Shown here in pieces: positions 1 through 64,000 of a stretch of 64,000 bases of DNA. The DNA comes from a virus. The position numbers were made by a program, and so were the translations under genes. The notes under the pieces were generated by a model. The model was not told where the DNA came from. It ran no database searches and saw only the letters and a list, made by a program, of their open reading frames with translations. Positions within the stretch are counted from its first letter, which is position 1. Each line of letters begins with the position of its first letter. The DNA lies in the IMG/VR virus record IMGVR_UViG_3300025151_003852, positions 1 through 64,000 of that record, one strand, 5' to 3'.

Positions 1-3000
1 AAACGTAACTTTTCAAAGTCACCATCAACTTCATTGAAGTATTCTTCTCCGTCTAATGCACCTTTGATTGATTCTTGGAAGAAAGGCTGATCTGGATCTG
101 CTTCGTTCAACCATGCTTCTAATCGTTTCTTACTAATCTCTGTATCATCAACTAATAACTTAATAACTTCTCTAAATGCTGTACGCCATGTAGAGAATTC
201 ATCTGTGTTATACTGTGCGATACCTGATAGTAAAGGCACACTTGCATGTTCATCATCTAACGTAAAGTCTAAGCCATAACCATAGTTCTTAAGTGTTAAG
301 TCTTTGTTATACGCAATCATAGCCTGATGTCCATAGACTAATCCATTGACTGGATTCTTTGCTTCAAAGATATAATGCTTAGGTTGTTGCATTCTATCTG
401 GTTGCCAGTTAAAGTCAAACTTGGGCGATACTTTTAGTTTAGCAAATACAGTAAACGCCCAAGGTGTTTCACTTGCTTCTGCTGATGCGTGATATGCTTG
501 TACACGACCATCAACACCATCTACTCTTACTACTCTGTTTGGTACATTTTTTGTAATTTTTTGCAGATGTTCCCAATTTTCCTCTGCTCCTTTCTCTCCG
601 TTTGATAAGAAAACGATATCCATAGGCTTCGATAACGCAAGTCTATTGGCATTTTTAATATATGGGTATTCGTATAGTTCTCTCTTTACATGATCTTTTA
701 CTTCACGCGGAACTATAATTCTAGTTGCTCCTGTAGATTGTACTATGATGTTTTTAGACTCTGCTGTCCATAATGACATAGGTTCTTCATCAACTACTTG
801 TATATCTTCATCTGTTTTAGACACTAGAGTTACGTAAGGAAACTCATCTATATCTTTTAACGTCTTTGTATGTGTATCACTCTCAGAAACGATTACAGGC
901 GCTCTCAGACGTTGTGTACGCAACGTTTGATTGTAGTTTATCTTCTCGTAATCTTCTAATGATTCCATGTTGTCGATCAATTCACGTGTCTTGTTAACGT
1001 CTATAAAGAATGTATCTCCAAACTTTTGTTTACTGCTTGGAAACACATGCAATTGATCACGTGCAAATGGATCGCATATATAAGAGAAGTCAAAGTCACT
1101 GTAATCACAGATTGATGATGCTATCCATATGTGATGTTCTTTGCGTTTAGGTTGATCTTTAACAATCTTTTTCAACGTAGTAAGATAATCTGTATCATGT
1201 TCGATAGTACTTACACGTTGTCTTGGTGCTTTATCTTGTAATTGTTTAACAACTGCTTCTGTTTGTTTATTACCATGATCGACAACTACAATATCATATA
1301 CACATTCAGTGGCTACTGCTCTGTTTTCTTTTACAAAGTTTAAGTTGTCTAAGTGTTCGATGACATTAATGTATTTGGTGTCTTCATTAAATGTTTCTCT
1401 GTTAACCAGGTATGTTGTACCCCAATGCGACCATTGTGTACCGAACACATGTACCATTTTCATTTGCCATGGGTTAGGATAATAATTAAAATCAAATTCT
1501 TCGTAATCTAATTCTGAATTTAAGATCCAAAGTAAACTTGTTGTTGATCTGTTTATACATCTGCGAGTAGTTTCTACCCATGAGTTTAAGTATCTTGTTT
1601 TTTGTATGTTAGGATATCTCTCCTGTATTTTTGCAAATCGTTCTTTTGATTCTTTGTTCCCTCTATCAACATAGAACATATCTAAGTTGGCTTGAATTTC
1701 TCCTATTGAATCAGTCTCAACATAGTTAATTGTTGCATCTTTAAAGATTGCTGAGTTCACAAAATATGTTTGTGTGTTGATATTATCTTTAGAACCGAAG
1801 GCATGAATGTAATTAGATTGATAAACATCAGGTCTCCAACTAAAGTCAAAGTCTGTGTAAACTAAATCCATATTCAATGCCCAGAATACTTCGTTTGGAT
1901 GCTGTGCTACTAAATCTTCTAAAGTTGTTTCGATAAAGTAAACATCGATTTCATCAGGTATCACGTTGTCTGATTCAACGTTTTGTAAATATAATACTTT
2001 GCCATCATTGCCGGGCTGTACATACTTAGGACCGTCATCTTTACCTGCTGTACTACCAAACTGATAGATTGCAGGGTCTGCTGTATCATCTGGGTGCCAT
2101 GAAAAGTCAAACTTACTTACGTCTAAGTCACCGGGAACTACCCAATGTAGACGTTTACTGTTTGCTAACTTACGTGCTTTAATAATTCTTGTGTCAACAT
2201 ACTTGATGTCTTTTGCACCGGGTACTGTATATGTTGGACCACCTGTCTTTTGATGCTGTGTACCAAATTGATAAATGAATGGATCATCTTCTGCATATGG
2301 ATGCCAACTAAAGTCAAAGTCTTCGATATCTGCTGGGACTTTCCAGTTTGTTCTGTCACCATTATCAATTGAGTACGCAACTGGTTGCTCAATATATTTG
2401 ACTTTAGTAGCACCTTGAACTGTATACTTTGGACCACCTGTTAGTGCCCACTGAGTACCGAACTGATAAATGAAAGGCTCGTCTAAGATATCTGGATGCC
2501 ATGAGAAATCAAATCCTTCAACATCAATGCCTTCTGGTATTTCCCAGTTCTTTTTATTTGGTAACTTGTGAGCAATGTTACCCTCTACATATTTTACTTC
2601 AGTTGCACCCTCAACAATAAACTGCGGTCCACCTGTCTTTTGCCACTGAGTGCCAAACTGATAGATGTATGCTTGATCTTCAAGTGGAGATGGTCTCCAA
2701 CCAAAGTCAAAGTTTTTTGTATCTACATCGTCAGGTATAATCCAATCTTCATCATTTTCTTCTAACTGTGCAACTACATCATGTACATACTTGACAGACT
2801 CTGCGCCTATAACTCTGTATTCGATAGTAGGCATTTCTTCTGCTGAATAAAACTTGTTACCAAACTGATAGATGAATGGCTCGTCTGTTTCATCGTGGTG
2901 CCAACTGTAGTCAAAGTCTTTAATTTTATAGTTACCTAACGTTCCCCAATGTCTATTGTTAGGATCAGGTAATCTTTTTGATTTTATAATACGTGTATCA

Positions 3001-5516
3001 ATATATTTGATAGCACTACCTTCATGTGCCCCAGGTGTTATGTATTTGTGTCCACCTGTCTTTTGCCATTGAGTACCGAACTGATAGATAAAAGGCTCAT
3101 CTTCTGCATATGGATGCCACGAATAATCGAAATCATCTTCATCAATTAATTTAGGATCAAACTCCCAATTATCTTTACAAGGTAATGCTTGTGATACTTG
3201 ATCTTCTACATACTTAACTTCTTCTGCACCCTCAACTGTATAAACAGGTCCACCACTTAGAGCCCACTGTGTAGGAAATCTATAAGTGTAAGGTGGAGAA
3301 GTTGCATCCGGATGCCAACTGTAATCAAACTTATCACTATTAATATTGTCAGGGACAGTCCAATTGTCCATTTTAGGTAATGCTTTTGCTTTAAATTGTG
3401 TTTCATATTTTACCTCTGTTGCACCCTCAACATGATATCTTGGACCACCAGTCTTCTGCCATTGCGTACCAAACTCATGTATCATTGCTGGTTCGTTTGG
3501 ATTAGGCTTCCAACTAAAGTCAAACTCACTTACGTCTACGTCTTCTGGTATCTCCCAGTTTGTTTTATCGTGTCCTAATGTTGCTATCAAGTCATTAACA
3601 TAACTAACTTCGTCTGCTCCAATGACTCTATACTCTAACGTAGGCATTTGTTCAGCAGGATAATATTGATTACCAAACTGATAAATGAATGGCTCTGATG
3701 TTTCATCAGGATGCCAACTAAAATCAAATCCTTTGATACAATAGTTATTCAATACTCTGAAACTATTTGGATCTGCTAGTCTAGTTGCTTTTAGAATTCT
3801 TGTATCAATATATTTGACAGCACTGCCCTCATGTACTCCTGGAGTAACATATCTTGGTCCACCTGTCTTTTGCCATTGAGTACCAAATTGATAAATGTAT
3901 GGTTCGTCTTCTGCATAAGGATGCCAAGAAAAATCAAATGAATCTTCTTCGATTAACTTAGGATCAAATTCCCAGTTATCTTTGCATGACAATGCTTTTG
4001 CTACTTGCGAATCTACATACTTAACTTCTTCTGCATCATCACAACGATATATAGGACCACCTGACATAGCCCACTGAGTTGGGAAATGATAGATATATGG
4101 TACAGGTTCTGTCGAGTCTGGGTGCCATGAGAAATCAAATTCACTTGTGTCTATATTATCAGGTATTTCCCACTTATCTTCAGTGGGTGTTGCAATTGCG
4201 TAAAAAATATTTTGATATTTTGTTTCTGTTGCACCTTCTACAGTATAGATAGGTCCACCTGTCTTCTGATGTTGAGTGCCGAACTCATGTATCATAGCCG
4301 GCTCGTTAGGATTAGGTTCCCAACTAAAATCAAATGTATATTTTTGAATGTTGTCAGGTATTGTCCAGTTATCAGCACACGGCATACGTACAGTAGTTTC
4401 TGGCATAAACTGATATTCTGTTGCTCCTTCTACTTTAAACTCTATACTAACTTTATCTTCTGCTTTGTTCCATTGATTGCCCCATGCATAGATATAAGGT
4501 GGACTAGTAGGATTAGGTCTCCAACTAAAGTCAAACTCATTCATGTCAATTTTTTCATTTAACTTAAATAACTCTGGTTTAGATTTTAACTTGGGTGCAA
4601 ATTCTGTAATATGCTTTACTGCTTCTGCTCCTTCAACTTTGTAGATAAGTGTAGGCATAATAGTGCCATCATATAACTGATTACCAAATACATAGTTGAA
4701 TGGTTCTGTTTCGTTTGGATCAGGTCTCCACGTAAAGTCAAATGAGTCTTTTTCGATTTCTTCTAACACTTCCCAAACAGACATATCTACTGCTAAGTCA
4801 ACTGGCTTATCAATATACTTAATTGTGCCGTCATTACCGGGTACATGATATTCCATGATCGGTACTTGTTCTGCTGGTGCCCACTTGCTTCCCCATACAT
4901 AGATAAATGGCTCTGTGTCTAATGGGTCTGGACGCCATGTAAAGTCTACTTTACTTTCATCGATAGGTTCATTAATTTTCCACCTAGACATCTGTGGTTC
5001 AAGTTCGACAATAGTATCCATATACTTGACATGTCCTACATTATCAGGCGTATGATATTCTACAACACTTCTTTGTTCTGCTGTTGCAAATTTACTTCCC
5101 CATACATAAATGTAGGGAGGATCTGTAGGGTCTGGATGCCATGAGAAGTCAAATTTACTCTCATCAATTGTGTCAAACAGTTTCCAGCATTGATTTTTAA
5201 TAGACTTGCGTTTGATGGGTGCAACATCTGCACGATAAACTCTGATATCACTTTGTTCTTTAGCACATAACCAAGTGCCTGAATCTTTTTGATGTTGACT
5301 AGGCCATATGTTGTTGTGTTCTTCTGCCCAAACGTCTTCATCTGGTAAAAAATCAAAATCAAATTCCCAATCAAATCCTGTGTAATCACAAAACTCATTG
5401 ATTATCCAAAAGTGATCTGTCGTGGCTTCTTTGCGAGCCTCATCTATATCGAAAACTTGTCGTTCTCTAGGGTGAACGTTTGGTTTTTCACCAAAGTAAA
5501 ATACGTCTCTAAGCAT
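1..5516 (-). CDS. Giant repeat protein (>=1838 aa, 3' end outside window): 16 tandem ~67-aa repeats plus several degenerate GT-A-like domains
   Basis: Absent from the ORF track because its stop lies outside the window. Translated by hand from ATG at 5516 (MLRDVFYFGEKPNVHPRE...) with no stop found down to position 3 (...DGDFEKLR). The C-terminal domain (MDIVFLSNGE..RVDGVDG..AYHASAEASET..NPVNGLVYG..STWRTAFREVIK) is visibly paralogous to CDS 30784..31728. Confidence 0.9.
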   Translation of the reverse strand, partial: MLRDVFYFGEKPNVHPRERQVFDIDEARKEATTDHFWIINEFCDYTGFDWEFDFDFLPDEDVWAEEHNNIWPSQHQKDSGTWLCAKEQSDIRVYRADVAPIKRKSIKNQCWKLFDTIDESKFDFSWHPDPTDPPYIYVWGSKFATAEQRSVVEYHTPDNVGHVKYMDTIVELEPQMSRWKINEPIDESKVDFTWRPDPLDTEPFIYVWGSKWAPAEQVPIMEYHVPGNDGTIKYIDKPVDLAVDMSVWEVLEEIEKDSFDFTWRPDPNETEPFNYVFGNQLYDGTIMPTLIYKVEGAEAVKHITEFAPKLKSKPELFKLNEKIDMNEFDFSWRPNPTSPPYIYAWGNQWNKAEDKVSIEFKVEGATEYQFMPETTVRMPCADNWTIPDNIQKYTFDFSWEPNPNEPAMIHEFGTQHQKTGGPIYTVEGATETKYQNIFYAIATPTEDKWEIPDNIDTSEFDFSWHPDSTEPVPYIYHFPTQWAMSGGPIYRCDDAEEVKYVDSQVAKALSCKDNWEFDPKLIEEDSFDFSWHPYAEDEPYIYQFGTQWQKTGGPRYVTPGVHEGSAVKYIDTRILKATRLADPNSFRVLNNYCIKGFDFSWHPDETSEPFIYQFGNQYYPAEQMPTLEYRVIGADEVSYVNDLIATLGHDKTNWEIPEDVDVSEFDFSWKPNPNEPAMIHEFGTQWQKTGGPRYHVEGATEVKYETQFKAKALPKMDNWTVPDNINSDKFDYSWHPDATSPPYTYRFPTQWALSGGPVYTVEGAEEVKYVEDQVSQALPCKDNWEFDPKLIDEDDFDYSWHPYAEDEPFIYQFGTQWQKTGGHKYITPGAHEGSAIKYIDTRIIKSKRLPDPNNRHWGTLGNYKIKDFDYSWHHDETDEPFIYQFGNKFYSAEEMPTIEYRVIGAESVKYVHDVVAQLEENDEDWIIPDDVDTKNFDFGWRPSPLEDQAYIYQFGTQWQKTGGPQFIVEGATEVKYVEGNIAHKLPNKKNWEIPEGIDVEGFDFSWHPDILDEPFIYQFGTQWALTGGPKYTVQGATKVKYIEQPVAYSIDNGDRTNWKVPADIEDFDFSWHPYAEDDPFIYQFGTQHQKTGGPTYTVPGAKDIKYVDTRIIKARKLANSKRLHWVVPGDLDVSKFDFSWHPDDTADPAIYQFGSTAGKDDGPKYVQPGNDGKVLYLQNVESDNVIPDEIDVYFIETTLEDLVAQHPNEVFWALNMDLVYTDFDFSWRPDVYQSNYIHAFGSKDNINTQTYFVNSAIFKDATINYVETDSIGEIQANLDMFYVDRGNKESKERFAKIQERYPNIQKTRYLNSWVETTRRCINRSTTSLLWILNSELDYEEFDFNYYPNPWQMKMVHVFGTQWSHWGTTYLVNRETFNEDTKYINVIEHLDNLNFVKENRAVATECVYDIVVVDHGNKQTEAVVKQLQDKAPRQRVSTIEHDTDYLTTLKKIVKDQPKRKEHHIWIASSICDYSDFDFSYICDPFARDQLHVFPSSKQKFGDTFFIDVNKTRELIDNMESLEDYEKINYNQTLRTQRLRAPVIVSESDTHTKTLKDIDEFPYVTLVSKTDEDIQVVDEEPMSLWTAESKNIIVQSTGATRIIVPREVKDHVKRELYEYPYIKNANRLALSKPMDIVFLSNGEKGAEENWEHLQKITKNVPNRVVRVDGVDGRVQAYHASAEASETPWAFTVFAKLKVSPKFDFNWQPDRMQQPKHYIFEAKNPVNGLVYGHQAMIAYNKDLTLKNYGYGLDFTLDDEHASVPLLSGIAQYNTDEFSTWRTAFREVIKLLVDDTEISKKRLEAWLNEADPDQPFFQESIKGALDGEEYFNEVDGDFEKLR
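1990..5200 (-). repeat. Coding tandem repeat, 16 copies of ~200 bp, consensus W-x-(I/V)P-x-x-(I/V)D-x-x-x-FDFSWHP-x(4-5)-PFIYQFGTQWQKTGGP-x-Y-x-VEGA-x-x-VKY
   Basis: FD(F/Y)(S/T/G)W(H/R/K/E)(P/H) cores found at about 5140, 4935, 4728, 4520, 4318, 4125, 3922, 3712, 3508, 3312, 3115, 2900, 2695, 2497, 2302 and 2095. Confidence 0.9.
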
Positions 5517-5522
5517 ATTATA

Positions 5523-5528
5523 TACTTA
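5523..5528 (-). promoter_or_regulatory. Candidate late promoter variant TAAGTA, 6 nt upstream of the giant repeat gene ATG
   Basis: Same spacing to ATG as the TAAATA motifs elsewhere in the window. It overlaps the upstream TAA stop, so it could be coincidental. Confidence 0.4.
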
Positions 5529-7061
5529 TGAAATTACGCGGGTCTTGTAAAGTTTTTCAAATCGATCTGCGTCGGATCTATCGTTAACCATGGGCTCACC
5601 TCGTACATTTAATGATGTGTTTAACAAGATAGGACATCCTGTTTCTTTATACCATGCTTCTAGCAATCTACGAATACCTGTGCCGTCATCTGGTACTGTT
5701 TGTACTCTGCTTGTGCCGTCTTTGTGTACAATAGCAGGGAACTTCTTAGGGTACTTACAAGGTGCTGTAACTTGCATGTAAGGTGAGTTGTTCCAATGCG
5801 TCGGCATTTCAAAATATTCATCTACAAGTTCTTCTAGTATCATAGGAGCGAACGGTCTAAACTGTTGTCTCTTTTTAATCTTGTTTACTTCTGATTTTAT
5901 CTTTGATCCTCTTGGGTCTGCTAGTAATGATCTAGTTCCCAATGCTCTAGGACCGAACTCAGCACGTCCAGAGGCTATCCCCACAATCTTATCTTCTTTT
6001 AGTGCTTTAACAGTTTCAACAACAGGATAAACACCTACAATATCTGTACCTAAAAATGCGTTTTTCCAGTTTAATTTCTTGCCGTAGCCTAATGCCGCGG
6101 CTCCTAATGAATTACCTGCATCACCTGGATTAGGCATAATCCAAATGTTTTCAAAATATGTACCCAAGAATCTATTAGCAGAACAGTTAAGTGCAACTCC
6201 TCCACCATAGACTAAGTTATCACTATCATTTAGTGTTCTTGCTTTGCTCATTACTATTTTAATAAGTTTTTCTACATACACTTGTGCTGATGCGGCTATG
6301 TCGAACTCATCTGCTCCTTCTAAGAATGAATCGTCAATACCGATGTGTGTATTCTCTTTAAACAACAATGAATCTGTATGGGCTCCAAACTTATCTTCTA
6401 TGTCTTTAACATACTTAGGCTCACCATATGCGGCCATACCCATTAGAATGTATTCTTCGTCTAGTGGTCGTAAACCTAATCTTGCTGTCATTGCACTATA
6501 GTATAATCCAATAGAGTTAGGGTACTTAAGTGTCCATAACTTTTTATACTTTGCTCTGCCCCGTTTATTATAATATCCTTTCCATATAGTAGCACAATCA
6601 TTCTCACCGATTGCGTCTATCACAACTATAGTTGCTTCATCAAAAGGTGATGTTTGAAAACTGGCTGCCGCGTGACATTTGTGATGAGGATGAGTTTGAA
6701 CAATATTAGGTATATGTCCGTCATGCATAAAGTGACCCCATGTTGATGTCACTCTGTTTAGTAACTCGTTGTATATGTTTTCTCCAAAGATTTGTGAGAA
6801 TCTAAACGGTCCTAACTTTTGACCTGCTCTAAACTGACGCCAGGCTTTTACCCAAGGTCGTTCATAATAATTTACAAATAACCGGTCTTCCTTGTTTACC
6901 CATTCTAATGCTTCATCGATAATTTCCGGACACAACTCTGAGTCATGTTTCTTTTTACTATATCGTTCACTGTGACCTGCAAATAAAATGTCTCCGTTGT
7001 CGTCTACCAAAGATACGCCTGCATCATGGAATCCACAACTAATGCCTAAATATTTTTTCAT
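5526..7061 (-). CDS. O-carbamoyltransferase, NodU/CmcH/TobZ family
   Basis: Family motifs HDAG..SERYS.KKH, HHKCHAAA, DAIGE, EYILMGMAAYG, GGVALN, P.PGDAG, GRAEFGPRALG.RS, KKRQQFRPFAP, H.DGTSRVQTV, LNTSLN.RGEP. Confidence 0.93.
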   Translation of the reverse strand: MKKYLGISCGFHDAGVSLVDDNGDILFAGHSERYSKKKHDSELCPEIIDEALEWVNKEDRLFVNYYERPWVKAWRQFRAGQKLGPFRFSQIFGENIYNELLNRVTSTWGHFMHDGHIPNIVQTHPHHKCHAAASFQTSPFDEATIVVIDAIGENDCATIWKGYYNKRGRAKYKKLWTLKYPNSIGLYYSAMTARLGLRPLDEEYILMGMAAYGEPKYVKDIEDKFGAHTDSLLFKENTHIGIDDSFLEGADEFDIAASAQVYVEKLIKIVMSKARTLNDSDNLVYGGGVALNCSANRFLGTYFENIWIMPNPGDAGNSLGAAALGYGKKLNWKNAFLGTDIVGVYPVVETVKALKEDKIVGIASGRAEFGPRALGTRSLLADPRGSKIKSEVNKIKKRQQFRPFAPMILEELVDEYFEMPTHWNNSPYMQVTAPCKYPKKFPAIVHKDGTSRVQTVPDDGTGIRRLLEAWYKETGCPILLNTSLNVRGEPMVNDRSDADRFEKLYKTRVIS

Positions 7062-7207
7062 TTGTAGATGAACGGATCCCTCTTTTTAAGTTCTGCTAAA
7101 CGTTTCTTGTATTCTTTTTCACGTTTATATTTGATATAGGGTGTCTTTAAGAAATCAGCAATCTTACGAATAAATGATTTGAGTTTGTTAATTATCTTTT
7201 TAAACAT
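7058..7207 (-). CDS. Small basic protein, 49 aa, ending RDPFIYK (reminiscent of the PFIY-motif SxtK/DUF5989-like peptides found beside carbamoyltransferases)
   Basis: Hand-translated MFKKIINKLKSFIRKIADFLKTPYIKYKREKEYKKRLAELKKRDPFIYK. ATGA overlap with the carbamoyltransferase start, GAGGA upstream, fills the intergenic gap. Confidence 0.75.
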   Translation of the reverse strand: MFKKIINKLKSFIRKIADFLKTPYIKYKREKEYKKRLAELKKRDPFIYK

Positions 7208-7950
7208 TTGTATTCCTCATTAAAGTTAATCAATTCATCAGCAAATAATTTGTGCGGTTCTTCGCCGTGATGCCAATACTTTGCTTTTTCGTTGACATAT
7301 CCCAGACGTTGATATTTTTGATAAAATGCTTCGTCTTTATTGTTTAACTGATAGTATTTATTGTCATCTACCAAGGGTAAAAGATTTTGAATAGCAGGTA
7401 TGTTATCTAAAAAGAATGGCATCGAATTTAACATCAGATAAGGAATCTTATGTGATTGCAATAGATATTGTACTTGTAAAATTAATTGATATGTTTGATA
7501 CTCTAAGTAAGGCTGATGATTAACCATAAATTTGTGCAAGTCTGGAGTGTGTTTTTGTTCTTCTTCATCTCCACCAGTCCAACCTATAATAACTTTATAA
7601 AAGTAATCACTGCCCTTTTCATACCAAGCAGTTGCATGTGATGCACTTTCATAGTTACGTTGTGATTCACTAGGTATTTCTAATCTAGTAGGTTCTGTCC
7701 ATGATACAAGTACATTGACATTCATAGTATCTGGATTATAACAATTGTGGAACCATTGCAATACTTGTCTACTAATACCTGTATTAGTTGCACCCACTTG
7801 TGCGATATTAACTGGCTTACGTTTTAACTTTTTAGCAACTAACGCACCATATGCATGTTCTCTGTTATATTTTGAATCTTCTTCTCCGTCGATCTCAGAT
7901 CCTGCGGCGTGTGAGCAACCAGCAATTAATAATATCTTTTCTTTTTTCAT
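7192..7950 (-). CDS. SGNH/GDSL-like protein (putative acyl esterase/transferase)
   Basis: Block I-like AGCSHAAG, NIAQVGATN, VSWTEPTRLE, C-terminal WHHGEEPHKLFA. Paralogous to 15766 and 18927. Confidence 0.6.
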   Translation of the reverse strand: MKKEKILLIAGCSHAAGSEIDGEEDSKYNREHAYGALVAKKLKRKPVNIAQVGATNTGISRQVLQWFHNCYNPDTMNVNVLVSWTEPTRLEIPSESQRNYESASHATAWYEKGSDYFYKVIIGWTGGDEEEQKHTPDLHKFMVNHQPYLEYQTYQLILQVQYLLQSHKIPYLMLNSMPFFLDNIPAIQNLLPLVDDNKYYQLNNKDEAFYQKYQRLGYVNEKAKYWHHGEEPHKLFADELINFNEEYKCLKR

Positions 7951-8828
7951 TCTATTCCTCTCAATCGTTTTACAGTTTCATCATAATCTAAATAAAAATG
8001 ACCGTTGTATCTTTCAGTAAAATATCTCATGTTTGCTCTTACATTTAAACTAGCAAACAATTCAGTTCTTTCAAATCTTTCCCAACCTGTTCTCTTCCAA
8101 CGTTGATCTTGGGACCAAGAGTTTTGATTATATAATATTTGTTTGACAGGGACAGACGATTCATAATCTAATTCATCATTTACTAAACGTTTAATAATCG
8201 GTTCTTGTAAAAACGCAAGTACTTGTTCCCCTGTGTATGAGCCAAAGTCTGATGTTCCTTTTAATCCTCTTGACTCCCACCAGTTACCGTAACTGTTTAT
8301 TCTTTCATACTCTTCCCAAACCCAAGTGCCATCATCAGTTTTACATACTTGTGGCTCGTTTGCCATTACAACTGTGCCATCTACTTTACTAGCACCTATC
8401 ATTGTAGTAGTCATTCTATATTCGCAACATTTAGATTCTTCTGCTACGTCATACATTTGACCTGACTTTACAAATTCTTCAATATCTAAATCAATTATAA
8501 CTGGTTTGTACTTATACTTGTCACACCAGTCTAATGCATACTTTGTATCATGTTCATTGTATTTAAAATCTTTACCATAACTTATAATAGCAACTGTAAA
8601 TGGTATCTTTGCTTCTCTAAAAACATTAACCATGTATTCACAGTCATTGCCTCCACCAAACATAATATGAACATCGTCATCAGATTCATCATATATTGTT
8701 TGAGCGGCTTTTATAGCCTCTTTATAATATGATTCTGCTGTTCTAGGAATAGATTTAATATCTATTCTGTAATCTTTACCATGTCCATGAAATGTCAGAA
8801 AGTCATCATGGGAAACTTTAGTTTGCAT
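7947..8828 (-). CDS. Hypothetical protein, possible adenine-nucleotide alpha-hydrolase fold with degenerate PP-loop
   Basis: VHIMFGGGNDCE resembles the hhhSGGxDS PP-loop. 293-aa ORF coupled to both neighbours. Confidence 0.45.
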   Translation of the reverse strand: MQTKVSHDDFLTFHGHGKDYRIDIKSIPRTAESYYKEAIKAAQTIYDESDDDVHIMFGGGNDCEYMVNVFREAKIPFTVAIISYGKDFKYNEHDTKYALDWCDKYKYKPVIIDLDIEEFVKSGQMYDVAEESKCCEYRMTTTMIGASKVDGTVVMANEPQVCKTDDGTWVWEEYERINSYGNWWESRGLKGTSDFGSYTGEQVLAFLQEPIIKRLVNDELDYESSVPVKQILYNQNSWSQDQRWKRTGWERFERTELFASLNVRANMRYFTERYNGHFYLDYDETVKRLRGIE

Positions 8829-10610
8829 CTAGTTATGAAACTCCGTATCATCAAAGTTTGGACTCCATGTTAGTTTCATGTATGTCTCTCTATTGTGTTC
8901 TAGTATAGGCATCATCTGTTCATACATGTCATGTAGTTCTGTTATAGGCTTATCTAAAATTGATTTGATTAACTCTAATATCTTTTTCAAACGTTCACCG
9001 TGATCTTCTGTTTCATCATAACTCTCGTCCCAAAACTGATCAAACGTTTGATAACCAGACTCTTTAATATACTTTAATGTATATGGTGGTGCTAGTAATA
9101 TAAACGGCTTCATATATTGCATGGGTTGCAATACTTTTTCACTATAGTTCGCACATGATTGTGCGAATCTAGTTTCTGTTACGATATCTACAAACACATC
9201 TCTATAAAAGTTTGCTAACATAGTTTCTTTTGTATTATACAATGATGGTGTTTGCCCGTCTTTATATTCTGCAACCTTAGGCCAAATTGCTTCTTGTGAA
9301 TCAATTCCTATATCACTTGGTTTGTCTACAGTATAAGGTGCGTTTTCTTTACATACTAAATTATTATCTGTTAACTGTTGATAAACTTCAGGTGATGTTG
9401 TCATCCATTGATCAATATCAAAATATAAATTATCTTTTACAACATCAAGTGAATCACTAAAGTACCAACTCAAATAACCATTTTCTCCTGCTAAAAAGTT
9501 TGCTAAAATTTGACGATGTTTCGTAAATCTCCAGTTCAATGATATAAAATGTTTATTAAACTTATGCTTGTGAAAGTCTTCTTTGATTAACGCATTGAGT
9601 CCTACAATAGGACGTTGTGACATAAGATATAGGTCTTCACATTCTAAGTTTAGTATGTTAGCATAATGTGGATAAGATTCTTTGATTCCATATTCACCTG
9701 TCTTAACTGTGATCATTCCAGGCGCTATACCATTGCGATGTTGATAACGTTGGATAGAATCTAATTCTTTAGAACGCATTCTGCTCTTGTCTTCAGGAAA
9801 AGAAAACTCACTATAAAAACCTTGTGTAAATTCTTCTCCTTCATAATATGAACACATGGGCTCAAATAACCAGATAGTCAATCCCCATCTATTAATTTCA
9901 TCTGCGCCGTGTTGATCATGCTCAATCTCGTCAAGTTCTTCGATATAACCATTGTGCATGTATATCATGTCAAATTGTTGTTGATTGTTTTGTGGATTGA
10001 TTAGAGGCAAGATTGATGTCTGTACAAATGGATGCGACAGTTCTGGCTTTTCATGTTTGTTAGGCACGTTGAGAGGAAATAAATGTTCTAGTTGTCCTAC
10101 GTAAGATTCTTTACCTACTAACTGCACCATATACATTTTCTTTTTGCCTACATTTGCATATGATACTTTTGTCTCAGCCCAAAACTTAAACCAGTCTCCC
10201 TTCTTCCAATTAGTGTGAGGTATGCCATCGATTTCTAATAGATGACCCGGCTGCCAATCTTCTAACATCAAAATGCTAATCATTACATCATCAGGGTCTG
10301 CTTTATTTTCTATACAATAATCAGTAATCGAAGGAACATGAGGTGGAATAACATCATACTGACTTAATCTAATAAATTTAAGTCCTTGATCGAAAAGACC
10401 AAACACTCTTTCTATGTCTCTAGCCCATGCAGGTATAGTAGGTTCATTATATTCTTCTACTGTAAAATTGATTGCAGTATTTGTTAAGTATCCTTCTTTA
10501 TGATAAAGTGACACTCTTTCTGTAGACAACGTAGGGCGAGTGTAAGGTAAAAATCTATGTTCTTTGTGCCAAGTTACTCCAAAGTGACCTCTTTCGGTTT
10601 CAGTGTTAAT
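8829..10610 (-). CDS. Fusion: degenerate 2OG-Fe(II)/cupin-like N-terminal domain plus glycosyltransferase-like C-terminal domain (start uncertain)
   Basis: The N-terminus aligns by eye to the 14931 cupin (LEDWQPGH vs LHDQKKGH; ANVG vs ANLG). The C-terminus has DIVTET..SEKVLQP..KPFILL..GYQTFDQFWDESYD, shared with 20138 and 22456. Track start 10697 overlaps the upstream gene by about 90 nt; ATT at 10610 is proposed instead. Confidence 0.6.
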   Translation of the reverse strand: MNTETERGHFGVTWHKEHRFLPYTRPTLSTERVSLYHKEGYLTNTAINFTVEEYNEPTIPAWARDIERVFGLFDQGLKFIRLSQYDVIPPHVPSITDYCIENKADPDDVMISILMLEDWQPGHLLEIDGIPHTNWKKGDWFKFWAETKVSYANVGKKKMYMVQLVGKESYVGQLEHLFPLNVPNKHEKPELSHPFVQTSILPLINPQNNQQQFDMIYMHNGYIEELDEIEHDQHGADEINRWGLTIWLFEPMCSYYEGEEFTQGFYSEFSFPEDKSRMRSKELDSIQRYQHRNGIAPGMITVKTGEYGIKESYPHYANILNLECEDLYLMSQRPIVGLNALIKEDFHKHKFNKHFISLNWRFTKHRQILANFLAGENGYLSWYFSDSLDVVKDNLYFDIDQWMTTSPEVYQQLTDNNLVCKENAPYTVDKPSDIGIDSQEAIWPKVAEYKDGQTPSLYNTKETMLANFYRDVFVDIVTETRFAQSCANYSEKVLQPMQYMKPFILLAPPYTLKYIKESGYQTFDQFWDESYDETEDHGERLKKILELIKSILDKPITELHDMYEQMMPILEHNRETYMKLTWSPNFDDTEFHN

Positions 10611-11232
10611 GTTGCACCCCTTTATTAAAAATTTCGTATGTTGACAAGTTAGGGTAATCTTTGTATGACCATAGTTTGGGTACACGTGCAATTGCATCGT
10701 CTAATTTGTCTAAGCCTAACTGTGCTGTTTCAAATGTCATATGATAATGATATCCAAATCTTTTGATTTCTTGGTCTGCCCATGCGGCTTCTAATTCTGG
10801 CCTACCGTCATACCTTATCTGTCTTAAAATTTCTGCATCTTCTGCATTGTCTAAAAGTATCATACCGCCTTTACCCACACTCAAATGTTTTTTAAGTTGA
10901 AAACTTACACACATAATAGTTGATGGTATGTAAGAGTTTTGTCTCCACATAGTTGCGGCATCAAATACATTAGTATTGCCTATCTGATAATACTCTTGCC
11001 ACTTTTCAGAAGTAAAGTGCCATTCATAACCTAACTTTTCAAATGTCATAGGTATAGACAAGTATGTCCAATTAGGACATGTAACTTGATACTTTATTCC
11101 ACGATCACCTTCATCTATTAATCTTAATGCTAACTCAATGCCATGCGTACAGCAATCAACTGCTACTGCATAAGGTGATCCGAAATAGTTTGATACTCTT
11201 TCTTCTAATTGTAATATTGGATTCATCATCAT
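10606..11232 (-). CDS. Short DegT/DnrJ/EryC1/StrS-family PLP-dependent aminotransferase
   Basis: AVAVDCCTHGIELAL, TYLSIP, DAA, SFQLKKHLSVGKGG (PLP-Lys region), RYDGR, GYHYHM. Confidence 0.82.
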   Translation of the reverse strand: MMMNPILQLEERVSNYFGSPYAVAVDCCTHGIELALRLIDEGDRGIKYQVTCPNWTYLSIPMTFEKLGYEWHFTSEKWQEYYQIGNTNVFDAATMWRQNSYIPSTIMCVSFQLKKHLSVGKGGMILLDNAEDAEILRQIRYDGRPELEAAWADQEIKRFGYHYHMTFETAQLGLDKLDDAIARVPKLWSYKDYPNLSTYEIFNKGVQH

Positions 11233-13541
11233 GGTAATAATTTAGGGTCAAGTTTTGGTTTGCCTTGTTGTGGTTTCTTTTTAAGAATAGAATCTAATGT
11301 TATTGCTTGTTCCATTTCTGCTTTTTGTGGCATGTCTAAATCTTTAGATGAATCTCGTCTTTCTGCTTTTTCTGCTAGTGTGACTTTATACTGATCTAAA
11401 TCTTCCCAATCACCTGTTCCTTGCCAATTTAATTCAAATGAGAAATCAATACTTGCATTTAATTCTTCTTCTTCACGTAATAAGTCAGTAAAGTCTTGTC
11501 CTGATCTACCTTCATTTACGTCCCATTCTGCTTTTGCTAGTTTTCTTGCACGTTTAGCAGTGTTTGCTTGTATACGTGAATAGTCTTGTGCATAGAACGG
11601 ACCCTTTCTGCCTTCTGGGGGCGGCTCTCTATCATCGTATGGATTATCAATTTGATCAAACTTCATTTTAAAATCTGCTGTCCATTGACCTGCATGATCG
11701 ATTTTAAAATTGTATTCAGCATTAAACATACCCGGTCCATACTGAGTGCCGAACTCTTTTAAATCTATCTCTGGATTAAATCTAATGTTTGCTGTGTAAC
11801 CACCTCTTGCTCTCCAAAGATTTCTTAAGAAAGGCCAAATCTCATTAACAAGATGATTGGCAAAAACATTATAGTTACCATTTTTATCTTTAATATTTTC
11901 TTTAATAATGTGATAGTCAAAGTCTTCTTCGTATTCTAATGACCCTTGAAATTCTTCATCGTCTAATATAATATGATAATGTTCTTTCTTTAACGCATCT
12001 CTAATAGGATATGTAATAGGAACTTCTGTACAGTTTTGAAAAAAGTCTAACCACATATGAATAAGTTTAACTCTCATCATTACATGTGTGCCGCCCATCT
12101 TAAAGTCATTTGATATCCAATGACCTTGATACTTGTGCCACGACACATTGTATGCATGTGGATTTTGTCCTACGATTGTTTCAGGACCTAAGCCGTAACC
12201 AACACCTAGACCCATGTTGTTAATGTTATTGTTTCTGTTACGCCACATAAATGTCATAGTGTCTGAGTAGTCTTGGTAGTCTTCTGTAGGGAATGCTACG
12301 ATCCAGTTTGTTGCTCCCCATATACCTACTTTCTTACAGTCAATAAAGTTTTGTTCCATTGCTTCGACAGTTACGCCTTTATGCATATCATCTAATACTT
12401 TTTGTGAGCCTGACTCACAACCAAAGTTAAACATAATACACCCGCCGTCGGCTAAGTCTTGTAGATATTCTAAGTCCATACGTTTATCACAACGAGCATA
12501 ACCAGTCCATTTAACTTTTAATTCTTTTGCTTTACATGCAAGTGCAAAGGCACGCAATTCTTTAATGTTACCATTGATCAACGAGTCAATAAACCAAATA
12601 ACATCTGTGCCTTTATTATAATATAACCATTCGATTTCGTCAATCAAATCTACTGCTTGTCTTTGACGATATCTCCAAAAGTGTGTCTCCTCACAGAACG
12701 TACACTTTGCAGTACAGCCTCGACTAAACTCTGAGTTGACTCCGTTAGGTACGTCATACAAACTAAAATCAATCGATTCGTAGTCTGGCATTGGTAAATT
12801 GTTAATGTTGATTCTTTCACTTTCTTCTTGGTCTAATATTTTAGGGCCATCATGTTCGACACCTTCTTCGATTTCTTCTAACATGACTAAAAGATTCTTT
12901 TCCCCTTCTCCGATGACAACGTAGTCATAATAGTCTTCAATAGCAAACCAACTTTTATGTACATTTGGTCCACCTACTGAAATTTTAATACTTGGATCAC
13001 GTTTCTTAATTTCTTGCATCATATACTTACTAGGTTCTTCTGAGATATAATACAATGAGAAGCCTACAACATTAGGTTTCATTTCTAATATTCTTTCAAT
13101 CTGCTCATCTAACAGAGGTTTTAAAATAGGATGAATATCAGTAGTGTAAGTAGGAGGCAGCCAATGCCAAGATGACGATGGATCCCAAAGTCTGAACGGA
13201 AGTTTCTCGTTTGGCTGCCAATCTTTTCTATATTCCTGATACGCCATTGCGTTCAAGTCTATAATAGTTGTTTCATAACCTGCGGCTTTAGCAATACCTG
13301 ATAGTCTTGCTAATGAAAATGGTGGCATGTACGGAGACCATTCAGGACACAGTACTAATACCATAGTAGTTTCACGTGTTTTATAGTCTACGTAAACTGG
13401 AGTTAAATTCTTTTGTTGTACTGGTTTAGCATATTCAGAAATAGCCATCATCATGTCATGGTGTCTTGCATCTCCCACATCTGACGGCGGCTTAGGCTTT
13501 GGTTCATTTTTTCTTGCTAATGACTGTAGTGTAAAATCCAT
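11229..13541 (-). CDS. Cobalamin-binding radical SAM protein with long C-terminal extension
   Basis: PPFSLARL..IDLN..VVGFS..VGGP (B12-binding), SRGCTAKCTFC, FIDS, FGCESGSQKVLDDMHKG. Start moved to ATG 13541, which has GGGAG and TAAATA upstream. Confidence 0.88.
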   Translation of the reverse strand: MDFTLQSLARKNEPKPKPPSDVGDARHHDMMMAISEYAKPVQQKNLTPVYVDYKTRETTMVLVLCPEWSPYMPPFSLARLSGIAKAAGYETTIIDLNAMAYQEYRKDWQPNEKLPFRLWDPSSSWHWLPPTYTTDIHPILKPLLDEQIERILEMKPNVVGFSLYYISEEPSKYMMQEIKKRDPSIKISVGGPNVHKSWFAIEDYYDYVVIGEGEKNLLVMLEEIEEGVEHDGPKILDQEESERININNLPMPDYESIDFSLYDVPNGVNSEFSRGCTAKCTFCEETHFWRYRQRQAVDLIDEIEWLYYNKGTDVIWFIDSLINGNIKELRAFALACKAKELKVKWTGYARCDKRMDLEYLQDLADGGCIMFNFGCESGSQKVLDDMHKGVTVEAMEQNFIDCKKVGIWGATNWIVAFPTEDYQDYSDTMTFMWRNRNNNINNMGLGVGYGLGPETIVGQNPHAYNVSWHKYQGHWISNDFKMGGTHVMMRVKLIHMWLDFFQNCTEVPITYPIRDALKKEHYHIILDDEEFQGSLEYEEDFDYHIIKENIKDKNGNYNVFANHLVNEIWPFLRNLWRARGGYTANIRFNPEIDLKEFGTQYGPGMFNAEYNFKIDHAGQWTADFKMKFDQIDNPYDDREPPPEGRKGPFYAQDYSRIQANTAKRARKLAKAEWDVNEGRSGQDFTDLLREEEELNASIDFSFELNWQGTGDWEDLDQYKVTLAEKAERRDSSKDLDMPQKAEMEQAITLDSILKKKPQQGKPKLDPKLLP

Positions 13542-13570
13542 ACGTTGCTTATGTACTCCCGTTACATGTA

Positions 13571-13630
13571 TATTTAACAAAATTTCACACCTGCAATATT
13601 TTTAACGACTGTCCTTTTCTATACTAAATA
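13571..13630. promoter_or_regulatory. Divergent pair of late-promoter-like TAAATA motifs (minus 13571-13576; plus 13625-13630)
   Basis: Each motif points toward an SD sequence (GGGAG / AGGAG) and ATG of the divergent genes at 13541 and 13654. Confidence 0.65.
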
Positions 13631-13653
13631 TTAACATAGGAGTAGATAATAGT

Positions 13654-14616
13654 ATGTACAGCAAAAATGAATGGGGTAAGTTAAAGAAGGTAGTCGTAGG
13701 TATTGCAGACAATGCACGTATACCTGAAGTAGATACCAGCCTTCGACATATCAATTATGCTGACGTAAAAGATGAACTAGACATTCCTACAGGGAAGTAC
13801 CCCCAAATAGTCGTTGATGAAGCAAATGAAGATTTAGAAACATTTGCTGACTTTTTGAGAAACGAAGGCGCGGAAGTAGTTAGGCCTGACATCACAGAGT
13901 GTAATTACTACAACTATTGTCCGCGGGATTCCGTTATTGTTTATAAAGATAAGGCTATTGCTACTCCTATGCCTCTCAGGGCTAGACGTAATGAGTACCA
14001 AGCATATGAACGTCACTTAGAAAACGTTCATCCATATGATATTATACGCAGTGATGATCTTTACAACACAGGATGTTTGGGAGATCCTGATGTGTTAGCA
14101 TTGACAGAAGCAGAACCAGCATTTGATGCCGCTAATGTGTTACGTGCTAACGATGATTTGTTATACTTAGTTTCTAACTCTGGTAACAAATCTGGCGCAA
14201 GTTTACTACAAAGCATTGTTGATGGCAAAGTACATACAGTAGAGGGTATCTACAGTTATATGCACTTAGACTCAACTGTGTGCTTTCTCAGAGACGGTTT
14301 GATGCTACTTAACCCTAGCAGAGTCAAAGACGTTAATCAATTACCAGAACCATTTAGACATTGGGATTACATAATGTGTCCAGATCCTGTACCAATTGGA
14401 CATTATCAAAACTATCGTAATTCATCAAACTGGGTAAGCATGAACTTGTTCTCAGTTAATTCAAACTTAGTTGCACTAGAAGAAAGACAAGAACCTCTTA
14501 GAAAAGAATTAGAAAAACACGGCATTGAGTGTGCTATGTTACCTATGAGACATGCAATTACATTGGGCGGATGTTTTCATTGTGTAACTAACGACTTAAT
14601 ACGTGAAGATGACTGA
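13654..14616 (+). CDS. Amidinotransferase (inosamine-phosphate StrB1 / glycine amidinotransferase family)
   Basis: S.NEWG.LK.VVVG, NYCPRD, FDAAN, SGN..G, HLDST, LGGCFHCVTNDL (catalytic Asp/His/Cys of the pentein fold). AGGAG SD. Confidence 0.9.
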   Translation: MYSKNEWGKLKKVVVGIADNARIPEVDTSLRHINYADVKDELDIPTGKYPQIVVDEANEDLETFADFLRNEGAEVVRPDITECNYYNYCPRDSVIVYKDKAIATPMPLRARRNEYQAYERHLENVHPYDIIRSDDLYNTGCLGDPDVLALTEAEPAFDAANVLRANDDLLYLVSNSGNKSGASLLQSIVDGKVHTVEGIYSYMHLDSTVCFLRDGLMLLNPSRVKDVNQLPEPFRHWDYIMCPDPVPIGHYQNYRNSSNWVSMNLFSVNSNLVALEERQEPLRKELEKHGIECAMLPMRHAITLGGCFHCVTNDLIREDD

Positions 14617-14773
14617 TTGGATATTTAATAAACTCGCACCTTATGCTATAAGATTTAGAGAATGGTCTAAGGGAAAAATTTGGGTGCAAATACCTTTATT
14701 CATTTTAATATTATGGATGCTTGGGTTTGCAAACCCTTATTGGTGTGTATACCCAGTATGTTGGATACAATAA
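14609..14773 (+). CDS. Small membrane protein, 54 aa
   Basis: Hand-translated MTDWIFNKLAPYAIRFREWSKGKIWVQIPLFILILWMLGFANPYWCVYPVCWIQ. Overlaps the upstream stop, has one hydrophobic segment and a CxxxxC tail. Confidence 0.65.
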   Translation: MTDWIFNKLAPYAIRFREWSKGKIWVQIPLFILILWMLGFANPYWCVYPVCWIQ

Positions 14774-14775
14774 AG

Positions 14776-14931
14776 ATGAATAGATTATCAGACAAAGTTT
14801 TATTTGCAATGGTTATTTTTGTAATGGTAGTTGGTATATGGGATATGTCTCGTACGGAACAAATTGAACCTATTATAGAATATATAGATTATCCGTCACA
14901 TATACCAGAGTATATTAAACAGATTGCATAA
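14776..14931 (+). CDS. Small membrane protein, 51 aa
   Basis: MNRLSDKVLFAMVIFVMVVGIWDM...; the 3' part of track ORF 14680..14931. TAATG coupling to the next gene. Confidence 0.6.
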   Translation: MNRLSDKVLFAMVIFVMVVGIWDMSRTEQIEPIIEYIDYPSHIPEYIKQIA

Positions 14932-15515
14932 TGATTAAAGGTAAAGTAGAAGTTACATGGACTGAAGAAGATTATATGAATCTTCCTTGGTTTACAAATG
15001 ACGTACATGAAGAAAAGTTTAATGCAACTGTAGCAACTAAAGGCTATGATGTAGGTGTTTCTATGTGTTTTGAAGACTTGCCAGAAGTGTTCCATAAAGT
15101 TGTAGAGCAGTTTGACTTTTTAGATAATATAGTCATCGCAATTAACAAATTAAAAGTAGGTAAAATTTTACCATTCCATACTGACAGATTCATGTCATAC
15201 AAACAACGAAACAATATCAGTGATAATCAACCAATTGAACGTGTGATTGTATTCTTACATGATCAAAAGAAAGGTCATCAATTGTGGATAGAAGATCAAA
15301 TATGTACAGGTCCTGCAGGTTCATACTTTGGTTGGGAACAGAATACTGAACATATGGCCGCAAACTTAGGTGATGAAGATAGATATATTATGCAAGTCAC
15401 AGGTATTACTAAAAATCGTGTAAAAGAACCACAGCATCCTGCTGAGGGAGAAGCCTCTTTAAACTCTTATGGCGATGTTGTTATATATCGTAACGGTATT
15501 TGGAAAAGACCTTAG
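14931..15515 (+). CDS. 2OG-Fe(II) oxygenase-like cupin (Asp/Asn beta-hydroxylase-like)
   Basis: ILPFHTD (HxD), distal H in EHMAANLG, followed by RYIMQVTG. Confidence 0.72.
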   Translation: MIKGKVEVTWTEEDYMNLPWFTNDVHEEKFNATVATKGYDVGVSMCFEDLPEVFHKVVEQFDFLDNIVIAINKLKVGKILPFHTDRFMSYKQRNNISDNQPIERVIVFLHDQKKGHQLWIEDQICTGPAGSYFGWEQNTEHMAANLGDEDRYIMQVTGITKNRVKEPQHPAEGEASLNSYGDVVIYRNGIWKRP

Positions 15516-15712
15516 GCTTGTTTATCTAACATTCCTAGTTCTTTTTGTAGTCTTTCTATTTCTCGTTTAAGATGTAATTTATCGAATTTTTCTTTTTGAA
15601 TGATGGAATCATCAACTCGGTTTTTGTAATCGTCTGAAACTTGTTTATCTAATGCTCTGTGTCTGTCCATTAACGTTGCTAGTCGATTACGTAGTGATTC
15701 TTTTGAACTCAT
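15512..15712 (-). CDS. DUF465/YdcH-like small coiled-coil protein
   Basis: L..LMDRHRALDKQV...KLHLKREIERL pattern. Strong AAGGAGG SD. Confidence 0.7.
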   Translation of the reverse strand: MSSKESLRNRLATLMDRHRALDKQVSDDYKNRVDDSIIQKEKFDKLHLKREIERLQKELGMLDKQA

Positions 15713-15755
15713 CGTTGGGGTTCCTCCTTATTTGTGAACTATTAATATATAATAA

Positions 15756-15761
15756 TACTTA
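15756..15761 (-). promoter_or_regulatory. Candidate late promoter variant TAAGTA
   Basis: Lies in the AT-rich intergenic gap upstream of the DUF465-like gene. Confidence 0.4.
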
Positions 15762-15765
15762 GTAG

Positions 15766-16650
15766 TTAAGGAGTGCGTAAAATAGTTTTCTTCTTTGCAA
15801 TGTCTGCAACAATGTATTCACCTATCTGCTGATGTCCACGAACAGAAGGATGAGGGTCGTTAGGCGCTCCGCCTATACGTTCATAATTATATCGATGACA
15901 TCTAGTTTGAAAGCCTTCAGGATCATCTTCTAACATTGGAAATCGATCATATATGTAATCTTGTATTTCTTGAGGCATTGCGGCAACATATTGATTAAAG
16001 TACCAGTAATAACATTCAATTCCTTTACTAGTCAAAAAATCATACAAGAATCCCATATGAAATAACCAAGTATACATTCCCTCTTGGTCAGTGTAAGTTT
16101 CATATCTGCTTAGACCTCGTTTTATTACATGTGGATCATTATGATTTTCACCAAAAGATATAAGACCGTGAGGGTTTACCTTTGCCCATCGATCTAAATT
16201 ATGTAAAACATCATAGTTGTTATCATTTATAATCTGCTCTCCCCAAATATCTTCTCTCCTCATGGGCGACACTTGATATCTTTTTTGATGCCCTTGTCTA
16301 TGAGTTAATGATTCTTCTTCTGTAGGAACATAATATTCATATCTGTCTTCACATGACCATTGAATAATAACCGTAGTGTTTTTTAAAGTTTCTTCGTCTT
16401 GTTCATTGACCCAATCAAATGTAGTTCTGCATATACGTTGATTGCTTCCGCAACCTTCAGCAAGATTTACACATCTATCAAAGTTCATTAGTTTTTTTAC
16501 GTGAGCAGGCCAAACAATGTTATCATGTAGATAGTCTAGGTGTTCTTTAGTTCCCGGTTCATGAGGAAGATTAAATTGATTCTTTCTGCTAGGTCTATCT
16601 AATCCACCGCCGTATGTCCAACTGCAACCATTAACGAATAGAGTTTTCAT
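15766..16650 (-). CDS. SGNH/GDSL-like protein
   Basis: NGCSWTYGGG, WPAHV, NLAEGCGSNQRI.R, IQWS..DRYE, DPHPSVRGHQQI. Confidence 0.65.
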   Translation of the reverse strand: MKTLFVNGCSWTYGGGLDRPSRKNQFNLPHEPGTKEHLDYLHDNIVWPAHVKKLMNFDRCVNLAEGCGSNQRICRTTFDWVNEQDEETLKNTTVIIQWSCEDRYEYYVPTEEESLTHRQGHQKRYQVSPMRREDIWGEQIINDNNYDVLHNLDRWAKVNPHGLISFGENHNDPHVIKRGLSRYETYTDQEGMYTWLFHMGFLYDFLTSKGIECYYWYFNQYVAAMPQEIQDYIYDRFPMLEDDPEGFQTRCHRYNYERIGGAPNDPHPSVRGHQQIGEYIVADIAKKKTILRTP

Positions 16651-17005
16651 ATAATGCCTGTGCCTCTGGTTTTAATATTATTCCAAACATGTCTTCAAAG
16701 TATGATTGTGCATATAAAAATCCACCTTTGTCATAAAAGTCAGTATTGAATTCAAACACAACTAACGGATCAAAGTCAGGTTTATCTACATTGTGAGGTA
16801 AAATAAAAACACTGTCTTTTCGTAAATCTTCTGGTATAGAATCAAAGTCATCACTGCAAACGATAAGTGTCTTATCAGCAGATTCAACTATATCTCTGTT
16901 TAACTCTGCTACAGTCTGATGATCATTCATTACGTCCTCATCATATTCTAACATATATGTTAATTCAATTGGAAGTTTTATCAAATATATTCTTTTTGTA
17001 ATCAT
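16631..17005 (-). CDS. Hypothetical acidic protein
   Basis: ORF coupled to the upstream radical SAM gene by an ATGA overlap at 17002-17005. Confidence 0.6.
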   Translation of the reverse strand: MITKRIYLIKLPIELTYMLEYDEDVMNDHQTVAELNRDIVESADKTLIVCSDDFDSIPEDLRKDSVFILPHNVDKPDFDPLVVFEFNTDFYDKGGFLYAQSYFEDMFGIILKPEAQALYENSIR

Positions 17006-18930
17006 AATTTCGTTAACCATGCTTTGCCGAAGTTTCTACGTCTTGCAAAAAAGATTTGTTCACAAAATCTTTCTAATGATTGTTCTTTATCTTCTGGGAA
17101 GTCAAACTCATACTCTGCTGGAGTTTCTAACTCACATTGATCTTGTAAGTATCCAGATATATCATGTTCAAATTGAATGTTTAATGGATACTCTGCTTTA
17201 TCTTCAAAGTTAATTAAGAATTTACGTTGAAACAACATCAAGTCTTGGAACAATTCATGTGATAATAAATCACCATATCTTTCTTTAACAAATCTTTCGA
17301 TCATATCGAATACTTGTTTGTGTTTGCCTTGTCCCTGAAGATTGATAACTGTGCTATGAATTAAGTTCCAACCATGTATCTCCATACCTTGTATCGGTTC
17401 GTGGTCTATCTTACCATTCTCTGTCCAATTAAAGTAATGTTCTTTGATTCGTTCCATTTCTGAATTTAACCAAGGATCATCTTTAATAAATTCTAACAAG
17501 TTATCATAGAAATCTTCATATTGTATGCCATGTTTCTTTTCTAATACTCTGCTGATATAGTTAGTCATGCCATTAATGTGAAACGTATTCATAAACCAAC
17601 TAAACAACTGTGCTTCGATCATTTGATCTCTTGGCAAGTCTCTTGTTGAAGTAATAACTTCAATACCCTCTTTTACTTCATGTTCATTGTAAGTACCAAC
17701 TAAGTAATCATAAACAACTCTGCCTTCCATCTTAAACATTTTCTTTTGTGTCAAATTCATTTCTGCGTTTTCAAGCAACTGTGCTTGATAGACAGTAATA
17801 CCTGTATGATTTCCTGATCTATACAGTTCATAGAAGTTGTTTTTCCATGACCTCAGAGTCTCTCCGGGAAGGCCTAAGATAAGTTCTGTGTAAAGAGGTA
17901 TATTATGTTCTTCACACAAGTCAAATACTTGTTCTATTTTATTAATTTCTAAGTTCTTACGTTTGATGATGTCTAGTACACCTTCATCCATTGATTGCAC
18001 TGATAAGTTCAGACCCATTTTAGATCCTCCCTCATATATCAATTTTTTAACAATGTCAACTACTTCTTGCTTTTGATTCTTTGCCCATGCAATTGTATAT
18101 GCTTTGGGGTTGTCATATTCTTTTTGTACTGCAATAAGTTTTTCTGCGATTTGCATATCACGTTCAGGGAACATACCAAAGTTTGCATCTGCTAATGAGA
18201 TAAAGTCACAACCGTTTTTGCCGACCCACTCTAGTTCGTCATACACTCTATTGAGACAGAACTTTTTAACTTTGTTATATGTTAAACTACCCCAGTCACA
18301 AAATGTACATTGATATGGGCAACCTCTGTTTGTTTCAAGTGTGACATTCCATCTTACTTCTGGATGCTTTGCCATCAAATCTTTAAACACATCTGTTAAA
18401 TATGGACTTGGTATTTCATCTAACTCATTAATACGTTCTGGTTCTCCTGTTCTAACAGTTTTACCATCTACATTAATAAGTAAGCCCGGTATATGTGTAA
18501 AGTCTGGTTTATCGTTTTTTAATTCTTCTAAGATTGCTTTTGCTGAACGTTCTCCCTCTTGTACTACGACAACATCTATGTAGGGGAACTTTTCAAAGAA
18601 GTCTGGATCAGTTACTGGGGGTTCAGGACCACCTGCAAAAATAAAGATGTCTGGATTTGATAGTTTAAGTTCTCTTCCTAGTACATGATTATATGCACGA
18701 TTCCAAATGTATGTTGAAAAGCCTACGATATCACTATCTGCTAAAGTGTCAATTGCTTCTTCAATAGGATCTCTACGCCATATAAACTCACCTAGTTTAT
18801 AGTGCTGATTAATAGAGTCAAATTGATTCACGTAACTCCAAACAATACCCGGTGAGTACGGCAAATAATACGCATTATACTCTTTGGGCCCTTGTTGAAA
18901 GTTAGGGTTGACAAATGAAACTTTTTTCAT
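17002..18930 (-). CDS. Cobalamin-binding radical SAM protein (class B methyltransferase-like)
   Basis: YLPYSPG, VGFSTYIWN, AGGPE, EGE, ETNRGCPYQCTFCDWG, ADANFG, SVQS, ELILGLPGET. Confidence 0.9.
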   Translation of the reverse strand: MKKVSFVNPNFQQGPKEYNAYYLPYSPGIVWSYVNQFDSINQHYKLGEFIWRRDPIEEAIDTLADSDIVGFSTYIWNRAYNHVLGRELKLSNPDIFIFAGGPEPPVTDPDFFEKFPYIDVVVVQEGERSAKAILEELKNDKPDFTHIPGLLINVDGKTVRTGEPERINELDEIPSPYLTDVFKDLMAKHPEVRWNVTLETNRGCPYQCTFCDWGSLTYNKVKKFCLNRVYDELEWVGKNGCDFISLADANFGMFPERDMQIAEKLIAVQKEYDNPKAYTIAWAKNQKQEVVDIVKKLIYEGGSKMGLNLSVQSMDEGVLDIIKRKNLEINKIEQVFDLCEEHNIPLYTELILGLPGETLRSWKNNFYELYRSGNHTGITVYQAQLLENAEMNLTQKKMFKMEGRVVYDYLVGTYNEHEVKEGIEVITSTRDLPRDQMIEAQLFSWFMNTFHINGMTNYISRVLEKKHGIQYEDFYDNLLEFIKDDPWLNSEMERIKEHYFNWTENGKIDHEPIQGMEIHGWNLIHSTVINLQGQGKHKQVFDMIERFVKERYGDLLSHELFQDLMLFQRKFLINFEDKAEYPLNIQFEHDISGYLQDQCELETPAEYEFDFPEDKEQSLERFCEQIFFARRRNFGKAWLTKL

Positions 18931-19895
18931 GGCAGTAGAGTTGAATTACCTGTATAATTTTTCTTTTTAATAAATTTTGCTAACTCGTCAGCAATAACTC
19001 TATAACCTTTAATAGTAGGATGTGCTCCGTCATCATTAGTAAGATACTCTGAATGTGTACTTAAGTTTCTTGGATTGTATATTTCGTTATATCCTCCCCA
19101 ATGTACACTTGCTGGCTTAGGTATCAAACCATCTAAGTCTACTAACTTTTCCATAAACGCACCGTACTCGACATCCTTATCATTATGTATATAACACGAC
19201 CAATCAAACTGTGATGCTAGAGGGCCTGAATATTCTACTAACCAATTGAGTACTCCTTCAAATGCATTGTGCTGTTCATTTGAGTTCATGCGTTGATTGA
19301 ATGAGTTGGCTAAAACAATTTGAAAGTTGTGTGCTTTAGCCCATGATTGTAAATTTAATAATGCTATCATTGTCGTACATGCTACAAACTGTTCGCTCCA
19401 TAATTCACGTGCATAACAATTCCAAAACCCACTATCTCCAGATGTAGTTTCTATTGGCCAAGCAGTACGCCATTTTTCATGTCTAAAGTGACCTTTGTTG
19501 TATCCATCTGGTTCTTGGAATCCAAAGTGATCCATTGGTCTTGTTTGAAAGACATCAAATCTTTCAAACCCAGTCAACATAAGAATTACAAGACCTTCAG
19601 CCTCAGTAAAATCATAATTATTAGCAAAGTGTAGTTGATTGACGGCACCCTGATTACCAATACCTTTGATTCCCAAGTTTATAGATTTGTACTCAGGAAA
19701 ATGATATTTTGTCAGTTGATTAACCCAACTGTTTTCTAACTCATGCTCACGTAAATAATAGTCTGTATCAGGCTGTCCTTTTTGACCAGGTCTAATCTGT
19801 GTTCGACCGTTGTGTGCGTCAACTACATCTTGAGGATAACCACCTTCGCCTTGGGTCCATGAACACCCAAGTCCTATTAAATACTTTTGAGTCAT
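18927..19895 (-). CDS. SGNH/GDSL-like protein
   Basis: LGCSWTQGEG, NSWV, INLGIKGIGN, DGAHPTIKGYRVIA. Confidence 0.65.
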   Translation of the reverse strand: MTQKYLIGLGCSWTQGEGGYPQDVVDAHNGRTQIRPGQKGQPDTDYYLREHELENSWVNQLTKYHFPEYKSINLGIKGIGNQGAVNQLHFANNYDFTEAEGLVILMLTGFERFDVFQTRPMDHFGFQEPDGYNKGHFRHEKWRTAWPIETTSGDSGFWNCYARELWSEQFVACTTMIALLNLQSWAKAHNFQIVLANSFNQRMNSNEQHNAFEGVLNWLVEYSGPLASQFDWSCYIHNDKDVEYGAFMEKLVDLDGLIPKPASVHWGGYNEIYNPRNLSTHSEYLTNDDGAHPTIKGYRVIADELAKFIKKKNYTGNSTLLP

Positions 19896-20081
19896 TTACT
19901 TTGCTTTCTTTTTAGTAGTCTTTTTCTTTTTAAAAGCGCCTTTAGCAGTCTTGTAGACTTTAGTGTATGCTTCATCTACGTCAGGTGTGCTAGGATCATC
20001 TGCTACATAACGTCCTCTAGCATCTCTATTTCTGACTGTAATCATGCCAAAAAACTTACTAATTTTATTCCACCAACTCAT
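19896..20081 (-). CDS. Small protein with RDARGRYVADDPSTPD motif and Lys-rich tail
   Basis: Start at ATG 20081 follows GGAG. Own TAAATA motif upstream. Confidence 0.72.
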   Translation of the reverse strand: MSWWNKISKFFGMITVRNRDARGRYVADDPSTPDVDEAYTKVYKTAKGAFKKKKTTKKKAK

Positions 20082-20109
20082 AATAATCTCCATATATGTG
20101 TTCTATCTC

Positions 20110-20116
20110 TATTTAT
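20110..20116 (-). promoter_or_regulatory. Late-promoter-like ATAAATA
   Basis: Intergenic, 7/8 match to T4 late consensus TATAAATA. Confidence 0.6.
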
Positions 20117-20137
20117 TCTACGCCGGATGTACGTAAA

Positions 20138-21490
20138 CTATTTCCAATGTCCTCTTATCCAATTTCTTCTAGCAGTAAGAGAAGACCATGTTACATTATC
20201 ACTTCCCCATATTTCTTCTAAACTTTCATCTACAGAAAAGAAATTTTGGTAACGATCCCATAGATCCTTGCCTACATAAAATGAGGTATTTCTATAAGGC
20301 ACAACTACTTCATTAAAAAATTCTAATGCCCAATGAAGTTCACTGCCTGTATTATCCATGTGATCAGGAGTTAAAACATCATCTAACTTTGATAATTTAT
20401 ATTGAAGAGGATCAGGTGAGTTTATGCCGATGTGATGCATTATAGATTCTATTGTTGTACCGCTACGCACAGTAGCCATATATCTAAACAGATTACGTTG
20501 TGTTTTTGCTTTTACACTTTCCCACAATTGTTTATAATCTTCAGGTGATTTATATATCTCTGATAAACGTTTTATGTTATTTACGATAGCATCGATACGT
20601 TTTTCATAATCGGGCCAATCATCAAAACCATAATCAAATAGTTCATCATAAAGTTCTATACCTTTTTCTTCTTCTAACCATCGATGATAACCAGGTGCGC
20701 CTACAACTAAAAATGGTTTATGTGCAAACAAGGGTTTACATGTTTTTTCTGACAAATAAAATTCACCTTCCTCTATTATACTTTCTGTTACAATATCGAT
20801 AACACCTCTATGATAACTATGGGGTAATGAATTTGGTCGAAAATTCCATCCAGAATTTAATTGAAAATCATGTTCTGCTGGATGCGGATCATGTAAAGGC
20901 ATAAGATAAGGAACATTTCCAATTTCTTCCCAATATTCAGGTTGCCAATCTTCTTGTTTTGGATATTCGACTGTAAATTTACGGTATGTAATTATACCTA
21001 AATCTTGTAGATTTTCACCGAATAATTTATTAACGGTATAACTTCTATAATAATCCGGTCTGTTGTTATAACATGTAAATAAAAGATCAGGCCAGTAGTC
21101 ATCACCAATCGGTGTTAAAGTTTTATCTTCTTGTAAGGGACAAAAATAAGCAAGAACAGTGTGATAATTAATTATGTCATAAGTTGAACATACTATTGGT
21201 ACTACATGATCAGGATAATCATATTGGTATTGTTTACATGATGTAAATGCATAGATTTTTCTTCCTGTTTTAGTACACCATTCTTCTAATTCAGATATTG
21301 CAATACCATATATACATTTAATATCTGCTTCACTGCCACTGGCTATAATAAATCCTGCAGGATCATGTTGTTCAATTATATCATTAAGATAATCTTTAAC
21401 TTGTTGGTGTCTTTGCCAAGTGGTATATGGATGACCTTGAACGTCAATTTCTGAAGTTTTGTTATTGTTTAGTATACACCACTTAGACAT
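20138..21490 (-). CDS. Putative glycosyltransferase-like protein (GT10-like EK motif family)
   Basis: YNNRPDYYR, DIVTES..LSEKTCKP..HKPFLVVG..YDELFDY.FD. Paralogous to 22456 and the C-terminus of 8829. Confidence 0.55.
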   Translation of the reverse strand: MSKWCILNNNKTSEIDVQGHPYTTWQRHQQVKDYLNDIIEQHDPAGFIIASGSEADIKCIYGIAISELEEWCTKTGRKIYAFTSCKQYQYDYPDHVVPIVCSTYDIINYHTVLAYFCPLQEDKTLTPIGDDYWPDLLFTCYNNRPDYYRSYTVNKLFGENLQDLGIITYRKFTVEYPKQEDWQPEYWEEIGNVPYLMPLHDPHPAEHDFQLNSGWNFRPNSLPHSYHRGVIDIVTESIIEEGEFYLSEKTCKPLFAHKPFLVVGAPGYHRWLEEEKGIELYDELFDYGFDDWPDYEKRIDAIVNNIKRLSEIYKSPEDYKQLWESVKAKTQRNLFRYMATVRSGTTIESIMHHIGINSPDPLQYKLSKLDDVLTPDHMDNTGSELHWALEFFNEVVVPYRNTSFYVGKDLWDRYQNFFSVDESLEEIWGSDNVTWSSLTARRNWIRGHWK

Positions 21491-22463
21491 CTTCCACACC
21501 GGATTCGATCTGTCCGCAAATCCAGTTATAAGTTTTTTCTATACCTGTTTCTAAATCTTCATCTGGGGCCCAATCGATTTTTTCTTTAATTAAAGTATTA
21601 TCAGATGTACGACCCATAACACCTCGAGGTCCATCGATATTTTTAATTGTAACTCTTTTGTTTGATATCTCTGCGATAAGGTGTACTAATTCATTAATAG
21701 ATATTTTACGTGTGCTACCCAAGTTTACAGGCTCTTTAAGGTCACTTTCCATAATGCGTTGTATACCTTCGACACATTCGTCAATGAATAAGAATGAACG
21801 TGTTTGATTTCCCGGACCCCATACTTCAATAACACCATCGTTTTCAGCCATAGCAACTTTTCGACATAAGGCAGCCGGTGCTTTTTCTTTCCCGTTGTTC
21901 CAAGAACCTTGGGGACCAAAGATGTTGTGAAATCTTGCAATCTTCACATTCATATTATAACATCTTCCGTATGCTAAGTAAAGCCTTTCTGAAAATAATT
22001 TTTCCCAACCGTAATCTGAGTCAGGGTTTGCAGGATATGCTGTGTGTTCTGCTAAGTCTGGATTGTCAGGGTCTAATTGATTGTGTTCTGGATACATACA
22101 TGCACTTGAACTATAAAAGATTTTTTCTACTCCTTTTCTACGAGCAGATTCTAACACATTAAGATTAATCGTAGCAGAGTTGTGCATGATATCTGCATCA
22201 TTTTCTCCTACAAATATATAGCCTGCGCCTCCCATATCTGCGGCTAATTGATATACTTCATCAAAATCATGTGATTCAAAAAGTAAATCGACAAAAGGTG
22301 CATCACGCAAATCTTGTTTATAAAATTCATTGCATCTAGTATCTTCATATAAAGGATACTTAAGATCAACACCTATGACTGTATGACCTTGTGCTTTTAA
22401 ATCGTTGACTAAATGTGTGCCGATGAATCCACCTGCTCCACATACTAATATTGTTTTATTCAA
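21483..22463 (-). CDS. NAD-dependent epimerase, GDP-mannose 3,5-epimerase-like
   Basis: GAGGFIG, LAADMGGAG, YSSSACMYPE, YGWEK, RFHNIFGP, GKEKAPAALCRK. The Cys and Lys used by GME are both present. Confidence 0.88.
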   Translation of the reverse strand: MNKTILVCGAGGFIGTHLVNDLKAQGHTVIGVDLKYPLYEDTRCNEFYKQDLRDAPFVDLLFESHDFDEVYQLAADMGGAGYIFVGENDADIMHNSATINLNVLESARRKGVEKIFYSSSACMYPEHNQLDPDNPDLAEHTAYPANPDSDYGWEKLFSERLYLAYGRCYNMNVKIARFHNIFGPQGSWNNGKEKAPAALCRKVAMAENDGVIEVWGPGNQTRSFLFIDECVEGIQRIMESDLKEPVNLGSTRKISINELVHLIAEISNKRVTIKNIDGPRGVMGRTSDNTLIKEKIDWAPDEDLETGIEKTYNWICGQIESGVEDV

Positions 22464-23934
22464 AATGACATCTCCTGTCTGTAGTACACCAATGGGTGTA
22501 GTCTTGGTTAAAGTTATTTGTTATGTGTTCATATATGTTATTTACTACTGTTAAAGATCCTGGATCCTTAAACATTTGATAATTATGTTCTATAATAGGT
22601 TTGACTCTACGTTTAAAATCTAAAATTTGATCTGGAGTCCAAGATGCAATTTCTTGTAATACTTTTTCTATAGCAATAAAACGTTTACTTGGTTCTTCAA
22701 TTGTGTCGTATTCTTCACTCCAAAAATTTCCAAATGTTTTAAAGCCTAAATCTCTTAGCCCTTGTAGAGAACCTGCTACCCCTACGATAATAAACGGATG
22801 CTTATTGTACATAGGCTTGAATGATTTTTCTGTCAAAGTACATTCTTCTACATTAAAGTTTGTTTCTGTAATTAAAGACACTAATGTTTGTTTATAATAA
22901 GGTTGTGTGTATCCATAATCTTCACACATTCTATTAATATCTTTTTCTCCGTCTATGTCTAATGGACAACGTTCAGCAAATCTTTGTGCTACTTCTTCTG
23001 GTATGTCGAGTTCTAAGCAATCATATAATCGTATGTGATCACCACTACGTTGATTGTTTATCTCCTCAACCACATTGTGATGTTGCATTTCACCATCTAC
23101 TTTAGCAAAACTCATAAGTGATCGTTCAATTAAGTTGTTCTTCTCTAATATTAATGCTAAACTAGTTCTGTGTTTTCTAAATCGTCTGTTCCAAGTTAAA
23201 AACAATTTATCAGGAACATATGAATCGTCATAAGGTACTTCTCTATACTGTGATATATCTTCTCCGTGATGCGTTGGATTATCTCTTTGCATTTCAGTAT
23301 AAAAATTATAAAAAATTTCACGTGATGACGCATACGGAATCACATGCATTCTATGCTCTCTGTCATCTTCTATGCGATGTCTTTTACAAAACTTTTCATA
23401 AACTATACTTGCATTTACAGTACCTGTCAAGTATATAATTTTATACATGGGTAGTTGATGTCCACTATGAAAGTACGAAAACATTGCATGTAGTTCTGTA
23501 TCTGACATAAATGCTTCTACACTATGATCGATTAATATATAACCGTTTTTTGTAGAAACCATATGTATCAACCATTGAGGCATATGTGAGAATTCTAATA
23601 CACCTGAATCTTTAATAAAATATGATGAAAAAGGTATTCTCCATGTCATAGAAAAAGGGTAAATGAACGGAGTCATTGCATCTGCTTCGATACCTTGCAC
23701 TGGCGTCAACTCAAACTTATCTTTTGCTTTAGAAAACTGTTTATTCCAAACATCATCAGACCAAAAGTGGCGTGATTCCATGTTTGGATTTGTGCCTTCT
23801 GCTTCAGCAGACATAGTTAGAATGTTTGGTAGTTCAGTATTCCATACGGGACCTTTGGGGCCGAACCAACTATAGACAATTTTTACTTTGTCATCTTGGC
23901 TATGCGATATGACTGATCGGAATTTTTCGTTCAC
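22456..23934 (-). CDS. Putative glycosyltransferase-like protein (GT10-like EK motif family)
   Basis: FLTWNRRFRKHR, SLITET..LTEKSFKP..HPFIIVG..LRDLGFKTF..FWSEEYD. GTG start at 23934 follows GGGGAG. Confidence 0.55.
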   Translation of the reverse strand: MNEKFRSVISHSQDDKVKIVYSWFGPKGPVWNTELPNILTMSAEAEGTNPNMESRHFWSDDVWNKQFSKAKDKFELTPVQGIEADAMTPFIYPFSMTWRIPFSSYFIKDSGVLEFSHMPQWLIHMVSTKNGYILIDHSVEAFMSDTELHAMFSYFHSGHQLPMYKIIYLTGTVNASIVYEKFCKRHRIEDDREHRMHVIPYASSREIFYNFYTEMQRDNPTHHGEDISQYREVPYDDSYVPDKLFLTWNRRFRKHRTSLALILEKNNLIERSLMSFAKVDGEMQHHNVVEEINNQRSGDHIRLYDCLELDIPEEVAQRFAERCPLDIDGEKDINRMCEDYGYTQPYYKQTLVSLITETNFNVEECTLTEKSFKPMYNKHPFIIVGVAGSLQGLRDLGFKTFGNFWSEEYDTIEEPSKRFIAIEKVLQEIASWTPDQILDFKRRVKPIIEHNYQMFKDPGSLTVVNNIYEHITNNFNQDYTHWCTTDRRCHFE

Positions 23935-24913
23935 TTTTAACGGTCTCCCCTGTCCATTGTTTAGGTATAATAATATCTGTACCACACATACACATTTCTT
24001 TGTAGCATGTAATTTCTTTAGGACCTATATTTTTAATGTCTTCTAATATATGTCCTACATCTCCGCCCATACCACAACTTGCTAAACTCATTGTACCTAC
24101 AGGATTAATAAAAATACAATCGCCTACATTGCATTTCCAACCACTAAAGAAGTTCTGACTATTTACTATGATATCATTTGCGTTACATACTTGCTCTGTG
24201 CCATCATCATAACGATTGTATGATACAGTCATCTCTGTTCTTTTGTTTGGCTTAGGAACACTTTGATGTGTTTCTATGTTATGTTCTTCAATAAACTTTA
24301 CTTTATCTGGATCACTATACTTCCATGGACCAGTTACATGTGACAGTTCATCATAGAGAGGTGTCCATTCTAAAAAGTAATTAGGCATTACTTCTTTTAA
24401 TTCGTTACCGAACTCAACACACTCCCAAAATCTTTCTTCGTGTAATAATATTTTTGTACTTAAGTAGTTAACGTTCTCACATAACCATAGTGAGTTTTCT
24501 TTGTATCTGTCTTTGTTTACTTGTTCTATGTGTAGACTAGCAACAATGTCATCAAATAGATATGCATGTTTCTGCCACCATTTCAAAGGTCTTGACAAAT
24601 TTGTATTAACTGCTAAAGTAGCATATGGTAGATTTTCATATAACCATTCACAGATAGGAATAAAGTTACGCCATGCTGTTGGCTCTCCACCAGAGAAAAA
24701 GAATTTAAAGTTTTTGTACCCTGCTTTCTTATAACGTTTAACTATTTCATCTAGGTTGTTGATGTAAACGTCTAAGTTTCCGTTGTTAGGATTATCGCCC
24801 GCCCAGTTACCTGGATTACAATAACTACAACTGAAGTTGCAAAAGTTATTGACCTGCCATGTTATTGCTAAGTATGGCTCAGGTGCAAATACTTCTCTTA
24901 ACTCTCTGCCCAC
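23900..24913 (-). CDS. Radical SAM protein with C-terminal Cys-rich (SPASM/twitch-like) region
   Basis: CNFSCSYC, SGGEPT, NTN, C-terminal WKC..C..SC..C...CMC. Confidence 0.88.
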   Translation of the reverse strand: MGRELREVFAPEPYLAITWQVNNFCNFSCSYCNPGNWAGDNPNNGNLDVYINNLDEIVKRYKKAGYKNFKFFFSGGEPTAWRNFIPICEWLYENLPYATLAVNTNLSRPLKWWQKHAYLFDDIVASLHIEQVNKDRYKENSLWLCENVNYLSTKILLHEERFWECVEFGNELKEVMPNYFLEWTPLYDELSHVTGPWKYSDPDKVKFIEEHNIETHQSVPKPNKRTEMTVSYNRYDDGTEQVCNANDIIVNSQNFFSGWKCNVGDCIFINPVGTMSLASCGMGGDVGHILEDIKNIGPKEITCYKEMCMCGTDIIIPKQWTGETVKSERKIPISHIA

Positions 24914-26178
24914 TCGTATACTTCCTTGATTTCTGGTACGATGTCTTCAAACTTTTCATCTCTATATTCATCTAGTTCGTCATTGAACTTTTTGAACTCT
25001 AGTATTCCACCTTTGTTTTCATCACCTACTGTTAAGTTATAGATGATCATTTTAAAGCCATTGTAAATGTCTACATTGTCTTTATGTTTCTCCTGATATA
25101 CACGATACAGTTCTGCTAGTCTGCGTTTAACACTTTGTGGTAAGATCATTACGTTAGCATACCACGGGTTAGTCGCAAGATTGAATCTTGGCGAAGAGTA
25201 TTCAACATCAATAAAGCCATTGTCAACCATGTAATCCCAGAAGTCAGGAAAATCAAAGATGTTCCAAATGGATATCGTGGGAGTTATTTGAAATTGAGCA
25301 TGTGGAACCTGCTCTTTGACCTCTCTGATATTCCTGACAATTTTTTCCCAATCGGTACCTGAACGAATACACTCTGCGACTTCGCCATGTGCATCTAAAC
25401 TCGCCCAAATCTTCAATTGCGGAAACTTTTTCCAATACGCAATCAAGTCAACATTTTTCTTATAATTAAGTGTTGAAAAGTTTGTCGTATAGGTTAATTC
25501 TACTTGATCTGTTAGATCGTTTTCGATCCAATAATCTAAACACTCATAATGCTCTGGAGTAATAACAATCTCTCCACCAGCAAAATAAACTTCGGTAACG
25601 TCATCTAAGTAAGGCTTAAGTTTTGACATCAATGTCATTTCATCATTGTTACTGATAACAATTTTACCTTTATTCTTAGGGAAGTACTCATCGAATACTT
25701 CTTGTCCACGTTCATTTAAAAACTCTTGTGACCATAGTGATGAACATGAAGGACCGCATGATCTACATTTCATATTACATATATTACTAAAACGAATATC
25801 CATATACTTCATCTGAAACTCTTTCAGTGATCCGTCATCGTTAGTAACATCTGCTATGTAATCAACATAATCAAGTCCTTTACGTTTGTTGTGCGACTGT
25901 CTCATAGTCCACTCGCCCATTAACTCTAAGTCATAACAACGTTTACATTCTGCTACAGGTTCGTCACGCATCATTTTAGAACGCAAATCATTATACTTGT
26001 CAGAATTCATCATCTGTATAATTGATTCATCGTCTCTGAGTTCTGCTGTAGGCAACTCACTGTCTGCGACACAGCAAGGCATCACACGTTTGTCTGGCCA
26101 TGCATGAAAATGTACCCAAGGTAAAACACAAAAATGCTTACCGTTTTCGACTAGATTCTTTACTACGATCTTTTCCAT
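24898..26178 (-). CDS. Radical SAM protein with N-terminal twitch/SPASM-like Cys cluster
   Basis: FCVLPW.H..PCC..CKRC, DIRFSNICNMKCRSC, FAGGE, YTTN, SLD..IRSGT.W. Confidence 0.9.
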   Translation of the reverse strand: MEKIVVKNLVENGKHFCVLPWVHFHAWPDKRVMPCCVADSELPTAELRDDESIIQMMNSDKYNDLRSKMMRDEPVAECKRCYDLELMGEWTMRQSHNKRKGLDYVDYIADVTNDDGSLKEFQMKYMDIRFSNICNMKCRSCGPSCSSLWSQEFLNERGQEVFDEYFPKNKGKIVISNNDEMTLMSKLKPYLDDVTEVYFAGGEIVITPEHYECLDYWIENDLTDQVELTYTTNFSTLNYKKNVDLIAYWKKFPQLKIWASLDAHGEVAECIRSGTDWEKIVRNIREVKEQVPHAQFQITPTISIWNIFDFPDFWDYMVDNGFIDVEYSSPRFNLATNPWYANVMILPQSVKRRLAELYRVYQEKHKDNVDIYNGFKMIIYNLTVGDENKGGILEFKKFNDELDEYRDEKFEDIVPEIKEVYEWAES

Positions 26179-26179
26179 A

Positions 26180-26854
26180 TTAAAACTTTACTCCCAAAGT
26201 TATATTAAAAATACTTCTTTCTATTGGATCTTTTGTATAAACATTTTTAAGACCCACTGTTACTTTATCTGTTATACTAAAATCAAACGATGTTTCATTT
26301 CTTATAAAATCATCTTGCCCTGACTCCCAAAGCAACTTGTTTACAAATGTAACTTTTTCGTTTAAGTTATATGCATACCAAAGTGATGAACGTACAATAG
26401 GCTCACTGATTTCATTTGAATTAAGATATGCAATTGAGTTTTCTATTGATGCTTTGTGCTTTTCTGTTCTGAGAATTTTATATCCATGACCCATGCCTAT
26501 TACGATTCTATCATTGTTATCTCTAAATTCATCATAGTCATAACTAGCAGACCCTATTACATAATGCTTTTCAGTTACAGTTCTAATTGCTTTACCACTA
26601 GTTCTAAACTTATTAATTGTTTGCTCATCGTCTTCTGATTTGTAGGCATAGTCTGCATCAAATACTCCTTGCCATATATCTGATTCCCATTTATGATCAA
26701 ACGATCCTGTGAATACAATTGACTCATCGATGTTAACAAACGTTCCACCGACTTTTGCTTTTGTTTCTGCTGATGCAGTAGGCGATAATATAATCATTGC
26801 GGCAACTGCAAGTAATATAGTCATATCTCCTATAAATTTTAATTTCTTTTTCAT
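26180..26854 (-). CDS. Outer-membrane beta-barrel protein, DUF481/YdiY-like
   Basis: Signal peptide (basic N-terminus, hydrophobic core, ASA|E), alternating beta-strand pattern, YDYDEF..R..G.G.GYK, C-terminal LGVKF. Confidence 0.75.
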   Translation of the reverse strand: MKKKLKFIGDMTILLAVAAMIILSPTASAETKAKVGGTFVNIDESIVFTGSFDHKWESDIWQGVFDADYAYKSEDDEQTINKFRTSGKAIRTVTEKHYVIGSASYDYDEFRDNNDRIVIGMGHGYKILRTEKHKASIENSIAYLNSNEISEPIVRSSLWYAYNLNEKVTFVNKLLWESGQDDFIRNETSFDFSITDKVTVGLKNVYTKDPIERSIFNITLGVKF

Positions 26855-28098
26855 TCTTCTAAATCTCGTAAACTATTGAGTTCTGGAAACACACTCCAGA
26901 AGTCCTCATCTCTTATTTTATCTATGGACGCAGTGTGTTGCATCATAATCTTTTTGTTATCTTGCCATGTATTATCTTCATTAGCAAAATTAACTGCATC
27001 TCTAATTAAACGTGATAAACTTGTTTTGTCACCTTCAAACTTATCAGCAAACTTTAAAGCATTCTCTGCCGCCGGTCCCTTCATTGCAGTAGGTAAACTC
27101 TTAGCACTATAGTAACTAGGATGCACAGCAAGATATAAACTATGATACCAATCTTCTGCTCTTACAATATTCTTATCTTTAAGATATTGATAAAACTCAC
27201 CGATCATTGGGTAATTAAACATAGAGAATACTGTGTTCATTTGAAATGTTACGTAATCTAAATCTCTGAATGTAAGTAAGTTGTTTTCTACTACACCCCA
27301 GTCTGTTCCTTTACGTAACCATTCTGCTCTTTCGCCATAATGATCAACTGAACAACTTAACTCAATATTATCAAAGTGTTTCCAAAGTTCTAATATATCA
27401 TGCTTCTTATATTTAATATTACTTGCGTTAGTATTATACCTTAAGACAGGTTTTTTACCACGTCTAATAAATTCTTCTAACATGACATAATGTTCGTCTG
27501 TAATAAGTGGCTCTCCACCTGCAAAATAACATAAGTCAATATTGTCAATGTGTTCTAGTGTTTCTTCTAGTACTGTTCCTGTTTGATCGTCTGCATGTAT
27601 TAAGATAGGATGTTCAGGATCGTGGTTGGCTCGCATCTCTGCTCCCCATTGCGAACTAAACTCACTGCCACATGTGCGACATTTGAAATTACATATATTA
27701 GAGAACCTAATATCAAAGTAATGCATTCTAAAGTCATCTACTGTTCCGTCTGCTTTTGTCTGTGGTACTAATTCATCGAATCGTTTACCAAAGTGTTCTT
27801 TAGAATAGTTTCTAAAACTATGCGGGCCTGCTTCTTCATGTTTGTAGCAGAAATCACATACACTATTCTTTTTCTCGTTTAGCATATCTAAACGCAATTG
27901 TTTCATTTTGTCATTGTTAAATGCTTCTTTCAATGATGTTTCTTTTGTGTTGCCAAATGGTTGAGTATAGTCATTAGAACAACAAGGATAGATATCTCCT
28001 TTGGGTGTTACGTTTAAATGTAACCAAGGAAACATACAGAATGTTTTACTTTCTTCTAATAAGTAAGTTTTATCGACTATTGGAATACGTTCACTCAT
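26851..28098 (-). CDS. Radical SAM protein with N-terminal twitch/SPASM-like Cys cluster
   Basis: FCMFPWLH..PCC..CDFC, DIRFSNICNFKCRTC, FAGGEP, YNTN. Confidence 0.9.
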   Translation of the reverse strand: MSERIPIVDKTYLLEESKTFCMFPWLHLNVTPKGDIYPCCSNDYTQPFGNTKETSLKEAFNNDKMKQLRLDMLNEKKNSVCDFCYKHEEAGPHSFRNYSKEHFGKRFDELVPQTKADGTVDDFRMHYFDIRFSNICNFKCRTCGSEFSSQWGAEMRANHDPEHPILIHADDQTGTVLEETLEHIDNIDLCYFAGGEPLITDEHYVMLEEFIRRGKKPVLRYNTNASNIKYKKHDILELWKHFDNIELSCSVDHYGERAEWLRKGTDWGVVENNLLTFRDLDYVTFQMNTVFSMFNYPMIGEFYQYLKDKNIVRAEDWYHSLYLAVHPSYYSAKSLPTAMKGPAAENALKFADKFEGDKTSLSRLIRDAVNFANEDNTWQDNKKIMMQHTASIDKIRDEDFWSVFPELNSLRDLEE

Positions 28099-29417
28099 GG
28101 TCGTAAAATCTCTGGTACTTTATATAGAGCCGCTAACTCAGGGAATGTGTTTATAAAATTCTCTCCTCTTAGGGCATCTATTCTTTTTATTTCTTCTTTG
28201 AATTCGACTTCTCTTTCATTCCAAGTATCTTTAGACATCAACCACGGAATAACTTGTTGTATTTCATTTATTTGTTCTTGTCTAAAGTTTAAGTCTTTCA
28301 TGTAACTCATAGTTAAATGCAACTGTTCAAGTGCTTGTTCTTTATAACCGTCTGGTAATACATGTGAAGACAAATGTTCTGGCGAACCCATGCTATAGAG
28401 AGTCCATACAGAACTCTCAGGCGTATAAAAATGATTGTCTATCATGTACTTGTAAAAATGCGAAATAGTCAATGCGTTGAATATACTATACACCGTATTA
28501 ACCTGAAAGTTAACATTCTTTGCTTTCTTTAATTTCTTTAGATTTGTTTCAATCGTTTTCCATTTAGTACCGTGTCTAATATATTCTGCTTTTTCTCCCA
28601 TGTGATCTATCGATGCATAAATCTGTATTGGCTGTGTAAAGTTTTCCCAAAGTTTAAAGATATCTCGTTTTTTATATCTAAAATTAGATATGTTTGTATT
28701 ATACCTTAATTGAATATCTGTTTTCTTTTTAGCAATCATTTCATCAATTAACATATAATGTTCATCAGTGATTAATGGCTCTCCACCTGCAAAGTATGCA
28801 ACTTCAAAATTAGGAACTTGCTTTAATACTTCTAATATAAATTCTTCTCTGTTGCCTTTTTCTAACTCTATAGCATACATAGGCAACCCTGTTTGCTCAC
28901 GTGATTCTAAATCTTCTTGTTCCCATTTAGAACTAAAAGCACTGCCGCATGTACGACATTTAAAGTTGCAAATATTACTAAAACGAATATCAAAATATCT
29001 CATACGAAAGTTTACAATTCGTCCTGTATTCATGTCTGTTGTTTCTATCACATCATTAAAGTAATCAGCCCATGCTTCATTACTTTGTGTTCTGAAACTT
29101 GGTATACCCTGATCGTCATGCTTGTGACAGTTTGCACACTCAGGGTTTTTAGTTCCCTTTAACATATCTAAACGTAACTTCTTCATTTTAGGAGAGTTAA
29201 CTAAGTCTGCAAGACTACTACGATTAGAGTTACCAACACCTTGATTATCAGCACAAGATTTTGCAATACAACAAGGCGCTCCCTGACCAGTAGGCGTAGT
29301 GTGCATGTGTACCCATGGAATCATGCAGAAAGTTTCTGATCTATTAAGAAGCAAATCTTTTAGAAAGATTGCCTGCTTCTTATCTACAGCGGGTTTGTTA
29401 GGCTTACTTGCTGGCAT
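28095..29417 (-). CDS. Radical SAM protein with N-terminal twitch/SPASM-like Cys cluster
   Basis: FCMIPWVH..PCC..CANC, DIRFSNICNFKCRTC, FAGGEP, YNTN. Confidence 0.9.
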   Translation of the reverse strand: MPASKPNKPAVDKKQAIFLKDLLLNRSETFCMIPWVHMHTTPTGQGAPCCIAKSCADNQGVGNSNRSSLADLVNSPKMKKLRLDMLKGTKNPECANCHKHDDQGIPSFRTQSNEAWADYFNDVIETTDMNTGRIVNFRMRYFDIRFSNICNFKCRTCGSAFSSKWEQEDLESREQTGLPMYAIELEKGNREEFILEVLKQVPNFEVAYFAGGEPLITDEHYMLIDEMIAKKKTDIQLRYNTNISNFRYKKRDIFKLWENFTQPIQIYASIDHMGEKAEYIRHGTKWKTIETNLKKLKKAKNVNFQVNTVYSIFNALTISHFYKYMIDNHFYTPESSVWTLYSMGSPEHLSSHVLPDGYKEQALEQLHLTMSYMKDLNFRQEQINEIQQVIPWLMSKDTWNEREVEFKEEIKRIDALRGENFINTFPELAALYKVPEILRP

Positions 29418-30784
29418 AATTTATAAAAATCCATAAACTCTGGATACACTGTTAATATATCTGTTTCTCTACGATCATCTAATTCGTTAAAGAAGTTGTA
29501 GAAATCTCTTCTACCTTCAATCAATTTATCTTCATCATAATGTGTGTTTTCCATATAGTCAACAACACGTTTAAACTTTTCATATTCAATTGTAGTAAAC
29601 TTATCACTACGTTCATTGTCTACATTGTCTTCGATAAACTTAAGTGACTCATACATATAAGGCATGAATTCTTCTTTAGGCAAGATGTTCATATCATACT
29701 GTAAAGGTTCTTTTAAGTATGGAGTATCAAATCTAACTCTGTGTTTATCTTCTGACTTCCAATCGTACCATCCATAGATAGCACGCCATTCTAAAAACTT
29801 TTCTAATAAACTTTTAAAGTCTGTTACTGCTAACAAATTAAACGTACACATAAACGTAACAGGAGAGTCTGTCTCTGTTAGATACGTATGTAAGTTCTTT
29901 TGAAAGAGTTCTAGGTCTAGTCCAGTTCTAATATATTCTGCTCGTTCTCCCCAGCAGTCTAAACTAGTAAAGAGTTTAAAACTTTCTAGTTTTTCTTCGT
30001 CACACAATTTCTTTACTGAACTACTTAGTCTTTTTACTAAAGCATTCTTTGTACCCAAATTAGTATTAATATTAAGTTCTAACCAAGGCATCGGGTCTTC
30101 GTCAATCTGTTTTAGCAGTCTCCATGTCGATGTATGCATAGTTGGTTCTCCACCTGTTACACGCAAGATGTTTAAGTCTTTACGCATAGATGGCCACCAC
30201 TCCCAGAACGCATCAACATATGGATTTTCTTCTTCACGTTCAAACAGTTTCATCCAATCAACATCGTTTCTGTGATTCTTTACAGTCTCAACTGGACCGA
30301 ACTGTTTGATCTCACTATGATAACTTGATGAATACTTTGGATGACAATAACCACACTTAAAGTTACACTCGTTACCAAAGTTAATCTCTAAGTATTCTGG
30401 ATTAATATTTTGATCCCAAGGACCATTAAGTGCTTGATCGAATCTTTCTTCTGTAAATATAGATCCGTTACGAATGTGTCTGTCTGAAATATAATCAGGA
30501 CCCATGTCTTCAACATTCCAGCAGTATTGACAACCTTCTGGTCGTTCACCTGCTAACATTTGTTTACGTTCCATTTTCTTTTCCCAAGTATTGTGTAACG
30601 CACTTGGATTATCTTTTAATTCATGTAATGGAATCTTATGTGGACGTGGATGATAGCAACTATGTGTCTCACCTGTTTGTAGATACATAGTAACGTGTTG
30701 CCATTTAGCAAGGCAGAATGAGGGAGTTGCCTCTTCTTCAACACGTATTTGTATTGTTTTTATTCTATCTGTTTCTTTAGACAT
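29384..30784 (-). CDS. Radical SAM protein with N-terminal Cys/His cluster
   Basis: FCLAKWQH..HSCYHP..CQYCW, EINFGNECNFKCGYC, TGGEPT, NTN, SLD..EYIRTG. Confidence 0.9.
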   Translation of the reverse strand: MSKETDRIKTIQIRVEEEATPSFCLAKWQHVTMYLQTGETHSCYHPRPHKIPLHELKDNPSALHNTWEKKMERKQMLAGERPEGCQYCWNVEDMGPDYISDRHIRNGSIFTEERFDQALNGPWDQNINPEYLEINFGNECNFKCGYCHPKYSSSYHSEIKQFGPVETVKNHRNDVDWMKLFEREEENPYVDAFWEWWPSMRKDLNILRVTGGEPTMHTSTWRLLKQIDEDPMPWLELNINTNLGTKNALVKRLSSSVKKLCDEEKLESFKLFTSLDCWGERAEYIRTGLDLELFQKNLHTYLTETDSPVTFMCTFNLLAVTDFKSLLEKFLEWRAIYGWYDWKSEDKHRVRFDTPYLKEPLQYDMNILPKEEFMPYMYESLKFIEDNVDNERSDKFTTIEYEKFKRVVDYMENTHYDEDKLIEGRRDFYNFFNELDDRRETDILTVYPEFMDFYKLCQQVSLTNPL

Positions 30785-31728
30785 TACCAGCCCTCTATTT
30801 CTCTGATAATCTCCATCTCTGTGACAAGGGGACCTAAGTTTCTTTTGTCTGCATTATAATGTCTTTTAAAAAACTTTGATTGTTCTGCATCAAGCATGTT
30901 CATAGGCAAACCCAACTTTGCTTGTAGTTCTGCCCCTATTTCTTTTGCGGCTTCTATAGGATCATTATTTAAGTACTGATCCCACATATCAGGATAGTTA
31001 TCAAACCATTGAATGTCTGTGTGATTGAAGTCTGTTAACATCGTCATGTATGTTCCCAGTCTTGCTCCATAGATTGCCCATGCACCGTTCTCTGCATCTA
31101 AGCCTACATTTTGCCATATAGTTAGATTGTTTAAATTTTTATCTGCAACTCTACCTTTAAACTCGTCTACAGTAACTAATGCACCTCGATCTAATACCAT
31201 TTTAACACCTTCTCTAAAACCAGCACGCCATGCTTGAAATGCTGATTTGTTAGGGTAAGTAGTTGAGTAGCAATCATACATTGCCCAATACAATGAGTCT
31301 GCTGAGTTCATCATAAAGTCAACTTGAGTTGCTTCAGAGCCATCAGTATGTTCATGTGTAGTCATGTTTTCTACATAAGTTTTAGTCCATGAACTCATGC
31401 CTCCGTTACCATAACGCAAGCCATTAATAGCATTGATAGACTTCCATCTAAATTGTGCTTGTTGATAATTAGGATCTTTATCTGTAAAGTCTAGTTGTAT
31501 ATTGAAAAAATCTTCTTCAGGTAATGTGTCACCATCGATAAGAATAAATCTTTCTGTTTCACTTAACTCACCTGCGGCTTTGTGTGCTTGATCACTGCCT
31601 AATACGCCGTCTACTCTTTGAGCCCATGGGACCATGTTTTTAACTTGTACCCAAAATTCTTCTTTTTGTGGCTCATCATAACTTAGATAGATTACATCCA
31701 AGTCTGCAATATCAATAATATTACTCAT
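30784..31728 (-). CDS. GT-A-fold glycosyltransferase-like protein
   Basis: DVIYLSYDEP, RVDGVLG, FILIDGD (DxD), NGLRYGNGG, AWRAGFREGVK. Start moved to ATG 31728 (MSNIID). Confidence 0.62.
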   Translation of the reverse strand: MSNIIDIADLDVIYLSYDEPQKEEFWVQVKNMVPWAQRVDGVLGSDQAHKAAGELSETERFILIDGDTLPEEDFFNIQLDFTDKDPNYQQAQFRWKSINAINGLRYGNGGMSSWTKTYVENMTTHEHTDGSEATQVDFMMNSADSLYWAMYDCYSTTYPNKSAFQAWRAGFREGVKMVLDRGALVTVDEFKGRVADKNLNNLTIWQNVGLDAENGAWAIYGARLGTYMTMLTDFNHTDIQWFDNYPDMWDQYLNNDPIEAAKEIGAELQAKLGLPMNMLDAEQSKFFKRHYNADKRNLGPLVTEMEIIREIEGW

Positions 31729-31882
31729 CAAACTTCCTTTCACCTCGTGAATAACTATCCTCAGGATCTATTTCGGCATCAGCATTCATAAATCGCATAC
31801 GTTGTACTAAGTCCCAATTGACATCTTTCCAATTTTCATGGATGCTTGTGTATTCTTCTTTTTCTTTATCCGATTTCTTCAC
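31721..31882 (-). CDS. Small hypothetical protein, 53 aa
   Basis: Hand-translated from GTG: MKKSDKEKEEYTSIHENWKDVNWDLVQRMRFMNADAEIDPEDSYSRGERKFDE. Fills the gap and overlaps both neighbours. Confidence 0.5.
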   Translation of the reverse strand: MKKSDKEKEEYTSIHENWKDVNWDLVQRMRFMNADAEIDPEDSYSRGERKFDE

Positions 31883-32228
31883 TGTACAACTCCCAATATC
31901 TACCTTTAGATTTATCTGTTACAAGTATACTTATATCATCTACAGAAACCAGTATACCTGATGTACTAGGCTTATATTTTTGTACACCCGCTTTTCTTCT
32001 ATTACGAGTAATGCGACCATCGATCACTTTGATGTCAGGTCTGGCTTCTGCAAATACGCCGGAATCGATGACAATGTAATTACCTTCTGGTTTTTCACAT
32101 GTATAAAAGTCAACGGTGCCGTCTTCTTTATAATACAACCTAAACTCAGGAGCCTCAATCTTGGGTGCTTCCCAAACAGTGATATATTCTTCGTTGTCAT
32201 CAGTCGGACTGGTGTTTTTATCACTCAT
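31866..32228 (-). CDS. Hypothetical protein
   Basis: 120-aa ORF, ATGA-coupled to the upstream GT-like gene. Confidence 0.7.
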   Translation of the reverse strand: MSDKNTSPTDDNEEYITVWEAPKIEAPEFRLYYKEDGTVDFYTCEKPEGNYIVIDSGVFAEARPDIKVIDGRITRNRRKAGVQKYKPSTSGILVSVDDISILVTDKSKGRYWELYSEEIG

Positions 32229-33022
32229 TGAATCGACTCCTTTATTTTATCAGAAAATGATTTGATATGATAGTGAAACGGATACGTCTGTGGGATTGTG
32301 TTCACTCTTAATGTATGAGGATAAATCTCATACAATAAAGTATCAGTCCATTTTTCTGATGGTGTACCATTAATAAATTGCTTCATGTGTATCATAGAAA
32401 ATTCTTTAAAAGTTGGAAGTGTAGACTTTTCAACTCCTATAAGATGACACGCATAAGCATAAATCCAGTCAGTCGTTGCTGGTTCATCTGGATTACATTG
32501 AAGTGTGTCTCTAAACTCACTCCAATTCTCAAAGACATGTCTTACAATGTCAAAGAATTCTTTTGCTGTTTCTGACTTTTTAAAATAAGTTATAGCATTG
32601 TATACGTCTGGCAGTTCATTATCGTCTATAAACCTACGATAGGTGCGTACATGCGATATATTCTGCTTGAAGTCACGTATATGTGTAGAGACAACTAAGT
32701 CTCTTTGTTTAAGTATATCCCACCAATAGTCTATTGATGAAGGAATATACAAGTCTGCTTCTAATTTGATTGTGTGTTTATAAGGACTTGCTTCATACAC
32801 TTGCCAATCATTGATAAGTTTCCAATCACTATCAGGTTCTAAGTCTCCATAGGGTAATGGAATAACTTTATGAAAAGCCTTACACTTTGTTTTGTCATCA
32901 GAGATTAATGATACTTTTGCATCTGGCATCACTCTCATTATAGACTCTGCTAATTGTTCTGCACACTGGACATAGTTGACATCGGCTGTATTTTGTGCTA
33001 ATATAACGAAACCCTTATCCAT
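32225..33022 (-). CDS. GT-A-fold (GT8-like) nucleotide-sugar transferase-like protein
   Basis: GFVILA, VSLISD, YEASPYKHTIKLEAD (ExD), VYNAITYFKKS. Paralogous to the adjacent gene. Confidence 0.65.
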   Translation of the reverse strand: MDKGFVILAQNTADVNYVQCAEQLAESIMRVMPDAKVSLISDDKTKCKAFHKVIPLPYGDLEPDSDWKLINDWQVYEASPYKHTIKLEADLYIPSSIDYWWDILKQRDLVVSTHIRDFKQNISHVRTYRRFIDDNELPDVYNAITYFKKSETAKEFFDIVRHVFENWSEFRDTLQCNPDEPATTDWIYAYACHLIGVEKSTLPTFKEFSMIHMKQFINGTPSEKWTDTLLYEIYPHTLRVNTIPQTYPFHYHIKSFSDKIKESIQ

Positions 33023-33881
33023 TCATAATCCCCACAAATAAATCTTTGTTCATAACATGAAAGTCCATGTCTTTAATTAGCATATATTCTTTTCTAACTT
33101 TGCTTTTCTTCCAATGATCAAACATGATTGTAAATTCTGTGTTAAAGTCATATACTTGACCGTCACAAGGCACTTGTACATCTACATTATTTGCATAGAC
33201 TGAAGTGTTTTTACCTACGTGTACTAAGTTCCATGGTATATAATCACTTGGTACATCTGTATGACCATTAACAATTTTAAGTGCAATTGTTAGTCCATAG
33301 TCATTACGATATACTCCACCAATAAAACTATGAATACCTGCATAATGTTCGTAATTGTTTTGCACCATTTCTAAAGTTTCAAAGATTTGCTTTGCACGTT
33401 CAGATTTCTTAAACATAATTACAGTTGCCCATAATGTTTCATATGAATAGCCCATCTTTTCTTGTGCCGCTTCTGGGTGCATAAGCATGTGTGTACGGTC
33501 ATGACAACAGAATGTGTCAGACAAGTCAAATGTTTTTAGTAGTGTATCAGAATTGACAAGATAGTCAACATCGATAAGGAGCGTTTCCTCATAAGGACTC
33601 AGTTCATATGCTTGATATCGACCTTTGTTGATCCAAGATGTTTGATCTTTAATATTAGTTAAATCAGGTTCAACTTCGACTACCCCGTCAAATACATTTC
33701 TATCATCTAATATAGTTTTGTATGTATCTACATCTGTAATTAGAGTTGTAGGTAAATCTAAAAATGCTCTTACTCTTTTTGCAGTATAGACGGCCATATC
33801 GGCATAATTATATTTGCTAGAATTAAAAGCAAATAAAACTACGCCTCTAGTTTTTACCTTTTCCTTTCTAGTTCTTTCCAT
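33015..33881 (-). CDS. GT-A-fold (GT8-like) nucleotide-sugar transferase-like protein
   Basis: GVVLFA, TTLITD, YELSPYEETLLIDVD (DxD), WATVIMFKKS, RND, HVMNK. Confidence 0.68.
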   Translation of the reverse strand: MERTRKEKVKTRGVVLFAFNSSKYNYADMAVYTAKRVRAFLDLPTTLITDVDTYKTILDDRNVFDGVVEVEPDLTNIKDQTSWINKGRYQAYELSPYEETLLIDVDYLVNSDTLLKTFDLSDTFCCHDRTHMLMHPEAAQEKMGYSYETLWATVIMFKKSERAKQIFETLEMVQNNYEHYAGIHSFIGGVYRNDYGLTIALKIVNGHTDVPSDYIPWNLVHVGKNTSVYANNVDVQVPCDGQVYDFNTEFTIMFDHWKKSKVRKEYMLIKDMDFHVMNKDLFVGIMNG

Positions 33882-34159
33882 TCACTGTTCCACTCAGTCA
33901 TCACGTTATTATATGTTTTAGTAAGAGATTCTAACAATTGTAGTCTATCTACTTTTACTGGATTTTCAAACGTGTCGATAACGACAAGAGTTTCATCAGA
34001 AAATGAATTAAGAAAGCCTATAGTTTGAGCATCGGCATTCCACAAACCGCCTTGTTCTGCAATGACAAGTTTGCTCTTATATTTTTCTTGTAGGTATGCT
34101 TTGGCTGAATTATGACTAAATCTAGCCTTTGCATCTTTGATTAATTTTGTTGTATCCAT
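33854..34159 (-). CDS. Hypothetical protein, first gene of the modification cluster
   Basis: ATG 34159 (MDTTKLIK) follows GGGAG and TAAATA. Confidence 0.72.
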   Translation of the reverse strand: MDTTKLIKDAKARFSHNSAKAYLQEKYKSKLVIAEQGGLWNADAQTIGFLNSFSDETLVVIDTFENPVKVDRLQLLESLTKTYNNVMTEWNSEWKELERKR

Positions 34160-34193
34160 AGTAAATAATACTCCCATGAGTATTTAGATGGAT
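34154..34193 (-). promoter_or_regulatory. Late promoter TAAATA (34181-34186) within a hairpin that pairs the SD and AUG
   Basis: Minus strand reads ATCCAT-C-TAAATACTC-ATGG-GAGTATTATTTA-CT-ATGGAT. AATACTC/GAGTATT and ATCCAT/ATGGAT are perfect inverted repeats. Confidence 0.62.
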
Positions 34194-34214
34194 TTCAAAG
34201 TGACTGAAAAAAAC

Positions 34215-35168
34215 TTATGAGCCAGATACTGAACCTGAAACCGAAGGTGTTCCCCACGATGCAGACAAGTATGTAGTCTCAGGAAGTTGCACAGTACAAG
34301 TTACAGCACTACCACTAGTTGCTACTAAGTCATTAGGAATTTCGTCCCAAACAGAGTAGATTGTGATAACTGAACCAGTGTCACCGTTTGATCCTTGAGC
34401 ACCATTAGACTTAACAATGTATCTAATGAATGAGTTCAAGTAACCAGAAGGACCTGAGTCTGCTAACTGTGTAAATGCAGTTGCGTTTCCTGTTGTTAGT
34501 CCAAAATACCCTTTATCTGAATCAACAGTAGGTGAATTACCAGCACCACCGACTTTAGTAATACCAGAGTATGATGTACTTGCGATAGAAATTGTGCCTG
34601 AGTTAGGTGCAGACATAGTAACTGTTCCTGTGTCACTTGCTAAGTCTGAGAAAAGCAAGTTGATACCAGAACCAGTTGGGTGTGAAGCAGTCATTTTGAT
34701 TTGACCACCTGCGTTAAAGAAGTAACGAGCGGCATCACCTGATGCGAATGTAACTGTATGAGTGAATGTAAGACCATTCTGCCATGAAGTGCCACGTGTT
34801 GCTGTATCAGCAATAGTAGAACCTTGTGATGCGGCGTTTCTTCTGTTAGTATAAATTGTTGTTAAGTTTGTAGGGATAGCAGACAAATAAGTAACTGTTG
34901 AACCTGATGTAGGTGCAGTTACTGAGGTAATAGATGACCCCTGATGAGAAGCAGAAGATGCAGTATTAGTAACTAGAGCATTCCATTGCCCTGTTGCTAC
35001 TACAGTATCTCCACCACTTACTTGTGATACAGCAGTTTGTCCATAACCAGCAGTTGTTCCACCTGTTGCCCAAACTGTATTAAGTTTGTTGGCGCTTGTG
35101 TCTGGGTTGCTACCTACCAAATTATTAAAATCTGATGCTTCGATTAAGCCATTTTGTGCGTAACTCAT
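34215..35168 (-). CDS. Putative virion structural (tail/baseplate-associated) protein
   Basis: Ser/Thr/Gly-rich 317 aa, GYGQ and ARYFFNAGG motifs, position in tail module. Confidence 0.6.
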   Translation of the reverse strand: MSYAQNGLIEASDFNNLVGSNPDTSANKLNTVWATGGTTAGYGQTAVSQVSGGDTVVATGQWNALVTNTASSASHQGSSITSVTAPTSGSTVTYLSAIPTNLTTIYTNRRNAASQGSTIADTATRGTSWQNGLTFTHTVTFASGDAARYFFNAGGQIKMTASHPTGSGINLLFSDLASDTGTVTMSAPNSGTISIASTSYSGITKVGGAGNSPTVDSDKGYFGLTTGNATAFTQLADSGPSGYLNSFIRYIVKSNGAQGSNGDTGSVITIYSVWDEIPNDLVATSGSAVTCTVQLPETTYLSASWGTPSVSGSVSGS

Positions 35169-35183
35169 GTTAAAATCCCTAAA

Positions 35184-36401
35184 TTATTTTATTGTAACAA
35201 TGGCTTCTACTGTGCCAAAGTCAGATGTTGTTTTATCTTCTAATGCTCTACCGATAACGTTGAAAGCAGTTGCTTCGTCATTCTCAGCGGCTCTAGCATA
35301 CCCTTCTCCAGCACTTACAAGTCGTTGACCTTTACGTACTGTTCCTAATGTTTTCACTCGTACACGTCCTGTCATTGCAACAGCAGGGTGAGTATCATTG
35401 TCACCTGCGCCGTTGTTCATTAAGAACGCCATGTTATCTGAGATAACACCGAATACGTCTTCACTTAATTCATATTTAACAGCAGTAATTTCAGCAGGTC
35501 CGCCTAATTCTACTACTGTACCAGGCTCATATACATCATCAGCACTAAATCTTTCCGCCAAGTCAGCATATGTTGCTGTAAGACGAGAACCTGTTGATAG
35601 AGTCCAATTACCTGTAATTGTACCTGCTGTTGTGTTCGCACCAGTTGTTAATGTTGTTGCTTGAGTTTGTACTGTTAAAATATTACCGTTGTATGTTGGT
35701 AAGTATGATGCTACGTTTGAGTTACTATATGTACCTGCAAATGAGATAGGATCTCCGTTTGCATACATGTATTTGTCAGTTCTGATACCATATAAGTTAC
35801 CAGAGTTATTAATGTATATACCACCTGTATCTAGCAAAATAGCAGAAGCATTTGCACCAGTGTTACCTGTTACAGTCCAAATACCTGTTAATGTTCCTGG
35901 TGTCGTTGCTGAACCAGTAGTAATTGCTGTTGTTGTTAGTGTACCGATGTTTGCTGTTGTTATACTAGCATCTGCAATAGTTGCGTTTGCTGATATTGTT
36001 AAATATCCTGCTGTAAATGCGTTTGCTGTAACTTCGTTTGTTGCTGTAAAATTATTTGCTGTTGCGTTGCCTGTTATGTTGACTGATCCGAATGTTGTAT
36101 TACCACCTGATGCTGTTGAAGTCAATGACAACCAGGCTAAACTATTTGATTCGCCGTCTGTTGGGCAAACTTTTAACGTAGTGTCAGAAGTATCGTACCA
36201 AATTTGACCTCTTAGAGGATTAGCAGGTGGAGTGCTGTCTGCAAAATTCTCAGTTACATGGACAAAGTTAGTATCTAAAGACTGGCCATATCCTGCGTAG
36301 TTTCTACCAGGAAGACCTAATGAAGTACTACTCGTATTGATAGTACCGTCGGCGATGGTAGTTAAGACTGTCCCATCACTTTTTACAATTGTATATGCCA
36401 T
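35184..36401 (-). CDS. Tail fibre-like protein with C-terminal intramolecular-chaperone-like domain
   Basis: N-terminal baseplate-anchor-like GRNYAGYG..NF...ENFA..P.NPLRGQIWYD, Thr/Ala/Asn-rich shaft, C-terminal YADLAERF..YEPGTVV..GVIS..PAVAMTGRVRVK..KGQRLVS. Confidence 0.72.
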   Translation of the reverse strand: MAYTIVKSDGTVLTTIADGTINTSSTSLGLPGRNYAGYGQSLDTNFVHVTENFADSTPPANPLRGQIWYDTSDTTLKVCPTDGESNSLAWLSLTSTASGGNTTFGSVNITGNATANNFTATNEVTANAFTAGYLTISANATIADASITTANIGTLTTTAITTGSATTPGTLTGIWTVTGNTGANASAILLDTGGIYINNSGNLYGIRTDKYMYANGDPISFAGTYSNSNVASYLPTYNGNILTVQTQATTLTTGANTTAGTITGNWTLSTGSRLTATYADLAERFSADDVYEPGTVVELGGPAEITAVKYELSEDVFGVISDNMAFLMNNGAGDNDTHPAVAMTGRVRVKTLGTVRKGQRLVSAGEGYARAAENDEATAFNVIGRALEDKTTSDFGTVEAIVTIK

Positions 36402-36424
36402 TTTCTAATTCACTCCGTTAATAT

Positions 36425-36431
36425 TATTTAT
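36425..36431 (-). promoter_or_regulatory. Late-promoter-like ATAAATA
   Basis: Intergenic, upstream of GGAG SD and ATG 36401. Confidence 0.62.
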
Positions 36432-36432
36432 C

Positions 36433-37053
36433 TTAAATGGTAACTAAATTAGTTAGAGATTGTATCCTAACCGTGTAATCTATTTGTATTTGCCTATTCA
36501 AGGACTTTTGAACAGGATGAAAGATTACATGAGTTAAAAGTCTTGTAATTACGTTCCCGTTTGCATCCGTTCCATAGTTTGCTAATAGTCCTAATTCATC
36601 AAATATGAAGTTAGAATCTGTTTGCGTACTGTTATCAAATGCGGCTTGTCCTGCAGGTTCTCCATAATCTAGTAAACATTGTACTAAGATATCTGTGTAC
36701 ACACGACCTGTTGTGTGAAACACTGTCATTTTATTTCTTGTTGGGTCTAAGTTAAAAACACTTGTATCATCTACGATTTTTGCATAAGTTTGATTATATA
36801 GAGCCGCATTCTGACCCGCAGTATTAGGTGGTAGATATGTAATAACACCTGTTTCATCAACAGAGGCTCCACCATTACCGAATGCCATCTGATATATCTC
36901 TCCGTAACCTCTACTAGATAATGTATCAGCAATTGCTTCCGACATGTTTTCGTAGTTAATTGCGTTCTTTGCTTCTTGTAAAATTTCGCCGGTGTTATAG
37001 TCTCTGATCGTCAGGAAACCTTCCATTTTTAGAATTTGTTGATCGCCAGACAT
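36433..37053 (-). CDS. Putative baseplate/tail structural protein
   Basis: 206-aa ORF in the baseplate module; EG.LTI.D..KNAI..MAFGNGG..FDELGL..F.PVQKS..IDYTVRI pattern. Confidence 0.6.
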   Translation of the reverse strand: MSGDQQILKMEGFLTIRDYNTGEILQEAKNAINYENMSEAIADTLSSRGYGEIYQMAFGNGGASVDETGVITYLPPNTAGQNAALYNQTYAKIVDDTSVFNLDPTRNKMTVFHTTGRVYTDILVQCLLDYGEPAGQAAFDNSTQTDSNFIFDELGLLANYGTDANGNVITRLLTHVIFHPVQKSLNRQIQIDYTVRIQSLTNLVTI

Positions 37054-37193
37054 TAACTATCTCCTCGCACTTGCACTAACACTTCTTTGGTGTCAGGATC
37101 AGTGATTTTAAGGCTTGAAGAAAAATAAATCCCGCTGTTTTCGTTGGGTTTTACTTCTTTCGGCTCTTGGTTCTCTGATTTATTATCGTTCAT
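37053..37193 (-). CDS. Small hypothetical protein, 46 aa
   Basis: Hand-translated MNDNKSENQEPKEVKPNENSGIYFSSSLKITDPDTKEVLVQVRGDS. TAATG coupling to the next gene; ATAAATA 5 nt upstream. Confidence 0.7.
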   Translation of the reverse strand: MNDNKSENQEPKEVKPNENSGIYFSSSLKITDPDTKEVLVQVRGDS

Positions 37194-37198
37194 CTCTT

Positions 37199-37205
37199 TA
37201 TTTAT
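37199..37205 (-). promoter_or_regulatory. Late-promoter-like ATAAATA
   Basis: 5 nt upstream of ATG 37193. Confidence 0.62.
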
Positions 37206-37208
37206 CAT

Positions 37209-40200
37209 TTACGTTATATCCGTATGTAGAAATTGTGCAGGAGCAGTTTCTGATATCGATAATGGATCTCCTTCAACTTTATTAAAGTTATAAGAGTTCC
37301 AACTTTGATCAATATACAAGTCAGGTAACTGATTATTGCTCAATAAACTAAACACTTCTGTATACTTGGCAGTGTAATTTTGCACTGCTGTACCATTTGC
37401 GCCTCGTTGTAATCCAGTAACTGAGTTGTTGTCAAAGTCTACACTAGTAAACTTGATTTGTTCCCCATTAATGTATAACACATTTCCTTCTAATGATGTA
37501 ATTGTCAATGAATCTCCTGCAGAAATGTACGTGCCATCTGTAATCTTTAAGATAGGTGCAAGTTCTTCAATAACAACTTCATATGTATCAGTGTCTAATG
37601 TGTTTCCTGTAGTATTATTTAGAACAGTTACACCACTCAAAATGTTTTTATCTGAGTTTAGACCAATTGAATAAATGTTATCAACTGGAGTAGGTGCAAT
37701 TCTGTCTTCTACTAAGTTATCTGTTACTCTAGTTACGTCACCTAAGTAAATTACTTGTGACAGAGGGAAGATAGGTTCTGCTAACCATGTTCTGCTTTGT
37801 GTATTTGCTCTATAAACTGACTGCTCTCCATCCTGATTGACTGCATTTAAATAAATTTCTTCATCAGGCGTTGAGTGTGGTATCATATTTGTTATAATCA
37901 CAACATCACCTGGTGCAATATCAGTTAATATGCTTACTTCATTGTCTTCATCTAATCTCAACTTGTTTGTTGGTAAACGATAACCGTTAACAGTGACCCA
38001 AAGTCTTTCGACATTAGTTTGTTCCCATTGTGTTACGTTCATAACACCTGTATCATTAGTTAAAGATACTTCACTGGATGCATTTCTAGTCAAGCCTATT
38101 GTAAATTCAGTACCACTTAAAATTTGTTTAATATAGTAAGTTGTTCCTTGTGTCAAACCACCTAACACTGGGGCGCCTGCTACTTGACCTTGTTGTGAGA
38201 AGATAACTTCATTATTAACAACAAGTTGACTTGTATCCTGACATGTAATTCTATTTGTTGTTGCTGTTGCAGTTGCCTGTGTAGTAACTAAGAAGAATGT
38301 TCCTTGTCTCCAAACATATCCACCTGAGATATAAGTGGATACACCAGTCACTGGGTAATTTACTGCATCTAATGCAGGGTTATATACTTGGGTATAAATT
38401 TCAAATCTATATTGATCGAACACTCTTACATAATATGAGTTACCGTTCAATTCAACAGCACCATATACGCCGTCAATTCTTACTAATTGATCAGTTGCTA
38501 GTGAGTGTGGTATGCCTGTTGTAATTCTTGTAGTTGGGTTGCCACCACATGTTGTAACCATTAAGCCTGTTGCTGTGCTTAATGAAACTTGTGCTCCTGT
38601 TTGATCTTTAATAGTTGCTGTTGTAGAATCTATAACATTTTCTACAAAGTAAACTGTACCTTGCTCTAGTCCACCAAAGTCAGTTCCTTGGAAGTAAATT
38701 TGTTGATCTACTGCAAAGCCCGATGTTGTGTCAAATGTGATCGCATTTGTAATACCATCTGTAGCAGTTGCTTGAGTGACACGAAGAGGTTCTTCTTGTC
38801 CAGTTTCGATGTTTGTAATGTTTGCAACTGTAATCGCATTTGAACTACCAACCATTGATCCTGAATCAGTTGTGACAGTCACTGGTGTGCCGCCTACTGT
38901 TAATGAAATTGTAAATGTAGTTGCATCGATAATTTCTAAAATATAATATGTTACGCCTGCTGTGATTCCACCTATAGTAGGATTAGAGAATACAATTGGC
39001 TCGTCTTCTGCTAAGACTGATGTATCAGCACAAGTTAAAGTGTCTAATAATTCATCATACATAACAACAGTAGGTGTATCTTGGTCATATGTCTCTACAT
39101 CTGGTGTGTCTTCATCAAATGTACCTTCAGTGTGAGTCGTTGCTGTAACTGTAATAGTTGTAAACGAACTACCTGAAGTACCTGAGATACCATATTGTGT
39201 TGTTAAGTATTGTCTTTCAGTGTTGTTATACGTTAAGACAGAAATTTTATCGTTAAGTGCCGGTGGTGCATTAAACAGCACAGAGTTAGTGCCGTCATCG
39301 ACAGTGTATTGAGAACTTGTTTGTCGTAATCCATTGACCTCAACGATTGCGTTGTGTGGATTATCTCCGCCATTAAAGTTGCTCATTGGGAACGATGCTT
39401 GTGATCCGTTACCAACATATTCTTGTATCTCTGGTACAGAGTATCCATACTGTGATGGGTCTCCTGAATCTCCAAAGATAGAATAAACAAGATAATCTTC
39501 TCCGTTTACATAACCTGTTGGGCTGGCTAATACAAGTTTTGCTTGTATGCCGTTTGGTTGTCTACCAATTGCATAATCATTAGTTACGTAAGATGATATT
39601 CCAGATGCATCACTTAAAGTAAAGACAGGTCCACCATCAGTTTCTGAAATTGTAAATTCGTTATTGTCTATAATTGATTCAATATAATATACAGTGTTTG
39701 GTGTAATATCTGAGCCAAACATATCTGCCGCAAATTGTATTCTGTTTCCTACAGCAAGTCCTGCAGTGGTTCCTACTGTAATTCCGTTATTTGATGCTTT
39801 AGTTCTGCTTACAGAATTTGTTTTTCCTAGTACTAGTCTAGTACCGTTATGATAAACAAGAGGATCAGTCCATACTGTACCACTTCCTGTTTGTATATTT
39901 ACGATCATTGAACCAGTTGCGTCTGTTAATGATTTGATTGGCCCTGCTAATCCTGTACTTGAATCATAAGTTTCTGATATCGTTATAGAATTTGTTGCTG
40001 TAGAAATAGATTTAACAAAGTAAGGTGTATCTTCTGCTACACCACCGAATACTACTCCTTGGAATGATATTGATTCATTTACTGTAAAGTCAGACACACT
40101 TACACAGACGATTGTGTCACCTGCCGCAATTGTTTCTGTTGCTTCTACTTCGACTGATGCAGAACCGGTTCTGATTGCTCCTGATCCTTGGAAGAATGAT

Positions 40201-43200
40201 GCACTATAATTACAGTTCAAGTAAATGTCATCAAACCCTGTTGATACAGTTTCTCTAATAGGATCAGTATCTGTGTTACCTTTAACTAATTGATTACCAT
40301 TACCTACTTCATAAACATCAACACGCAATGACTGTTTTGGAGCAAATGCTAATGGAGTATTCAATGTAATTACTTTTGTTATCCAATTGATAGAGTATTC
40401 ACTTGTTGCTAATCCAGTTCCTAAGCCTGTTATTGGATCAATAATTTGTACTGACATATCTATTGGGTATTGAACAAACTGATCGAAACTATAATCAACT
40501 TGGAATTCAGTTGCAGGTTCAATAACTCTACTCACAACATTAAATCCTGTGTGAGAATATTGAGTAACGTCCCATACTGTTCCAGGACGTGTAACTACTG
40601 TTAAGTTTAGATTGTCTTTAACTAAGCCAGGCACTAATTCTTCTGGTCCGTATCCAGAAGTAAATTCATCTCCTTTAACATCATACACGGGTGCTTCTAC
40701 TGTGAATACACCTGTTGATGTCCAAGTTACGCCTGAATCTGTAGATTGTAAGATTGCATTGTTGTCTCCAACAACTACAAACGTATCTGTTTCTGGTGAG
40801 TATGTTACTCCGTTCAAGTCTTGTGTTGTACCTGATGTCTGTGTTGTCCAACGTAAGCCGTCAGATGAAGTTTGTATTCTACCGTTGTCTCCAACTGTCA
40901 TCCAAATACTATCAGCATAAATGACATCACGTAAAACATCTGAGTTTGCATCGTATAGATACATTCTTGCTTGTAATGGAATAACATCATCTACTAATGT
41001 TACTTGTGATGTTAGTCCTGAATCAGTATACACTTCTACCTGCGTAGAACTTACGATGTTTATATAATAAGTTGTATCTATAAGCAATCCACCGAATGAG
41101 TCTGTGAATCTAACTGGGTCTGCATTGATAAAACCGTCTGTATTAGTAACGTTAAGTTCATTAGAAGATTCGTTTATAGACACGATTCCTACTTCATTGA
41201 TTCCTGTCCAATCTCCGCCGTTGTTTGTTTGATACTTGACATCATTCTCACCTACTGCAATTGCAATAGTGCCATTACTTGCTACACCATACAATCCATT
41301 TGGAGTAAGTTGTGGTCCGTCTTGCCAGTACTCTCCAGTTGGTTCATAAGAGTACGCAATAATGTTAGTATCGATTAATTCTGTTACACCAGTTGAGTAA
41401 TCATATTTTTTACCTTTACCAACTGCAATGAATCCACCAAAGCCTGTAGTGTCAATTGAATTGACTCCATATAAAGTTACTGCTAATGGTGTGTCGTATA
41501 CTTTTCTTTCTGTCCATACGTATGTGTCAGGAGAGTTAACAATTCCTTCTCCAACACTTACATAATAATTGTTTCTGTGTGCTGTACTTTGCAACGTGAT
41601 TGCCGCAATCGACAATGATGTTGATGAATATGGATTAGTATCATATGGTAAAGCACCGTATGGTGTGAACCAACCGTTTGTTGTCCATGTAACTCCGTCG
41701 TTTGATCTATAGATTGGTGTCGCAGTATTTGTAGTTGTCATTACATATAAGCCGCCACCGTATACTATGTCAGTTGCGTTAACGACAATATTTGAAATTT
41801 GTTTTGTTGACCAACTCTGTCCTTCGATAGACGCAATAACACCTGTGTACTTGTCAAAGTTAGCAGATGCTATGTAGTTTATTCCGTTCCATAGAACACC
41901 AGTAATAGATACTCCTGTTGGATAGAACGGCTCATCTTTCAATACAGTGTCTACAGTAAATTGATCTTCAGGTGCAAATGCATTACCCAAATAAACTGCA
42001 TTTGGATATGTTATACCTGTAAATAATTGCTCTAAGTCTATACCCGGCATATTAATGTTCGGCTGATAGTAGCCCTCGACTCTATCAAGTGCATTTAATA
42101 CTCTATCATCTGATCTTAACTCTTCCCACTTACCAATGATAAATTCTGAGTCATTATTAGAAATAACACAACGATAAACTCTGTCTAAGTATTTGATAAT
42201 AGACTGATTAAAGTAGAATGGTTCTGGTAAGAATGCATATCCACCTGCTTTAGATAAAGTGAGTCCTGTGATCGATACTGTTGTGATCACATTTACAACA
42301 GTACCACCTGGATTACTTGAAATTGTTACTTCATTTGTACCAGTGTCAATTGTTTTAATGTAGTAAGACGTTGATACTTGTGCATCTATTGAATTATTGG
42401 GTACTACACCTTCAAATATAACTTCATCATTCAATGAGAATCCACTTACATCTGTCAACGTAATTGAATCTGTTCCTGACGTACATCCTGTAACGTCAGT
42501 TGTTGTAAACCCATCAAATGCAAATCCTATACCACTAACTGGTACAGTCATTCTTGCATCTGAATAAACTTCTAATGTATTTTGTCCAACAACTTTTAAG
42601 TAATAATCTGTTGTAAGATCATTAGGTTCGCCTGAAACAATTAAACTTGTTATTGTTCCGTCTGCATCAACTGAATTAACTTTTAATGTAGCATCGTTAA
42701 GAGGAGAATCTCCGCCTAACTCAGAACCTGATATAGTAATAACATTATCGATTGCATAACCTTCGCCTGCATTAGATAAAATTACTCTGTACCCACCTAA
42801 TTTATATCCTATATCAAACACGCCATCTACAGTTGGTGTTTGTGATAAACTAAATGTAGAATTAGTATCGGCTACAGTAACATCTTGTGTTCCACCTTTA
42901 GAAGTTGAAAGTCTTATCCAAGGGTTACCGGTACCGACCATTGGGCCGTTATCATTTTGTAATACGAATGTACTTCCACCTGCGACTTCTGTGATTGTAA
43001 ATTGAGTTGAACTATCAATTGACTTAATATAATATTCATCTCCTACTACGATGTTTCCTAAACCAACACCAGTAAATCTAATTGGCATATTCACCCAAAG
43101 TGATGAAGTATCTGCACATGTAATTCTGTTTGTGCTAGATGAAGTAGATGTACAATCTACAGTTATGTATGTACTTTCATCTCCGTCTAATGAGAAGTCA

Positions 43201-46200
43201 AAAATATAATACGTTACACCAGTAGATAGTCCTGATCCGCCCGGTACTGAATTAAATACGATCGGCATATCAGTATAGAAATTAAATGTTCCTTTATCTT
43301 GCTCATTTAGTGCAATTCTATTATCTGTTCCTTCTGCATTATCTCCTGCAATAGTTGCATAACATGTTCTGTCAAGTGTATTTGTTAATACCCCAGATGT
43401 AATGTCTGTATAATATGCAGATGTATTATACATTGTAAACTTCTGTCCGTCAACCTGACCCGGTGATACAGGAAGTGAGACATGCATTAACATAGAACCA
43501 GTTGCTGTACTTAAGTCTATAGTATCTTTCTGATTAGTTAGCAGTGCTGAACCTGTAGTTACTGTAGATAGTGTCAATGGTGACACGTTTACACTAACAC
43601 CAACTTTCAGTTCAGTCATTGACACAATTTCATTTACGTAGTATACTGTGCCTGAAGTAATTCCACCAAAGTCTGTAATCTTATTGCCATTTACATCAAG
43701 CATCATATTAAATATGACTGGATCATTAATTGAGAAACCAGTTGTGTCTGCAACAGTAATAATATCTGTTGAAGTAGTTGTAGCACTTACTGTGGTTGTC
43801 AGAGGCGTCTCTGTGGGGCCTATTGTAATTGTTTGCTCATCTACTACTGTTGTTACATAGTAAACGTCATTTTCTTCTATATCGCCAAATACATCACCTG
43901 TAAAGAACAATGGTATACCAACATAGAATCCGTCAGTTCCGCCTGTGCCTATAACACTTTGCGGAATAGTAATTTTATTTGTTACTGCTTCTGTTGCAGT
44001 TGCTGTTAGTAAGCCTGGATAGTTAAGTGTAACGACTGCTGTATCTGTGACTTCACCTGCATATGCAAACATACCTGCAAGTGGTGCAGTCGCATCTGGT
44101 AATGTTTTAACTGCTCCACCAGGAGTCTCACTGATCGTAAAGTCAGTTACATTAACAACAGAATGTACATAATAAACTTGTTCATCAACGATGCCACCTA
44201 TTACTGCGCCTGTGAATTTAATTGGCATGCCTACATAAAAACCAATTGTTGAACCTGATGAATTTAATTCACCGTTGTTTTCATCATAAGGATCTAATCT
44301 AATAAGATTACCTGTTGTTTCTGTTAGTTCTACAATACGTTTAAATTCTGTATAATAAACGTTATGATCATTGGTAACGTTTGCAATTTCAAATATTGCA
44401 CCTTGTGCTGATGCTGAAATGTCTGCTATTGGTGGTTGTGTTGCTTGTAAACTTATACTAGAACTTGCAACGTTTTCACTGTTAAAATATGATCCTGCAA
44501 AGAATGCACCATAGAAAACATTTGCTTCCCAATCTAATACTTGACTTGTGTAAGTAGTTCTATCAAATCGAACAGCAAGGTTATTTTCTCTTGTAGGACT
44601 TGAACTTGTAATTGCAGATGCCTTTGCACCTACATTAAGAGCAAAGTCTCCGTCAGTTGTTCCTGCACTTAGTTCTACTCTATTTGTTTCATTGACTGCA
44701 TCATCATAACTAGTGTATAAACCTACAATAGTTGTTGGGGTAGTTTCTAATACATTAATATAGTACCATTGACCATCAACTAATCTAGTTACAGTTGCTC
44801 CAGTTGTACTATCATCTTTATATTGTATTAAGTTACCAGTTTGCAAACTTGGGGCAAACAATTTAATTGTATGCAACGTAGAGTTGATGTCATCATTAGT
44901 AAAGAACAATTGTTCTGCTGGTGCAACTCTGATTTCTGGTAATACAGCATACCCTTCTCCGGGATTTATTACGTTCACACTGATTACACTATCGACACTC
45001 ATCACTGCTTCAAGTTCTGCATCAACTCTTGGTGCTGGGTATTTTTCTAAATCAATGTATGCTGTTACCTTGGGTGGTTCTACATAATTTTTTCCACCAT
45101 CAAGTATTACCACTGCAGGTAAATCAATAATGATTTTTGCTCCAGGTAAATGTGTTGTCGGTGTTGTTCCGTTTAAGCCTCTTTGTAGTCCTCCAAGAGT
45201 ATTTAAAGCACGATCAACAAAAGAGTAACTAATAATTTCTTCATCTATTTGTATTGTTCCATTAATCGGGAAACCTTGTGCATTGTCTACCATTATTAAA
45301 ACTGAACCGATAGTCATGTATTCGTTTAGTTCAGTTATCTCATAGTCAGACTCTCCAACTAATGATAATCCATAATTGTTATACCAATTTCGATATTGTT
45401 CTTTTTGCCATATCGCATCAGTTGGTAAGAATTCATTTGTTCCGTCAACATTTTCATAAACTAACTGCGGAGAAATATAAGATTGAGTTGTCTCGTTCCA
45501 CTCAGCAGGTAAATCAAAGTCTGTGACGTTACCATCATATGTATCGATTCCTGTATATTTAAACAAGAAGTCTTTAATAACTACATGATAAGGTTTTGCT
45601 TCATTAATATATCCTGACAAGAACTCTTGGTTGTCTTGTTGATAATTTTGAATTGGTTTTAGTTCTCTAATAACATGAGACACATCTACTAACGATGTTT
45701 TATTCAACCAAGGCAAATAGTTTTGTGATTCATCTGTTTCACTTTGAATATATTCAAATAAAATAATTAGAGACTTGTTTCTAAATTCAACTAATTCGTC
45801 AATATAAATTTGTTCGTTTAATGCACGAATAATCCAACGTGTTTCTTCACTTGGATATTCATCAAAGTCTGTTGTGTCAAAGAAGTTATCTCCGAAGCCT
45901 GTTTTGCCTGCGGCGTAGTCCCAAAGATATGTATTAAATTGTATTGTACCATTTTCTAAGCCGATACGTGTCCAAACACTGTTACCGTCATAACGATACA
46001 TTTCCCATTTGCCATCACCATTTGCTTCTACTGTAGCAATAGTGTTTACTTCTACATTAAGTTTAGCAAGGTCTGAATACTTTTCAACACTAACAGTTGA
46101 CTTAGTATTGTTATTATATTGTCCTACTGGGTTCTTTGTTGGTAACCACCAGTTTACATACTGCCAATAATCTGCTGTGTCATAAAATTCTCCACTAGCA

Positions 46201-49200
46201 AACAAATACGTTGCATCTTGTCTTGTTTCTGAGATTGGATACTCAGCAAGAACTTTGTTTGCATACTCTAAGTAGTTTTCTAATCCTAAGAATCTACTAA
46301 AGAAGAAACTTTGTCTTGGTCTTGCTAAAACGCCTGACTGCACTGCTTTTGGCAGATACGGATTAGGTACAACTTCTCCAACTTCATCTACACCAGATAA
46401 AGAATCTAATAAACGATCATACAAACCTTCTGGTCTGTTAGTTGAAGTTTGTGGTCCGAACTTGGGTAGACCAGGTAAGAAGTCATCTGGTTCACCGTCT
46501 TTAATTAAATTAAATTCTTGGTGAGAAGGATCATCATTATTTCCTTCTGCGTATCCTATATGAAATACACTGTCAGTTGTGTTTATATATGGTTGTGTAT
46601 TATATAAAGCAAATGTGTTCGGCAGTAAAGGTGCAAAGTATGCGATACCTGATCTGCTTGGCTCTCCAATATATCTTTGTATTGTAGTATCACTTAATGT
46701 TTTACCTATAGATGTTTCTACTTTATTCGTATTACGTACCCAGAAATAGTAACAAGGTTGAACTGTGTTGGTTGCGTTAATATCTGTTTCAACACTATAT
46801 TTTGTATTTGATTTAGGTGTTCCTGTGCCAGTGTATTGATTAGGTGGTGTAGTTGATTTTACCCAAGTGTAACATGCAACCTGTGATCCCGGGAATATTC
46901 TACCCCACATTTTGCTATTATATACTACGTCATTTTGATGATAGTTTAACCATCTTACATTTGTTGTATCAAACCAAATATGTCCTATTTGATTTGCTCC
47001 CCATGTTAGTCCTGAGTTTATTTCTCCTATAGCACTATTATATATTGCTGGGTCAACACTATTAACATAATCAATATTTTCTCTGGCTGCACCTAATAGT
47101 TTACCCTGCATTGGATCCATGTAATCTAAATTAATTAATGTATCATTTGTTTCTGCACTATAGACCTGTGAGTTTTGTATTCTGTTAATATCTACAACAG
47201 GTGCAGATTGTCTATAAATCTCCCAGTCTTTAGCAGTGCCTGAGTTTTGGAACAATGTAACTTGTCCTTCTAAATCACCGAAACTTAAATTAGGTGTACC
47301 GATAACAACTTGGTTATTTGTAAAGTCTATTGCTGTCCCATACTCTGGTTCAAAGCCATAGTTTTGATCTTGGCTGTTACAGTTTTGTGCGTATGTAAAC
47401 TTACCTGGGTCTGTAATTGATCCATTATAGTTTGCAAGATAATCATACATGTATACTGCACCTGCATTATCCCATGTATCTACCCATCGTGTTGCATTGT
47501 TATCAAAAATTGTATCGTTATCTAAATTCTCGTCATCAATAAAGTCAAATGTTGTTGCTAAGTATCTAGTTGAAACAGGAGCAGAAATTACAACTGAATC
47601 GTGTTCATTAAATTTAATTGTATTACCAAATAATGTTCTACTCTGATTATGAGGTGCATTAATAAGTTGTGTCTGTTGATATATTTCTAATCCTAATTCA
47701 GCAAATGCATCTGTGCTTGGTGCTTGTAATATTAATTTTTCATTGACAAGGGCTAAACTTTGATCTATAATAGAAATAATTAATTTACCGTCATCAGTCG
47801 CACTTGATGTTATATTTGTAATACCGTATTGATTAATCAAACTTGATACTGTACTTGCGTTTGCACCTGAAGGCAACTCTACTAGATAACCATTGATTAA
47901 TAATTTAGTGTCTGTAGTTAAATTAGTGACACCAGTACCTATTACTGTACCATATTTGCCACCGGCATTTGTATATCTATAAACAGTACCGTCTGTTTGT
48001 TTTGCACCTTCAATTCTTATTTCGCCCGGTGCACCAATTAATAGTTCATTACCGTATGTACCCATATCAGACGCATAGCCCATAAAGACGCCTACTCTGT
48101 CATCTGCTTCAGGCACCATTGTTTGTACCCATTGAATTCTACGAGTACTAATTTCGATTATGTCTCCTGCTCTGATATCTCCGAAGTATCTAAAGTCTGA
48201 CGTTCCTCCACCAACTGCATAGTTGTTGTCATCAACAATTGTTCCATTGACAAAAACTAATAACGGTTCTTGTTGTGGGTAAATATCAAAGTTAACAGTA
48301 GGCTCATCTGTAAGTGTTATTACTGTGTTAGTTGATCTACTTTCTTTAAGTGAGAATGTTTGTGCACCTACGTACTGCATGTAATACACTTGATTAGGTG
48401 TAATGCCACTGTCACCGTATGTTCCACCTTCGTTAAACACTACAGGTGTATTTGTATATGTTGCATCTATTGCAGTACCTGTAAACGTAATTACGTTTGA
48501 TGCTACCGCAGTTGCGTTTCTACTTGCAAACGATGTAGTCCATGCTAATGGATACTGTTGCGGTTGATTAGGTATTGCAGTATATTGTGATTCTATATTT
48601 TGTACTAAACGTGAGAACGAATAGTTTGTTCCCCAATTTGTTTTTGTTGTTGGAGATGCTGTATTAGGCGCGCCAATCGATATACAATCTGCTTCGTCAT
48701 CACAACTTACAGAGAAACCAAAGTTATCTCCTGCACTTGCATTGACTGGGGCGAGAGTGCCATCGATATCACTTATCGCCTCATATGAAATTTGTGTTGC
48801 TGTGCCGGTGCCTGTTCCTGCACCAGTTGATACAAAGATTATTCCTACTTTATTTTCTACTGCACCTAGTGCTGTAAAGTCTGTTGTACCTACACTAGTA
48901 ATCTCGTATGTTTCACCTACATTAAAATATCCTGCAGTTAAAGGTATGTGTTGTCTGTTATAAACTTGTACTGAATTATTACTGGGGTTACCTGCAAAGA
49001 TATAATTTTGATCATCACTAATTGCAAGACTTGTGCCTGAACTAAATGTTGATGTAAAAGATTGTAGCGGTAAAATATCATCTGATAACACAGAATCATT
49101 TAGTGTGTAAATTCTAAGTGTTGAAGTAGTCAACGATGTTTCAGGTTCACTGATTACAAATAAATTATTAGAGTATGCAATTGCTTTACCGAATGATGTT

Positions 49201-52200
49201 CCACCAGTTAAAAGACTACCTGTATCTTCATCGAACTCGTTTGTGACAGGGTTTAAGCCATAACGATAAACTTTACCTGCGGCTGAGTCACCAATCAAAT
49301 AACCCATTCTTGGAGTATATGCTACAGCACTACCAAATTCTTGTCCATCAGTACGATTTAGATTATTTGTTAAACTATAGTTAATTGACTTACGATAAAC
49401 TCCCCAATTACCATCACTTGCTTGGTCTACCCAAACAGTGTTTTTTGAGAACTCTGATTCAAGTAAATCTAAATCTGCAATGTCACCTGGCTTTTCAACA
49501 CGTTGCTCAACAAATGTCAAACCTAATCCAGTGAGTGGTCTGATAACAGGAGATACTGTTAATTGCAAATTAATTATAATCTGCGTGGTATTAACTACTT
49601 TAGTGACAATATAATATCCATTGACATTAGGAGCAACTTCTATAAAAGATACTGGATCTAATACTTTCAGATTGTGTCTTTGTTTAAATGTAATTGTAGT
49701 TGTGTTATCTTGGTTTGGTTGTACTGCTGTAACTTCTCCAACTGGCTTAACTGAATACACTCTCCACTGTTCTTTGAAGTTAGCAATCCACATGTAATCT
49801 CTTACATAAAATTGGCTAATAGGAATACGTTTACCATTAACATTAGTTGCTCTATTTGTTAATGATCTGAAATCATATGCTCCCATCTTAACGTCATCGT
49901 AATTTACATAACCTGCTGATGGGTAAAGACTTAATGGGTCTTCATATTGTAATGTAGATAAGATGTCTGGACCGTCAATTGGTCTTGCATAATTAAACAA
50001 GTTATGCACTGACACTTCTTGTTGAGAACCTATTGTAGGTGTCCCCTCAGTCAAAGATACAATGCCAGGATTACCTGTTAACTTTGCTTGATCTAATTTA
50101 AATTCAACAAAATTACTGTTCAGTGTTCCACCGAACTCTCCTGAAAGAATAGCCCAGTTTTCATAAACATCATAATCAATACCACCAGTTGGTAACTGAG
50201 TTCCTTTAAATGCTGATACTGCATTCGTTGTACCTTTAGTTTCAATTAAGTTTTTATAAACATTTACCTGAGTAATATCTGATAAATTTACACTTGCTAA
50301 ATAATCTCTAGGTCTAAAGCCTATCAGAGAGAATGACAATTGGTCTGCATCATTTTCTAAGTTTGCTTTTGTACTATTATAATATAATGTACTTTCATAA
50401 GAACGTGTTGCAGAGTTAGGTAATAAGCCTTTTTGTATATCGTTGTAATCTGTTTCTGTCCAATCAAGTTCTACAAACTTTTCACTAGGTTCAACTGTTT
50501 TGTTAGCAACAAAGAATTTATTTTTATACTTGACAATTTCACCTTTTGCATATTTAAATGCAACTTGCCATTCTTTAACATTATCTTGGTTGAGAATAAA
50601 TCCAGATGCACTAACTGTTCCGTTCCATTCAGCAGTTTTAGTTCCTCGTAAGTAAATACGATTCTGTCTTAACCCTGTTACTAAGTTATAAATGACATCA
50701 TTAAAAACTGTATTGTTGTCAAACACGATACCATGTTCAATACTGCTCATATTAAACTGACCATATCCCATAGTATCACCACTGTTTAGGGTTTTTACTT
50801 GGAACGCAGTATCTAAACGTTCTATTGCTAAATCTTTAGTTGCAATAGGATACAAGTTTTGATTCAATAAAAAGTTATCTTGTTGAACTGTTAATGGTTG
50901 AACGATATCACTATCTTTTTCAATCTTTAAATTTTGTGCCGACGGATTGACAGTCAGTAATGAGCCGTTTTCCCAATTAAATTGTGTCCAATATAGATAC
51001 TCTTGTATCATTGTAGTCCAATTAATTTCTTTTCCTAATTCGATAAGTTCAAACTTCATGCCTTTGCGTTCCAGCCATGAACCGTAACTTGCTAAGAATT
51101 GTGATAGGGCTTGATACGTGTAAAACTGTGTGCCATAAGGGACAATCTTTTCATCTTTTTTAGATGTAGTATAATCATTTGCAATTTCAACTGAGTAATT
51201 ATCTACTTCAACTTTACTTTTCTTGCCGTTATTAATAGGAGTATCTGTTGTAAAGTATGCTTGATCTTGTGAGTTACCAAATACTTTCCAGCCGTTTTCT
51301 ACAATCTGAATTATAACACTTGAAAATTTAATTTGATCGTTTGGTTGGTTATCATGTAATAAAACAGCATAACTTTCATCTGGTATTAATAGTGATGCAT
51401 TATCAGAGTTAGGCGTTGCTTTTTCTACAAAGAATTTTAATAATGTCTTGTCACTAAAGCCTGCTAATCTATAAATTAAACGAACATCTAAGTTGTCTAG
51501 TGTAGTTGTGATATCTTTAGTTGCATCAACACCTTGTTGTTTTTCAAAATCAACAATCCAGTTTATGTAACTTGTTTTTGCAGTACCATTACCATAGATT
51601 TCAATGTTGCCAAGGTTTAAATGACTTCGATCATTTACTAGATACTGATTAAATTCTGTATTAAATTTATAATTATCTAAGTCTGCACCTAAGTTAAAGA
51701 ATTGCGAAGGCTTAGTTAATGCAAATATTCGCATTAAGTCGAACGGATAAGATGAACTTCTTCTGTATGAGAATTCTGCCGGAGCGTCATCTCCTACTTT
51801 CCAATCACGTTGTAGAGTGTTAGAATCATATGCACCCACTAGTGCATCAAACGGAGATAAAAGATCACCGTGTTCATCTACAGGAATAATTTTGCTTAAG
51901 CCAGGTCGTTTTAATTCATCAACAGTAACACTTGTTGTTCCACCTGTATTATAAATAATACCTGCTTCGATGTCTCCCCACATAATACCGTTTTCACTTG
52001 TATATGGAGCAGGTCCATAACGACTAGTCCACCAAGTTGGTATTTCAGTGAATCCCAACATTTCCCAAGGTGCTATGTTTGGTTGAGATGTTCCATAAAA
52101 ATATTCATAGATACCTCTCCAATAACCTTGATCGATTGGTGTATTAGTCAGTTTGTTTCCTGATTGAAAATAGTTCCAACTAAACTGATTACCTTTTGTA

Positions 52201-55200
52201 TACCCTGTTTGTGTTTTATAATCGATCCTGTTTTGTCCAGCCCAATTTAAAAACTGTGTGCTATAAATTTTTAAATAGTCTTCTGTTGTATATGTTGACT
52301 CTCTAAAGAATCCAGGCAACACTTCATAACGTTCAATAGGAACAAGTGTGCTTAGTTTAATATTATTATAAATTCTAGTTTCAAATTCTAATAATGCTTG
52401 ATCTCTAAAATCAGTAAGTCCTGTCTCTGGAGTATAGTCAAGTGTATACAAAGATGTATACGATCCGTCATGACCTCTCAACATATATGTAGGCGTTTGA
52501 TAGTTTGGATCCAATACAACTTCAGGTTTCCATTTAGGATACATGCCTAACTTACTAGGCGTGTTAGGTACAAAGTTACCATATGTTTGATTGTATTCTT
52601 TGATTGTAACAACGTCACCTGCTTCTAAATCTTTAGTTACTGTCAGTGAAGGTGCGGTTGTCGATACAACATAATCTACATCTCTAATTAACTGAGATGT
52701 CTTTGTGACGCCACTAGTTGTTCTTGTAAGATAAACAAGTACACCTTTATAATTGGCTTCTGTAAAATCATACGTTTGGGCTAGAGGGTAAATGGACTCT
52801 TGCAATGCGTTTGCAAACGTATATGTATTTGACTTATATGGTGCCTGTGACGGCAACATGTCTGACCAGAAGAAAGAATCTCCTTCTGATTTTGCTGATA
52901 CTATTTGTTCTAAGGCTGTGTCTAAAATATAACTAGGATCAAATCTTTGCGACCAATCAATATCATTTACAGTTTTTACAAGTTGTTGCTTGTATTGAAT
53001 ATATTGATCTGCGTTGAATTGTAATGCATTAAACAAATTATGTTCTGACTTACGTAAAAATACACTAGGTAAAACTAGTGATGCAGAGTTTTGAATAATC
53101 TTTGTACCGTAAGGAACTAAATTACCTAAGTCTCTTAAATTGTTTGATCCAAAGATTGTACCTTCTGAATTCGGATTATTAATAAAGATGTCTTGGTACT
53201 GTGATCTAATATCACCTATGTCTGCAACTTCTAAATCTGTATTAAAAGGGTTGTTGCTTAAGTTAATAGGTATACTATAATAAGCAGAATCAGATGTTTG
53301 ATTACTTAGTACTAAAATTTGTACAGGTGTATCTACTGTCGGAGCAGTATTTAAAGTAATCTTTGTTGAGGTGTCAGTTTCAGTAATTGTATATGTAGAT
53401 TCTAATTGATATACATTGTTCACGTACACTTGTACACGTGGCCATGAATCATCTGATTCAGGTATTACAGCAACGTCACACGTGAATGAGGCTACGGACC
53501 CTTTACTATATTCTAATTCAAATATTTGATATTGAACTGAGGGGGCAATTGCTGTTTGCCAACCCAACTCACGTGTTTTGTCAGTACGTGTAGTATAATT
53601 ATACACGTAACCTGTGTTGACTTTTTCAGTAACTGGTGTTGATCCAGTAACATATGAAAATGAGTCAACGTTCAAAGAGCAATCAAAACTAATATCACCT
53701 ACATTATCTACTGCTGAATAACGCAACGGGAAACCTAATACAGCATCATTGACTCCTGTACCTCTGCCATAAGCAAATAGTTTATTACCTAAAAATGATG
53801 AACCTTGATAAACTGTGGTGTCTCCAAATGAGATGCCGTCTTTGTCAAAGATATCAAATTGTGGTGCTTGATTGACTGTAAGTTTTTGTTGTGCTTCTTC
53901 CCAAGTTGCTCCATCAAACCAAAAAGTAGAACCTTGATAATTGTATCCTCTAAGTGCTACTGCTTGATCATCTGTTAAACAGAGAGCATCGTCTGCTTCA
54001 GTTAATGTTATAACTGGAGTAGATCCAAATGTAATTGTTGAGAAGCCGACAACATAAATTTTATTTCTAACTTCTAAATTAGTATCTGCTGTAAAGATAA
54101 CTCTTGCACCAGAGAACAATTCATAGTTGTTTACTGTTGTGTCACTTCCTACGATTGATACGTTTGTTTGTCCAACTACAGTAGATGATGCAAACTCGAC
54201 TGTTAAAACAGTATTGGCACCAACTACTTCGATGTTTGTAATTTGTGTATTATTCGGTAATGCAAAGTTAGAGTCTGTTACATACATGTTAACAGCAAAT
54301 GACGTATAAATGTCTGCTGTTGGAATAGTGATTGTTGTACTCGTTCCTGTTACTCCTGCAATCGTAGCGGTGTAACTTGTATATGTTTCTATGTCAGGAT
54401 AGTATTGTTGCTTGTTTGCAACTTGATCAAATGCATTTGTTGTTCTTGTATCGATAAAGTCTACAGGTGCTTTTGCAATTGTACCTGAATCAAAGAGTTT
54501 TAAGTTTGGATAAAACTCAATAATCGGTCTTTTTGCTTTTGCTGTTCCTGTTGCATAATTTGTAACAATTGATGGGTCATCATTATATTCAGCAGTTGCA
54601 TTAATAACATCAATGTGGAACCATCTGTTAGAACGTGACCAAGCATTTCTATTAATAGAGTTTCTACCGATAGTAATATAATCTTGGTCTACAGGAATAA
54701 ACAACTCTGTATCAAAGTTACCAATTGAATATGGTAGTGAGTCGTAAGGAATATAGTTTGTTCCTGTAAAGTCTTCTGGTACTGTTAAGTCGGTAGTTGG
54801 AATTAAATTAATAGATTCTCCTACACCTTGAACATAATACTCACCTGACAAATAATTTGAAGGAACAACATCTCCATCAAATTGTACTTTTAATCCGTTT
54901 GTAAAAACAACACCATTTGTTGATGTAAATGTTTTTTGTCCTATAATATCTTGGTCAACATCTAAAGTATTTGTTAAATTACTTTCGATTAATTTAATAA
55001 CACCCACTTTATTTGCATTTGTACCGTCTTGGTAGTATAATGTATCTAATAATGCTGAAAGATAAGGTACTCTAGTAATCTCGCCTGCTAATGATCTGTA
55101 AAAATCTAAGCCGATAAATTCTGTACCAAATTGAACAGTAATCTTTTCTTCGGTTGGTATTACACCTGCGGGAATCAAACGAATAGTTGGGTCTGATGAA

Positions 55201-56498
55201 TCTCCTACATATGTAATTGTGTAAAAGTTTTCACTAACATTTGTATAAAAGCCTTCTTCCCACAAACCTTCATTAATGTTTGCAACCATTGATCCTGTGT
55301 CAGGAGTCAATGACAATGTTGGGCCATTCAATGTTAGTGAAATCGTAAACGATGTTGAATCAATAATATCTTTTACATAGTAAATTGTATCAACGTCTAG
55401 TCCACCAAGTAACGGATCACTTTCAGGTACTGCTGTAAATGTAACAGTTTGATTTGCAACTAAGTCTGCTGTAGTGCCAGATGATAATCTAAGTTGTGAT
55501 GTTGTAGTTTCATCGATTGCTAATGTGACAGGAGCAACAATTTCAGGCGATGTTAAATTAACGTCATAGTTTGCTCCATTCTCATCAAAGAATGATTGAA
55601 CAAAACCTACTTCGTTTGGTTCTTCTGTTTGATAGAACATAACAGTAAGACCTTCTAATGAAGTTACTCCGTCTATGTTTCCTACTTGACTAATTGTTAA
55701 GCCGTTAATTTCTGAAAATAGTTTTGTACTTACAACACCAACTGTATTGTTACCCGGGAATATAAAGTCATTCTGTGCTTCTCTACTTGGAACAGTAAAT
55801 GTTACATAGCCTGTATTTGCACCATTATTATTAACACCTAAAATCTCTCTTGTGTTTTGTGCTCCGTCCATGCCTGTAACACCGGGAACACCCTGTATCC
55901 AAAACTGAGTTTCTTGGTTGACTGCAAATCTATAAGAGCCGCCACGCAGTAAAGTAAGAGTAGGATTCAACGATCCTGCTCCTGCGCCTAATGCTTTAAT
56001 ACTATATGCGTTTGATGTATCTGTAACAATGTAATCTGATTCTGAAAATACTGTAGCACTAGCAACAGTGACTGCTGGAGGACCGTCTGGTATCCAAAAA
56101 TACTGATTAAAATTAATTAACTTATCTAAGTCTGTAAACGAGTCCCATGAATAAAATTGACTATTAAACAAACGAGAGTTATCTAATGTTACTCCGCCTT
56201 TAAGTTGTAATGCATCAATAAGTTCTGGGTAAGTTAAAAAGTCTTTAGCAGTAGATTGATTTTCATTTAAGAATGCAGTACCGGGTGCTAGTTGATAATC
56301 TGTTCTTGTTTTGTTTGGTTCAGTTACATAGTAATCTTTTGCATTAACACCATAACCAAACTTACTTCCGACATAACCTTGCAACGTTTCTGTTTTGGGT
56401 TCGTTGACTAATTGATCTAGTGTTGCACCTAAAAACTGTGCATTGGTAGAGGTTTTAAATATCTCAGGTAAAAACTCTAATGTTCTGATCTTTGCCAT
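37209..56498 (-). CDS. Giant (6429 aa) baseplate wedge/fibre structural protein with beta-propeller-like and repeated beta-sandwich modules
   Basis: Uninterrupted 19.3-kb ORF directly after the gp6-like gene. FG-GAP-like motifs (FGSAVA, FGKAIA, FGFSVS, IGAP), BNR-like S.DG..W motifs, about 16 GG..G.YY(V/I)..FTIS repeats, V.NPG.GY motifs. Confidence 0.8.
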   Translation of the reverse strand: MAKIRTLEFLPEIFKTSTNAQFLGATLDQLVNEPKTETLQGYVGSKFGYGVNAKDYYVTEPNKTRTDYQLAPGTAFLNENQSTAKDFLTYPELIDALQLKGGVTLDNSRLFNSQFYSWDSFTDLDKLINFNQYFWIPDGPPAVTVASATVFSESDYIVTDTSNAYSIKALGAGAGSLNPTLTLLRGGSYRFAVNQETQFWIQGVPGVTGMDGAQNTREILGVNNNGANTGYVTFTVPSREAQNDFIFPGNNTVGVVSTKLFSEINGLTISQVGNIDGVTSLEGLTVMFYQTEEPNEVGFVQSFFDENGANYDVNLTSPEIVAPVTLAIDETTTSQLRLSSGTTADLVANQTVTFTAVPESDPLLGGLDVDTIYYVKDIIDSTSFTISLTLNGPTLSLTPDTGSMVANINEGLWEEGFYTNVSENFYTITYVGDSSDPTIRLIPAGVIPTEEKITVQFGTEFIGLDFYRSLAGEITRVPYLSALLDTLYYQDGTNANKVGVIKLIESNLTNTLDVDQDIIGQKTFTSTNGVVFTNGLKVQFDGDVVPSNYLSGEYYVQGVGESINLIPTTDLTVPEDFTGTNYIPYDSLPYSIGNFDTELFIPVDQDYITIGRNSINRNAWSRSNRWFHIDVINATAEYNDDPSIVTNYATGTAKAKRPIIEFYPNLKLFDSGTIAKAPVDFIDTRTTNAFDQVANKQQYYPDIETYTSYTATIAGVTGTSTTITIPTADIYTSFAVNMYVTDSNFALPNNTQITNIEVVGANTVLTVEFASSTVVGQTNVSIVGSDTTVNNYELFSGARVIFTADTNLEVRNKIYVVGFSTITFGSTPVITLTEADDALCLTDDQAVALRGYNYQGSTFWFDGATWEEAQQKLTVNQAPQFDIFDKDGISFGDTTVYQGSSFLGNKLFAYGRGTGVNDAVLGFPLRYSAVDNVGDISFDCSLNVDSFSYVTGSTPVTEKVNTGYVYNYTTRTDKTRELGWQTAIAPSVQYQIFELEYSKGSVASFTCDVAVIPESDDSWPRVQVYVNNVYQLESTYTITETDTSTKITLNTAPTVDTPVQILVLSNQTSDSAYYSIPINLSNNPFNTDLEVADIGDIRSQYQDIFINNPNSEGTIFGSNNLRDLGNLVPYGTKIIQNSASLVLPSVFLRKSEHNLFNALQFNADQYIQYKQQLVKTVNDIDWSQRFDPSYILDTALEQIVSAKSEGDSFFWSDMLPSQAPYKSNTYTFANALQESIYPLAQTYDFTEANYKGVLVYLTRTTSGVTKTSQLIRDVDYVVSTTAPSLTVTKDLEAGDVVTIKEYNQTYGNFVPNTPSKLGMYPKWKPEVVLDPNYQTPTYMLRGHDGSYTSLYTLDYTPETGLTDFRDQALLEFETRIYNNIKLSTLVPIERYEVLPGFFRESTYTTEDYLKIYSTQFLNWAGQNRIDYKTQTGYTKGNQFSWNYFQSGNKLTNTPIDQGYWRGIYEYFYGTSQPNIAPWEMLGFTEIPTWWTSRYGPAPYTSENGIMWGDIEAGIIYNTGGTTSVTVDELKRPGLSKIIPVDEHGDLLSPFDALVGAYDSNTLQRDWKVGDDAPAEFSYRRSSSYPFDLMRIFALTKPSQFFNLGADLDNYKFNTEFNQYLVNDRSHLNLGNIEIYGNGTAKTSYINWIVDFEKQQGVDATKDITTTLDNLDVRLIYRLAGFSDKTLLKFFVEKATPNSDNASLLIPDESYAVLLHDNQPNDQIKFSSVIIQIVENGWKVFGNSQDQAYFTTDTPINNGKKSKVEVDNYSVEIANDYTTSKKDEKIVPYGTQFYTYQALSQFLASYGSWLERKGMKFELIELGKEINWTTMIQEYLYWTQFNWENGSLLTVNPSAQNLKIEKDSDIVQPLTVQQDNFLLNQNLYPIATKDLAIERLDTAFQVKTLNSGDTMGYGQFNMSSIEHGIVFDNNTVFNDVIYNLVTGLRQNRIYLRGTKTAEWNGTVSASGFILNQDNVKEWQVAFKYAKGEIVKYKNKFFVANKTVEPSEKFVELDWTETDYNDIQKGLLPNSATRSYESTLYYNSTKANLENDADQLSFSLIGFRPRDYLASVNLSDITQVNVYKNLIETKGTTNAVSAFKGTQLPTGGIDYDVYENWAILSGEFGGTLNSNFVEFKLDQAKLTGNPGIVSLTEGTPTIGSQQEVSVHNLFNYARPIDGPDILSTLQYEDPLSLYPSAGYVNYDDVKMGAYDFRSLTNRATNVNGKRIPISQFYVRDYMWIANFKEQWRVYSVKPVGEVTAVQPNQDNTTTITFKQRHNLKVLDPVSFIEVAPNVNGYYIVTKVVNTTQIIINLQLTVSPVIRPLTGLGLTFVEQRVEKPGDIADLDLLESEFSKNTVWVDQASDGNWGVYRKSINYSLTNNLNRTDGQEFGSAVAYTPRMGYLIGDSAAGKVYRYGLNPVTNEFDEDTGSLLTGGTSFGKAIAYSNNLFVISEPETSLTTSTLRIYTLNDSVLSDDILPLQSFTSTFSSGTSLAISDDQNYIFAGNPSNNSVQVYNRQHIPLTAGYFNVGETYEITSVGTTDFTALGAVENKVGIIFVSTGAGTGTGTATQISYEAISDIDGTLAPVNASAGDNFGFSVSCDDEADCISIGAPNTASPTTKTNWGTNYSFSRLVQNIESQYTAIPNQPQQYPLAWTTSFASRNATAVASNVITFTGTAIDATYTNTPVVFNEGGTYGDSGITPNQVYYMQYVGAQTFSLKESRSTNTVITLTDEPTVNFDIYPQQEPLLVFVNGTIVDDNNYAVGGGTSDFRYFGDIRAGDIIEISTRRIQWVQTMVPEADDRVGVFMGYASDMGTYGNELLIGAPGEIRIEGAKQTDGTVYRYTNAGGKYGTVIGTGVTNLTTDTKLLINGYLVELPSGANASTVSSLINQYGITNITSSATDDGKLIISIIDQSLALVNEKLILQAPSTDAFAELGLEIYQQTQLINAPHNQSRTLFGNTIKFNEHDSVVISAPVSTRYLATTFDFIDDENLDNDTIFDNNATRWVDTWDNAGAVYMYDYLANYNGSITDPGKFTYAQNCNSQDQNYGFEPEYGTAIDFTNNQVVIGTPNLSFGDLEGQVTLFQNSGTAKDWEIYRQSAPVVDINRIQNSQVYSAETNDTLINLDYMDPMQGKLLGAARENIDYVNSVDPAIYNSAIGEINSGLTWGANQIGHIWFDTTNVRWLNYHQNDVVYNSKMWGRIFPGSQVACYTWVKSTTPPNQYTGTGTPKSNTKYSVETDINATNTVQPCYYFWVRNTNKVETSIGKTLSDTTIQRYIGEPSRSGIAYFAPLLPNTFALYNTQPYINTTDSVFHIGYAEGNNDDPSHQEFNLIKDGEPDDFLPGLPKFGPQTSTNRPEGLYDRLLDSLSGVDEVGEVVPNPYLPKAVQSGVLARPRQSFFFSRFLGLENYLEYANKVLAEYPISETRQDATYLFASGEFYDTADYWQYVNWWLPTKNPVGQYNNNTKSTVSVEKYSDLAKLNVEVNTIATVEANGDGKWEMYRYDGNSVWTRIGLENGTIQFNTYLWDYAAGKTGFGDNFFDTTDFDEYPSEETRWIIRALNEQIYIDELVEFRNKSLIILFEYIQSETDESQNYLPWLNKTSLVDVSHVIRELKPIQNYQQDNQEFLSGYINEAKPYHVVIKDFLFKYTGIDTYDGNVTDFDLPAEWNETTQSYISPQLVYENVDGTNEFLPTDAIWQKEQYRNWYNNYGLSLVGESDYEITELNEYMTIGSVLIMVDNAQGFPINGTIQIDEEIISYSFVDRALNTLGGLQRGLNGTTPTTHLPGAKIIIDLPAVVILDGGKNYVEPPKVTAYIDLEKYPAPRVDAELEAVMSVDSVISVNVINPGEGYAVLPEIRVAPAEQLFFTNDDINSTLHTIKLFAPSLQTGNLIQYKDDSTTGATVTRLVDGQWYYINVLETTPTTIVGLYTSYDDAVNETNRVELSAGTTDGDFALNVGAKASAITSSSPTRENNLAVRFDRTTYTSQVLDWEANVFYGAFFAGSYFNSENVASSSISLQATQPPIADISASAQGAIFEIANVTNDHNVYYTEFKRIVELTETTGNLIRLDPYDENNGELNSSGSTIGFYVGMPIKFTGAVIGGIVDEQVYYVHSVVNVTDFTISETPGGAVKTLPDATAPLAGMFAYAGEVTDTAVVTLNYPGLLTATATEAVTNKITIPQSVIGTGGTDGFYVGIPLFFTGDVFGDIEENDVYYVTTVVDEQTITIGPTETPLTTTVSATTTSTDIITVADTTGFSINDPVIFNMMLDVNGNKITDFGGITSGTVYYVNEIVSMTELKVGVSVNVSPLTLSTVTTGSALLTNQKDTIDLSTATGSMLMHVSLPVSPGQVDGQKFTMYNTSAYYTDITSGVLTNTLDRTCYATIAGDNAEGTDNRIALNEQDKGTFNFYTDMPIVFNSVPGGSGLSTGVTYYIFDFSLDGDESTYITVDCTSTSSSTNRITCADTSSLWVNMPIRFTGVGLGNIVVGDEYYIKSIDSSTQFTITEVAGGSTFVLQNDNGPMVGTGNPWIRLSTSKGGTQDVTVADTNSTFSLSQTPTVDGVFDIGYKLGGYRVILSNAGEGYAIDNVITISGSELGGDSPLNDATLKVNSVDADGTITSLIVSGEPNDLTTDYYLKVVGQNTLEVYSDARMTVPVSGIGFAFDGFTTTDVTGCTSGTDSITLTDVSGFSLNDEVIFEGVVPNNSIDAQVSTSYYIKTIDTGTNEVTISSNPGGTVVNVITTVSITGLTLSKAGGYAFLPEPFYFNQSIIKYLDRVYRCVISNNDSEFIIGKWEELRSDDRVLNALDRVEGYYQPNINMPGIDLEQLFTGITYPNAVYLGNAFAPEDQFTVDTVLKDEPFYPTGVSITGVLWNGINYIASANFDKYTGVIASIEGQSWSTKQISNIVVNATDIVYGGGLYVMTTTNTATPIYRSNDGVTWTTNGWFTPYGALPYDTNPYSSTSLSIAAITLQSTAHRNNYYVSVGEGIVNSPDTYVWTERKVYDTPLAVTLYGVNSIDTTGFGGFIAVGKGKKYDYSTGVTELIDTNIIAYSYEPTGEYWQDGPQLTPNGLYGVASNGTIAIAVGENDVKYQTNNGGDWTGINEVGIVSINESSNELNVTNTDGFINADPVRFTDSFGGLLIDTTYYINIVSSTQVEVYTDSGLTSQVTLVDDVIPLQARMYLYDANSDVLRDVIYADSIWMTVGDNGRIQTSSDGLRWTTQTSGTTQDLNGVTYSPETDTFVVVGDNNAILQSTDSGVTWTSTGVFTVEAPVYDVKGDEFTSGYGPEELVPGLVKDNLNLTVVTRPGTVWDVTQYSHTGFNVVSRVIEPATEFQVDYSFDQFVQYPIDMSVQIIDPITGLGTGLATSEYSINWITKVITLNTPLAFAPKQSLRVDVYEVGNGNQLVKGNTDTDPIRETVSTGFDDIYLNCNYSASFFQGSGAIRTGSASVEVEATETIAAGDTIVCVSVSDFTVNESISFQGVVFGGVAEDTPYFVKSISTATNSITISETYDSSTGLAGPIKSLTDATGSMIVNIQTGSGTVWTDPLVYHNGTRLVLGKTNSVSRTKASNNGITVGTTAGLAVGNRIQFAADMFGSDITPNTVYYIESIIDNNEFTISETDGGPVFTLSDASGISSYVTNDYAIGRQPNGIQAKLVLASPTGYVNGEDYLVYSIFGDSGDPSQYGYSVPEIQEYVGNGSQASFPMSNFNGGDNPHNAIVEVNGLRQTSSQYTVDDGTNSVLFNAPPALNDKISVLTYNNTERQYLTTQYGISGTSGSSFTTITVTATTHTEGTFDEDTPDVETYDQDTPTVVMYDELLDTLTCADTSVLAEDEPIVFSNPTIGGITAGVTYYILEIIDATTFTISLTVGGTPVTVTTDSGSMVGSSNAITVANITNIETGQEEPLRVTQATATDGITNAITFDTTSGFAVDQQIYFQGTDFGGLEQGTVYFVENVIDSTTATIKDQTGAQVSLSTATGLMVTTCGGNPTTRITTGIPHSLATDQLVRIDGVYGAVELNGNSYYVRVFDQYRFEIYTQVYNPALDAVNYPVTGVSTYISGGYVWRQGTFFLVTTQATATATTNRITCQDTSQLVVNNEVIFSQQGQVAGAPVLGGLTQGTTYYIKQILSGTEFTIGLTRNASSEVSLTNDTGVMNVTQWEQTNVERLWVTVNGYRLPTNKLRLDEDNEVSILTDIAPGDVVIITNMIPHSTPDEEIYLNAVNQDGEQSVYRANTQSRTWLAEPIFPLSQVIYLGDVTRVTDNLVEDRIAPTPVDNIYSIGLNSDKNILSGVTVLNNTTGNTLDTDTYEVVIEELAPILKITDGTYISAGDSLTITSLEGNVLYINGEQIKFTSVDFDNNSVTGLQRGANGTAVQNYTAKYTEVFSLLSNNQLPDLYIDQSWNSYNFNKVEGDPLSISETAPAQFLHTDIT

Positions 56499-56502
56499 AT
56501 TT

Positions 56503-56508
56503 TATTTA
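56503..56508 (-). promoter_or_regulatory. Late-promoter-like TAAATA
   Basis: 4 nt upstream of ATG 56498. Confidence 0.58.
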
Positions 56509-56513
56509 CAACC

Positions 56514-59500
56514 TTAAGACTGCATTGTTGCAGGAGTTAGTGCCGGTACAATTACTATATCGTTTGTAGTAGCCGCGTTCACAAATATTTCATACGGTCT
56601 ACATTTAATTTCATATAAATCACCGAATAATTTTTCTGGGTCATCTGAAACAAGTATAACCGAACTCACTAGTTCTCCTATTTGTTCATGTAGATACGCA
56701 CTCAATTCTGAAAAGAAGAAAGTATCGCCAAAGTTCCAATTGTTAATATCAAAATAACTATCCATTGCCGCTAACACAGAACTTCTAATTTCACTATTAG
56801 ATGCATTTGTTGATTGTGATTTTACCACTTTAATAGTTGCTCTCAATGATTGATCTGCTTTAGGTCCAAACAATGGTTTAAACGTAACACTATTTAATAT
56901 GACTGAATCTGACAGCATTTTATAATCTTGTATTAAAGGATACTGAATATTCAATTCATTTAATGTTGGTTGATCAGGTTTCTTAACTGTATCCGTTGTG
57001 TCTTTAATATAATTATTAAATGCCGTGTAGTATGACTGTGTTACTACATAAAGATCAACAATGTTAGTTGTTGCTGGATCAATACGTGTTGTGTTATTAG
57101 CATTGTGTCTATACTGATAATCTAATCCTTGTCTTCCCGACTTAACAGAATAATCTAACTGCTCAGTCATAATATAATTAGGAGTAGTTATTGTGGGGTC
57201 TTGTATAGACTTATAGAATTTATTATCAGTGTATGCATAAAATAATTGTCCTACAGGGAATTCGTATTTGACAATTTCAATTTGATTTTTAGTTCCATAA
57301 GTGTAAACAACATCACTGCTAGGCACAATTAATTGTCTTGTTAAATTTACTGGATCAGTAATAGTTCTAAAGAATACATACACTCCAATATTTGCACCAT
57401 TGTTTACATAACCAGTAATATCATTAAAGAAGTCTGGGTCTAATATTAATTGACCATTGTTGACATCAGTTGCGGCAACTTCAACTTGGAAGTCGTTTAC
57501 ATAACCGTCACTTTCAACAGTTTGTCCTAAAATATTAACTTTAGTATCTTCGCCTAATGCAGTTGCTGTATTGAATACTGTGTTAATACCTAGTACATTA
57601 ATAAAGTCTTGTATGATTTTACCTGTAAACGGATCGTACACTAATTCATCTTTACTAAAAGTAAATCTTGTATCAGCAACACTACCAAAATAGTATGTTA
57701 ACGATCTATAAGTTACTGTATAACGATTGTTTCCTAAACTAGTAAATTTAACAAAGTAATTTGCATTTGATGCAGACCCTATTGACCAACGTTCTTGGTT
57801 AATTAATAGTGAGTTGTTAAAAATTAAAGTAAAATCTTGTTGTAATTCAATTTTAAGAATTGCTTCTTGTATAACCGCACTTGATAAAGAATTATCAAAC
57901 ACTGGAATAATTTCTGTAAGTATTACTCCGTCAGGTATATAACCATTTACTGTTACTGGTCCTTTGCCATTTGCAAATGTTCCTTCGCCGTTGTTGTTAC
58001 CATCTCCAACAACATTTAATATTGTTGACCATATATAATTTTTCTCTCCGCCAGTAGGCACACCTGCAACTAGACGATTGTTTTCATCAAAGTAAAAACC
58101 TGTCGGCGCATCAAATTTTAATAATGCTCCTTGTGTTGCATATTTTGCATTAGTAGTCGTAAATGTTCCTATAGGCTGAGGTCTTTCTATTGTTCCGTCA
58201 AGTGAATAAAAGTATCCTGTTTCACTTGATGAGTCAACAGAACTTGTTTTCCAATATAAAGTATTTCCGCCACCTGTGCCTGGATAAGCATAACGAGTAT
58301 AATTTTGAATGTAATATTGATTAGCACGATTCAATGCAAGTACAGATGCTAAATCATCTGTAAAGAACTGAATAATATCTGATGTGTTGTTTACTTGTAA
58401 AGTTAAAAACCCGTCAGCATTATCTTGGTACAATGCGCCATCATCACCAAATGAATTAGTGCTTGAATACTTACCTGTTGGGTCGAGTAAATCTAAGTTT
58501 TTAGATACACCGATTGAACTTCTATTAATTGCTTTCGATTTTATAATAGAGTTGTATAAAGTGTACGGGAAGTTTGTATAGTCTTCTCCGTTAACCATTC
58601 TATTTTGTGTATAGTATCTTGTTGGTGCTCTTTGTTTAATTTGTGCTATTGGTTCTCTTGCTTGAGCATTTGTTACTGCAACCGGCAATGAAAAATTCAT
58701 AGTCAAAGTTTGAGTACTACCTACTCTGTCAATATAATTAATAGAAACACTTACTCCGTTCATTTCTGAAGGATCGATAGTATATGTTAATGCATTGCTT
58801 GATCTTACATATGCTCTAAAGTTACCTACGGGCATTTCTGAAAACACACCGTCACCGAATACATATGTAACTTGATCATTTACACGTGAGTTTACAGAAA
58901 AGATTTTCTTATCACTTGATTCTGTTTGCAAGTATGCATCGGCATAAACATTTTCTACTTGATTCCATGACCCTAATGTATTGTCTGCGTTTGTTTGATA
59001 CAACCATGTATCAGTTTCGTTGACACCCACAACATCAATATTAATTGTTTGGTTTGAAATTTGTTGTTGAAAATTAAAATTGAATGGGGTCAATGTTCCT
59101 TGTTTAAAGAAAAACATAAATCCTGTATTGGGACTACCAAAACCTAATTTATCATTTCTATATAACATGTTGATTTGATTAGTTGGTGCTGGTGGAATTT
59201 CATAAACATAATCTTCATCTAGTGTTGTTGCACTGACTAATTCAAAGTTCATTCCTTGACCATCTACTTGTGACGTAAAGGGAACAATTGGCATCGTTCC
59301 TTCTGGAAGTCTTATTCCATATTCACTTGTTGTAACACCTAAGACTTCAGCAGTATTACCTGGACGTCCTATTTTTTGCGAGTCTACCATAGCCGCATTA
59401 AATATTGTGTTCATTTGATCTAACCAATTAGTGTTAGATGGATCATTCCAACTGATCGGATTGTTACTTAAGTTTACGCCATTTGCATCTGTGATATTTT

Positions 59501-59879
59501 CAGTTGTTCTGACAGACTGAACTTTTAAGAAACCAGATGCACATGAATTTCTTTTTGGTGTGTATCCAACTAAGTCTGCTAATTTTACTACAGAGTCTCT
59601 GCGTTCGGCCGTGTCGATGAAATTTTCACGTGTGTTTAAATCATTTCTAAAGGCAAGACCTTGACCCATAAAAGCCATGACATCAAGTAGAGCAATAAAC
59701 TCTGAACTTTCGATATAATCATTGTAGGTTTCAGGATAATAAAGTCTAATATAATCGATAAAACTTTTTCTTAGAGTTTCATAATCGTATGATCGGAAGT
59801 CTGCCTCACGAAAGGTTTCGTAGATTGCTTTCCAATCATTTACTCCAAAGAGACCTGATTGCCTTGAACTTGTAGCCAT
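56514..59879 (-). CDS. Baseplate wedge subunit, T4 gp6-like
   Basis: YDYETLRKSFIDY..ND...SE..ALLDVMA..NTRENFIDTAERRDSVVKLA..VGY.PKR, FGDGVF..P, E...IKQRAP..Y.TQNRMVNGEDY, YFDINNWNFG. Start moved to ATG 59879. Confidence 0.82.
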   Translation of the reverse strand: MATSSRQSGLFGVNDWKAIYETFREADFRSYDYETLRKSFIDYIRLYYPETYNDYIESSEFIALLDVMAFMGQGLAFRNDLNTRENFIDTAERRDSVVKLADLVGYTPKRNSCASGFLKVQSVRTTENITDANGVNLSNNPISWNDPSNTNWLDQMNTIFNAAMVDSQKIGRPGNTAEVLGVTTSEYGIRLPEGTMPIVPFTSQVDGQGMNFELVSATTLDEDYVYEIPPAPTNQINMLYRNDKLGFGSPNTGFMFFFKQGTLTPFNFNFQQQISNQTINIDVVGVNETDTWLYQTNADNTLGSWNQVENVYADAYLQTESSDKKIFSVNSRVNDQVTYVFGDGVFSEMPVGNFRAYVRSSNALTYTIDPSEMNGVSVSINYIDRVGSTQTLTMNFSLPVAVTNAQAREPIAQIKQRAPTRYYTQNRMVNGEDYTNFPYTLYNSIIKSKAINRSSIGVSKNLDLLDPTGKYSSTNSFGDDGALYQDNADGFLTLQVNNTSDIIQFFTDDLASVLALNRANQYYIQNYTRYAYPGTGGGNTLYWKTSSVDSSSETGYFYSLDGTIERPQPIGTFTTTNAKYATQGALLKFDAPTGFYFDENNRLVAGVPTGGEKNYIWSTILNVVGDGNNNGEGTFANGKGPVTVNGYIPDGVILTEIIPVFDNSLSSAVIQEAILKIELQQDFTLIFNNSLLINQERWSIGSASNANYFVKFTSLGNNRYTVTYRSLTYYFGSVADTRFTFSKDELVYDPFTGKIIQDFINVLGINTVFNTATALGEDTKVNILGQTVESDGYVNDFQVEVAATDVNNGQLILDPDFFNDITGYVNNGANIGVYVFFRTITDPVNLTRQLIVPSSDVVYTYGTKNQIEIVKYEFPVGQLFYAYTDNKFYKSIQDPTITTPNYIMTEQLDYSVKSGRQGLDYQYRHNANNTTRIDPATTNIVDLYVVTQSYYTAFNNYIKDTTDTVKKPDQPTLNELNIQYPLIQDYKMLSDSVILNSVTFKPLFGPKADQSLRATIKVVKSQSTNASNSEIRSSVLAAMDSYFDINNWNFGDTFFFSELSAYLHEQIGELVSSVILVSDDPEKLFGDLYEIKCRPYEIFVNAATTNDIVIVPALTPATMQS

Positions 59880-59920
59880 AGTTTTTCCCTGTTTCAAGTA
59901 TTTATCTTTATGGAAAAACC
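59880..59920 (-). promoter_or_regulatory. Late promoter ATAAATA (59899-59905) in the loop of an SD-sequestering hairpin
   Basis: Perfect inverted repeat GTTTTTCC (59881-59888) / GGAAAAAC (59912-59919). The 3' arm overlaps the AGGGA SD and ends 1 nt before the ATG. Confidence 0.62.
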
Positions 59921-59928
59921 GACTTTTT

Positions 59929-60378
59929 TTATGCTATTGTGGCAGTATTTGTTTGAGAATCAAAGAATAATGCTAGATCTCCTGCATTATTATATGGAGT
60001 AATAGACAATTGAACTTCTATTAAAATGCCATTATCTCTAGGATATGCTTGTATTGTGTTGATTGTAAGGCGAGGGTCTAAACCAGCAACTCGTCTGACT
60101 TCATTTTGTATTGCAGTTTGAACGTCACTTGTATTAGGCTCAAAGATAAAGTCCCATAATGTAGTTCCATAATTAGGCTTACCTACTTTTTCACCTCGTC
60201 TAATGTTAAGTGCATTAACCAAGTCTTGTATAACAAGTTGTTCATCAGTTAATTTAAACTTTTTACCAAAAACGATGGGGTTAGTTATGCCGTTGGCTTC
60301 TCCATCAATAGCAGGTGCAGGATTAACCGTACGAGGTTTATCTGCATTAATTGTTGAAAATCCTATGTAAGTTGCCAT
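59929..60378 (-). CDS. Baseplate wedge subunit, T4 gp25-like
   Basis: LTDEQLVIQDLVNALNIRRGEKVGKPNYGTTLWDFIFEP..DPR, characteristic of the GPW/gp25 family. Confidence 0.88.
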   Translation of the reverse strand: MATYIGFSTINADKPRTVNPAPAIDGEANGITNPIVFGKKFKLTDEQLVIQDLVNALNIRRGEKVGKPNYGTTLWDFIFEPNTSDVQTAIQNEVRRVAGLDPRLTINTIQAYPRDNGILIEVQLSITPYNNAGDLALFFDSQTNTATIA

Positions 60379-60383
60379 AATAC

Positions 60384-60391
60384 TATTTATA
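60384..60391 (-). promoter_or_regulatory. T4-type late promoter TATAAATA
   Basis: Exact consensus match, intergenic, 5 nt upstream of the gp25-like ATG. Confidence 0.75.
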
Positions 60392-60396
60392 TCCTG

Positions 60397-63300
60397 TTAT
60401 TTTAACTTCCAAGTATCACCATCAAACACCCACTTAAGTACACCGCCGCCTACAACACCTGATGAGATAAAGTTCTCATTAATATTAATAGTGCCGCCGA
60501 TAGCAACGTCTTGTCCTACACCTCCGGCGCCATCTGTGTTATCTGATGTCAATGGACCATCACCAAGGTCATCTCCAACAACACTTTCAACTGTATTATC
60601 TGGTACCCATTCGGTTCCAGTTATAATGGGTGTATAGTCAGTTGTGTAAGGTTCAGTTAGATATGCTGTCCATTCAGTACCCACATACGTTTTTGCAATA
60701 GTTGCTAAAATGTTTGAATATGTTGTGTCGGTGTATTGAGATTTATCTACAGGAATGAAACCGGCTGAGATGGTATCCGTAAAGTAATTGAAGTTAGATT
60801 CGTATGAAGGGGGTGTTCCTGCCAACGTGCCGTCTCCGTTTGCACCAAAAGGATCAGCAAATGAATCTCCAGTAAGTCCTGCATCAGCATAGTTTTGTAA
60901 TGTATTTTCAATATCACTAAACGGATTAGTTTCTGGTTGTATTGTTTCTTCTACTGTAATATTATCGAACAATGTTTCTGCGGCTTTAATTTTGTTTACT
61001 AAGTTTGTGTATGTAGGTGATGATGCGGCCGCTTCATATGCCGCTTCAGCCGCCGCAATTTCGGGTGAACCTGCAGGGAATTTTGTTTGTGCTTCAAACA
61101 GAGCCTTTTGCTTTTGAGCAATTCCTTTAGATAACACACTTAATGTTTGTATATCATTTGACAGTTCTTTTTTAACTTGTAATAAAGCAGTAGCCGCAGT
61201 GATCGCACCTTGAGGTATTTCTCCTAATAAGTTCGGTCTAGGTACAATAGGATCTCCTAACACTCCGTCTATTAAATTTGTAATTTTAGATCGATCATAT
61301 GTATTAACTGCTACTACAGGTAGTTTGATAGTTGAGCCGCCACCTGCTGTTAATGATGATAATGCTGATTGTAGTGCGGCTGATGCTCCTGGACTCAATG
61401 CATTAGATAACGGTCCAGAAGTAGCACCGATCAATTGATCTGTCATAGAGTTGAAACTCTTACTGATTTCCCCTAAAGCAGACTCTCCTGTATATGCTAG
61501 ATTTCCTGCATCAACACCTGAAAATGCTTGTTGACCTAATGTCTGTAATGCACCAGTAACATTATCTATACCGTCTGCTATTGGATTAACTGCGCCGACA
61601 GCATTGTTTACAACTGATCCTGCTAGTTTTTGTCCACCGGGTAATTGACTTACACCCGATGCTACTGTTCCTGCTATTTTTGATTGTAGACCTGCTTGTA
61701 CTTGTGTTGCCGCGGCACTCAGTGTTCCTTGCTGTGTTAAAGTTTCAGGGTTAACTCCAATTGCATTCGTAGCATTGACTGCATCATTAATAGCCGCTAC
61801 AGCAGTTGGGTCACCCGAGGAGACTAGTGCGGCTACTGCACCTGATTGTGATACTGCCGCGCCTGAGAACGCATCAATTGCGCCTGCTCCGACTGCATCT
61901 GCAAGGCCTGTAGAAATAGATGATGTGCTTGGAATATCTAAGCCAGTCATTCCTGCACTTGCTCCTGCTACTGCGGCCGCGGCTGCTCCTGCAGTAGCCG
62001 CTAAATCAACTGGTACGTCAGCAGGTAACACAGGGAAAGAATTTACAATAGACTTAAATGATGAAGCCGATGCCCCTATATTTAGATCGGCGCCTACGCC
62101 CGGTAAGTCAAGCCCACTTTGATTGAGAGTATCTAATGCTGATACGATACCACCTGTAGCACCCGATAAAGCAGATGCTAACATAGCACCCGATCCGCTT
62201 TTCATTTTTGACAAGACTGAAGTTTGTCCTCCAACAGGATTAATGTCTGAACCTTCGACAGCATACTTATTGACAATTGATGACACATCTTTTGCATTTT
62301 CAAAAAGATCACCTTTATCGGCTTTTGTTGTCATTGTACCTTGCACAAGTGCTCCGATTCCTCCTTGAGATTCTTTACCAGATACAACACCTAACTTTTG
62401 CAATACTTTTTGTCCTTTTTGTAAAACTTGTGCACCTGACTTTGCTTGTGCGGCAGATGCACCTGTAAATTGCTCTAATGAATTAATACCTGATTGTCCA
62501 GAGAAGGCTTGAGCAGGCATTACTGAGGCTAATTTATCCGGGTTGATCCATCCTACATTATTTTCTGCTACACCTAAAGCCTGTTCAGTCTTTGAACCTA
62601 TGCCTCCTGCATTAAGACCAATTAAAGTATTAACCATAGTGTCTGCGCCGGGCTTAAGAACACCACCTTGAGCCATCTGAGATGGTGTTTGACCAAACAC
62701 ACCTACAACTGCTGTTGATGCAGTTCCTGTCACATCGTTAACGACATCAGTAATAGCCGCTTGAACTTCATTGCCTGATACCCCGATACCCACACCGAAA
62801 TCAGTACCAGTATCTTGTGCTATGCTACCTAGCATTTGTGCAGTAGCATTTTTATCTAGTGCATCACTGATGCCACCTACTTCATTAATTGATGCGGCTA
62901 TTGAAGGATTTGCTAGTTGAACGGCTCCTCCTAAATCTCCTGCTAAGTCTGAATTTAAACCCGCTATTGTTTCTGTAGGTTCTGCTGGCAGTGAGCCTTC
63001 AGCCGTGGGGTCTACTTGTACATCTGCACCTTGGTTTGCATTCATCCAAGGCATGTGAGCAGGCGCACGTGAAGTAATACTTGGGAGTTTTGCTAATGCG
63101 GCAGCCCAGCCTTTATTATCATCAAATAAAGTATCTGGGTGCATAATGACTTCTATTGGTTCAACTACGTCAGGACTCAAACTAGCCGCACCATCATTTA
63201 AATGTATCTTTGTGCCTTCGTTGTATATTTCAGAGTCAGATTTTATTCCTACTTGACCGACTGCTTCTAATGCAACAGCCGCATCTGCTTTAAATTTTAA

Positions 63301-64000
63301 ATTTTGCAATGCAAAAAGATTGTAATCTTCTCCTACCCTTTGTTTAAATTGTTTGTCTGCATTTAAGTAGGTATCCTCTGATGAATTTATGTTTACGTTT
63401 TTTCCACTGATGTTGACTGTTTCATCTGCATGTAAATTAAGATCACCTTGAGTACGTAAGTTAATAGAGTTTGTACTAAAAACATCTACTGTTCCTTCTT
63501 TACCTAATTCAATATATGATTGTCCATTTGCATGTAGGATAGATAACATTTGTCCGTCATCACTCATCGTTATCTGATGTCCTAATGCTGTACGTAATCT
63601 AATTAACTGGTCTCTACCAATGATGTCTCCATCATCCATAACAAGTGAGTGGCCACCTCGTCTTGTTACTACTCTAAAGTCTTCAGCATCATCTCCTAAT
63701 TTACCTGCAATGTCTTCATCTGTTGCACCACCCATATAAACAGGACGTCCCGGAGTACTAACACCCCAGCCTACTCTACTAGATGCTTCTCTTGTTGCAC
63801 TTGAGCCTATAGGACCTCTATATTTGTCTCTGAGAACACCTTGTTGTTGCATGATAGATGCAGTATAACTATGAACTGGTTTTGCATCTCTTAAATAATT
63901 AACACTATCAGCAATATCTTTGTTATTTGTATTAATATTAGTAGTTGGTAATCTTGCGGCGCCGCCATAGGATGCCGCTTCTGCTCCATTAAGAGTTACA
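60397..64000 (-). CDS. Baseplate hub/spike protein, gp5/VgrG-like, with long Ala/Gly/Ser-rich C-terminal extension (5' end outside window)
   Basis: The frame stays open from 63852 to the window edge. SSATRE..SRV.GVSTPG, GHSLVMDDG, RLRTALGHQITMSD, beta-helix-like NLHAD.VNI repeats, PAHMPW. Lies directly upstream of gp25. Confidence 0.72.
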   Translation of the reverse strand, partial: VTLNGAEAASYGGAARLPTTNINTNNKDIADSVNYLRDAKPVHSYTASIMQQQGVLRDKYRGPIGSSATREASSRVGWGVSTPGRPVYMGGATDEDIAGKLGDDAEDFRVVTRRGGHSLVMDDGDIIGRDQLIRLRTALGHQITMSDDGQMLSILHANGQSYIELGKEGTVDVFSTNSINLRTQGDLNLHADETVNISGKNVNINSSEDTYLNADKQFKQRVGEDYNLFALQNLKFKADAAVALEAVGQVGIKSDSEIYNEGTKIHLNDGAASLSPDVVEPIEVIMHPDTLFDDNKGWAAALAKLPSITSRAPAHMPWMNANQGADVQVDPTAEGSLPAEPTETIAGLNSDLAGDLGGAVQLANPSIAASINEVGGISDALDKNATAQMLGSIAQDTGTDFGVGIGVSGNEVQAAITDVVNDVTGTASTAVVGVFGQTPSQMAQGGVLKPGADTMVNTLIGLNAGGIGSKTEQALGVAENNVGWINPDKLASVMPAQAFSGQSGINSLEQFTGASAAQAKSGAQVLQKGQKVLQKLGVVSGKESQGGIGALVQGTMTTKADKGDLFENAKDVSSIVNKYAVEGSDINPVGGQTSVLSKMKSGSGAMLASALSGATGGIVSALDTLNQSGLDLPGVGADLNIGASASSFKSIVNSFPVLPADVPVDLAATAGAAAAAVAGASAGMTGLDIPSTSSISTGLADAVGAGAIDAFSGAAVSQSGAVAALVSSGDPTAVAAINDAVNATNAIGVNPETLTQQGTLSAAATQVQAGLQSKIAGTVASGVSQLPGGQKLAGSVVNNAVGAVNPIADGIDNVTGALQTLGQQAFSGVDAGNLAYTGESALGEISKSFNSMTDQLIGATSGPLSNALSPGASAALQSALSSLTAGGGSTIKLPVVAVNTYDRSKITNLIDGVLGDPIVPRPNLLGEIPQGAITAATALLQVKKELSNDIQTLSVLSKGIAQKQKALFEAQTKFPAGSPEIAAAEAAYEAAASSPTYTNLVNKIKAAETLFDNITVEETIQPETNPFSDIENTLQNYADAGLTGDSFADPFGANGDGTLAGTPPSYESNFNYFTDTISAGFIPVDKSQYTDTTYSNILATIAKTYVGTEWTAYLTEPYTTDYTPIITGTEWVPDNTVESVVGDDLGDGPLTSDNTDGAGGVGQDVAIGGTININENFISSGVVGGGVLKWVFDGDTWKLK

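Follow-up and report, generated by a model that had tools for sequence, protein, structure and literature searches.

A tail-fibre-linked glycosyltransferase and radical SAM island with a conserved core and a variable shell in an uncultured marine jumbo phage

The window analysed here is a stretch of 64,000 nucleotides, positions 1 to 64,000 of the virus record IMGVR_UViG_3300025151_003852. Its first 34 kb carry an island that is very probably a sugar building and tailoring cluster with natural-product-type enzymes. The carrier, an uncultured marine jumbo phage, has a genome of about 350 kb and a baseplate of the Rak2/121Q type; the available contig represents 37% of this genome, so that gene absences from it carry little weight. 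An earlier sequence-only reading had treated the 34 kb as a single unit making a modified glycan late in infection. Its sugar tailoring, its linkage to fibres and its shared TAAATA motif stand, whereas the single unit gives way to a conserved core of about 5 kb and a variable shell of about 29 kb. The explanation that we favour as a whole, and to which we give an even chance, is a two-layer cytoplasmic glycan assembly and tailoring pathway, transcribed late and acting on a virion acceptor.

Layout, conservation and transcription signals of the island

Positions 1-34193 form a packed block, as had been proposed, with about 31 genes rather than the 35 or so first counted: 28 open reading frames (ORFs) of at least 80 aa and three small gap-filling ORFs (7058-7207, 15512-15712 and 19896-20093). 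The last of these encodes a 65-aa basic protein on the minus strand. Most genes are co-oriented (25 of the 28 ORFs on the minus strand) and tightly coupled; the 14 genes from 34177 down to 20138 abut or overlap, save for one 122-nt gap.

The core (29384-34177, all on the minus strand) encodes two GT8 proteins, one GT2-like protein, one N-twitch radical SAM enzyme and two small proteins. The small proteins, one of 107 aa encoded by the first gene of the operon (33854-34177) and one of 120 aa without assignment (31866-32228), are each present at 79 of the 80 loci from relatives. The shell (1-29417) varies in gene content among relatives. Within the DNA fetched, its genes for amidinotransferase, carbamoyltransferase, KedN5-type enzyme and DegT-type enzyme each occur in at most 8 of the 80 relatives.

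Directly upstream of the core, on the same strand, lie a fibre-type protein with 30% Ser+Thr, a candidate acceptor (34215-35168; 79/80 loci), a tail fibre with a C-terminal chaperone-type domain and 24% Ser+Thr (35184-36401), and a highly conserved structural-module protein, phrog_11259 (36433-37053). Next to the latter, a 51-aa ORF (37053-37208) is found at 75 loci with a median identity of 60%; among 332 ORFs of 24-70 aa in 1-37300, it is the only one genuinely conserved outside antisense shadows.

The proposed attachment of the cluster to the tail module holds in relatives. In a synteny check, it was retained at 79 of 80 loci, at 29-39 of 39 distant loci and in the cultured Ralstonia phage RsoM2USA. 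Core and fibres are present in 71-80 of the 80 related contigs, and over these loci the structural genes are no better conserved than the core. The 39 distant loci, retrieved with single GT8-like proteins as queries, contain both GT8 genes in 39 cases, the GT2-like gene in 36, the radical SAM gene in 31 and a fibre gene in 30. RsoM2USA has the same core gene order after the baseplate wedge, and the part of its description available to us leaves these genes unannotated (PMC8504454). On the other hand, synteny inside one phage lineage may reflect inheritance and not functional coupling. The core GT8 gene occurs in at least 574 viral contigs, and its family comprises 2148 clusters at 50% identity. 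When 50,697 phage records were searched by tblastn, the GT8-like and GT2-like proteins matched RsoM2USA only; one radical SAM enzyme additionally hit a marine virus fragment and two Vibrio phages, and none of the three proteins hit a pelagiphage or cyanophage.

The hexamer TAAATA is found at all four places named by the sequence-only reading: 34181, 20110 (ahead of the 65-aa protein), 13571 and 13625. At the head of the core (34181-34186, minus strand), all 63 distinct upstream sequences from relatives have it. Before internal genes of the relatives it occurs in 0/62, 2/83, 0/11, 4/65 and 3/63 cases. No other hexamer is as common ahead of genes: it precedes 20 of 92 against about 1.5 expected. 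The full T4 octamer TATAAATA has two exact copies in the 64 kb, where 8.9 would be expected, and neither lies at any of the four places; the recurrent element is the hexamer and not TATAAATA. The contig also encodes a gp55-like late sigma factor (67751-68704; phrog_12791, 3.7e-71). There is no excess of sigma-70-type sites, nor does a minus-strand terminator separate the fibres from the core. Because genes for a methyltransferase, a protease and MetK, which are not structural, also have TAAATA upstream, the motif may lack specificity for late expression.

In RNA-library contigs from one marine sample, all 30 bins of 18000-37900 are covered and one contig spans 33492-35936; this coverage indicates presence and lends weak support because DNA carry-over is possible. 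The fibre genes have 2-4 times the contig depth of the cluster, a measure that cannot rank genes. Overall, these sequence signals make it probable that the island is transcribed late in infection, with the core operon presumably starting at the T4-late-type TAAATA directly behind the tail-fibre genes.

Glycosyltransferases and sugar-tailoring enzymes

Three GT-A-like and three GT10-like proteins had been proposed. For the GT-A group, the GT8 fold is borne out by the core protein 32225-33022, conserved at 80/80 loci. Its AF2 model (265 aa, pLDDT 96.7) has as top Foldseek matches glycogenin (E 1.3e-8), LgtC, GlyE and XXYLT1 (E 1e-8 to 5e-6), which makes it a glycogenin/LgtC-like enzyme. Its core paralogue with a DVD motif, 33015-33881, is related to it by BLASTP (E 1e-9) and is likewise present at 80/80 loci; E88-A-D90 of one paralogue aligns with D-V-D of the other. 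D90, H212 and H250 vary little or not at all in the family, and we take them to be the counterparts of the GT8 catalytic residues. Against Pfam PF01501, 32225-33022 gave no match, and 2 of 49 family members matched weakly (best E 0.0043). The third core protein, 30784-31743 (79/80 loci), is called GT2-like by its Atlas cluster name and its conserved DGD motif only. In P0319, a GT2-like domain is naturally fused to a GT8-like domain (E 5e-27). Searching PDB sequences with the GT2-like family, by profile or single sequence, returned only chance ankyrin-type matches.

For the GT10-like group, the GT-B fold stands, from one model and two paralogues, and a specific kinship with GT10 is tentative. 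The model of 20138-21499 (minus strand, AF2 pLDDT 89.9) has the H. pylori fucosyltransferase FucT (2nzx) first in Foldseek (E 4.6e-4). Its top neighbours are all GT-B enzymes. VIA-align gives Z 9.6-9.9, and there 2nzx (Z 9.6) ties with GT4-type enzymes and T4 AGT. The second member, 22456-23985, is assigned by paralogy; the third, 8829-10697, carries the GT-B homologue in its C-terminal half (BLASTP E 1e-16 to 22456-23985) after an N-terminal domain without assignment (both minus strand). Profile and single-sequence searches of the GT-B family against PDB sequences gave nothing useful. With Pfam at E up to 5, no GT family was found for any of the six transferase-like proteins; the absence of Pfam GT matches for the GT8-like and GT-B proteins speaks against the glycan reading.

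Between two of the GT-B genes lies an enzyme that resembles GDP-mannose 3,5-epimerase (21483-22463, minus strand), as had been suggested: it matches PDB 2c59 with E 5.1e-92 over residues 3-321, the next SDR family being at 8.8e-28. Such an epimerase would yield GDP-L-galactose or GDP-L-gulose, and the flanking fucosyltransferase-like enzymes may transfer the sugar derived from them.

Several other assignments of the earlier reading are confirmed in the shell. The amidinotransferase 13654-14616 (plus strand, with TAAATA at 13625, 29 nt upstream) matches StrB1 (PDB 1bwd) over its full length (residues 4-317, E 3.1e-60) and ends in GGCFHCVT, whose Cys is presumably the catalytic nucleophile. The O-carbamoyltransferase of NodU/NovN/GdmN/TobZ type, 5526-7061 (minus strand), has Pfam matches at 2.7e-50 and 3.6e-39 and matches NovN in the PDB (E 2.4e-48). 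The aminotransferase, 10606-11232 (minus strand), is a short DegT/DnrJ/EryC1-type sugar aminotransferase of 208 aa, with 62.4 bits in Pfam against a cut-off of 19.8. Three SGNH-like proteins, all on the minus strand, were also recovered: 15766-16650 (DUF6071, 1.7e-10), 7192-7950 (weak DUF6071 match, 0.0029) and 18927-19895 (GDSL, E 0.031). Their S, N and H residues are invariant, and the G, in a conserved GxSN block, was read by eye from the consensus; against PDB sequences, only weak GDSL-type matches appeared (E 0.12-1.3). The cupins are less well supported, the only match being Asp_Arg_Hydrox (E 0.071) for 14931-15515 (plus strand), a possible cupin or 2OG-oxygenase-like protein. Shells of relatives encode different sugar enzymes, namely an RmlC-type epimerase (5e-35), a HAD phosphatase, an SDR, a nucleotidyltransferase and an FkbM methylase.

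At the contig end, 3-5516 (minus strand) encodes a protein of more than 1838 aa, its C-terminus cut, with 18 copies of a ~67-aa FDFSWHPD unit and degenerate GT2-like domains, the last of which lacks the DxD motif; it has no match in Pfam, PHROG or NCBIfam. The protein encoded by 7947-8828 (minus strand) may be a PP-loop or QueC-like ATP-dependent enzyme, a lead from Atlas viral clusters in which 14-38% of members carry PF06508. An 83-aa protein (14680-14931, plus strand) has one hydrophobic segment, and a 129-aa protein (16631-17020, minus strand) is without family assignment in Pfam.

We propose that the swappable shell supplies and edits sugars for the core. The StrB1-type enzyme would add a guanidino group, with O-carbamoyltransferase and aminotransferase acting in the same shell, and further editing could come from radical SAM enzymes and from the SGNH proteins as esterases or acyltransferases.

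Radical SAM enzymes

All seven proteins predicted to be radical SAM enzymes match PF04055, five above the Pfam cut-off and two below. They divide into four N-twitch enzymes, two with a B12-binding domain and one short enzyme, all encoded on the minus strand. The N-twitch enzymes are full-length members of NCBIfam NF033640 (N_Twi_rSAM; curated cut-off 170 bits), with scores of 312-371 bits: 24898-26178 (349.6), 26851-28098 (361.2), 28095-29417 (370.9) and the core enzyme 29384-30784 (312.4). Their CX3CX2C motif (C136, C140, C143) is invariant, as are the N-terminal residues C21, C39, C81 and C84 in all four, and Pfam places a SPASM domain at the N-terminus of three. The core enzyme is found at 71 of 80 loci with a median identity of 72.5%, and at 31 of 39 distant loci with 57%. 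The short enzyme, 23900-24913, scores 33.7 bits in Pfam and is present in 37 of 80 relatives; with 35.1 bits against NF033640 it is not a member of that family.

Both B12-binding enzymes belong to the shell. Translation of 11229-13580 probably begins at an in-frame ATG some 30 nt past the TAAATA at 13571. The second, 17002-18930, is of the KedN5-like C-methyltransferase type by its match to NF033712, 241 bits and thus under the cut-off of 700. These two methylase-type enzymes and the N-twitch paralogues may edit the sugars, and MetK and a NifU-like protein, encoded elsewhere on the contig, would feed them. For the N-twitch family, searching PDB sequences by profile or single sequence gave nothing useful.

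Possible acceptors and comparison with known systems

No enzyme of the block has a hydrophobic segment. The Wzx, WbaP-type and WecA-type families were found in none of five large relatives (63-92% complete), and control families were found in 9-13 of 14 genomes. Soluble enzymes and the lack of a flippase or initiating transferase favour virion proteins as the target over the host surface or DNA, and we put the case for a virion protein at somewhat less than even. The acceptors would be Ser/Thr-rich virion proteins such as the neighbouring fibres, which would receive their glycan in the cytoplasm ahead of assembly.

The strongest competitor, which we regard as unlikely, is a remodelling of the host surface, in which an LPS O-chain or capsule is altered through the host lipid carrier and export machinery, and competing phages are blocked. 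This is how fibre-linked glycosyltransferase islands of pelagimyophages (O-chain modification; PMC7029224) and sugar clusters of jumbo cyanophages (PMC7824862) are interpreted in the parts of these papers available to us. The shell variability also resembles the diversity of O-antigen loci, and a radical SAM cluster of Vibrio phage K566 lies near a PagP-annotated gene. In addition, an outer-membrane-type DUF481 protein with a signal-peptide-like N-terminus (26180-26854, minus strand) sits inside the block among the radical SAM genes, and this speaks against a cytoplasmic, virion-directed pathway; it is an accessory gene, however, present in only 5 of 80 relatives. Besides the missing membrane segments and carrier enzymes, remodelling must contend with a core as conserved as the structural genes and with timing, since a lytic jumbo phage that uses a late-type promoter would probably alter the surface too late for much effect.

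A less probable alternative concerns the N-twitch paralogues, which might not edit sugars at all. They could modify fibres or other proteins directly (RiPP-like cross-links, epimerisation or formylglycine-type oxidation) or serve in phosphate stress, with the transferases acting independently. In the 12 bacterial loci scanned out of 55 fetched, two to five homologues stand in tandem next to genes for PhoX, a Na/Pi cotransporter, Ppx and two-component systems, or lie next to unrelated genes; sugar genes were rare there (one GT9 and one GT1). Since these bacterial homologues are not in sugar loci, the chemistry need not involve sugars, and no paper on the family was found in the searched literature. 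In phages, however, one paralogue is fixed beside the GT2-like gene at the 71 related and 31 distant loci and in RsoM2USA. In the distant loci whose gene order was examined, a GT2-like domain is also repeatedly paired with the short radical SAM enzyme; over all 39 distant loci, that GT2-like domain is present in 31 and the short enzyme in 21.

A free small molecule, such as a soluble aminoglycoside-like pseudo-oligosaccharide that is guanidinylated, carbamoylated and C-methylated and acts as an antibiotic or signal during infection, is slightly less probable still. The best solved matches do come from antibiotic pathways (StrB1 of streptomycin; the carbamoyltransferases NovN, GdmN and TobZ), the KedN5-type B12 radical SAM and DegT families fit as well, and a secondary metabolite was proposed for a cyanophage cluster with carbamoyltransferases in the accessible part of PMC7824862. 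These enzymes nevertheless belong to the variable shell, the conserved core consists of transferases tied to fibre genes, and the block has at least six transferase-type genes with no exporter or self-resistance gene seen in it.

DNA hypermodification, with transferases glycosylating modified bases, tailoring enzymes editing the sugars and host nucleases evaded, is very improbable: T4 alpha-glucosyltransferase and another phage transferase are among the tied GT-B structural neighbours (Z 8.9-9.3), and phage transferases building diverse DNA glycans are published (Pyle et al. 2024, as cited in the available part of PMC12619734), but the cluster lies in the structural module under a late-type motif, whereas modification genes would be expected with replication genes, and five of five large relatives have exactly one PF00303 gene, with no second, hydroxymethylase-type copy found. 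One PF00303 protein was examined and proved to be a canonical thymidylate synthase, matching cellular ThyA with E 9e-84; this agrees with the earlier remark that the window lacks DNA-modification partners, an absence that is in itself weak given the fraction of the genome at hand.

The island can be set beside several known systems. Fibre-linked islands with GT8 and radical SAM genes are already published for pelagimyophages: the host recognition cluster of pelagimyophages and cyanomyophages is hypervariable, with tail fibres, glycosyltransferases that are mostly GT8 and radical SAM cassettes (Zaragoza-Solas et al. 2020, PMC7029224). As far as the consulted part of that paper goes, the two share a large variable island in the structural region with fibres, transferases (GT8 commonest) and radical SAM cassettes, and divergence by gain and loss of cassettes. 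Unlike the present ~350-kb jumbo phage, those phages are T4-like with ~140-190 kb and carry the cluster between VrlC and gp14; moreover, this block has a strictly conserved core operon. Because tblastn with the GT8-like and GT2-like proteins matched RsoM2USA alone, the likeness is one of layout and does not indicate descent. In mycobacteriophages, glycans on virion proteins have been demonstrated experimentally (Freeman et al. 2023, as summarised in PMC12619734). There too, phage transferases lie beside structural genes, whereas here the glycan is predicted from genes; according to the part of the summary at hand, those phages use two or so transferases, with neither tailoring shell nor radical SAM enzyme, and infect a Gram-positive-type host.

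Polymorphic clusters of jumbo cyanophages share SDR epimerases, cupins, nucleotidyltransferases, glycosyltransferase families, carbamoyltransferases, 2OG oxygenases and HAD phosphatases, and were read as capsule decoration or antibiotic synthesis (Iyer et al. 2021, PMC7824862); the available part of that paper reports no fibre linkage and does not mention radical SAM enzymes. StrB1, TobZ, NovN and GdmN resemble the amidinotransferase and carbamoyltransferase over their full length, yet they act on free small molecules in actinomycetes, whereas the enzymes described here lie among many phage glycosyltransferases. Giant viruses of the Mimivirus group possess their own pathway for unusual sugars, including a glycogenin-like GT8, with which they decorate their surface fibrils; unlike this phage, they are viruses of eukaryotes.

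The searched literature contained no paper joining radical SAM enzymes, jumbo phages and glycosyltransferases, and none relevant by title or abstract on jumbo phages and carbamoyltransferases. Radical SAM editing, amidino or carbamoyl transfer and L-galactose-type sugars have not been reported on any virus particle. If the product is on the virion, phage-encoded virion glycosylation, so far seen in mycobacteriophages, would also be a trait of a large clade of jumbo phages from water and soil, and the fibre-linked 'LPS genes' of marine phages, now taken as host-surface modifiers, would have to be reread. Whatever the target, the island contributes four N-twitch paralogues whose family, as far as the searched literature shows, has no studied member, and the presence of the core in one cultured phage makes the question testable. 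Tentatively, the core may be a dedicated virion-protein glycosylation machine in a large clade of mostly uncultured jumbo phages that infect Gram-negative hosts; the shell would write a strain-specific, radical-SAM-edited fibre glycan bearing guanidino and carbamoyl groups. If so, glycan editing would gain a new enzyme class in the N-twitch radical SAM family, and these phages would set their own hypervariable chemical coat for host recognition or escape from defence.

Conserved core and variable shell beside the fibre genes

The sequence-only reading had described 1–34193 as one late glycan-tailoring cluster of about 35 genes attached to the tail module. The observation proved real and accurate in most points, and sugar-tailoring families were confirmed. 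The interpretation is borne out for the class of chemistry and the linkage, late control is probable, and the virion or the host surface is a proposed target. However, comparison of 80 related loci replaces the single 34-kb unit by a conserved core (29384–34177, minus strand) and a variable shell (1–29417). The genes are indeed packed and mostly co-oriented, with 25 of the 28 ORFs of at least 80 aa on the minus strand and, from 34177 down to 20138, 14 genes that overlap or abut with the exception of a single 122-nt gap. Their number is nevertheless lower than claimed, as only three small ORFs, located in gaps, add to these 28.

Counts refer to the best 80 loci, whose downstream reach from the GT8 gene is limited to 10 kb. 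Present in 71–80 of them are the end of the giant-protein gene, 36433–37053, both fibre genes (34215–35168 and 35184–36401, minus strand), 33854–34177, both GT8 genes (33015–33881 and 32225–33022), 31866–32228, the GT2-like gene (30784–31743) and the radical SAM gene 29384–30784 (median identity 72.5%). The other N-twitch radical SAM paralogues are matched in 69–71 loci, with an identity of only 35–43%. Shell genes are rarer: the short radical SAM gene 23900–24913 is found in 37 loci, the GT-B genes in 17–33 and the epimerase gene in 16, while each gene of 3–19895 is found in at most 21 and mostly in 0–8, values that are lower bounds because of this 10-kb limit. In relatives, differing shells encode an RmlC-type epimerase (5e-35), a nucleotidyltransferase with a cupin, an FkbM methyltransferase, an SDR, a TPP enzyme, a kinase, a HAD phosphatase and many DUF6071 proteins.

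The linkage to structural genes was borne out well beyond these loci. The whole arrangement is kept in nine close relatives, and 39 distant loci (GT8 about 31% identical) show the same order: the two GT8 genes occur in all 39, and the GT2-like, radical SAM and fibre genes in 36, 31 and 30, respectively. Moreover, the cultured Ralstonia phage RsoM2USA has, in order, the baseplate wedge, the giant protein, fibres, homologues of the 288-, 265- and 319-aa proteins (33015–33881, 32225–33022 and 30784–31743) and a radical SAM gene. At a second RsoM2USA locus, a further N-twitch radical SAM gene is accompanied by the carbamoyltransferase (43% identity) and by two or three SGNH-like genes. In the RsoM2USA paper, these cluster genes are given no annotation (PMC8504454). 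The GT8-like family is very large: one database has 4034 homologues at E ≤0.001, a second has 2148 cluster representatives, and the gene occurs on at least 574 viral contigs.

Between the baseplate wedge (56514–59897) and the fibres lies a single 6429-aa ORF (37209–56498, minus strand), whose C-terminal part is found in 75 of the 80 relatives. Its only Pfam matches, FG-GAP and E1_FCCH, are each below the model's own cut-off; the RsoM2USA counterpart, of 2541 aa, is reported in virions (PMC8504454). A 51-aa ORF (37053–37208, minus strand) sits between the giant protein and 36433–37053, with TAAATA just upstream, and is conserved in 75 related loci (median identity 60%).

Strain-level variation is also visible. 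In contigs X1, X4 and X8, from RNA libraries of two studies, 38 different letters replace the DNA between 18961 and 21554; they represent a strain variant without the GT-B gene 20138–21499 and the SGNH-like gene 18927–19895. In the close relative L005, about 1.2 kb extra (11320–12564) separates two N-twitch radical SAM genes, leaving space for another gene.

The source record is linear, 128,169 bp long, and the window is its first 64 kb; given a CheckV completeness of 37%, the full genome would measure about 350 kb. The baseplate wedge protein is about 32% identical to its counterparts in Rak2/121Q/Atu_ph07/XbC2-type jumbo phages, and outside the window the contig encodes a portal, a major head protein, a prohead protease, a tape measure and a ribonucleotide reductase. 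When a 14-kb part of the cluster was compared by megablast with 50,697 phage records, the sole match was 136 bp in an epimerase gene. L140, a 1.7-kb contig binned to a Flavobacteriaceae MAG, carries the gene of a radical SAM protein 83% identical to that of the window; either it is mis-binned phage DNA or it faintly points to the host. A Flavobacteriaceae-type host as hinted by L140 would be compatible with the G+C content of the window (33–41%).

Glycosyltransferases, radical SAM and tailoring enzymes

Pfam searches relaxed to E 5 returned no GT model for any of the six transferase-like proteins, and two were therefore chosen for structure modelling. The model of 32225–33022 (pLDDT 96.7) has a GT-A fold closest to GT8 (glycogenin, LgtC, GlyE, XXYLT1; E 1e-8 to 5e-6), and 33015–33881 is its paralogue (E 1e-9), in which DVD takes the place of EAD in the alignment. 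Two of the three proposed GT-A-like proteins are thus supported, by a model and by paralogy; the third, 30784–31743, is called GT2-like solely from a conserved DGD motif and the name given automatically to its Atlas cluster. In the metagenomic protein P0319, a GT8-like domain is fused to a GT2-like domain (E 5e-27). The model of 20138–21499 (pLDDT 89.9) is GT-B, and its paralogues are 22456–23985 (E 8e-10) and the C-terminal half of 8829–10697 (1e-16). Hence, the GT-B fold of the three proteins proposed to be GT10-like stands, one being modelled and two being paralogues. Their GT10 specificity is less clear: for the modelled protein, Foldseek ranks H. pylori alpha-1,3-fucosyltransferase first (E 4.6e-4), but VIA-align gives tied Z scores of 8–10 across many GT-B enzymes, including T4 alpha-glucosyltransferase.

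The GME-like epimerase (21483–22463, an SDR) matches plant GDP-mannose 3,5-epimerase with an E value of 5e-92, the next family being at 1e-27, and its gene is overlapped on each side by a fucosyltransferase-like GT-B gene. Its expected product, GDP-L-galactose, corresponds to GDP-L-fucose carrying a hydroxyl group at position 6. From this gene arrangement and this analogy, L-galactosyl or L-gulosyl transfer by the cluster would be a reasonable inference.

Other tailoring functions could be recognized as proposed. The amidinotransferase (13654–14616, plus strand) matches the streptomycin inosamine-phosphate amidinotransferase StrB1 over its whole length (E 3e-60), the carbamoyltransferase (5526–7061) is an O-carbamoyltransferase of the NodU/NovN/GdmN/TobZ type, and the aminotransferase (10606–11232) is DegT-type and short. 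In the three SGNH-like proteins, Ser, Asn and His are invariant and a GxSN block is conserved, with weak to moderate DUF6071 or GDSL matches. Of the cupins, a single one is weakly supported (E 0.071). In addition, 7947–8828, absent from the initial list, resembles viral PP-loop/QueC-like proteins. The short DegT-like ORF overlaps a 622-aa ORF (8829–10697) by 92 nt in a different frame (10606–10697), reflecting either a later start of the downstream gene or a frameshift link between both; no Pfam family, relaxed E values included, was matched by the first ~230 aa of the latter's 622-aa product.

At the end of the shell, 3–5516 (minus strand) encodes a protein longer than 1838 aa, in which a unit of about 67 aa (FDFSWHPD) is repeated 18 times in tandem and which matches no database family. 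The repeats match the segment of the GT2-like family that follows the DxD motif, and DxD is lost from the last GT2-like domain.

All seven radical SAM enzymes claimed in 1–34193 are real, with Pfam and NCBIfam matches, and all lie on the minus strand. Two, 11229–13580 and 17002–18930, both have a B12-binding domain in addition, and the best match of the latter is the KedN5 C-methyltransferase family (241 bits, below its cut-off). Four are N-twitch enzymes (24898–26178, 26851–28098, 28095–29417 and 29384–30784) that match NF033640 over their full length with 312–371 bits for a cut-off of 170 bits, and their alignment shows an invariant CX3CX2C motif and four invariant N-terminal cysteines. The seventh is the short 23900–24913. 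An outer-membrane-type DUF481 protein (26180–26854, minus strand; 5 of 80 relatives), whose N-terminus resembles a signal peptide, sits between radical SAM paralogues. Outside the window, the contig encodes an S-adenosylmethionine synthetase preceded by TAAATA (108833–109966), a NifU-like Fe-S scaffold (110023–110412) and an eighth radical SAM enzyme (71568–72584), which together look like the phage's own supply line for radical SAM chemistry. Three class-I SAM methyltransferase paralogues also lie in tandem at 114723–116885 of the contig, outside the window, with TAAATA before the first transcribed.

A sugar role of the N-twitch enzymes is not favoured by their bacterial context. Fifty-five bacterial loci with homologues were fetched, mainly from Bdellovibrionota and Flavobacteriales MAGs, and in the 12 whose neighbours were scanned, N-twitch tandem arrays adjoin PhoX, Na/Pi cotransporter, Ppx or two-component genes, or unrelated neighbours. 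In L143, L148, L152 and L153 (from Bdellovibrionota-type MAGs and one Flavobacteriaceae-labelled MAG), two to five tandem N-twitch genes have a phosphate-type setting, with PhoX, a Na/Pi cotransporter, Ppx/GppA and genes like the PhoB/PhoR pair. In the 255-kb Vibrio phage K566 (L195; OZ196521.1, 161548–167037), a distantly related cluster of radical SAM genes (about 22% identity) lies away from structural genes, with a PagP-annotated gene about 4 kb off. No paper on the N-terminal-twitch family was found in open-access text.

TAAATA motif and late control

The T4 octamer TATAAATA is rare in the window (2 found for 8.9 expected), and the recurrent element is the hexamer TAAATA. This hexamer, present at all four places where it had been reported (34181, 20110, 13571 and 13625), is the commonest within 40 nt upstream of genes (20 of 92 genes, about 1.5 expected), 7–12 or 29–37 nt from the gene start. 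The strongest motif evidence is its conservation: it precedes the first core gene (homologues of 33854–34177) in 63 of 63 distinct upstream sequences of relatives, and homologues of fibre gene 35184–36401 in 54 of 72, compared with 0/62, 2/83, 0/11, 4/65 and 3/63 before internal genes. By analogy with T4, and given a gp55-like late sigma factor encoded outside the window (phrog_12791, 3.7e-71), TAAATA is a putative late promoter and late control is probable. TAAATA also occurs upstream of non-structural genes. Sites of the sigma-70 type show no enrichment, and no minus-strand terminator was found between fibres and core. Contigs from metatranscriptome libraries of one marine sample span all of 18000–37900, one crossing the fibre–core junction; they may stem from DNA carry-over and give no timing.

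Possible targets and related phage systems

The neighbouring fibre proteins 34215–35168 and 35184–36401, candidate acceptors, contain 30% and 24% Ser+Thr, and a Thr/Ser-rich pattern is kept in the C-terminal 40 residues of the first across 79 homologues. Virion glycosylation is established in mycobacteriophages, as summarised in PMC12619734. None of the cluster enzymes has a hydrophobic segment, such segments being seen only in an 83-aa protein and the DUF481 protein. Five large relatives (63–92% complete) all lack a Wzx flippase and WbaP- or WecA-type initiating transferases, in searches that were positive in 9–13 of 14 known genomes. Lipid-linked export would therefore need host machinery. 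Placement of the sugars on phage DNA is weakened, since the same five relatives have one PF00303 gene each, canonical thymidylate synthase in the one examined (E 9e-84), and no second, hydroxymethylase-type copy.

A close parallel is the host recognition cluster of pelagimyophages, likewise a fibre-linked variable island with GT8 transferases and radical SAM cassettes, read by its authors as host O-chain modification (PMC7029224). Iyer et al. described sugar clusters in jumbo cyanophages, as well as a ‘secondary metabolite’ cluster that includes a carbamoyltransferase; the paper does not mention radical SAM enzymes (PMC7824862). No paper on a fibre-linked island in the present phage lineage was found in open-access text. 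The core is attractive for study: it is widespread, uncharacterised and occurs in one cultured phage.

Follow-up and report, generated by a model that had tools for sequence, protein, structure and literature searches.

P0001, encoded at the beginning of the 64,000-nucleotide stretch of DNA analysed here (the window), is a protein of about 1,856 residues from a marine jumbo phage and consists of four glycosyltransferase-like domains and 16 shortened copies of the same fold. We tentatively regard it as a multi-module protein of GT-A origin that serves a phage-encoded glycan pathway, part transferase and part scaffold, a function that we infer from the features described below and to which we give somewhat less than an even chance. 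The coordinates of the features are collected in Table 1.

Table 1. Features of the repeat-protein locus (positions in the window).
Feature	Position	Strand	Basis
P0001, whole ORF (1838 aa; 3' end cut by contig end; full length ~1855-1856 aa)	3..5516	minus	
N-terminal domain (aa 1-109), mini module with WIINEFCDY..FDWEFDFDF	5190..5516	minus	HMM comparisons
16 tandem repeats, 65-72 aa each (aa 110-1192)	1941..5189	minus	motif spacing, repeat HMM, pLDDT 90-96 for R1-R5
D1 (aa ~1193-1275), short GT-A-like module: strand-helix-strand, then FDFSW part	1692..1940	minus	model and HMM
D2 (aa 1276-1404), invariant S-E-L-(D) at the DxD position and FDFNYYPNPWQMKM	1305..1691	minus	alignment, HMM
D3 (aa 1405-1629), GT-A-fold core (aa ~1403-1539) and extension	630..1304	minus	structure match, HMM
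D4 (aa 1630-1838 and ~18 missing), GT-A-fold domain, K-L replacing DGD	3..629	minus	structure match, HMM, paralogue homology
D4 paralogue, GT2-like protein of 314-319 aa	30784..31743	minus	BLASTP, hhalign, alignment
Hypervariable sugar-tailoring island, between paralogue and repeat gene	5526..30784	minus	profile searches

The original prediction described an uninterrupted reading frame here, and the ORF does run without a stop and off the window. The window opens with the first base of the 128,169-bp record, so that P0001 is truncated by the contig end. Since the ORF of a 98% identical locus (L008) is intact and 1855 aa long, and the relative P0007 (90% identity to P0001) has 1856 aa, the missing part amounts to about 18 residues. 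The product has no transmembrane segment, and a pI of about 4.5 was computed for its repeats.

The motif [FVW]D[FY][STGN][WY] occurs 20 times in P0001. Sixteen copies follow one another at aa 122-1136, 65-72 aa apart, and four further copies, at aa 1223, 1341, 1475 and 1700 (nt ~1850, 1496, 1094 and 419), lie in D1-D4; a degenerate copy is present at aa ~48-56 (nt ~5375) in the N-terminal domain. The motif is therefore found inside the larger domains at the places where it had been reported before, and the strings IINEF, ALNMD, ILNSE, IASSI and TVFAK in P0001, as well as FILIDGD in the paralogue, read exactly as quoted. In a six-frame scan the strict motif was confined to this ORF, and a looser pattern gave one unrelated match among the 24 other ORFs of the window. 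The repeat HMM recognizes all 16 units (i-E 8e-24 to 8e-31) together with D1 (5e-8), D2 (2e-6) and D4 (1e-3); its value for D3, 0.81, is not significant. Over 3295 distinct repeats the conservation is 100% for W17, 99% for D14 and P19, 98% for Y28 and 97% for Y42. The array opens with the long-loop units R1-R4 and continues with three copies of a four-unit super-repeat (R5-8, R9-12 and R13-16), arrays growing mainly through duplication of the four-unit block. The repeats are old: their DNA matches internally at 66-70% identity at best, and Tandem Repeats Finder detects nothing in it. In the predicted model of the N-terminus with R1-R5 the array is confidently folded and beta-rich (pLDDT 90-96 across R1-R5), and the N-terminal domain reaches a pLDDT of just 46-71.

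The 67-aa unit matches no characterised repeat family in Pfam, PHROGs, NCBIfam or a PDB sequence profile search (E <= 1). For the whole of P0001 there was no match at E <= 0.01 in Pfam (best 0.088), in NCBIfam (best 0.02), both far below the curated cut-offs, or in PHROGs, and the Pfam glycosyltransferase models including GT2 (PF00535) gave none even at E 1. Searches of PDB sequences with the paralogue and with profiles A1 and A6 gave one match, a designed protein (E 0.008), judged to be due to chance. A BFVD search gave only two uncharacterised family members. The Pfam labels DUF4185 and DUF5820 on homologues were all below cut-offs, and P0513, retrieved by the representative search, is an Ig-repeat protein and a false match. 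The literature search found no paper on the repeat-protein family; the available text of the moraphage paper (PMC12619734), which deals with phages of up to 307 kb, mentions glycosyltransferases generically only.

The assignment of the C-terminal part comes from fold searches. With the AlphaFold model of aa 1055-1838 (pLDDT 82.9) the best Foldseek matches in the PDB were multi-GT-A enzymes, namely LH3 (E 8e-6), mimivirus R699, heparosan synthase 2, LARGE1 and K4CP. In VIA-align D3 (model residues 349-485) reached Z 10.0-10.7 and D4 (model residues 576-718) Z 9.3-10.4, with an rmsd of 2.8-3.7 A over 125-143 aligned residues, on B4GALNT1, WrtF, ArnC, GnT-I, IspD and MobA. The GT-A-like nature ascribed to the larger domains is thus borne out by Z values of about 10 against GT-A glycosyltransferases and sugar nucleotidyltransferases; judged by their predicted models, D3 and D4 belong to the GT-A / nucleotide-diphospho-sugar-transferase fold and have its Rossmann-like core. 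The structural assignment covers these two domains, and D2 is linked through D3 by HMM (5e-16; the D2 and D3 HMMs match each other at 7e-13 and 5e-16).

HMM comparisons provide one chain of homology from the repeat through D1 and D2 to D3 and another from D4 to the paralogue. The D1 HMM finds D2 at 2.5e-14 and all 16 repeats, with i-E <= 1e-3 for 14 of them. The closest relative of the repeats is D2, to which hhalign aligns them at 96% (E 3.5e-9 over 55 columns), repeat columns 2-57 corresponding to D2 columns 53-110. It shows homology between the repeat and the later half of D2, from the strand on which the DxD normally sits. The original prediction of a post-DxD subdomain expanded 16-fold therefore stands as regards the 16-fold amplification of one GT-A subdomain and needs correction as regards its boundary, since the unit begins at the strand preceding the DxD position. 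The derivation of the protein from a GT-A fold by amplification of one subdomain is supported. Structure comparison of the array itself is consistent with this at a lower level: the VIA-align matches for single repeats are weak (Z ~3, below significance), and rows 1-5, 11 and 22 among them are C-terminal halves of GT-A-fold enzymes. The model of the N-terminus with R1-R5 had no Foldseek match in the PDB at E <= 0.001, and a wide VIA-align search over 48,161 chains gave a best Z of 3.2, which is no proof of a new fold, the array having been queried whole.

Conservation is distributed unevenly over the protein, with a mean column identity of 82% in D2, 75% in D4 and 47% in the N-terminus and repeats together. 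The N-terminal domain is 60-100% identical across the family and shows distant similarity to D2 and D3 (N-terminal HMM against D3 1.3e-4 and against D2 4e-3; D3 HMM against the N-terminus 4.6e-4). D4 is found in every architecture variant of the family. None of D1, D3, D4 and the N-terminal module has the canonical DxD. A single acidic residue is retained in D1, D3 and the N-terminal module, and in D4 the invariant Lys1693 aligns with the second Asp of the paralogue's DGD. Judging by this alignment, Lys1693 could mark either a metal-independent chemistry or a pseudoenzyme. D2, the most conserved of all modules, has S1334, E1335 and L1336 invariant in 48 sequences and D1337 conserved in at least 90%, which places an E-x-D directly after the strand, and it also has an invariant Asp/Asn pair after its first strand. 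The replacement of the DxD in the other domains and the N-terminal module had been rightly noticed, but the further claim that the protein is catalytically dead is not established in view of D2. Both D1 and D2, at ~85-130 aa, are small for a complete GT-A domain.

The paralogue forms the upstream border of the island, is ~74% identical across the phage group and has invariant LSYDE and DGD; its similarity to the C-terminal domain of P0001 is evident from BLASTP (E 2e-11) and from hhalign (98.1%, E 9.8e-14 over 185 columns). Profile searches gave it no curated family match at the E limits applied, and Atlas a weak GT2 lead (0.86-0.88). Between the paralogue and the repeat gene the island encodes a NodU-like carbamoyltransferase, a DegT fragment, two B12 radical SAMs, an NAD epimerase/dehydratase, four radical SAMs with an N-terminal twitch domain (NCBIfam NF033640; 312-371 bits, cut-off 170), proteins with an SGNH-like N-terminus, a DUF481 protein and unknowns; no other transferase was recognised in it by profile searches. 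The repeat gene stands after island-type sugar genes in 47 of 47 loci and always closes the island. The island itself lies directly downstream of baseplate and giant-fibre genes on the same strand, the upstream genes being those of a baseplate hub and wedge (PHROG), an ORF of 6429 aa and one whose product has a Peptidase_G2 chaperone-type domain.

The family comprises 189 clusters among 1.84 billion representatives, and more than 1,200 clusters at 90% identity; it is confined to aquatic jumbo myoviruses, which are cosmopolitan in marine and fresh waters. Comparison of the copy number among phages, as had been proposed, gave 1 to 35 units, and relatives carry arrays of fuller modules of 95-118 aa. 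In one sample, contigs from the metatranscriptome span 25-26 of the gene's 30 bins, a coverage that we do not count as expression, DNA carry-over being possible. One joint in run X3, skipping 5134 bases, has a short side of only 23 letters and probably comes from a relative.

The number of repeats increases with the length of the island (Spearman 0.71, p 2e-6, n=35, the 35 genomes being partly related and island length a crude proxy for gene content), at a rate of ~0.8 module per kb of island. The correlation persists in independent contrasts (r 0.51, p 0.0018; 24 of 32 contrasts of the same sign) on a tree built from the same protein, and linkage within a recombination hotspot could contribute to it. 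The scaling provides indirect support for the idea of a scaffold or platform. For the neighbouring giant protein, length and repeat number were not correlated (r 0.30, p 0.20, n=20), and an all-against-all BLAST of the island proteins revealed no shared terminal docking motif.

These data suggest a protein whose constant parts are the small N-terminal module and the four tandem GT-A-like domains D1-D4, with the array of half-modules between them. The half-module (~67 aa) corresponds to a D2-type domain after loss of the nucleotide-binding N-terminal half; the strand normally carrying the DxD is still present, followed by the FDFSWxP loop and three more strands. Sugar transfer would be carried out or organised jointly by the C-terminal domains and the conserved paralogue with its DGD, the best candidate for an active site being D2 with its E-x-D, and D4 may be a non-canonical or regulatory copy. 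The array would form a folded, acidic, aromatic-rich rod whose modules bind the glycan, during growth or after completion, or else the tailoring enzymes encoded in the adjacent island, which would explain why the module number follows the island size. The location of the island immediately downstream of baseplate and giant-fibre genes makes a virion component the probable target. In cellulosome scaffoldin and in the coiled-coil ruler of WbdD (E. coli O9a O-antigen) the number of modules or the length sets enzyme docking or glycan length; both may serve as functional analogies to the scaling seen here, and their folds (cohesin and coiled coil) are unrelated to P0001. Pressed further, the analogy would make the array a scaffoldin for sugar chemistry in which each half-GT-A module docks one island enzyme or holds one glycan unit and phages tune the array length by four-module blocks along with the gain and loss of tailoring genes, a version that we consider improbable.

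The position of the gene on the same strand downstream of the hub, the wedge, the 6429-aa ORF and the Peptidase_G2 protein also suits a structural virion protein such as a fibre, whisker or decoration protein, in which the N-terminus would be an anchor, the repeats a variable shaft and the GT-A-like C-terminal domains non-catalytic binding heads. The wedge is ~32% identical to that of related jumbo myoviruses, e.g., 121Q and Atu_ph07, the wide range of copy number is like that of fibre shafts and adhesins, and the predicted beta-rich fold of the array agrees with such a role. Phage fibres, however, usually have a conserved N-terminal anchor and a variable receptor-binding tip, whereas in P0001 both ends are conserved and the C-terminus best; no fibre-like match at a meaningful score was returned by Foldseek or VIA-align, nor does this explanation predict that repeat number scales with island size. 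It appears unlikely to us. We also consider it doubtful that P0001 is a fully inactive pseudo-glycosyltransferase that only binds a glycan or a partner, with, for example, D4 paired with the active paralogue. The replaced DxD, the invariant Lys1693, the small size of D1 and D2 and the certain lack of the nucleotide-binding half in the repeats would be in keeping with inactivity, but the invariant residues of D2 are not, its column identity is above the expectation for a mere spacer, and the island has no other recognisable transferase.

Some phages are known to decorate DNA by means of their own glycosyltransferases (Pyle et al., bioRxiv 10.1101/2023.12.21.572611), and in L008 a small methyltransferase gene overlaps the stop codon of the repeat gene and a ThyX gene lies ~9 kb downstream, as might be expected if the island made a sugar for hypermodification of the phage DNA and P0001 were the transferase; yet a strongly acidic protein is unsuited to be a DNA-binding array, the island adjoins tail genes, and no hydroxymethylase or other base-modifying gene came up in searches made for other purposes, which makes this very unlikely. 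Hardly credible, finally, is the proposal in the original prediction that the W-x-P repeats are substrates of SPASM-type radical SAMs, in which case they would be cross-linked or otherwise modified. The near-invariance of Trp and Pro and the four to five radical SAM genes in the same operon would fit it, but these enzymes match NF033640 above its curated cut-off and not peptide-maturase families, and they sit among epimerase, aminotransferase and carbamoyltransferase genes. The motif is, besides, equally invariant inside D2 as part of the folded GT-A-like core, single-repeat forms keep the same neighbour genes, and P0001 is a large folded protein and not a short precursor of the RiPP type.

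Several known proteins resemble P0001 in part. Human LH3/PLOD3, heparosan synthase 2 of Pasteurella, the K4 chondroitin polymerase of E. coli, LARGE1 and CHSY3-CHPF, the best Foldseek and VIA-align matches to the C-terminal 780 aa, also have several GT-A domains per chain or complex, some of them catalytically silent. Their identity to P0001 is, however, 6-11%, they lack the array of truncated half-domains and the FDFSWxP, and the Pfam models of their families gave no match to P0001. Mimivirus R699/R655 and domain 1 of A064R from chlorella virus PBCV-1 belong to giant viruses, serve virion glycosylation and lie in variable sugar clusters. They are likewise virus-encoded GT-A proteins (9dyt E 1.3e-4, 9crz Z 9.6, 2p72 E 1.5e-2), but their hosts are eukaryotic, they have no repeat array and their kinship with P0001 is at the level of the fold only. 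The only match in a cultured phage was in Ralstonia phage RsoM2USA, where ORF348 is 31.6% identical to D4 (E 3e-7) and ORF350 is 42.8% identical to the DGD paralogue (E 2e-71); both are hypothetical, stand-alone single domains without repeats, and the 10 virion bands that the available text of PMC8504454 identifies include neither of them.

The P0001 family would be a clear example of how a new repeat protein can originate by amplification of an enzyme-fold fragment, with the arrays of 95-118-aa modules as living intermediates between the enzyme fold and the short repeats. If the scaffoldin version is true, the phages would possess a modular assembly platform for a virion glycan, made from the recycled acceptor-side half of a glycosyltransferase fold. 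This unannotated family marks the edge of a hypervariable glycan island, and the link between module number and island size offers a testable handle on how such a pathway is organised.

The repeat gene consists of 1838 open codons that run to the contig end, and the absence of a stop in the frame, on which the original prediction depended, was confirmed. As intact relatives measure 1855 aa (at a 98%-identical locus) and 1856 aa (a 90%-identical protein), about 18 residues are missing from our copy. Residues 110–1192 are occupied by 16 tandem units of 65–72 aa with the FDFSWxP motif (R1–R16), 23–81% identical in pairs; all were recovered by the repeat HMM at E 1e-23 to 1e-31, which over the 128-kb record gave no matches beyond this ORF. 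A four-unit super-repeat (R5–8, R9–12, R13–16) is present, R5–8 and R9–12 being 67, 65, 81 and 60% identical unit by unit. Further motif copies, which the original prediction had placed inside larger domains, indeed lie at aa ~48, 1223, 1341, 1475 and 1700, the positions indicated there, and every string quoted in its support occurs in the protein.

The C-terminal constant part is formed by four GT-A-like domains (D1–D4). An AlphaFold model of aa 1055–1838 (48 sequences, mean pLDDT 82.9) had multi-GT-A-domain enzymes as its top Foldseek matches in the PDB, among them LH3 (E 8e-6), mimivirus R699, heparosan synthase 2, LARGE1 and K4 chondroitin polymerase. VIA-align placed D3 (model residues 349–485) and D4 (576–718) on GT-A glycosyltransferases and sugar nucleotidyltransferases with Z 9.3–10.7, rmsd 2.8–3.7 Å and 125–143 aligned residues. 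As modelled, D3 and D4 have the GT-A fold. At the HMM level D2 and D3 match reciprocally (7e-13 and 5e-16), D1 matches D2 (2.5e-14) and D4 matches the DGD-bearing paralogue at the other end of the neighbouring gene island (9e-14).

In an hhalign-type profile–profile comparison, repeat columns 2–57 aligned with D2 columns 53–110 (96% probability, E 3.5e-9), which on sequence grounds identifies the repeat as a homologue of half of a D2-type module. The aligned stretch opens at the GT-A strand that carries the DxD (W-x-I in the repeat, LLWILN in D2) and continues through the FDFSWxP loop into the strands that follow. The unit is accordingly a D2-type module lacking its N-terminal nucleotide-binding half. 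The proposed 16-fold expansion of a post-DxD subdomain is thus correct as to 16 units homologous to part of D2, but the unit begins at the DxD strand itself. A well-folded array is predicted, pLDDT in the model of aa 1–452 being 90–96 for the repeats and 46–71 for the N-terminal module. The fold search suggested with the original prediction gave a GT-A answer for D3 and D4 but not for the array, whose whole model had no PDB counterpart in Foldseek or VIA-align. The best rows for a single unit were weak (Z about 3, 64–72 residues) and fell on the C-terminal halves of GT-A-fold enzymes (CesA1, FKRP, B4GALNT1, LARGE1, 6p61); such matches fit the homology and prove nothing alone. Distant relatives possess arrays of fuller, 95–118-aa modules ahead of the same D4 domain, twelve D1-like ones in protein P0453 and ten D3-like ones in P0457, which appear to be intermediates of this process. 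The P0453 modules carry W.W..D.RIDY..FDF.WLPD. Variant architectures of the superfamily were seen in P0383, P0453, P0457, P0498 and P0517; in one variant, which may be N-terminally cut, 21 short repeats are joined straight to D4 without D1–D3.

Searches at E ≤ 0.001 returned 981 relatives of 1010–3217 aa (among 3783 candidates) and 241 shorter ones (among 459), some of them fragments, all named 'hypothetical' without exception. The 298 sequences examined, a biased sample, combined the best hits of both searches with 58 distinct locus ORFs. Comparison of copy number by the repeat HMM, also suggested originally, revealed wide variation: in the 221 sequences with both ends present the repeat count (n) is 1 to 35, and protein length equals 67.4 n + 781 (r = 0.998), while the N-terminal 121 aa and C-terminal 644 aa are 55–100% identical throughout. 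In many arrays the order of short-loop (g) and long-loop (L) units is LLLL(gggL)n, so that growth proceeds mainly through the four-unit block. Of 1.84 billion cluster representatives, 189 proteins match the repeat profile at E ≤ 0.001, and the module is thus restricted to this phage family. BFVD (UniProt-derived) holds two 'uncharacterized' members, and our literature search found no paper on the family. The fold class and multi-GT-A proteins are already known; for a variable array with as many as 35 truncated GT-A half-modules our searches found no precedent.

The repeat gene occupies a constant place next to a variable sugar island, always as the last gene of a sugar-tailoring cluster: island genes lie upstream of it in all 47 distinct loci, and a conserved downstream trio (hyp469, AAA ATPase, DUF2201) follows in 29 of the 47, most others having short flanks. 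The paralogue at the other border was found in 22/25 and 12/14 records searched, the five without a match all being fragments (10–26% complete); baseplate genes and a 6429-aa ORF lie upstream of it. The island in the window holds several further unknowns and no other recognised glycosyltransferase.

Features of the repeat-gene region (window coordinates except in the last row)
Feature	Position	Strand	Remarks
Repeat gene	3..5516	-	
Island	5526..30784	-	
GCSH/GCSWT-motif N-terminus proteins (three)	7192-7950, 15766-16650, 18927-19895	-	one = DUF6071
Unknown proteins, 622, 453, 509 aa	8829-10697, 20138-21499, 22456-23985	-	
DegT/DnrJ fragment, 208 aa	10606-11232	-	profile positions 164-236 of 360 only
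Fifth, shorter radical SAM ORF	23900-24913		
Four paralogous radical SAMs	24898-30784	-	426, 415, 440, 466 aa; NF033640, 312-371 bits
DUF481 protein, 224 aa	26180-26854	-	E 1e-21
NodU-like carbamoyltransferase			island gene
B12 radical SAM methyltransferase-like (two)			island genes
NAD epimerase/dehydratase			island gene
DGD paralogue	30784..31743	-	
Paralogous unknowns, 265 and 288 aa	32225-33881	-	E 4e-8; just upstream of DGD paralogue
Giant ORF, 6429 aa	37209-56498	-	adjoins baseplate genes
Baseplate wedge protein	56514..59897		PHROG baseplate families
Methyltransferase, 211 aa	15568-16203 of locus L008	+	Pfam MTS, E 6e-9; just past window's first base

The DegT ORF and the 622-aa ORF overlap over 92 bases; they are conserved as a pair in many loci and may represent a gene that has been split, fused or frameshifted. 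The 622-, 453- and 509-aa proteins share a C-terminal domain of ~230 aa (BLASTP E 2e-15 to 2e-8), of which islands in relatives often have two copies. The GCSH/GCSWT N-termini are reminiscent of SGNH/GDSL hydrolases or acyltransferases. The DUF481 protein, encoded amid the radical SAM genes, has a signal-peptide-like N-terminus. The 265- and 288-aa proteins travel with the DGD paralogue in two related loci (L048, L061), and in L008 the methyltransferase gene begins at the repeat gene's stop codon, its homologue lying inside the island in other relatives.

Repeat number scales with island size. In 35 genomes the distance from paralogue to repeat gene, a crude proxy for gene content, is 5.5–27.3 kb and correlates with repeat number (Spearman 0.71, p 2e-6; slope ~0.8 unit per kb). 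Independent contrasts, computed on a tree built from this same protein's conserved N- and C-terminal regions, gave r 0.51 (p 0.0018; permutation p 0.006), with the same sign in 24 of 32 informative contrasts. Part of the correlation may come from linkage in a recombination hotspot. The length of the giant neighbour did not correlate with repeat number (r 0.30, p 0.20, n = 20); its homologues, 6070–6753 aa in 19 of 25 related records, are tightly conserved in length.

The window covers the first 64 kb of an IMG/VR record of 128,169 bp with a CheckV completeness of 37%, and as related records with terminal repeats measure 360,683 and 364,247 bp, it derives from a jumbo phage of ~330–365 kb. The wedge protein is ~32% identical to counterparts in 121Q-, Atu_ph07- and XbC2-type jumbo myoviruses. 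Among marine, estuarine and seawater metagenomes, 14 DNA runs contain near-identical DNA, each matching 0.78 or more of the sampled words, and one of these runs may be the source sample.

Catalytic death of the protein, as originally proposed, was not established. In D2, its best-conserved region (82% mean column identity), S1334, E1335 and L1336 do not vary among 48 sequences and D1337 is kept in at least 90% of them, which leaves an E-x-D directly after the strand. The invariant Lys1693 of D4, which in the alignment falls on the second Asp of the DGD that is invariant in the paralogue, could be a metal mimic or the mark of a pseudoenzyme, and a fully inactive scaffold is one possible reading. 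The paralogue, with invariant LSYDE and DGD motifs that are reminiscent of GT2 enzymes, shows ~74% identity over more than 8000 hits and is thus a core gene. A role in a virion fibre or in DNA modification is also possible. The original alternative, in which the W-x-P repeats are radical SAM substrates, is unlikely, the four neighbouring enzymes belonging to a subfamily whose SPASM/twitch-like domain is N-terminal.

In a set of 3295 distinct repeats taken from 290 proteins, conservation is 100% for Trp17, 99% for Asp14, 99% for Pro19, 98% for Tyr28 and 97% for Tyr42, as would suit a binding site in each unit, although the reason may also be structural. We infer that the repeat protein works in the glycan pathway of the adjacent island, where the C-terminal domains and the paralogue would transfer sugar or organise its transfer and the array would bind glycan or enzymes.
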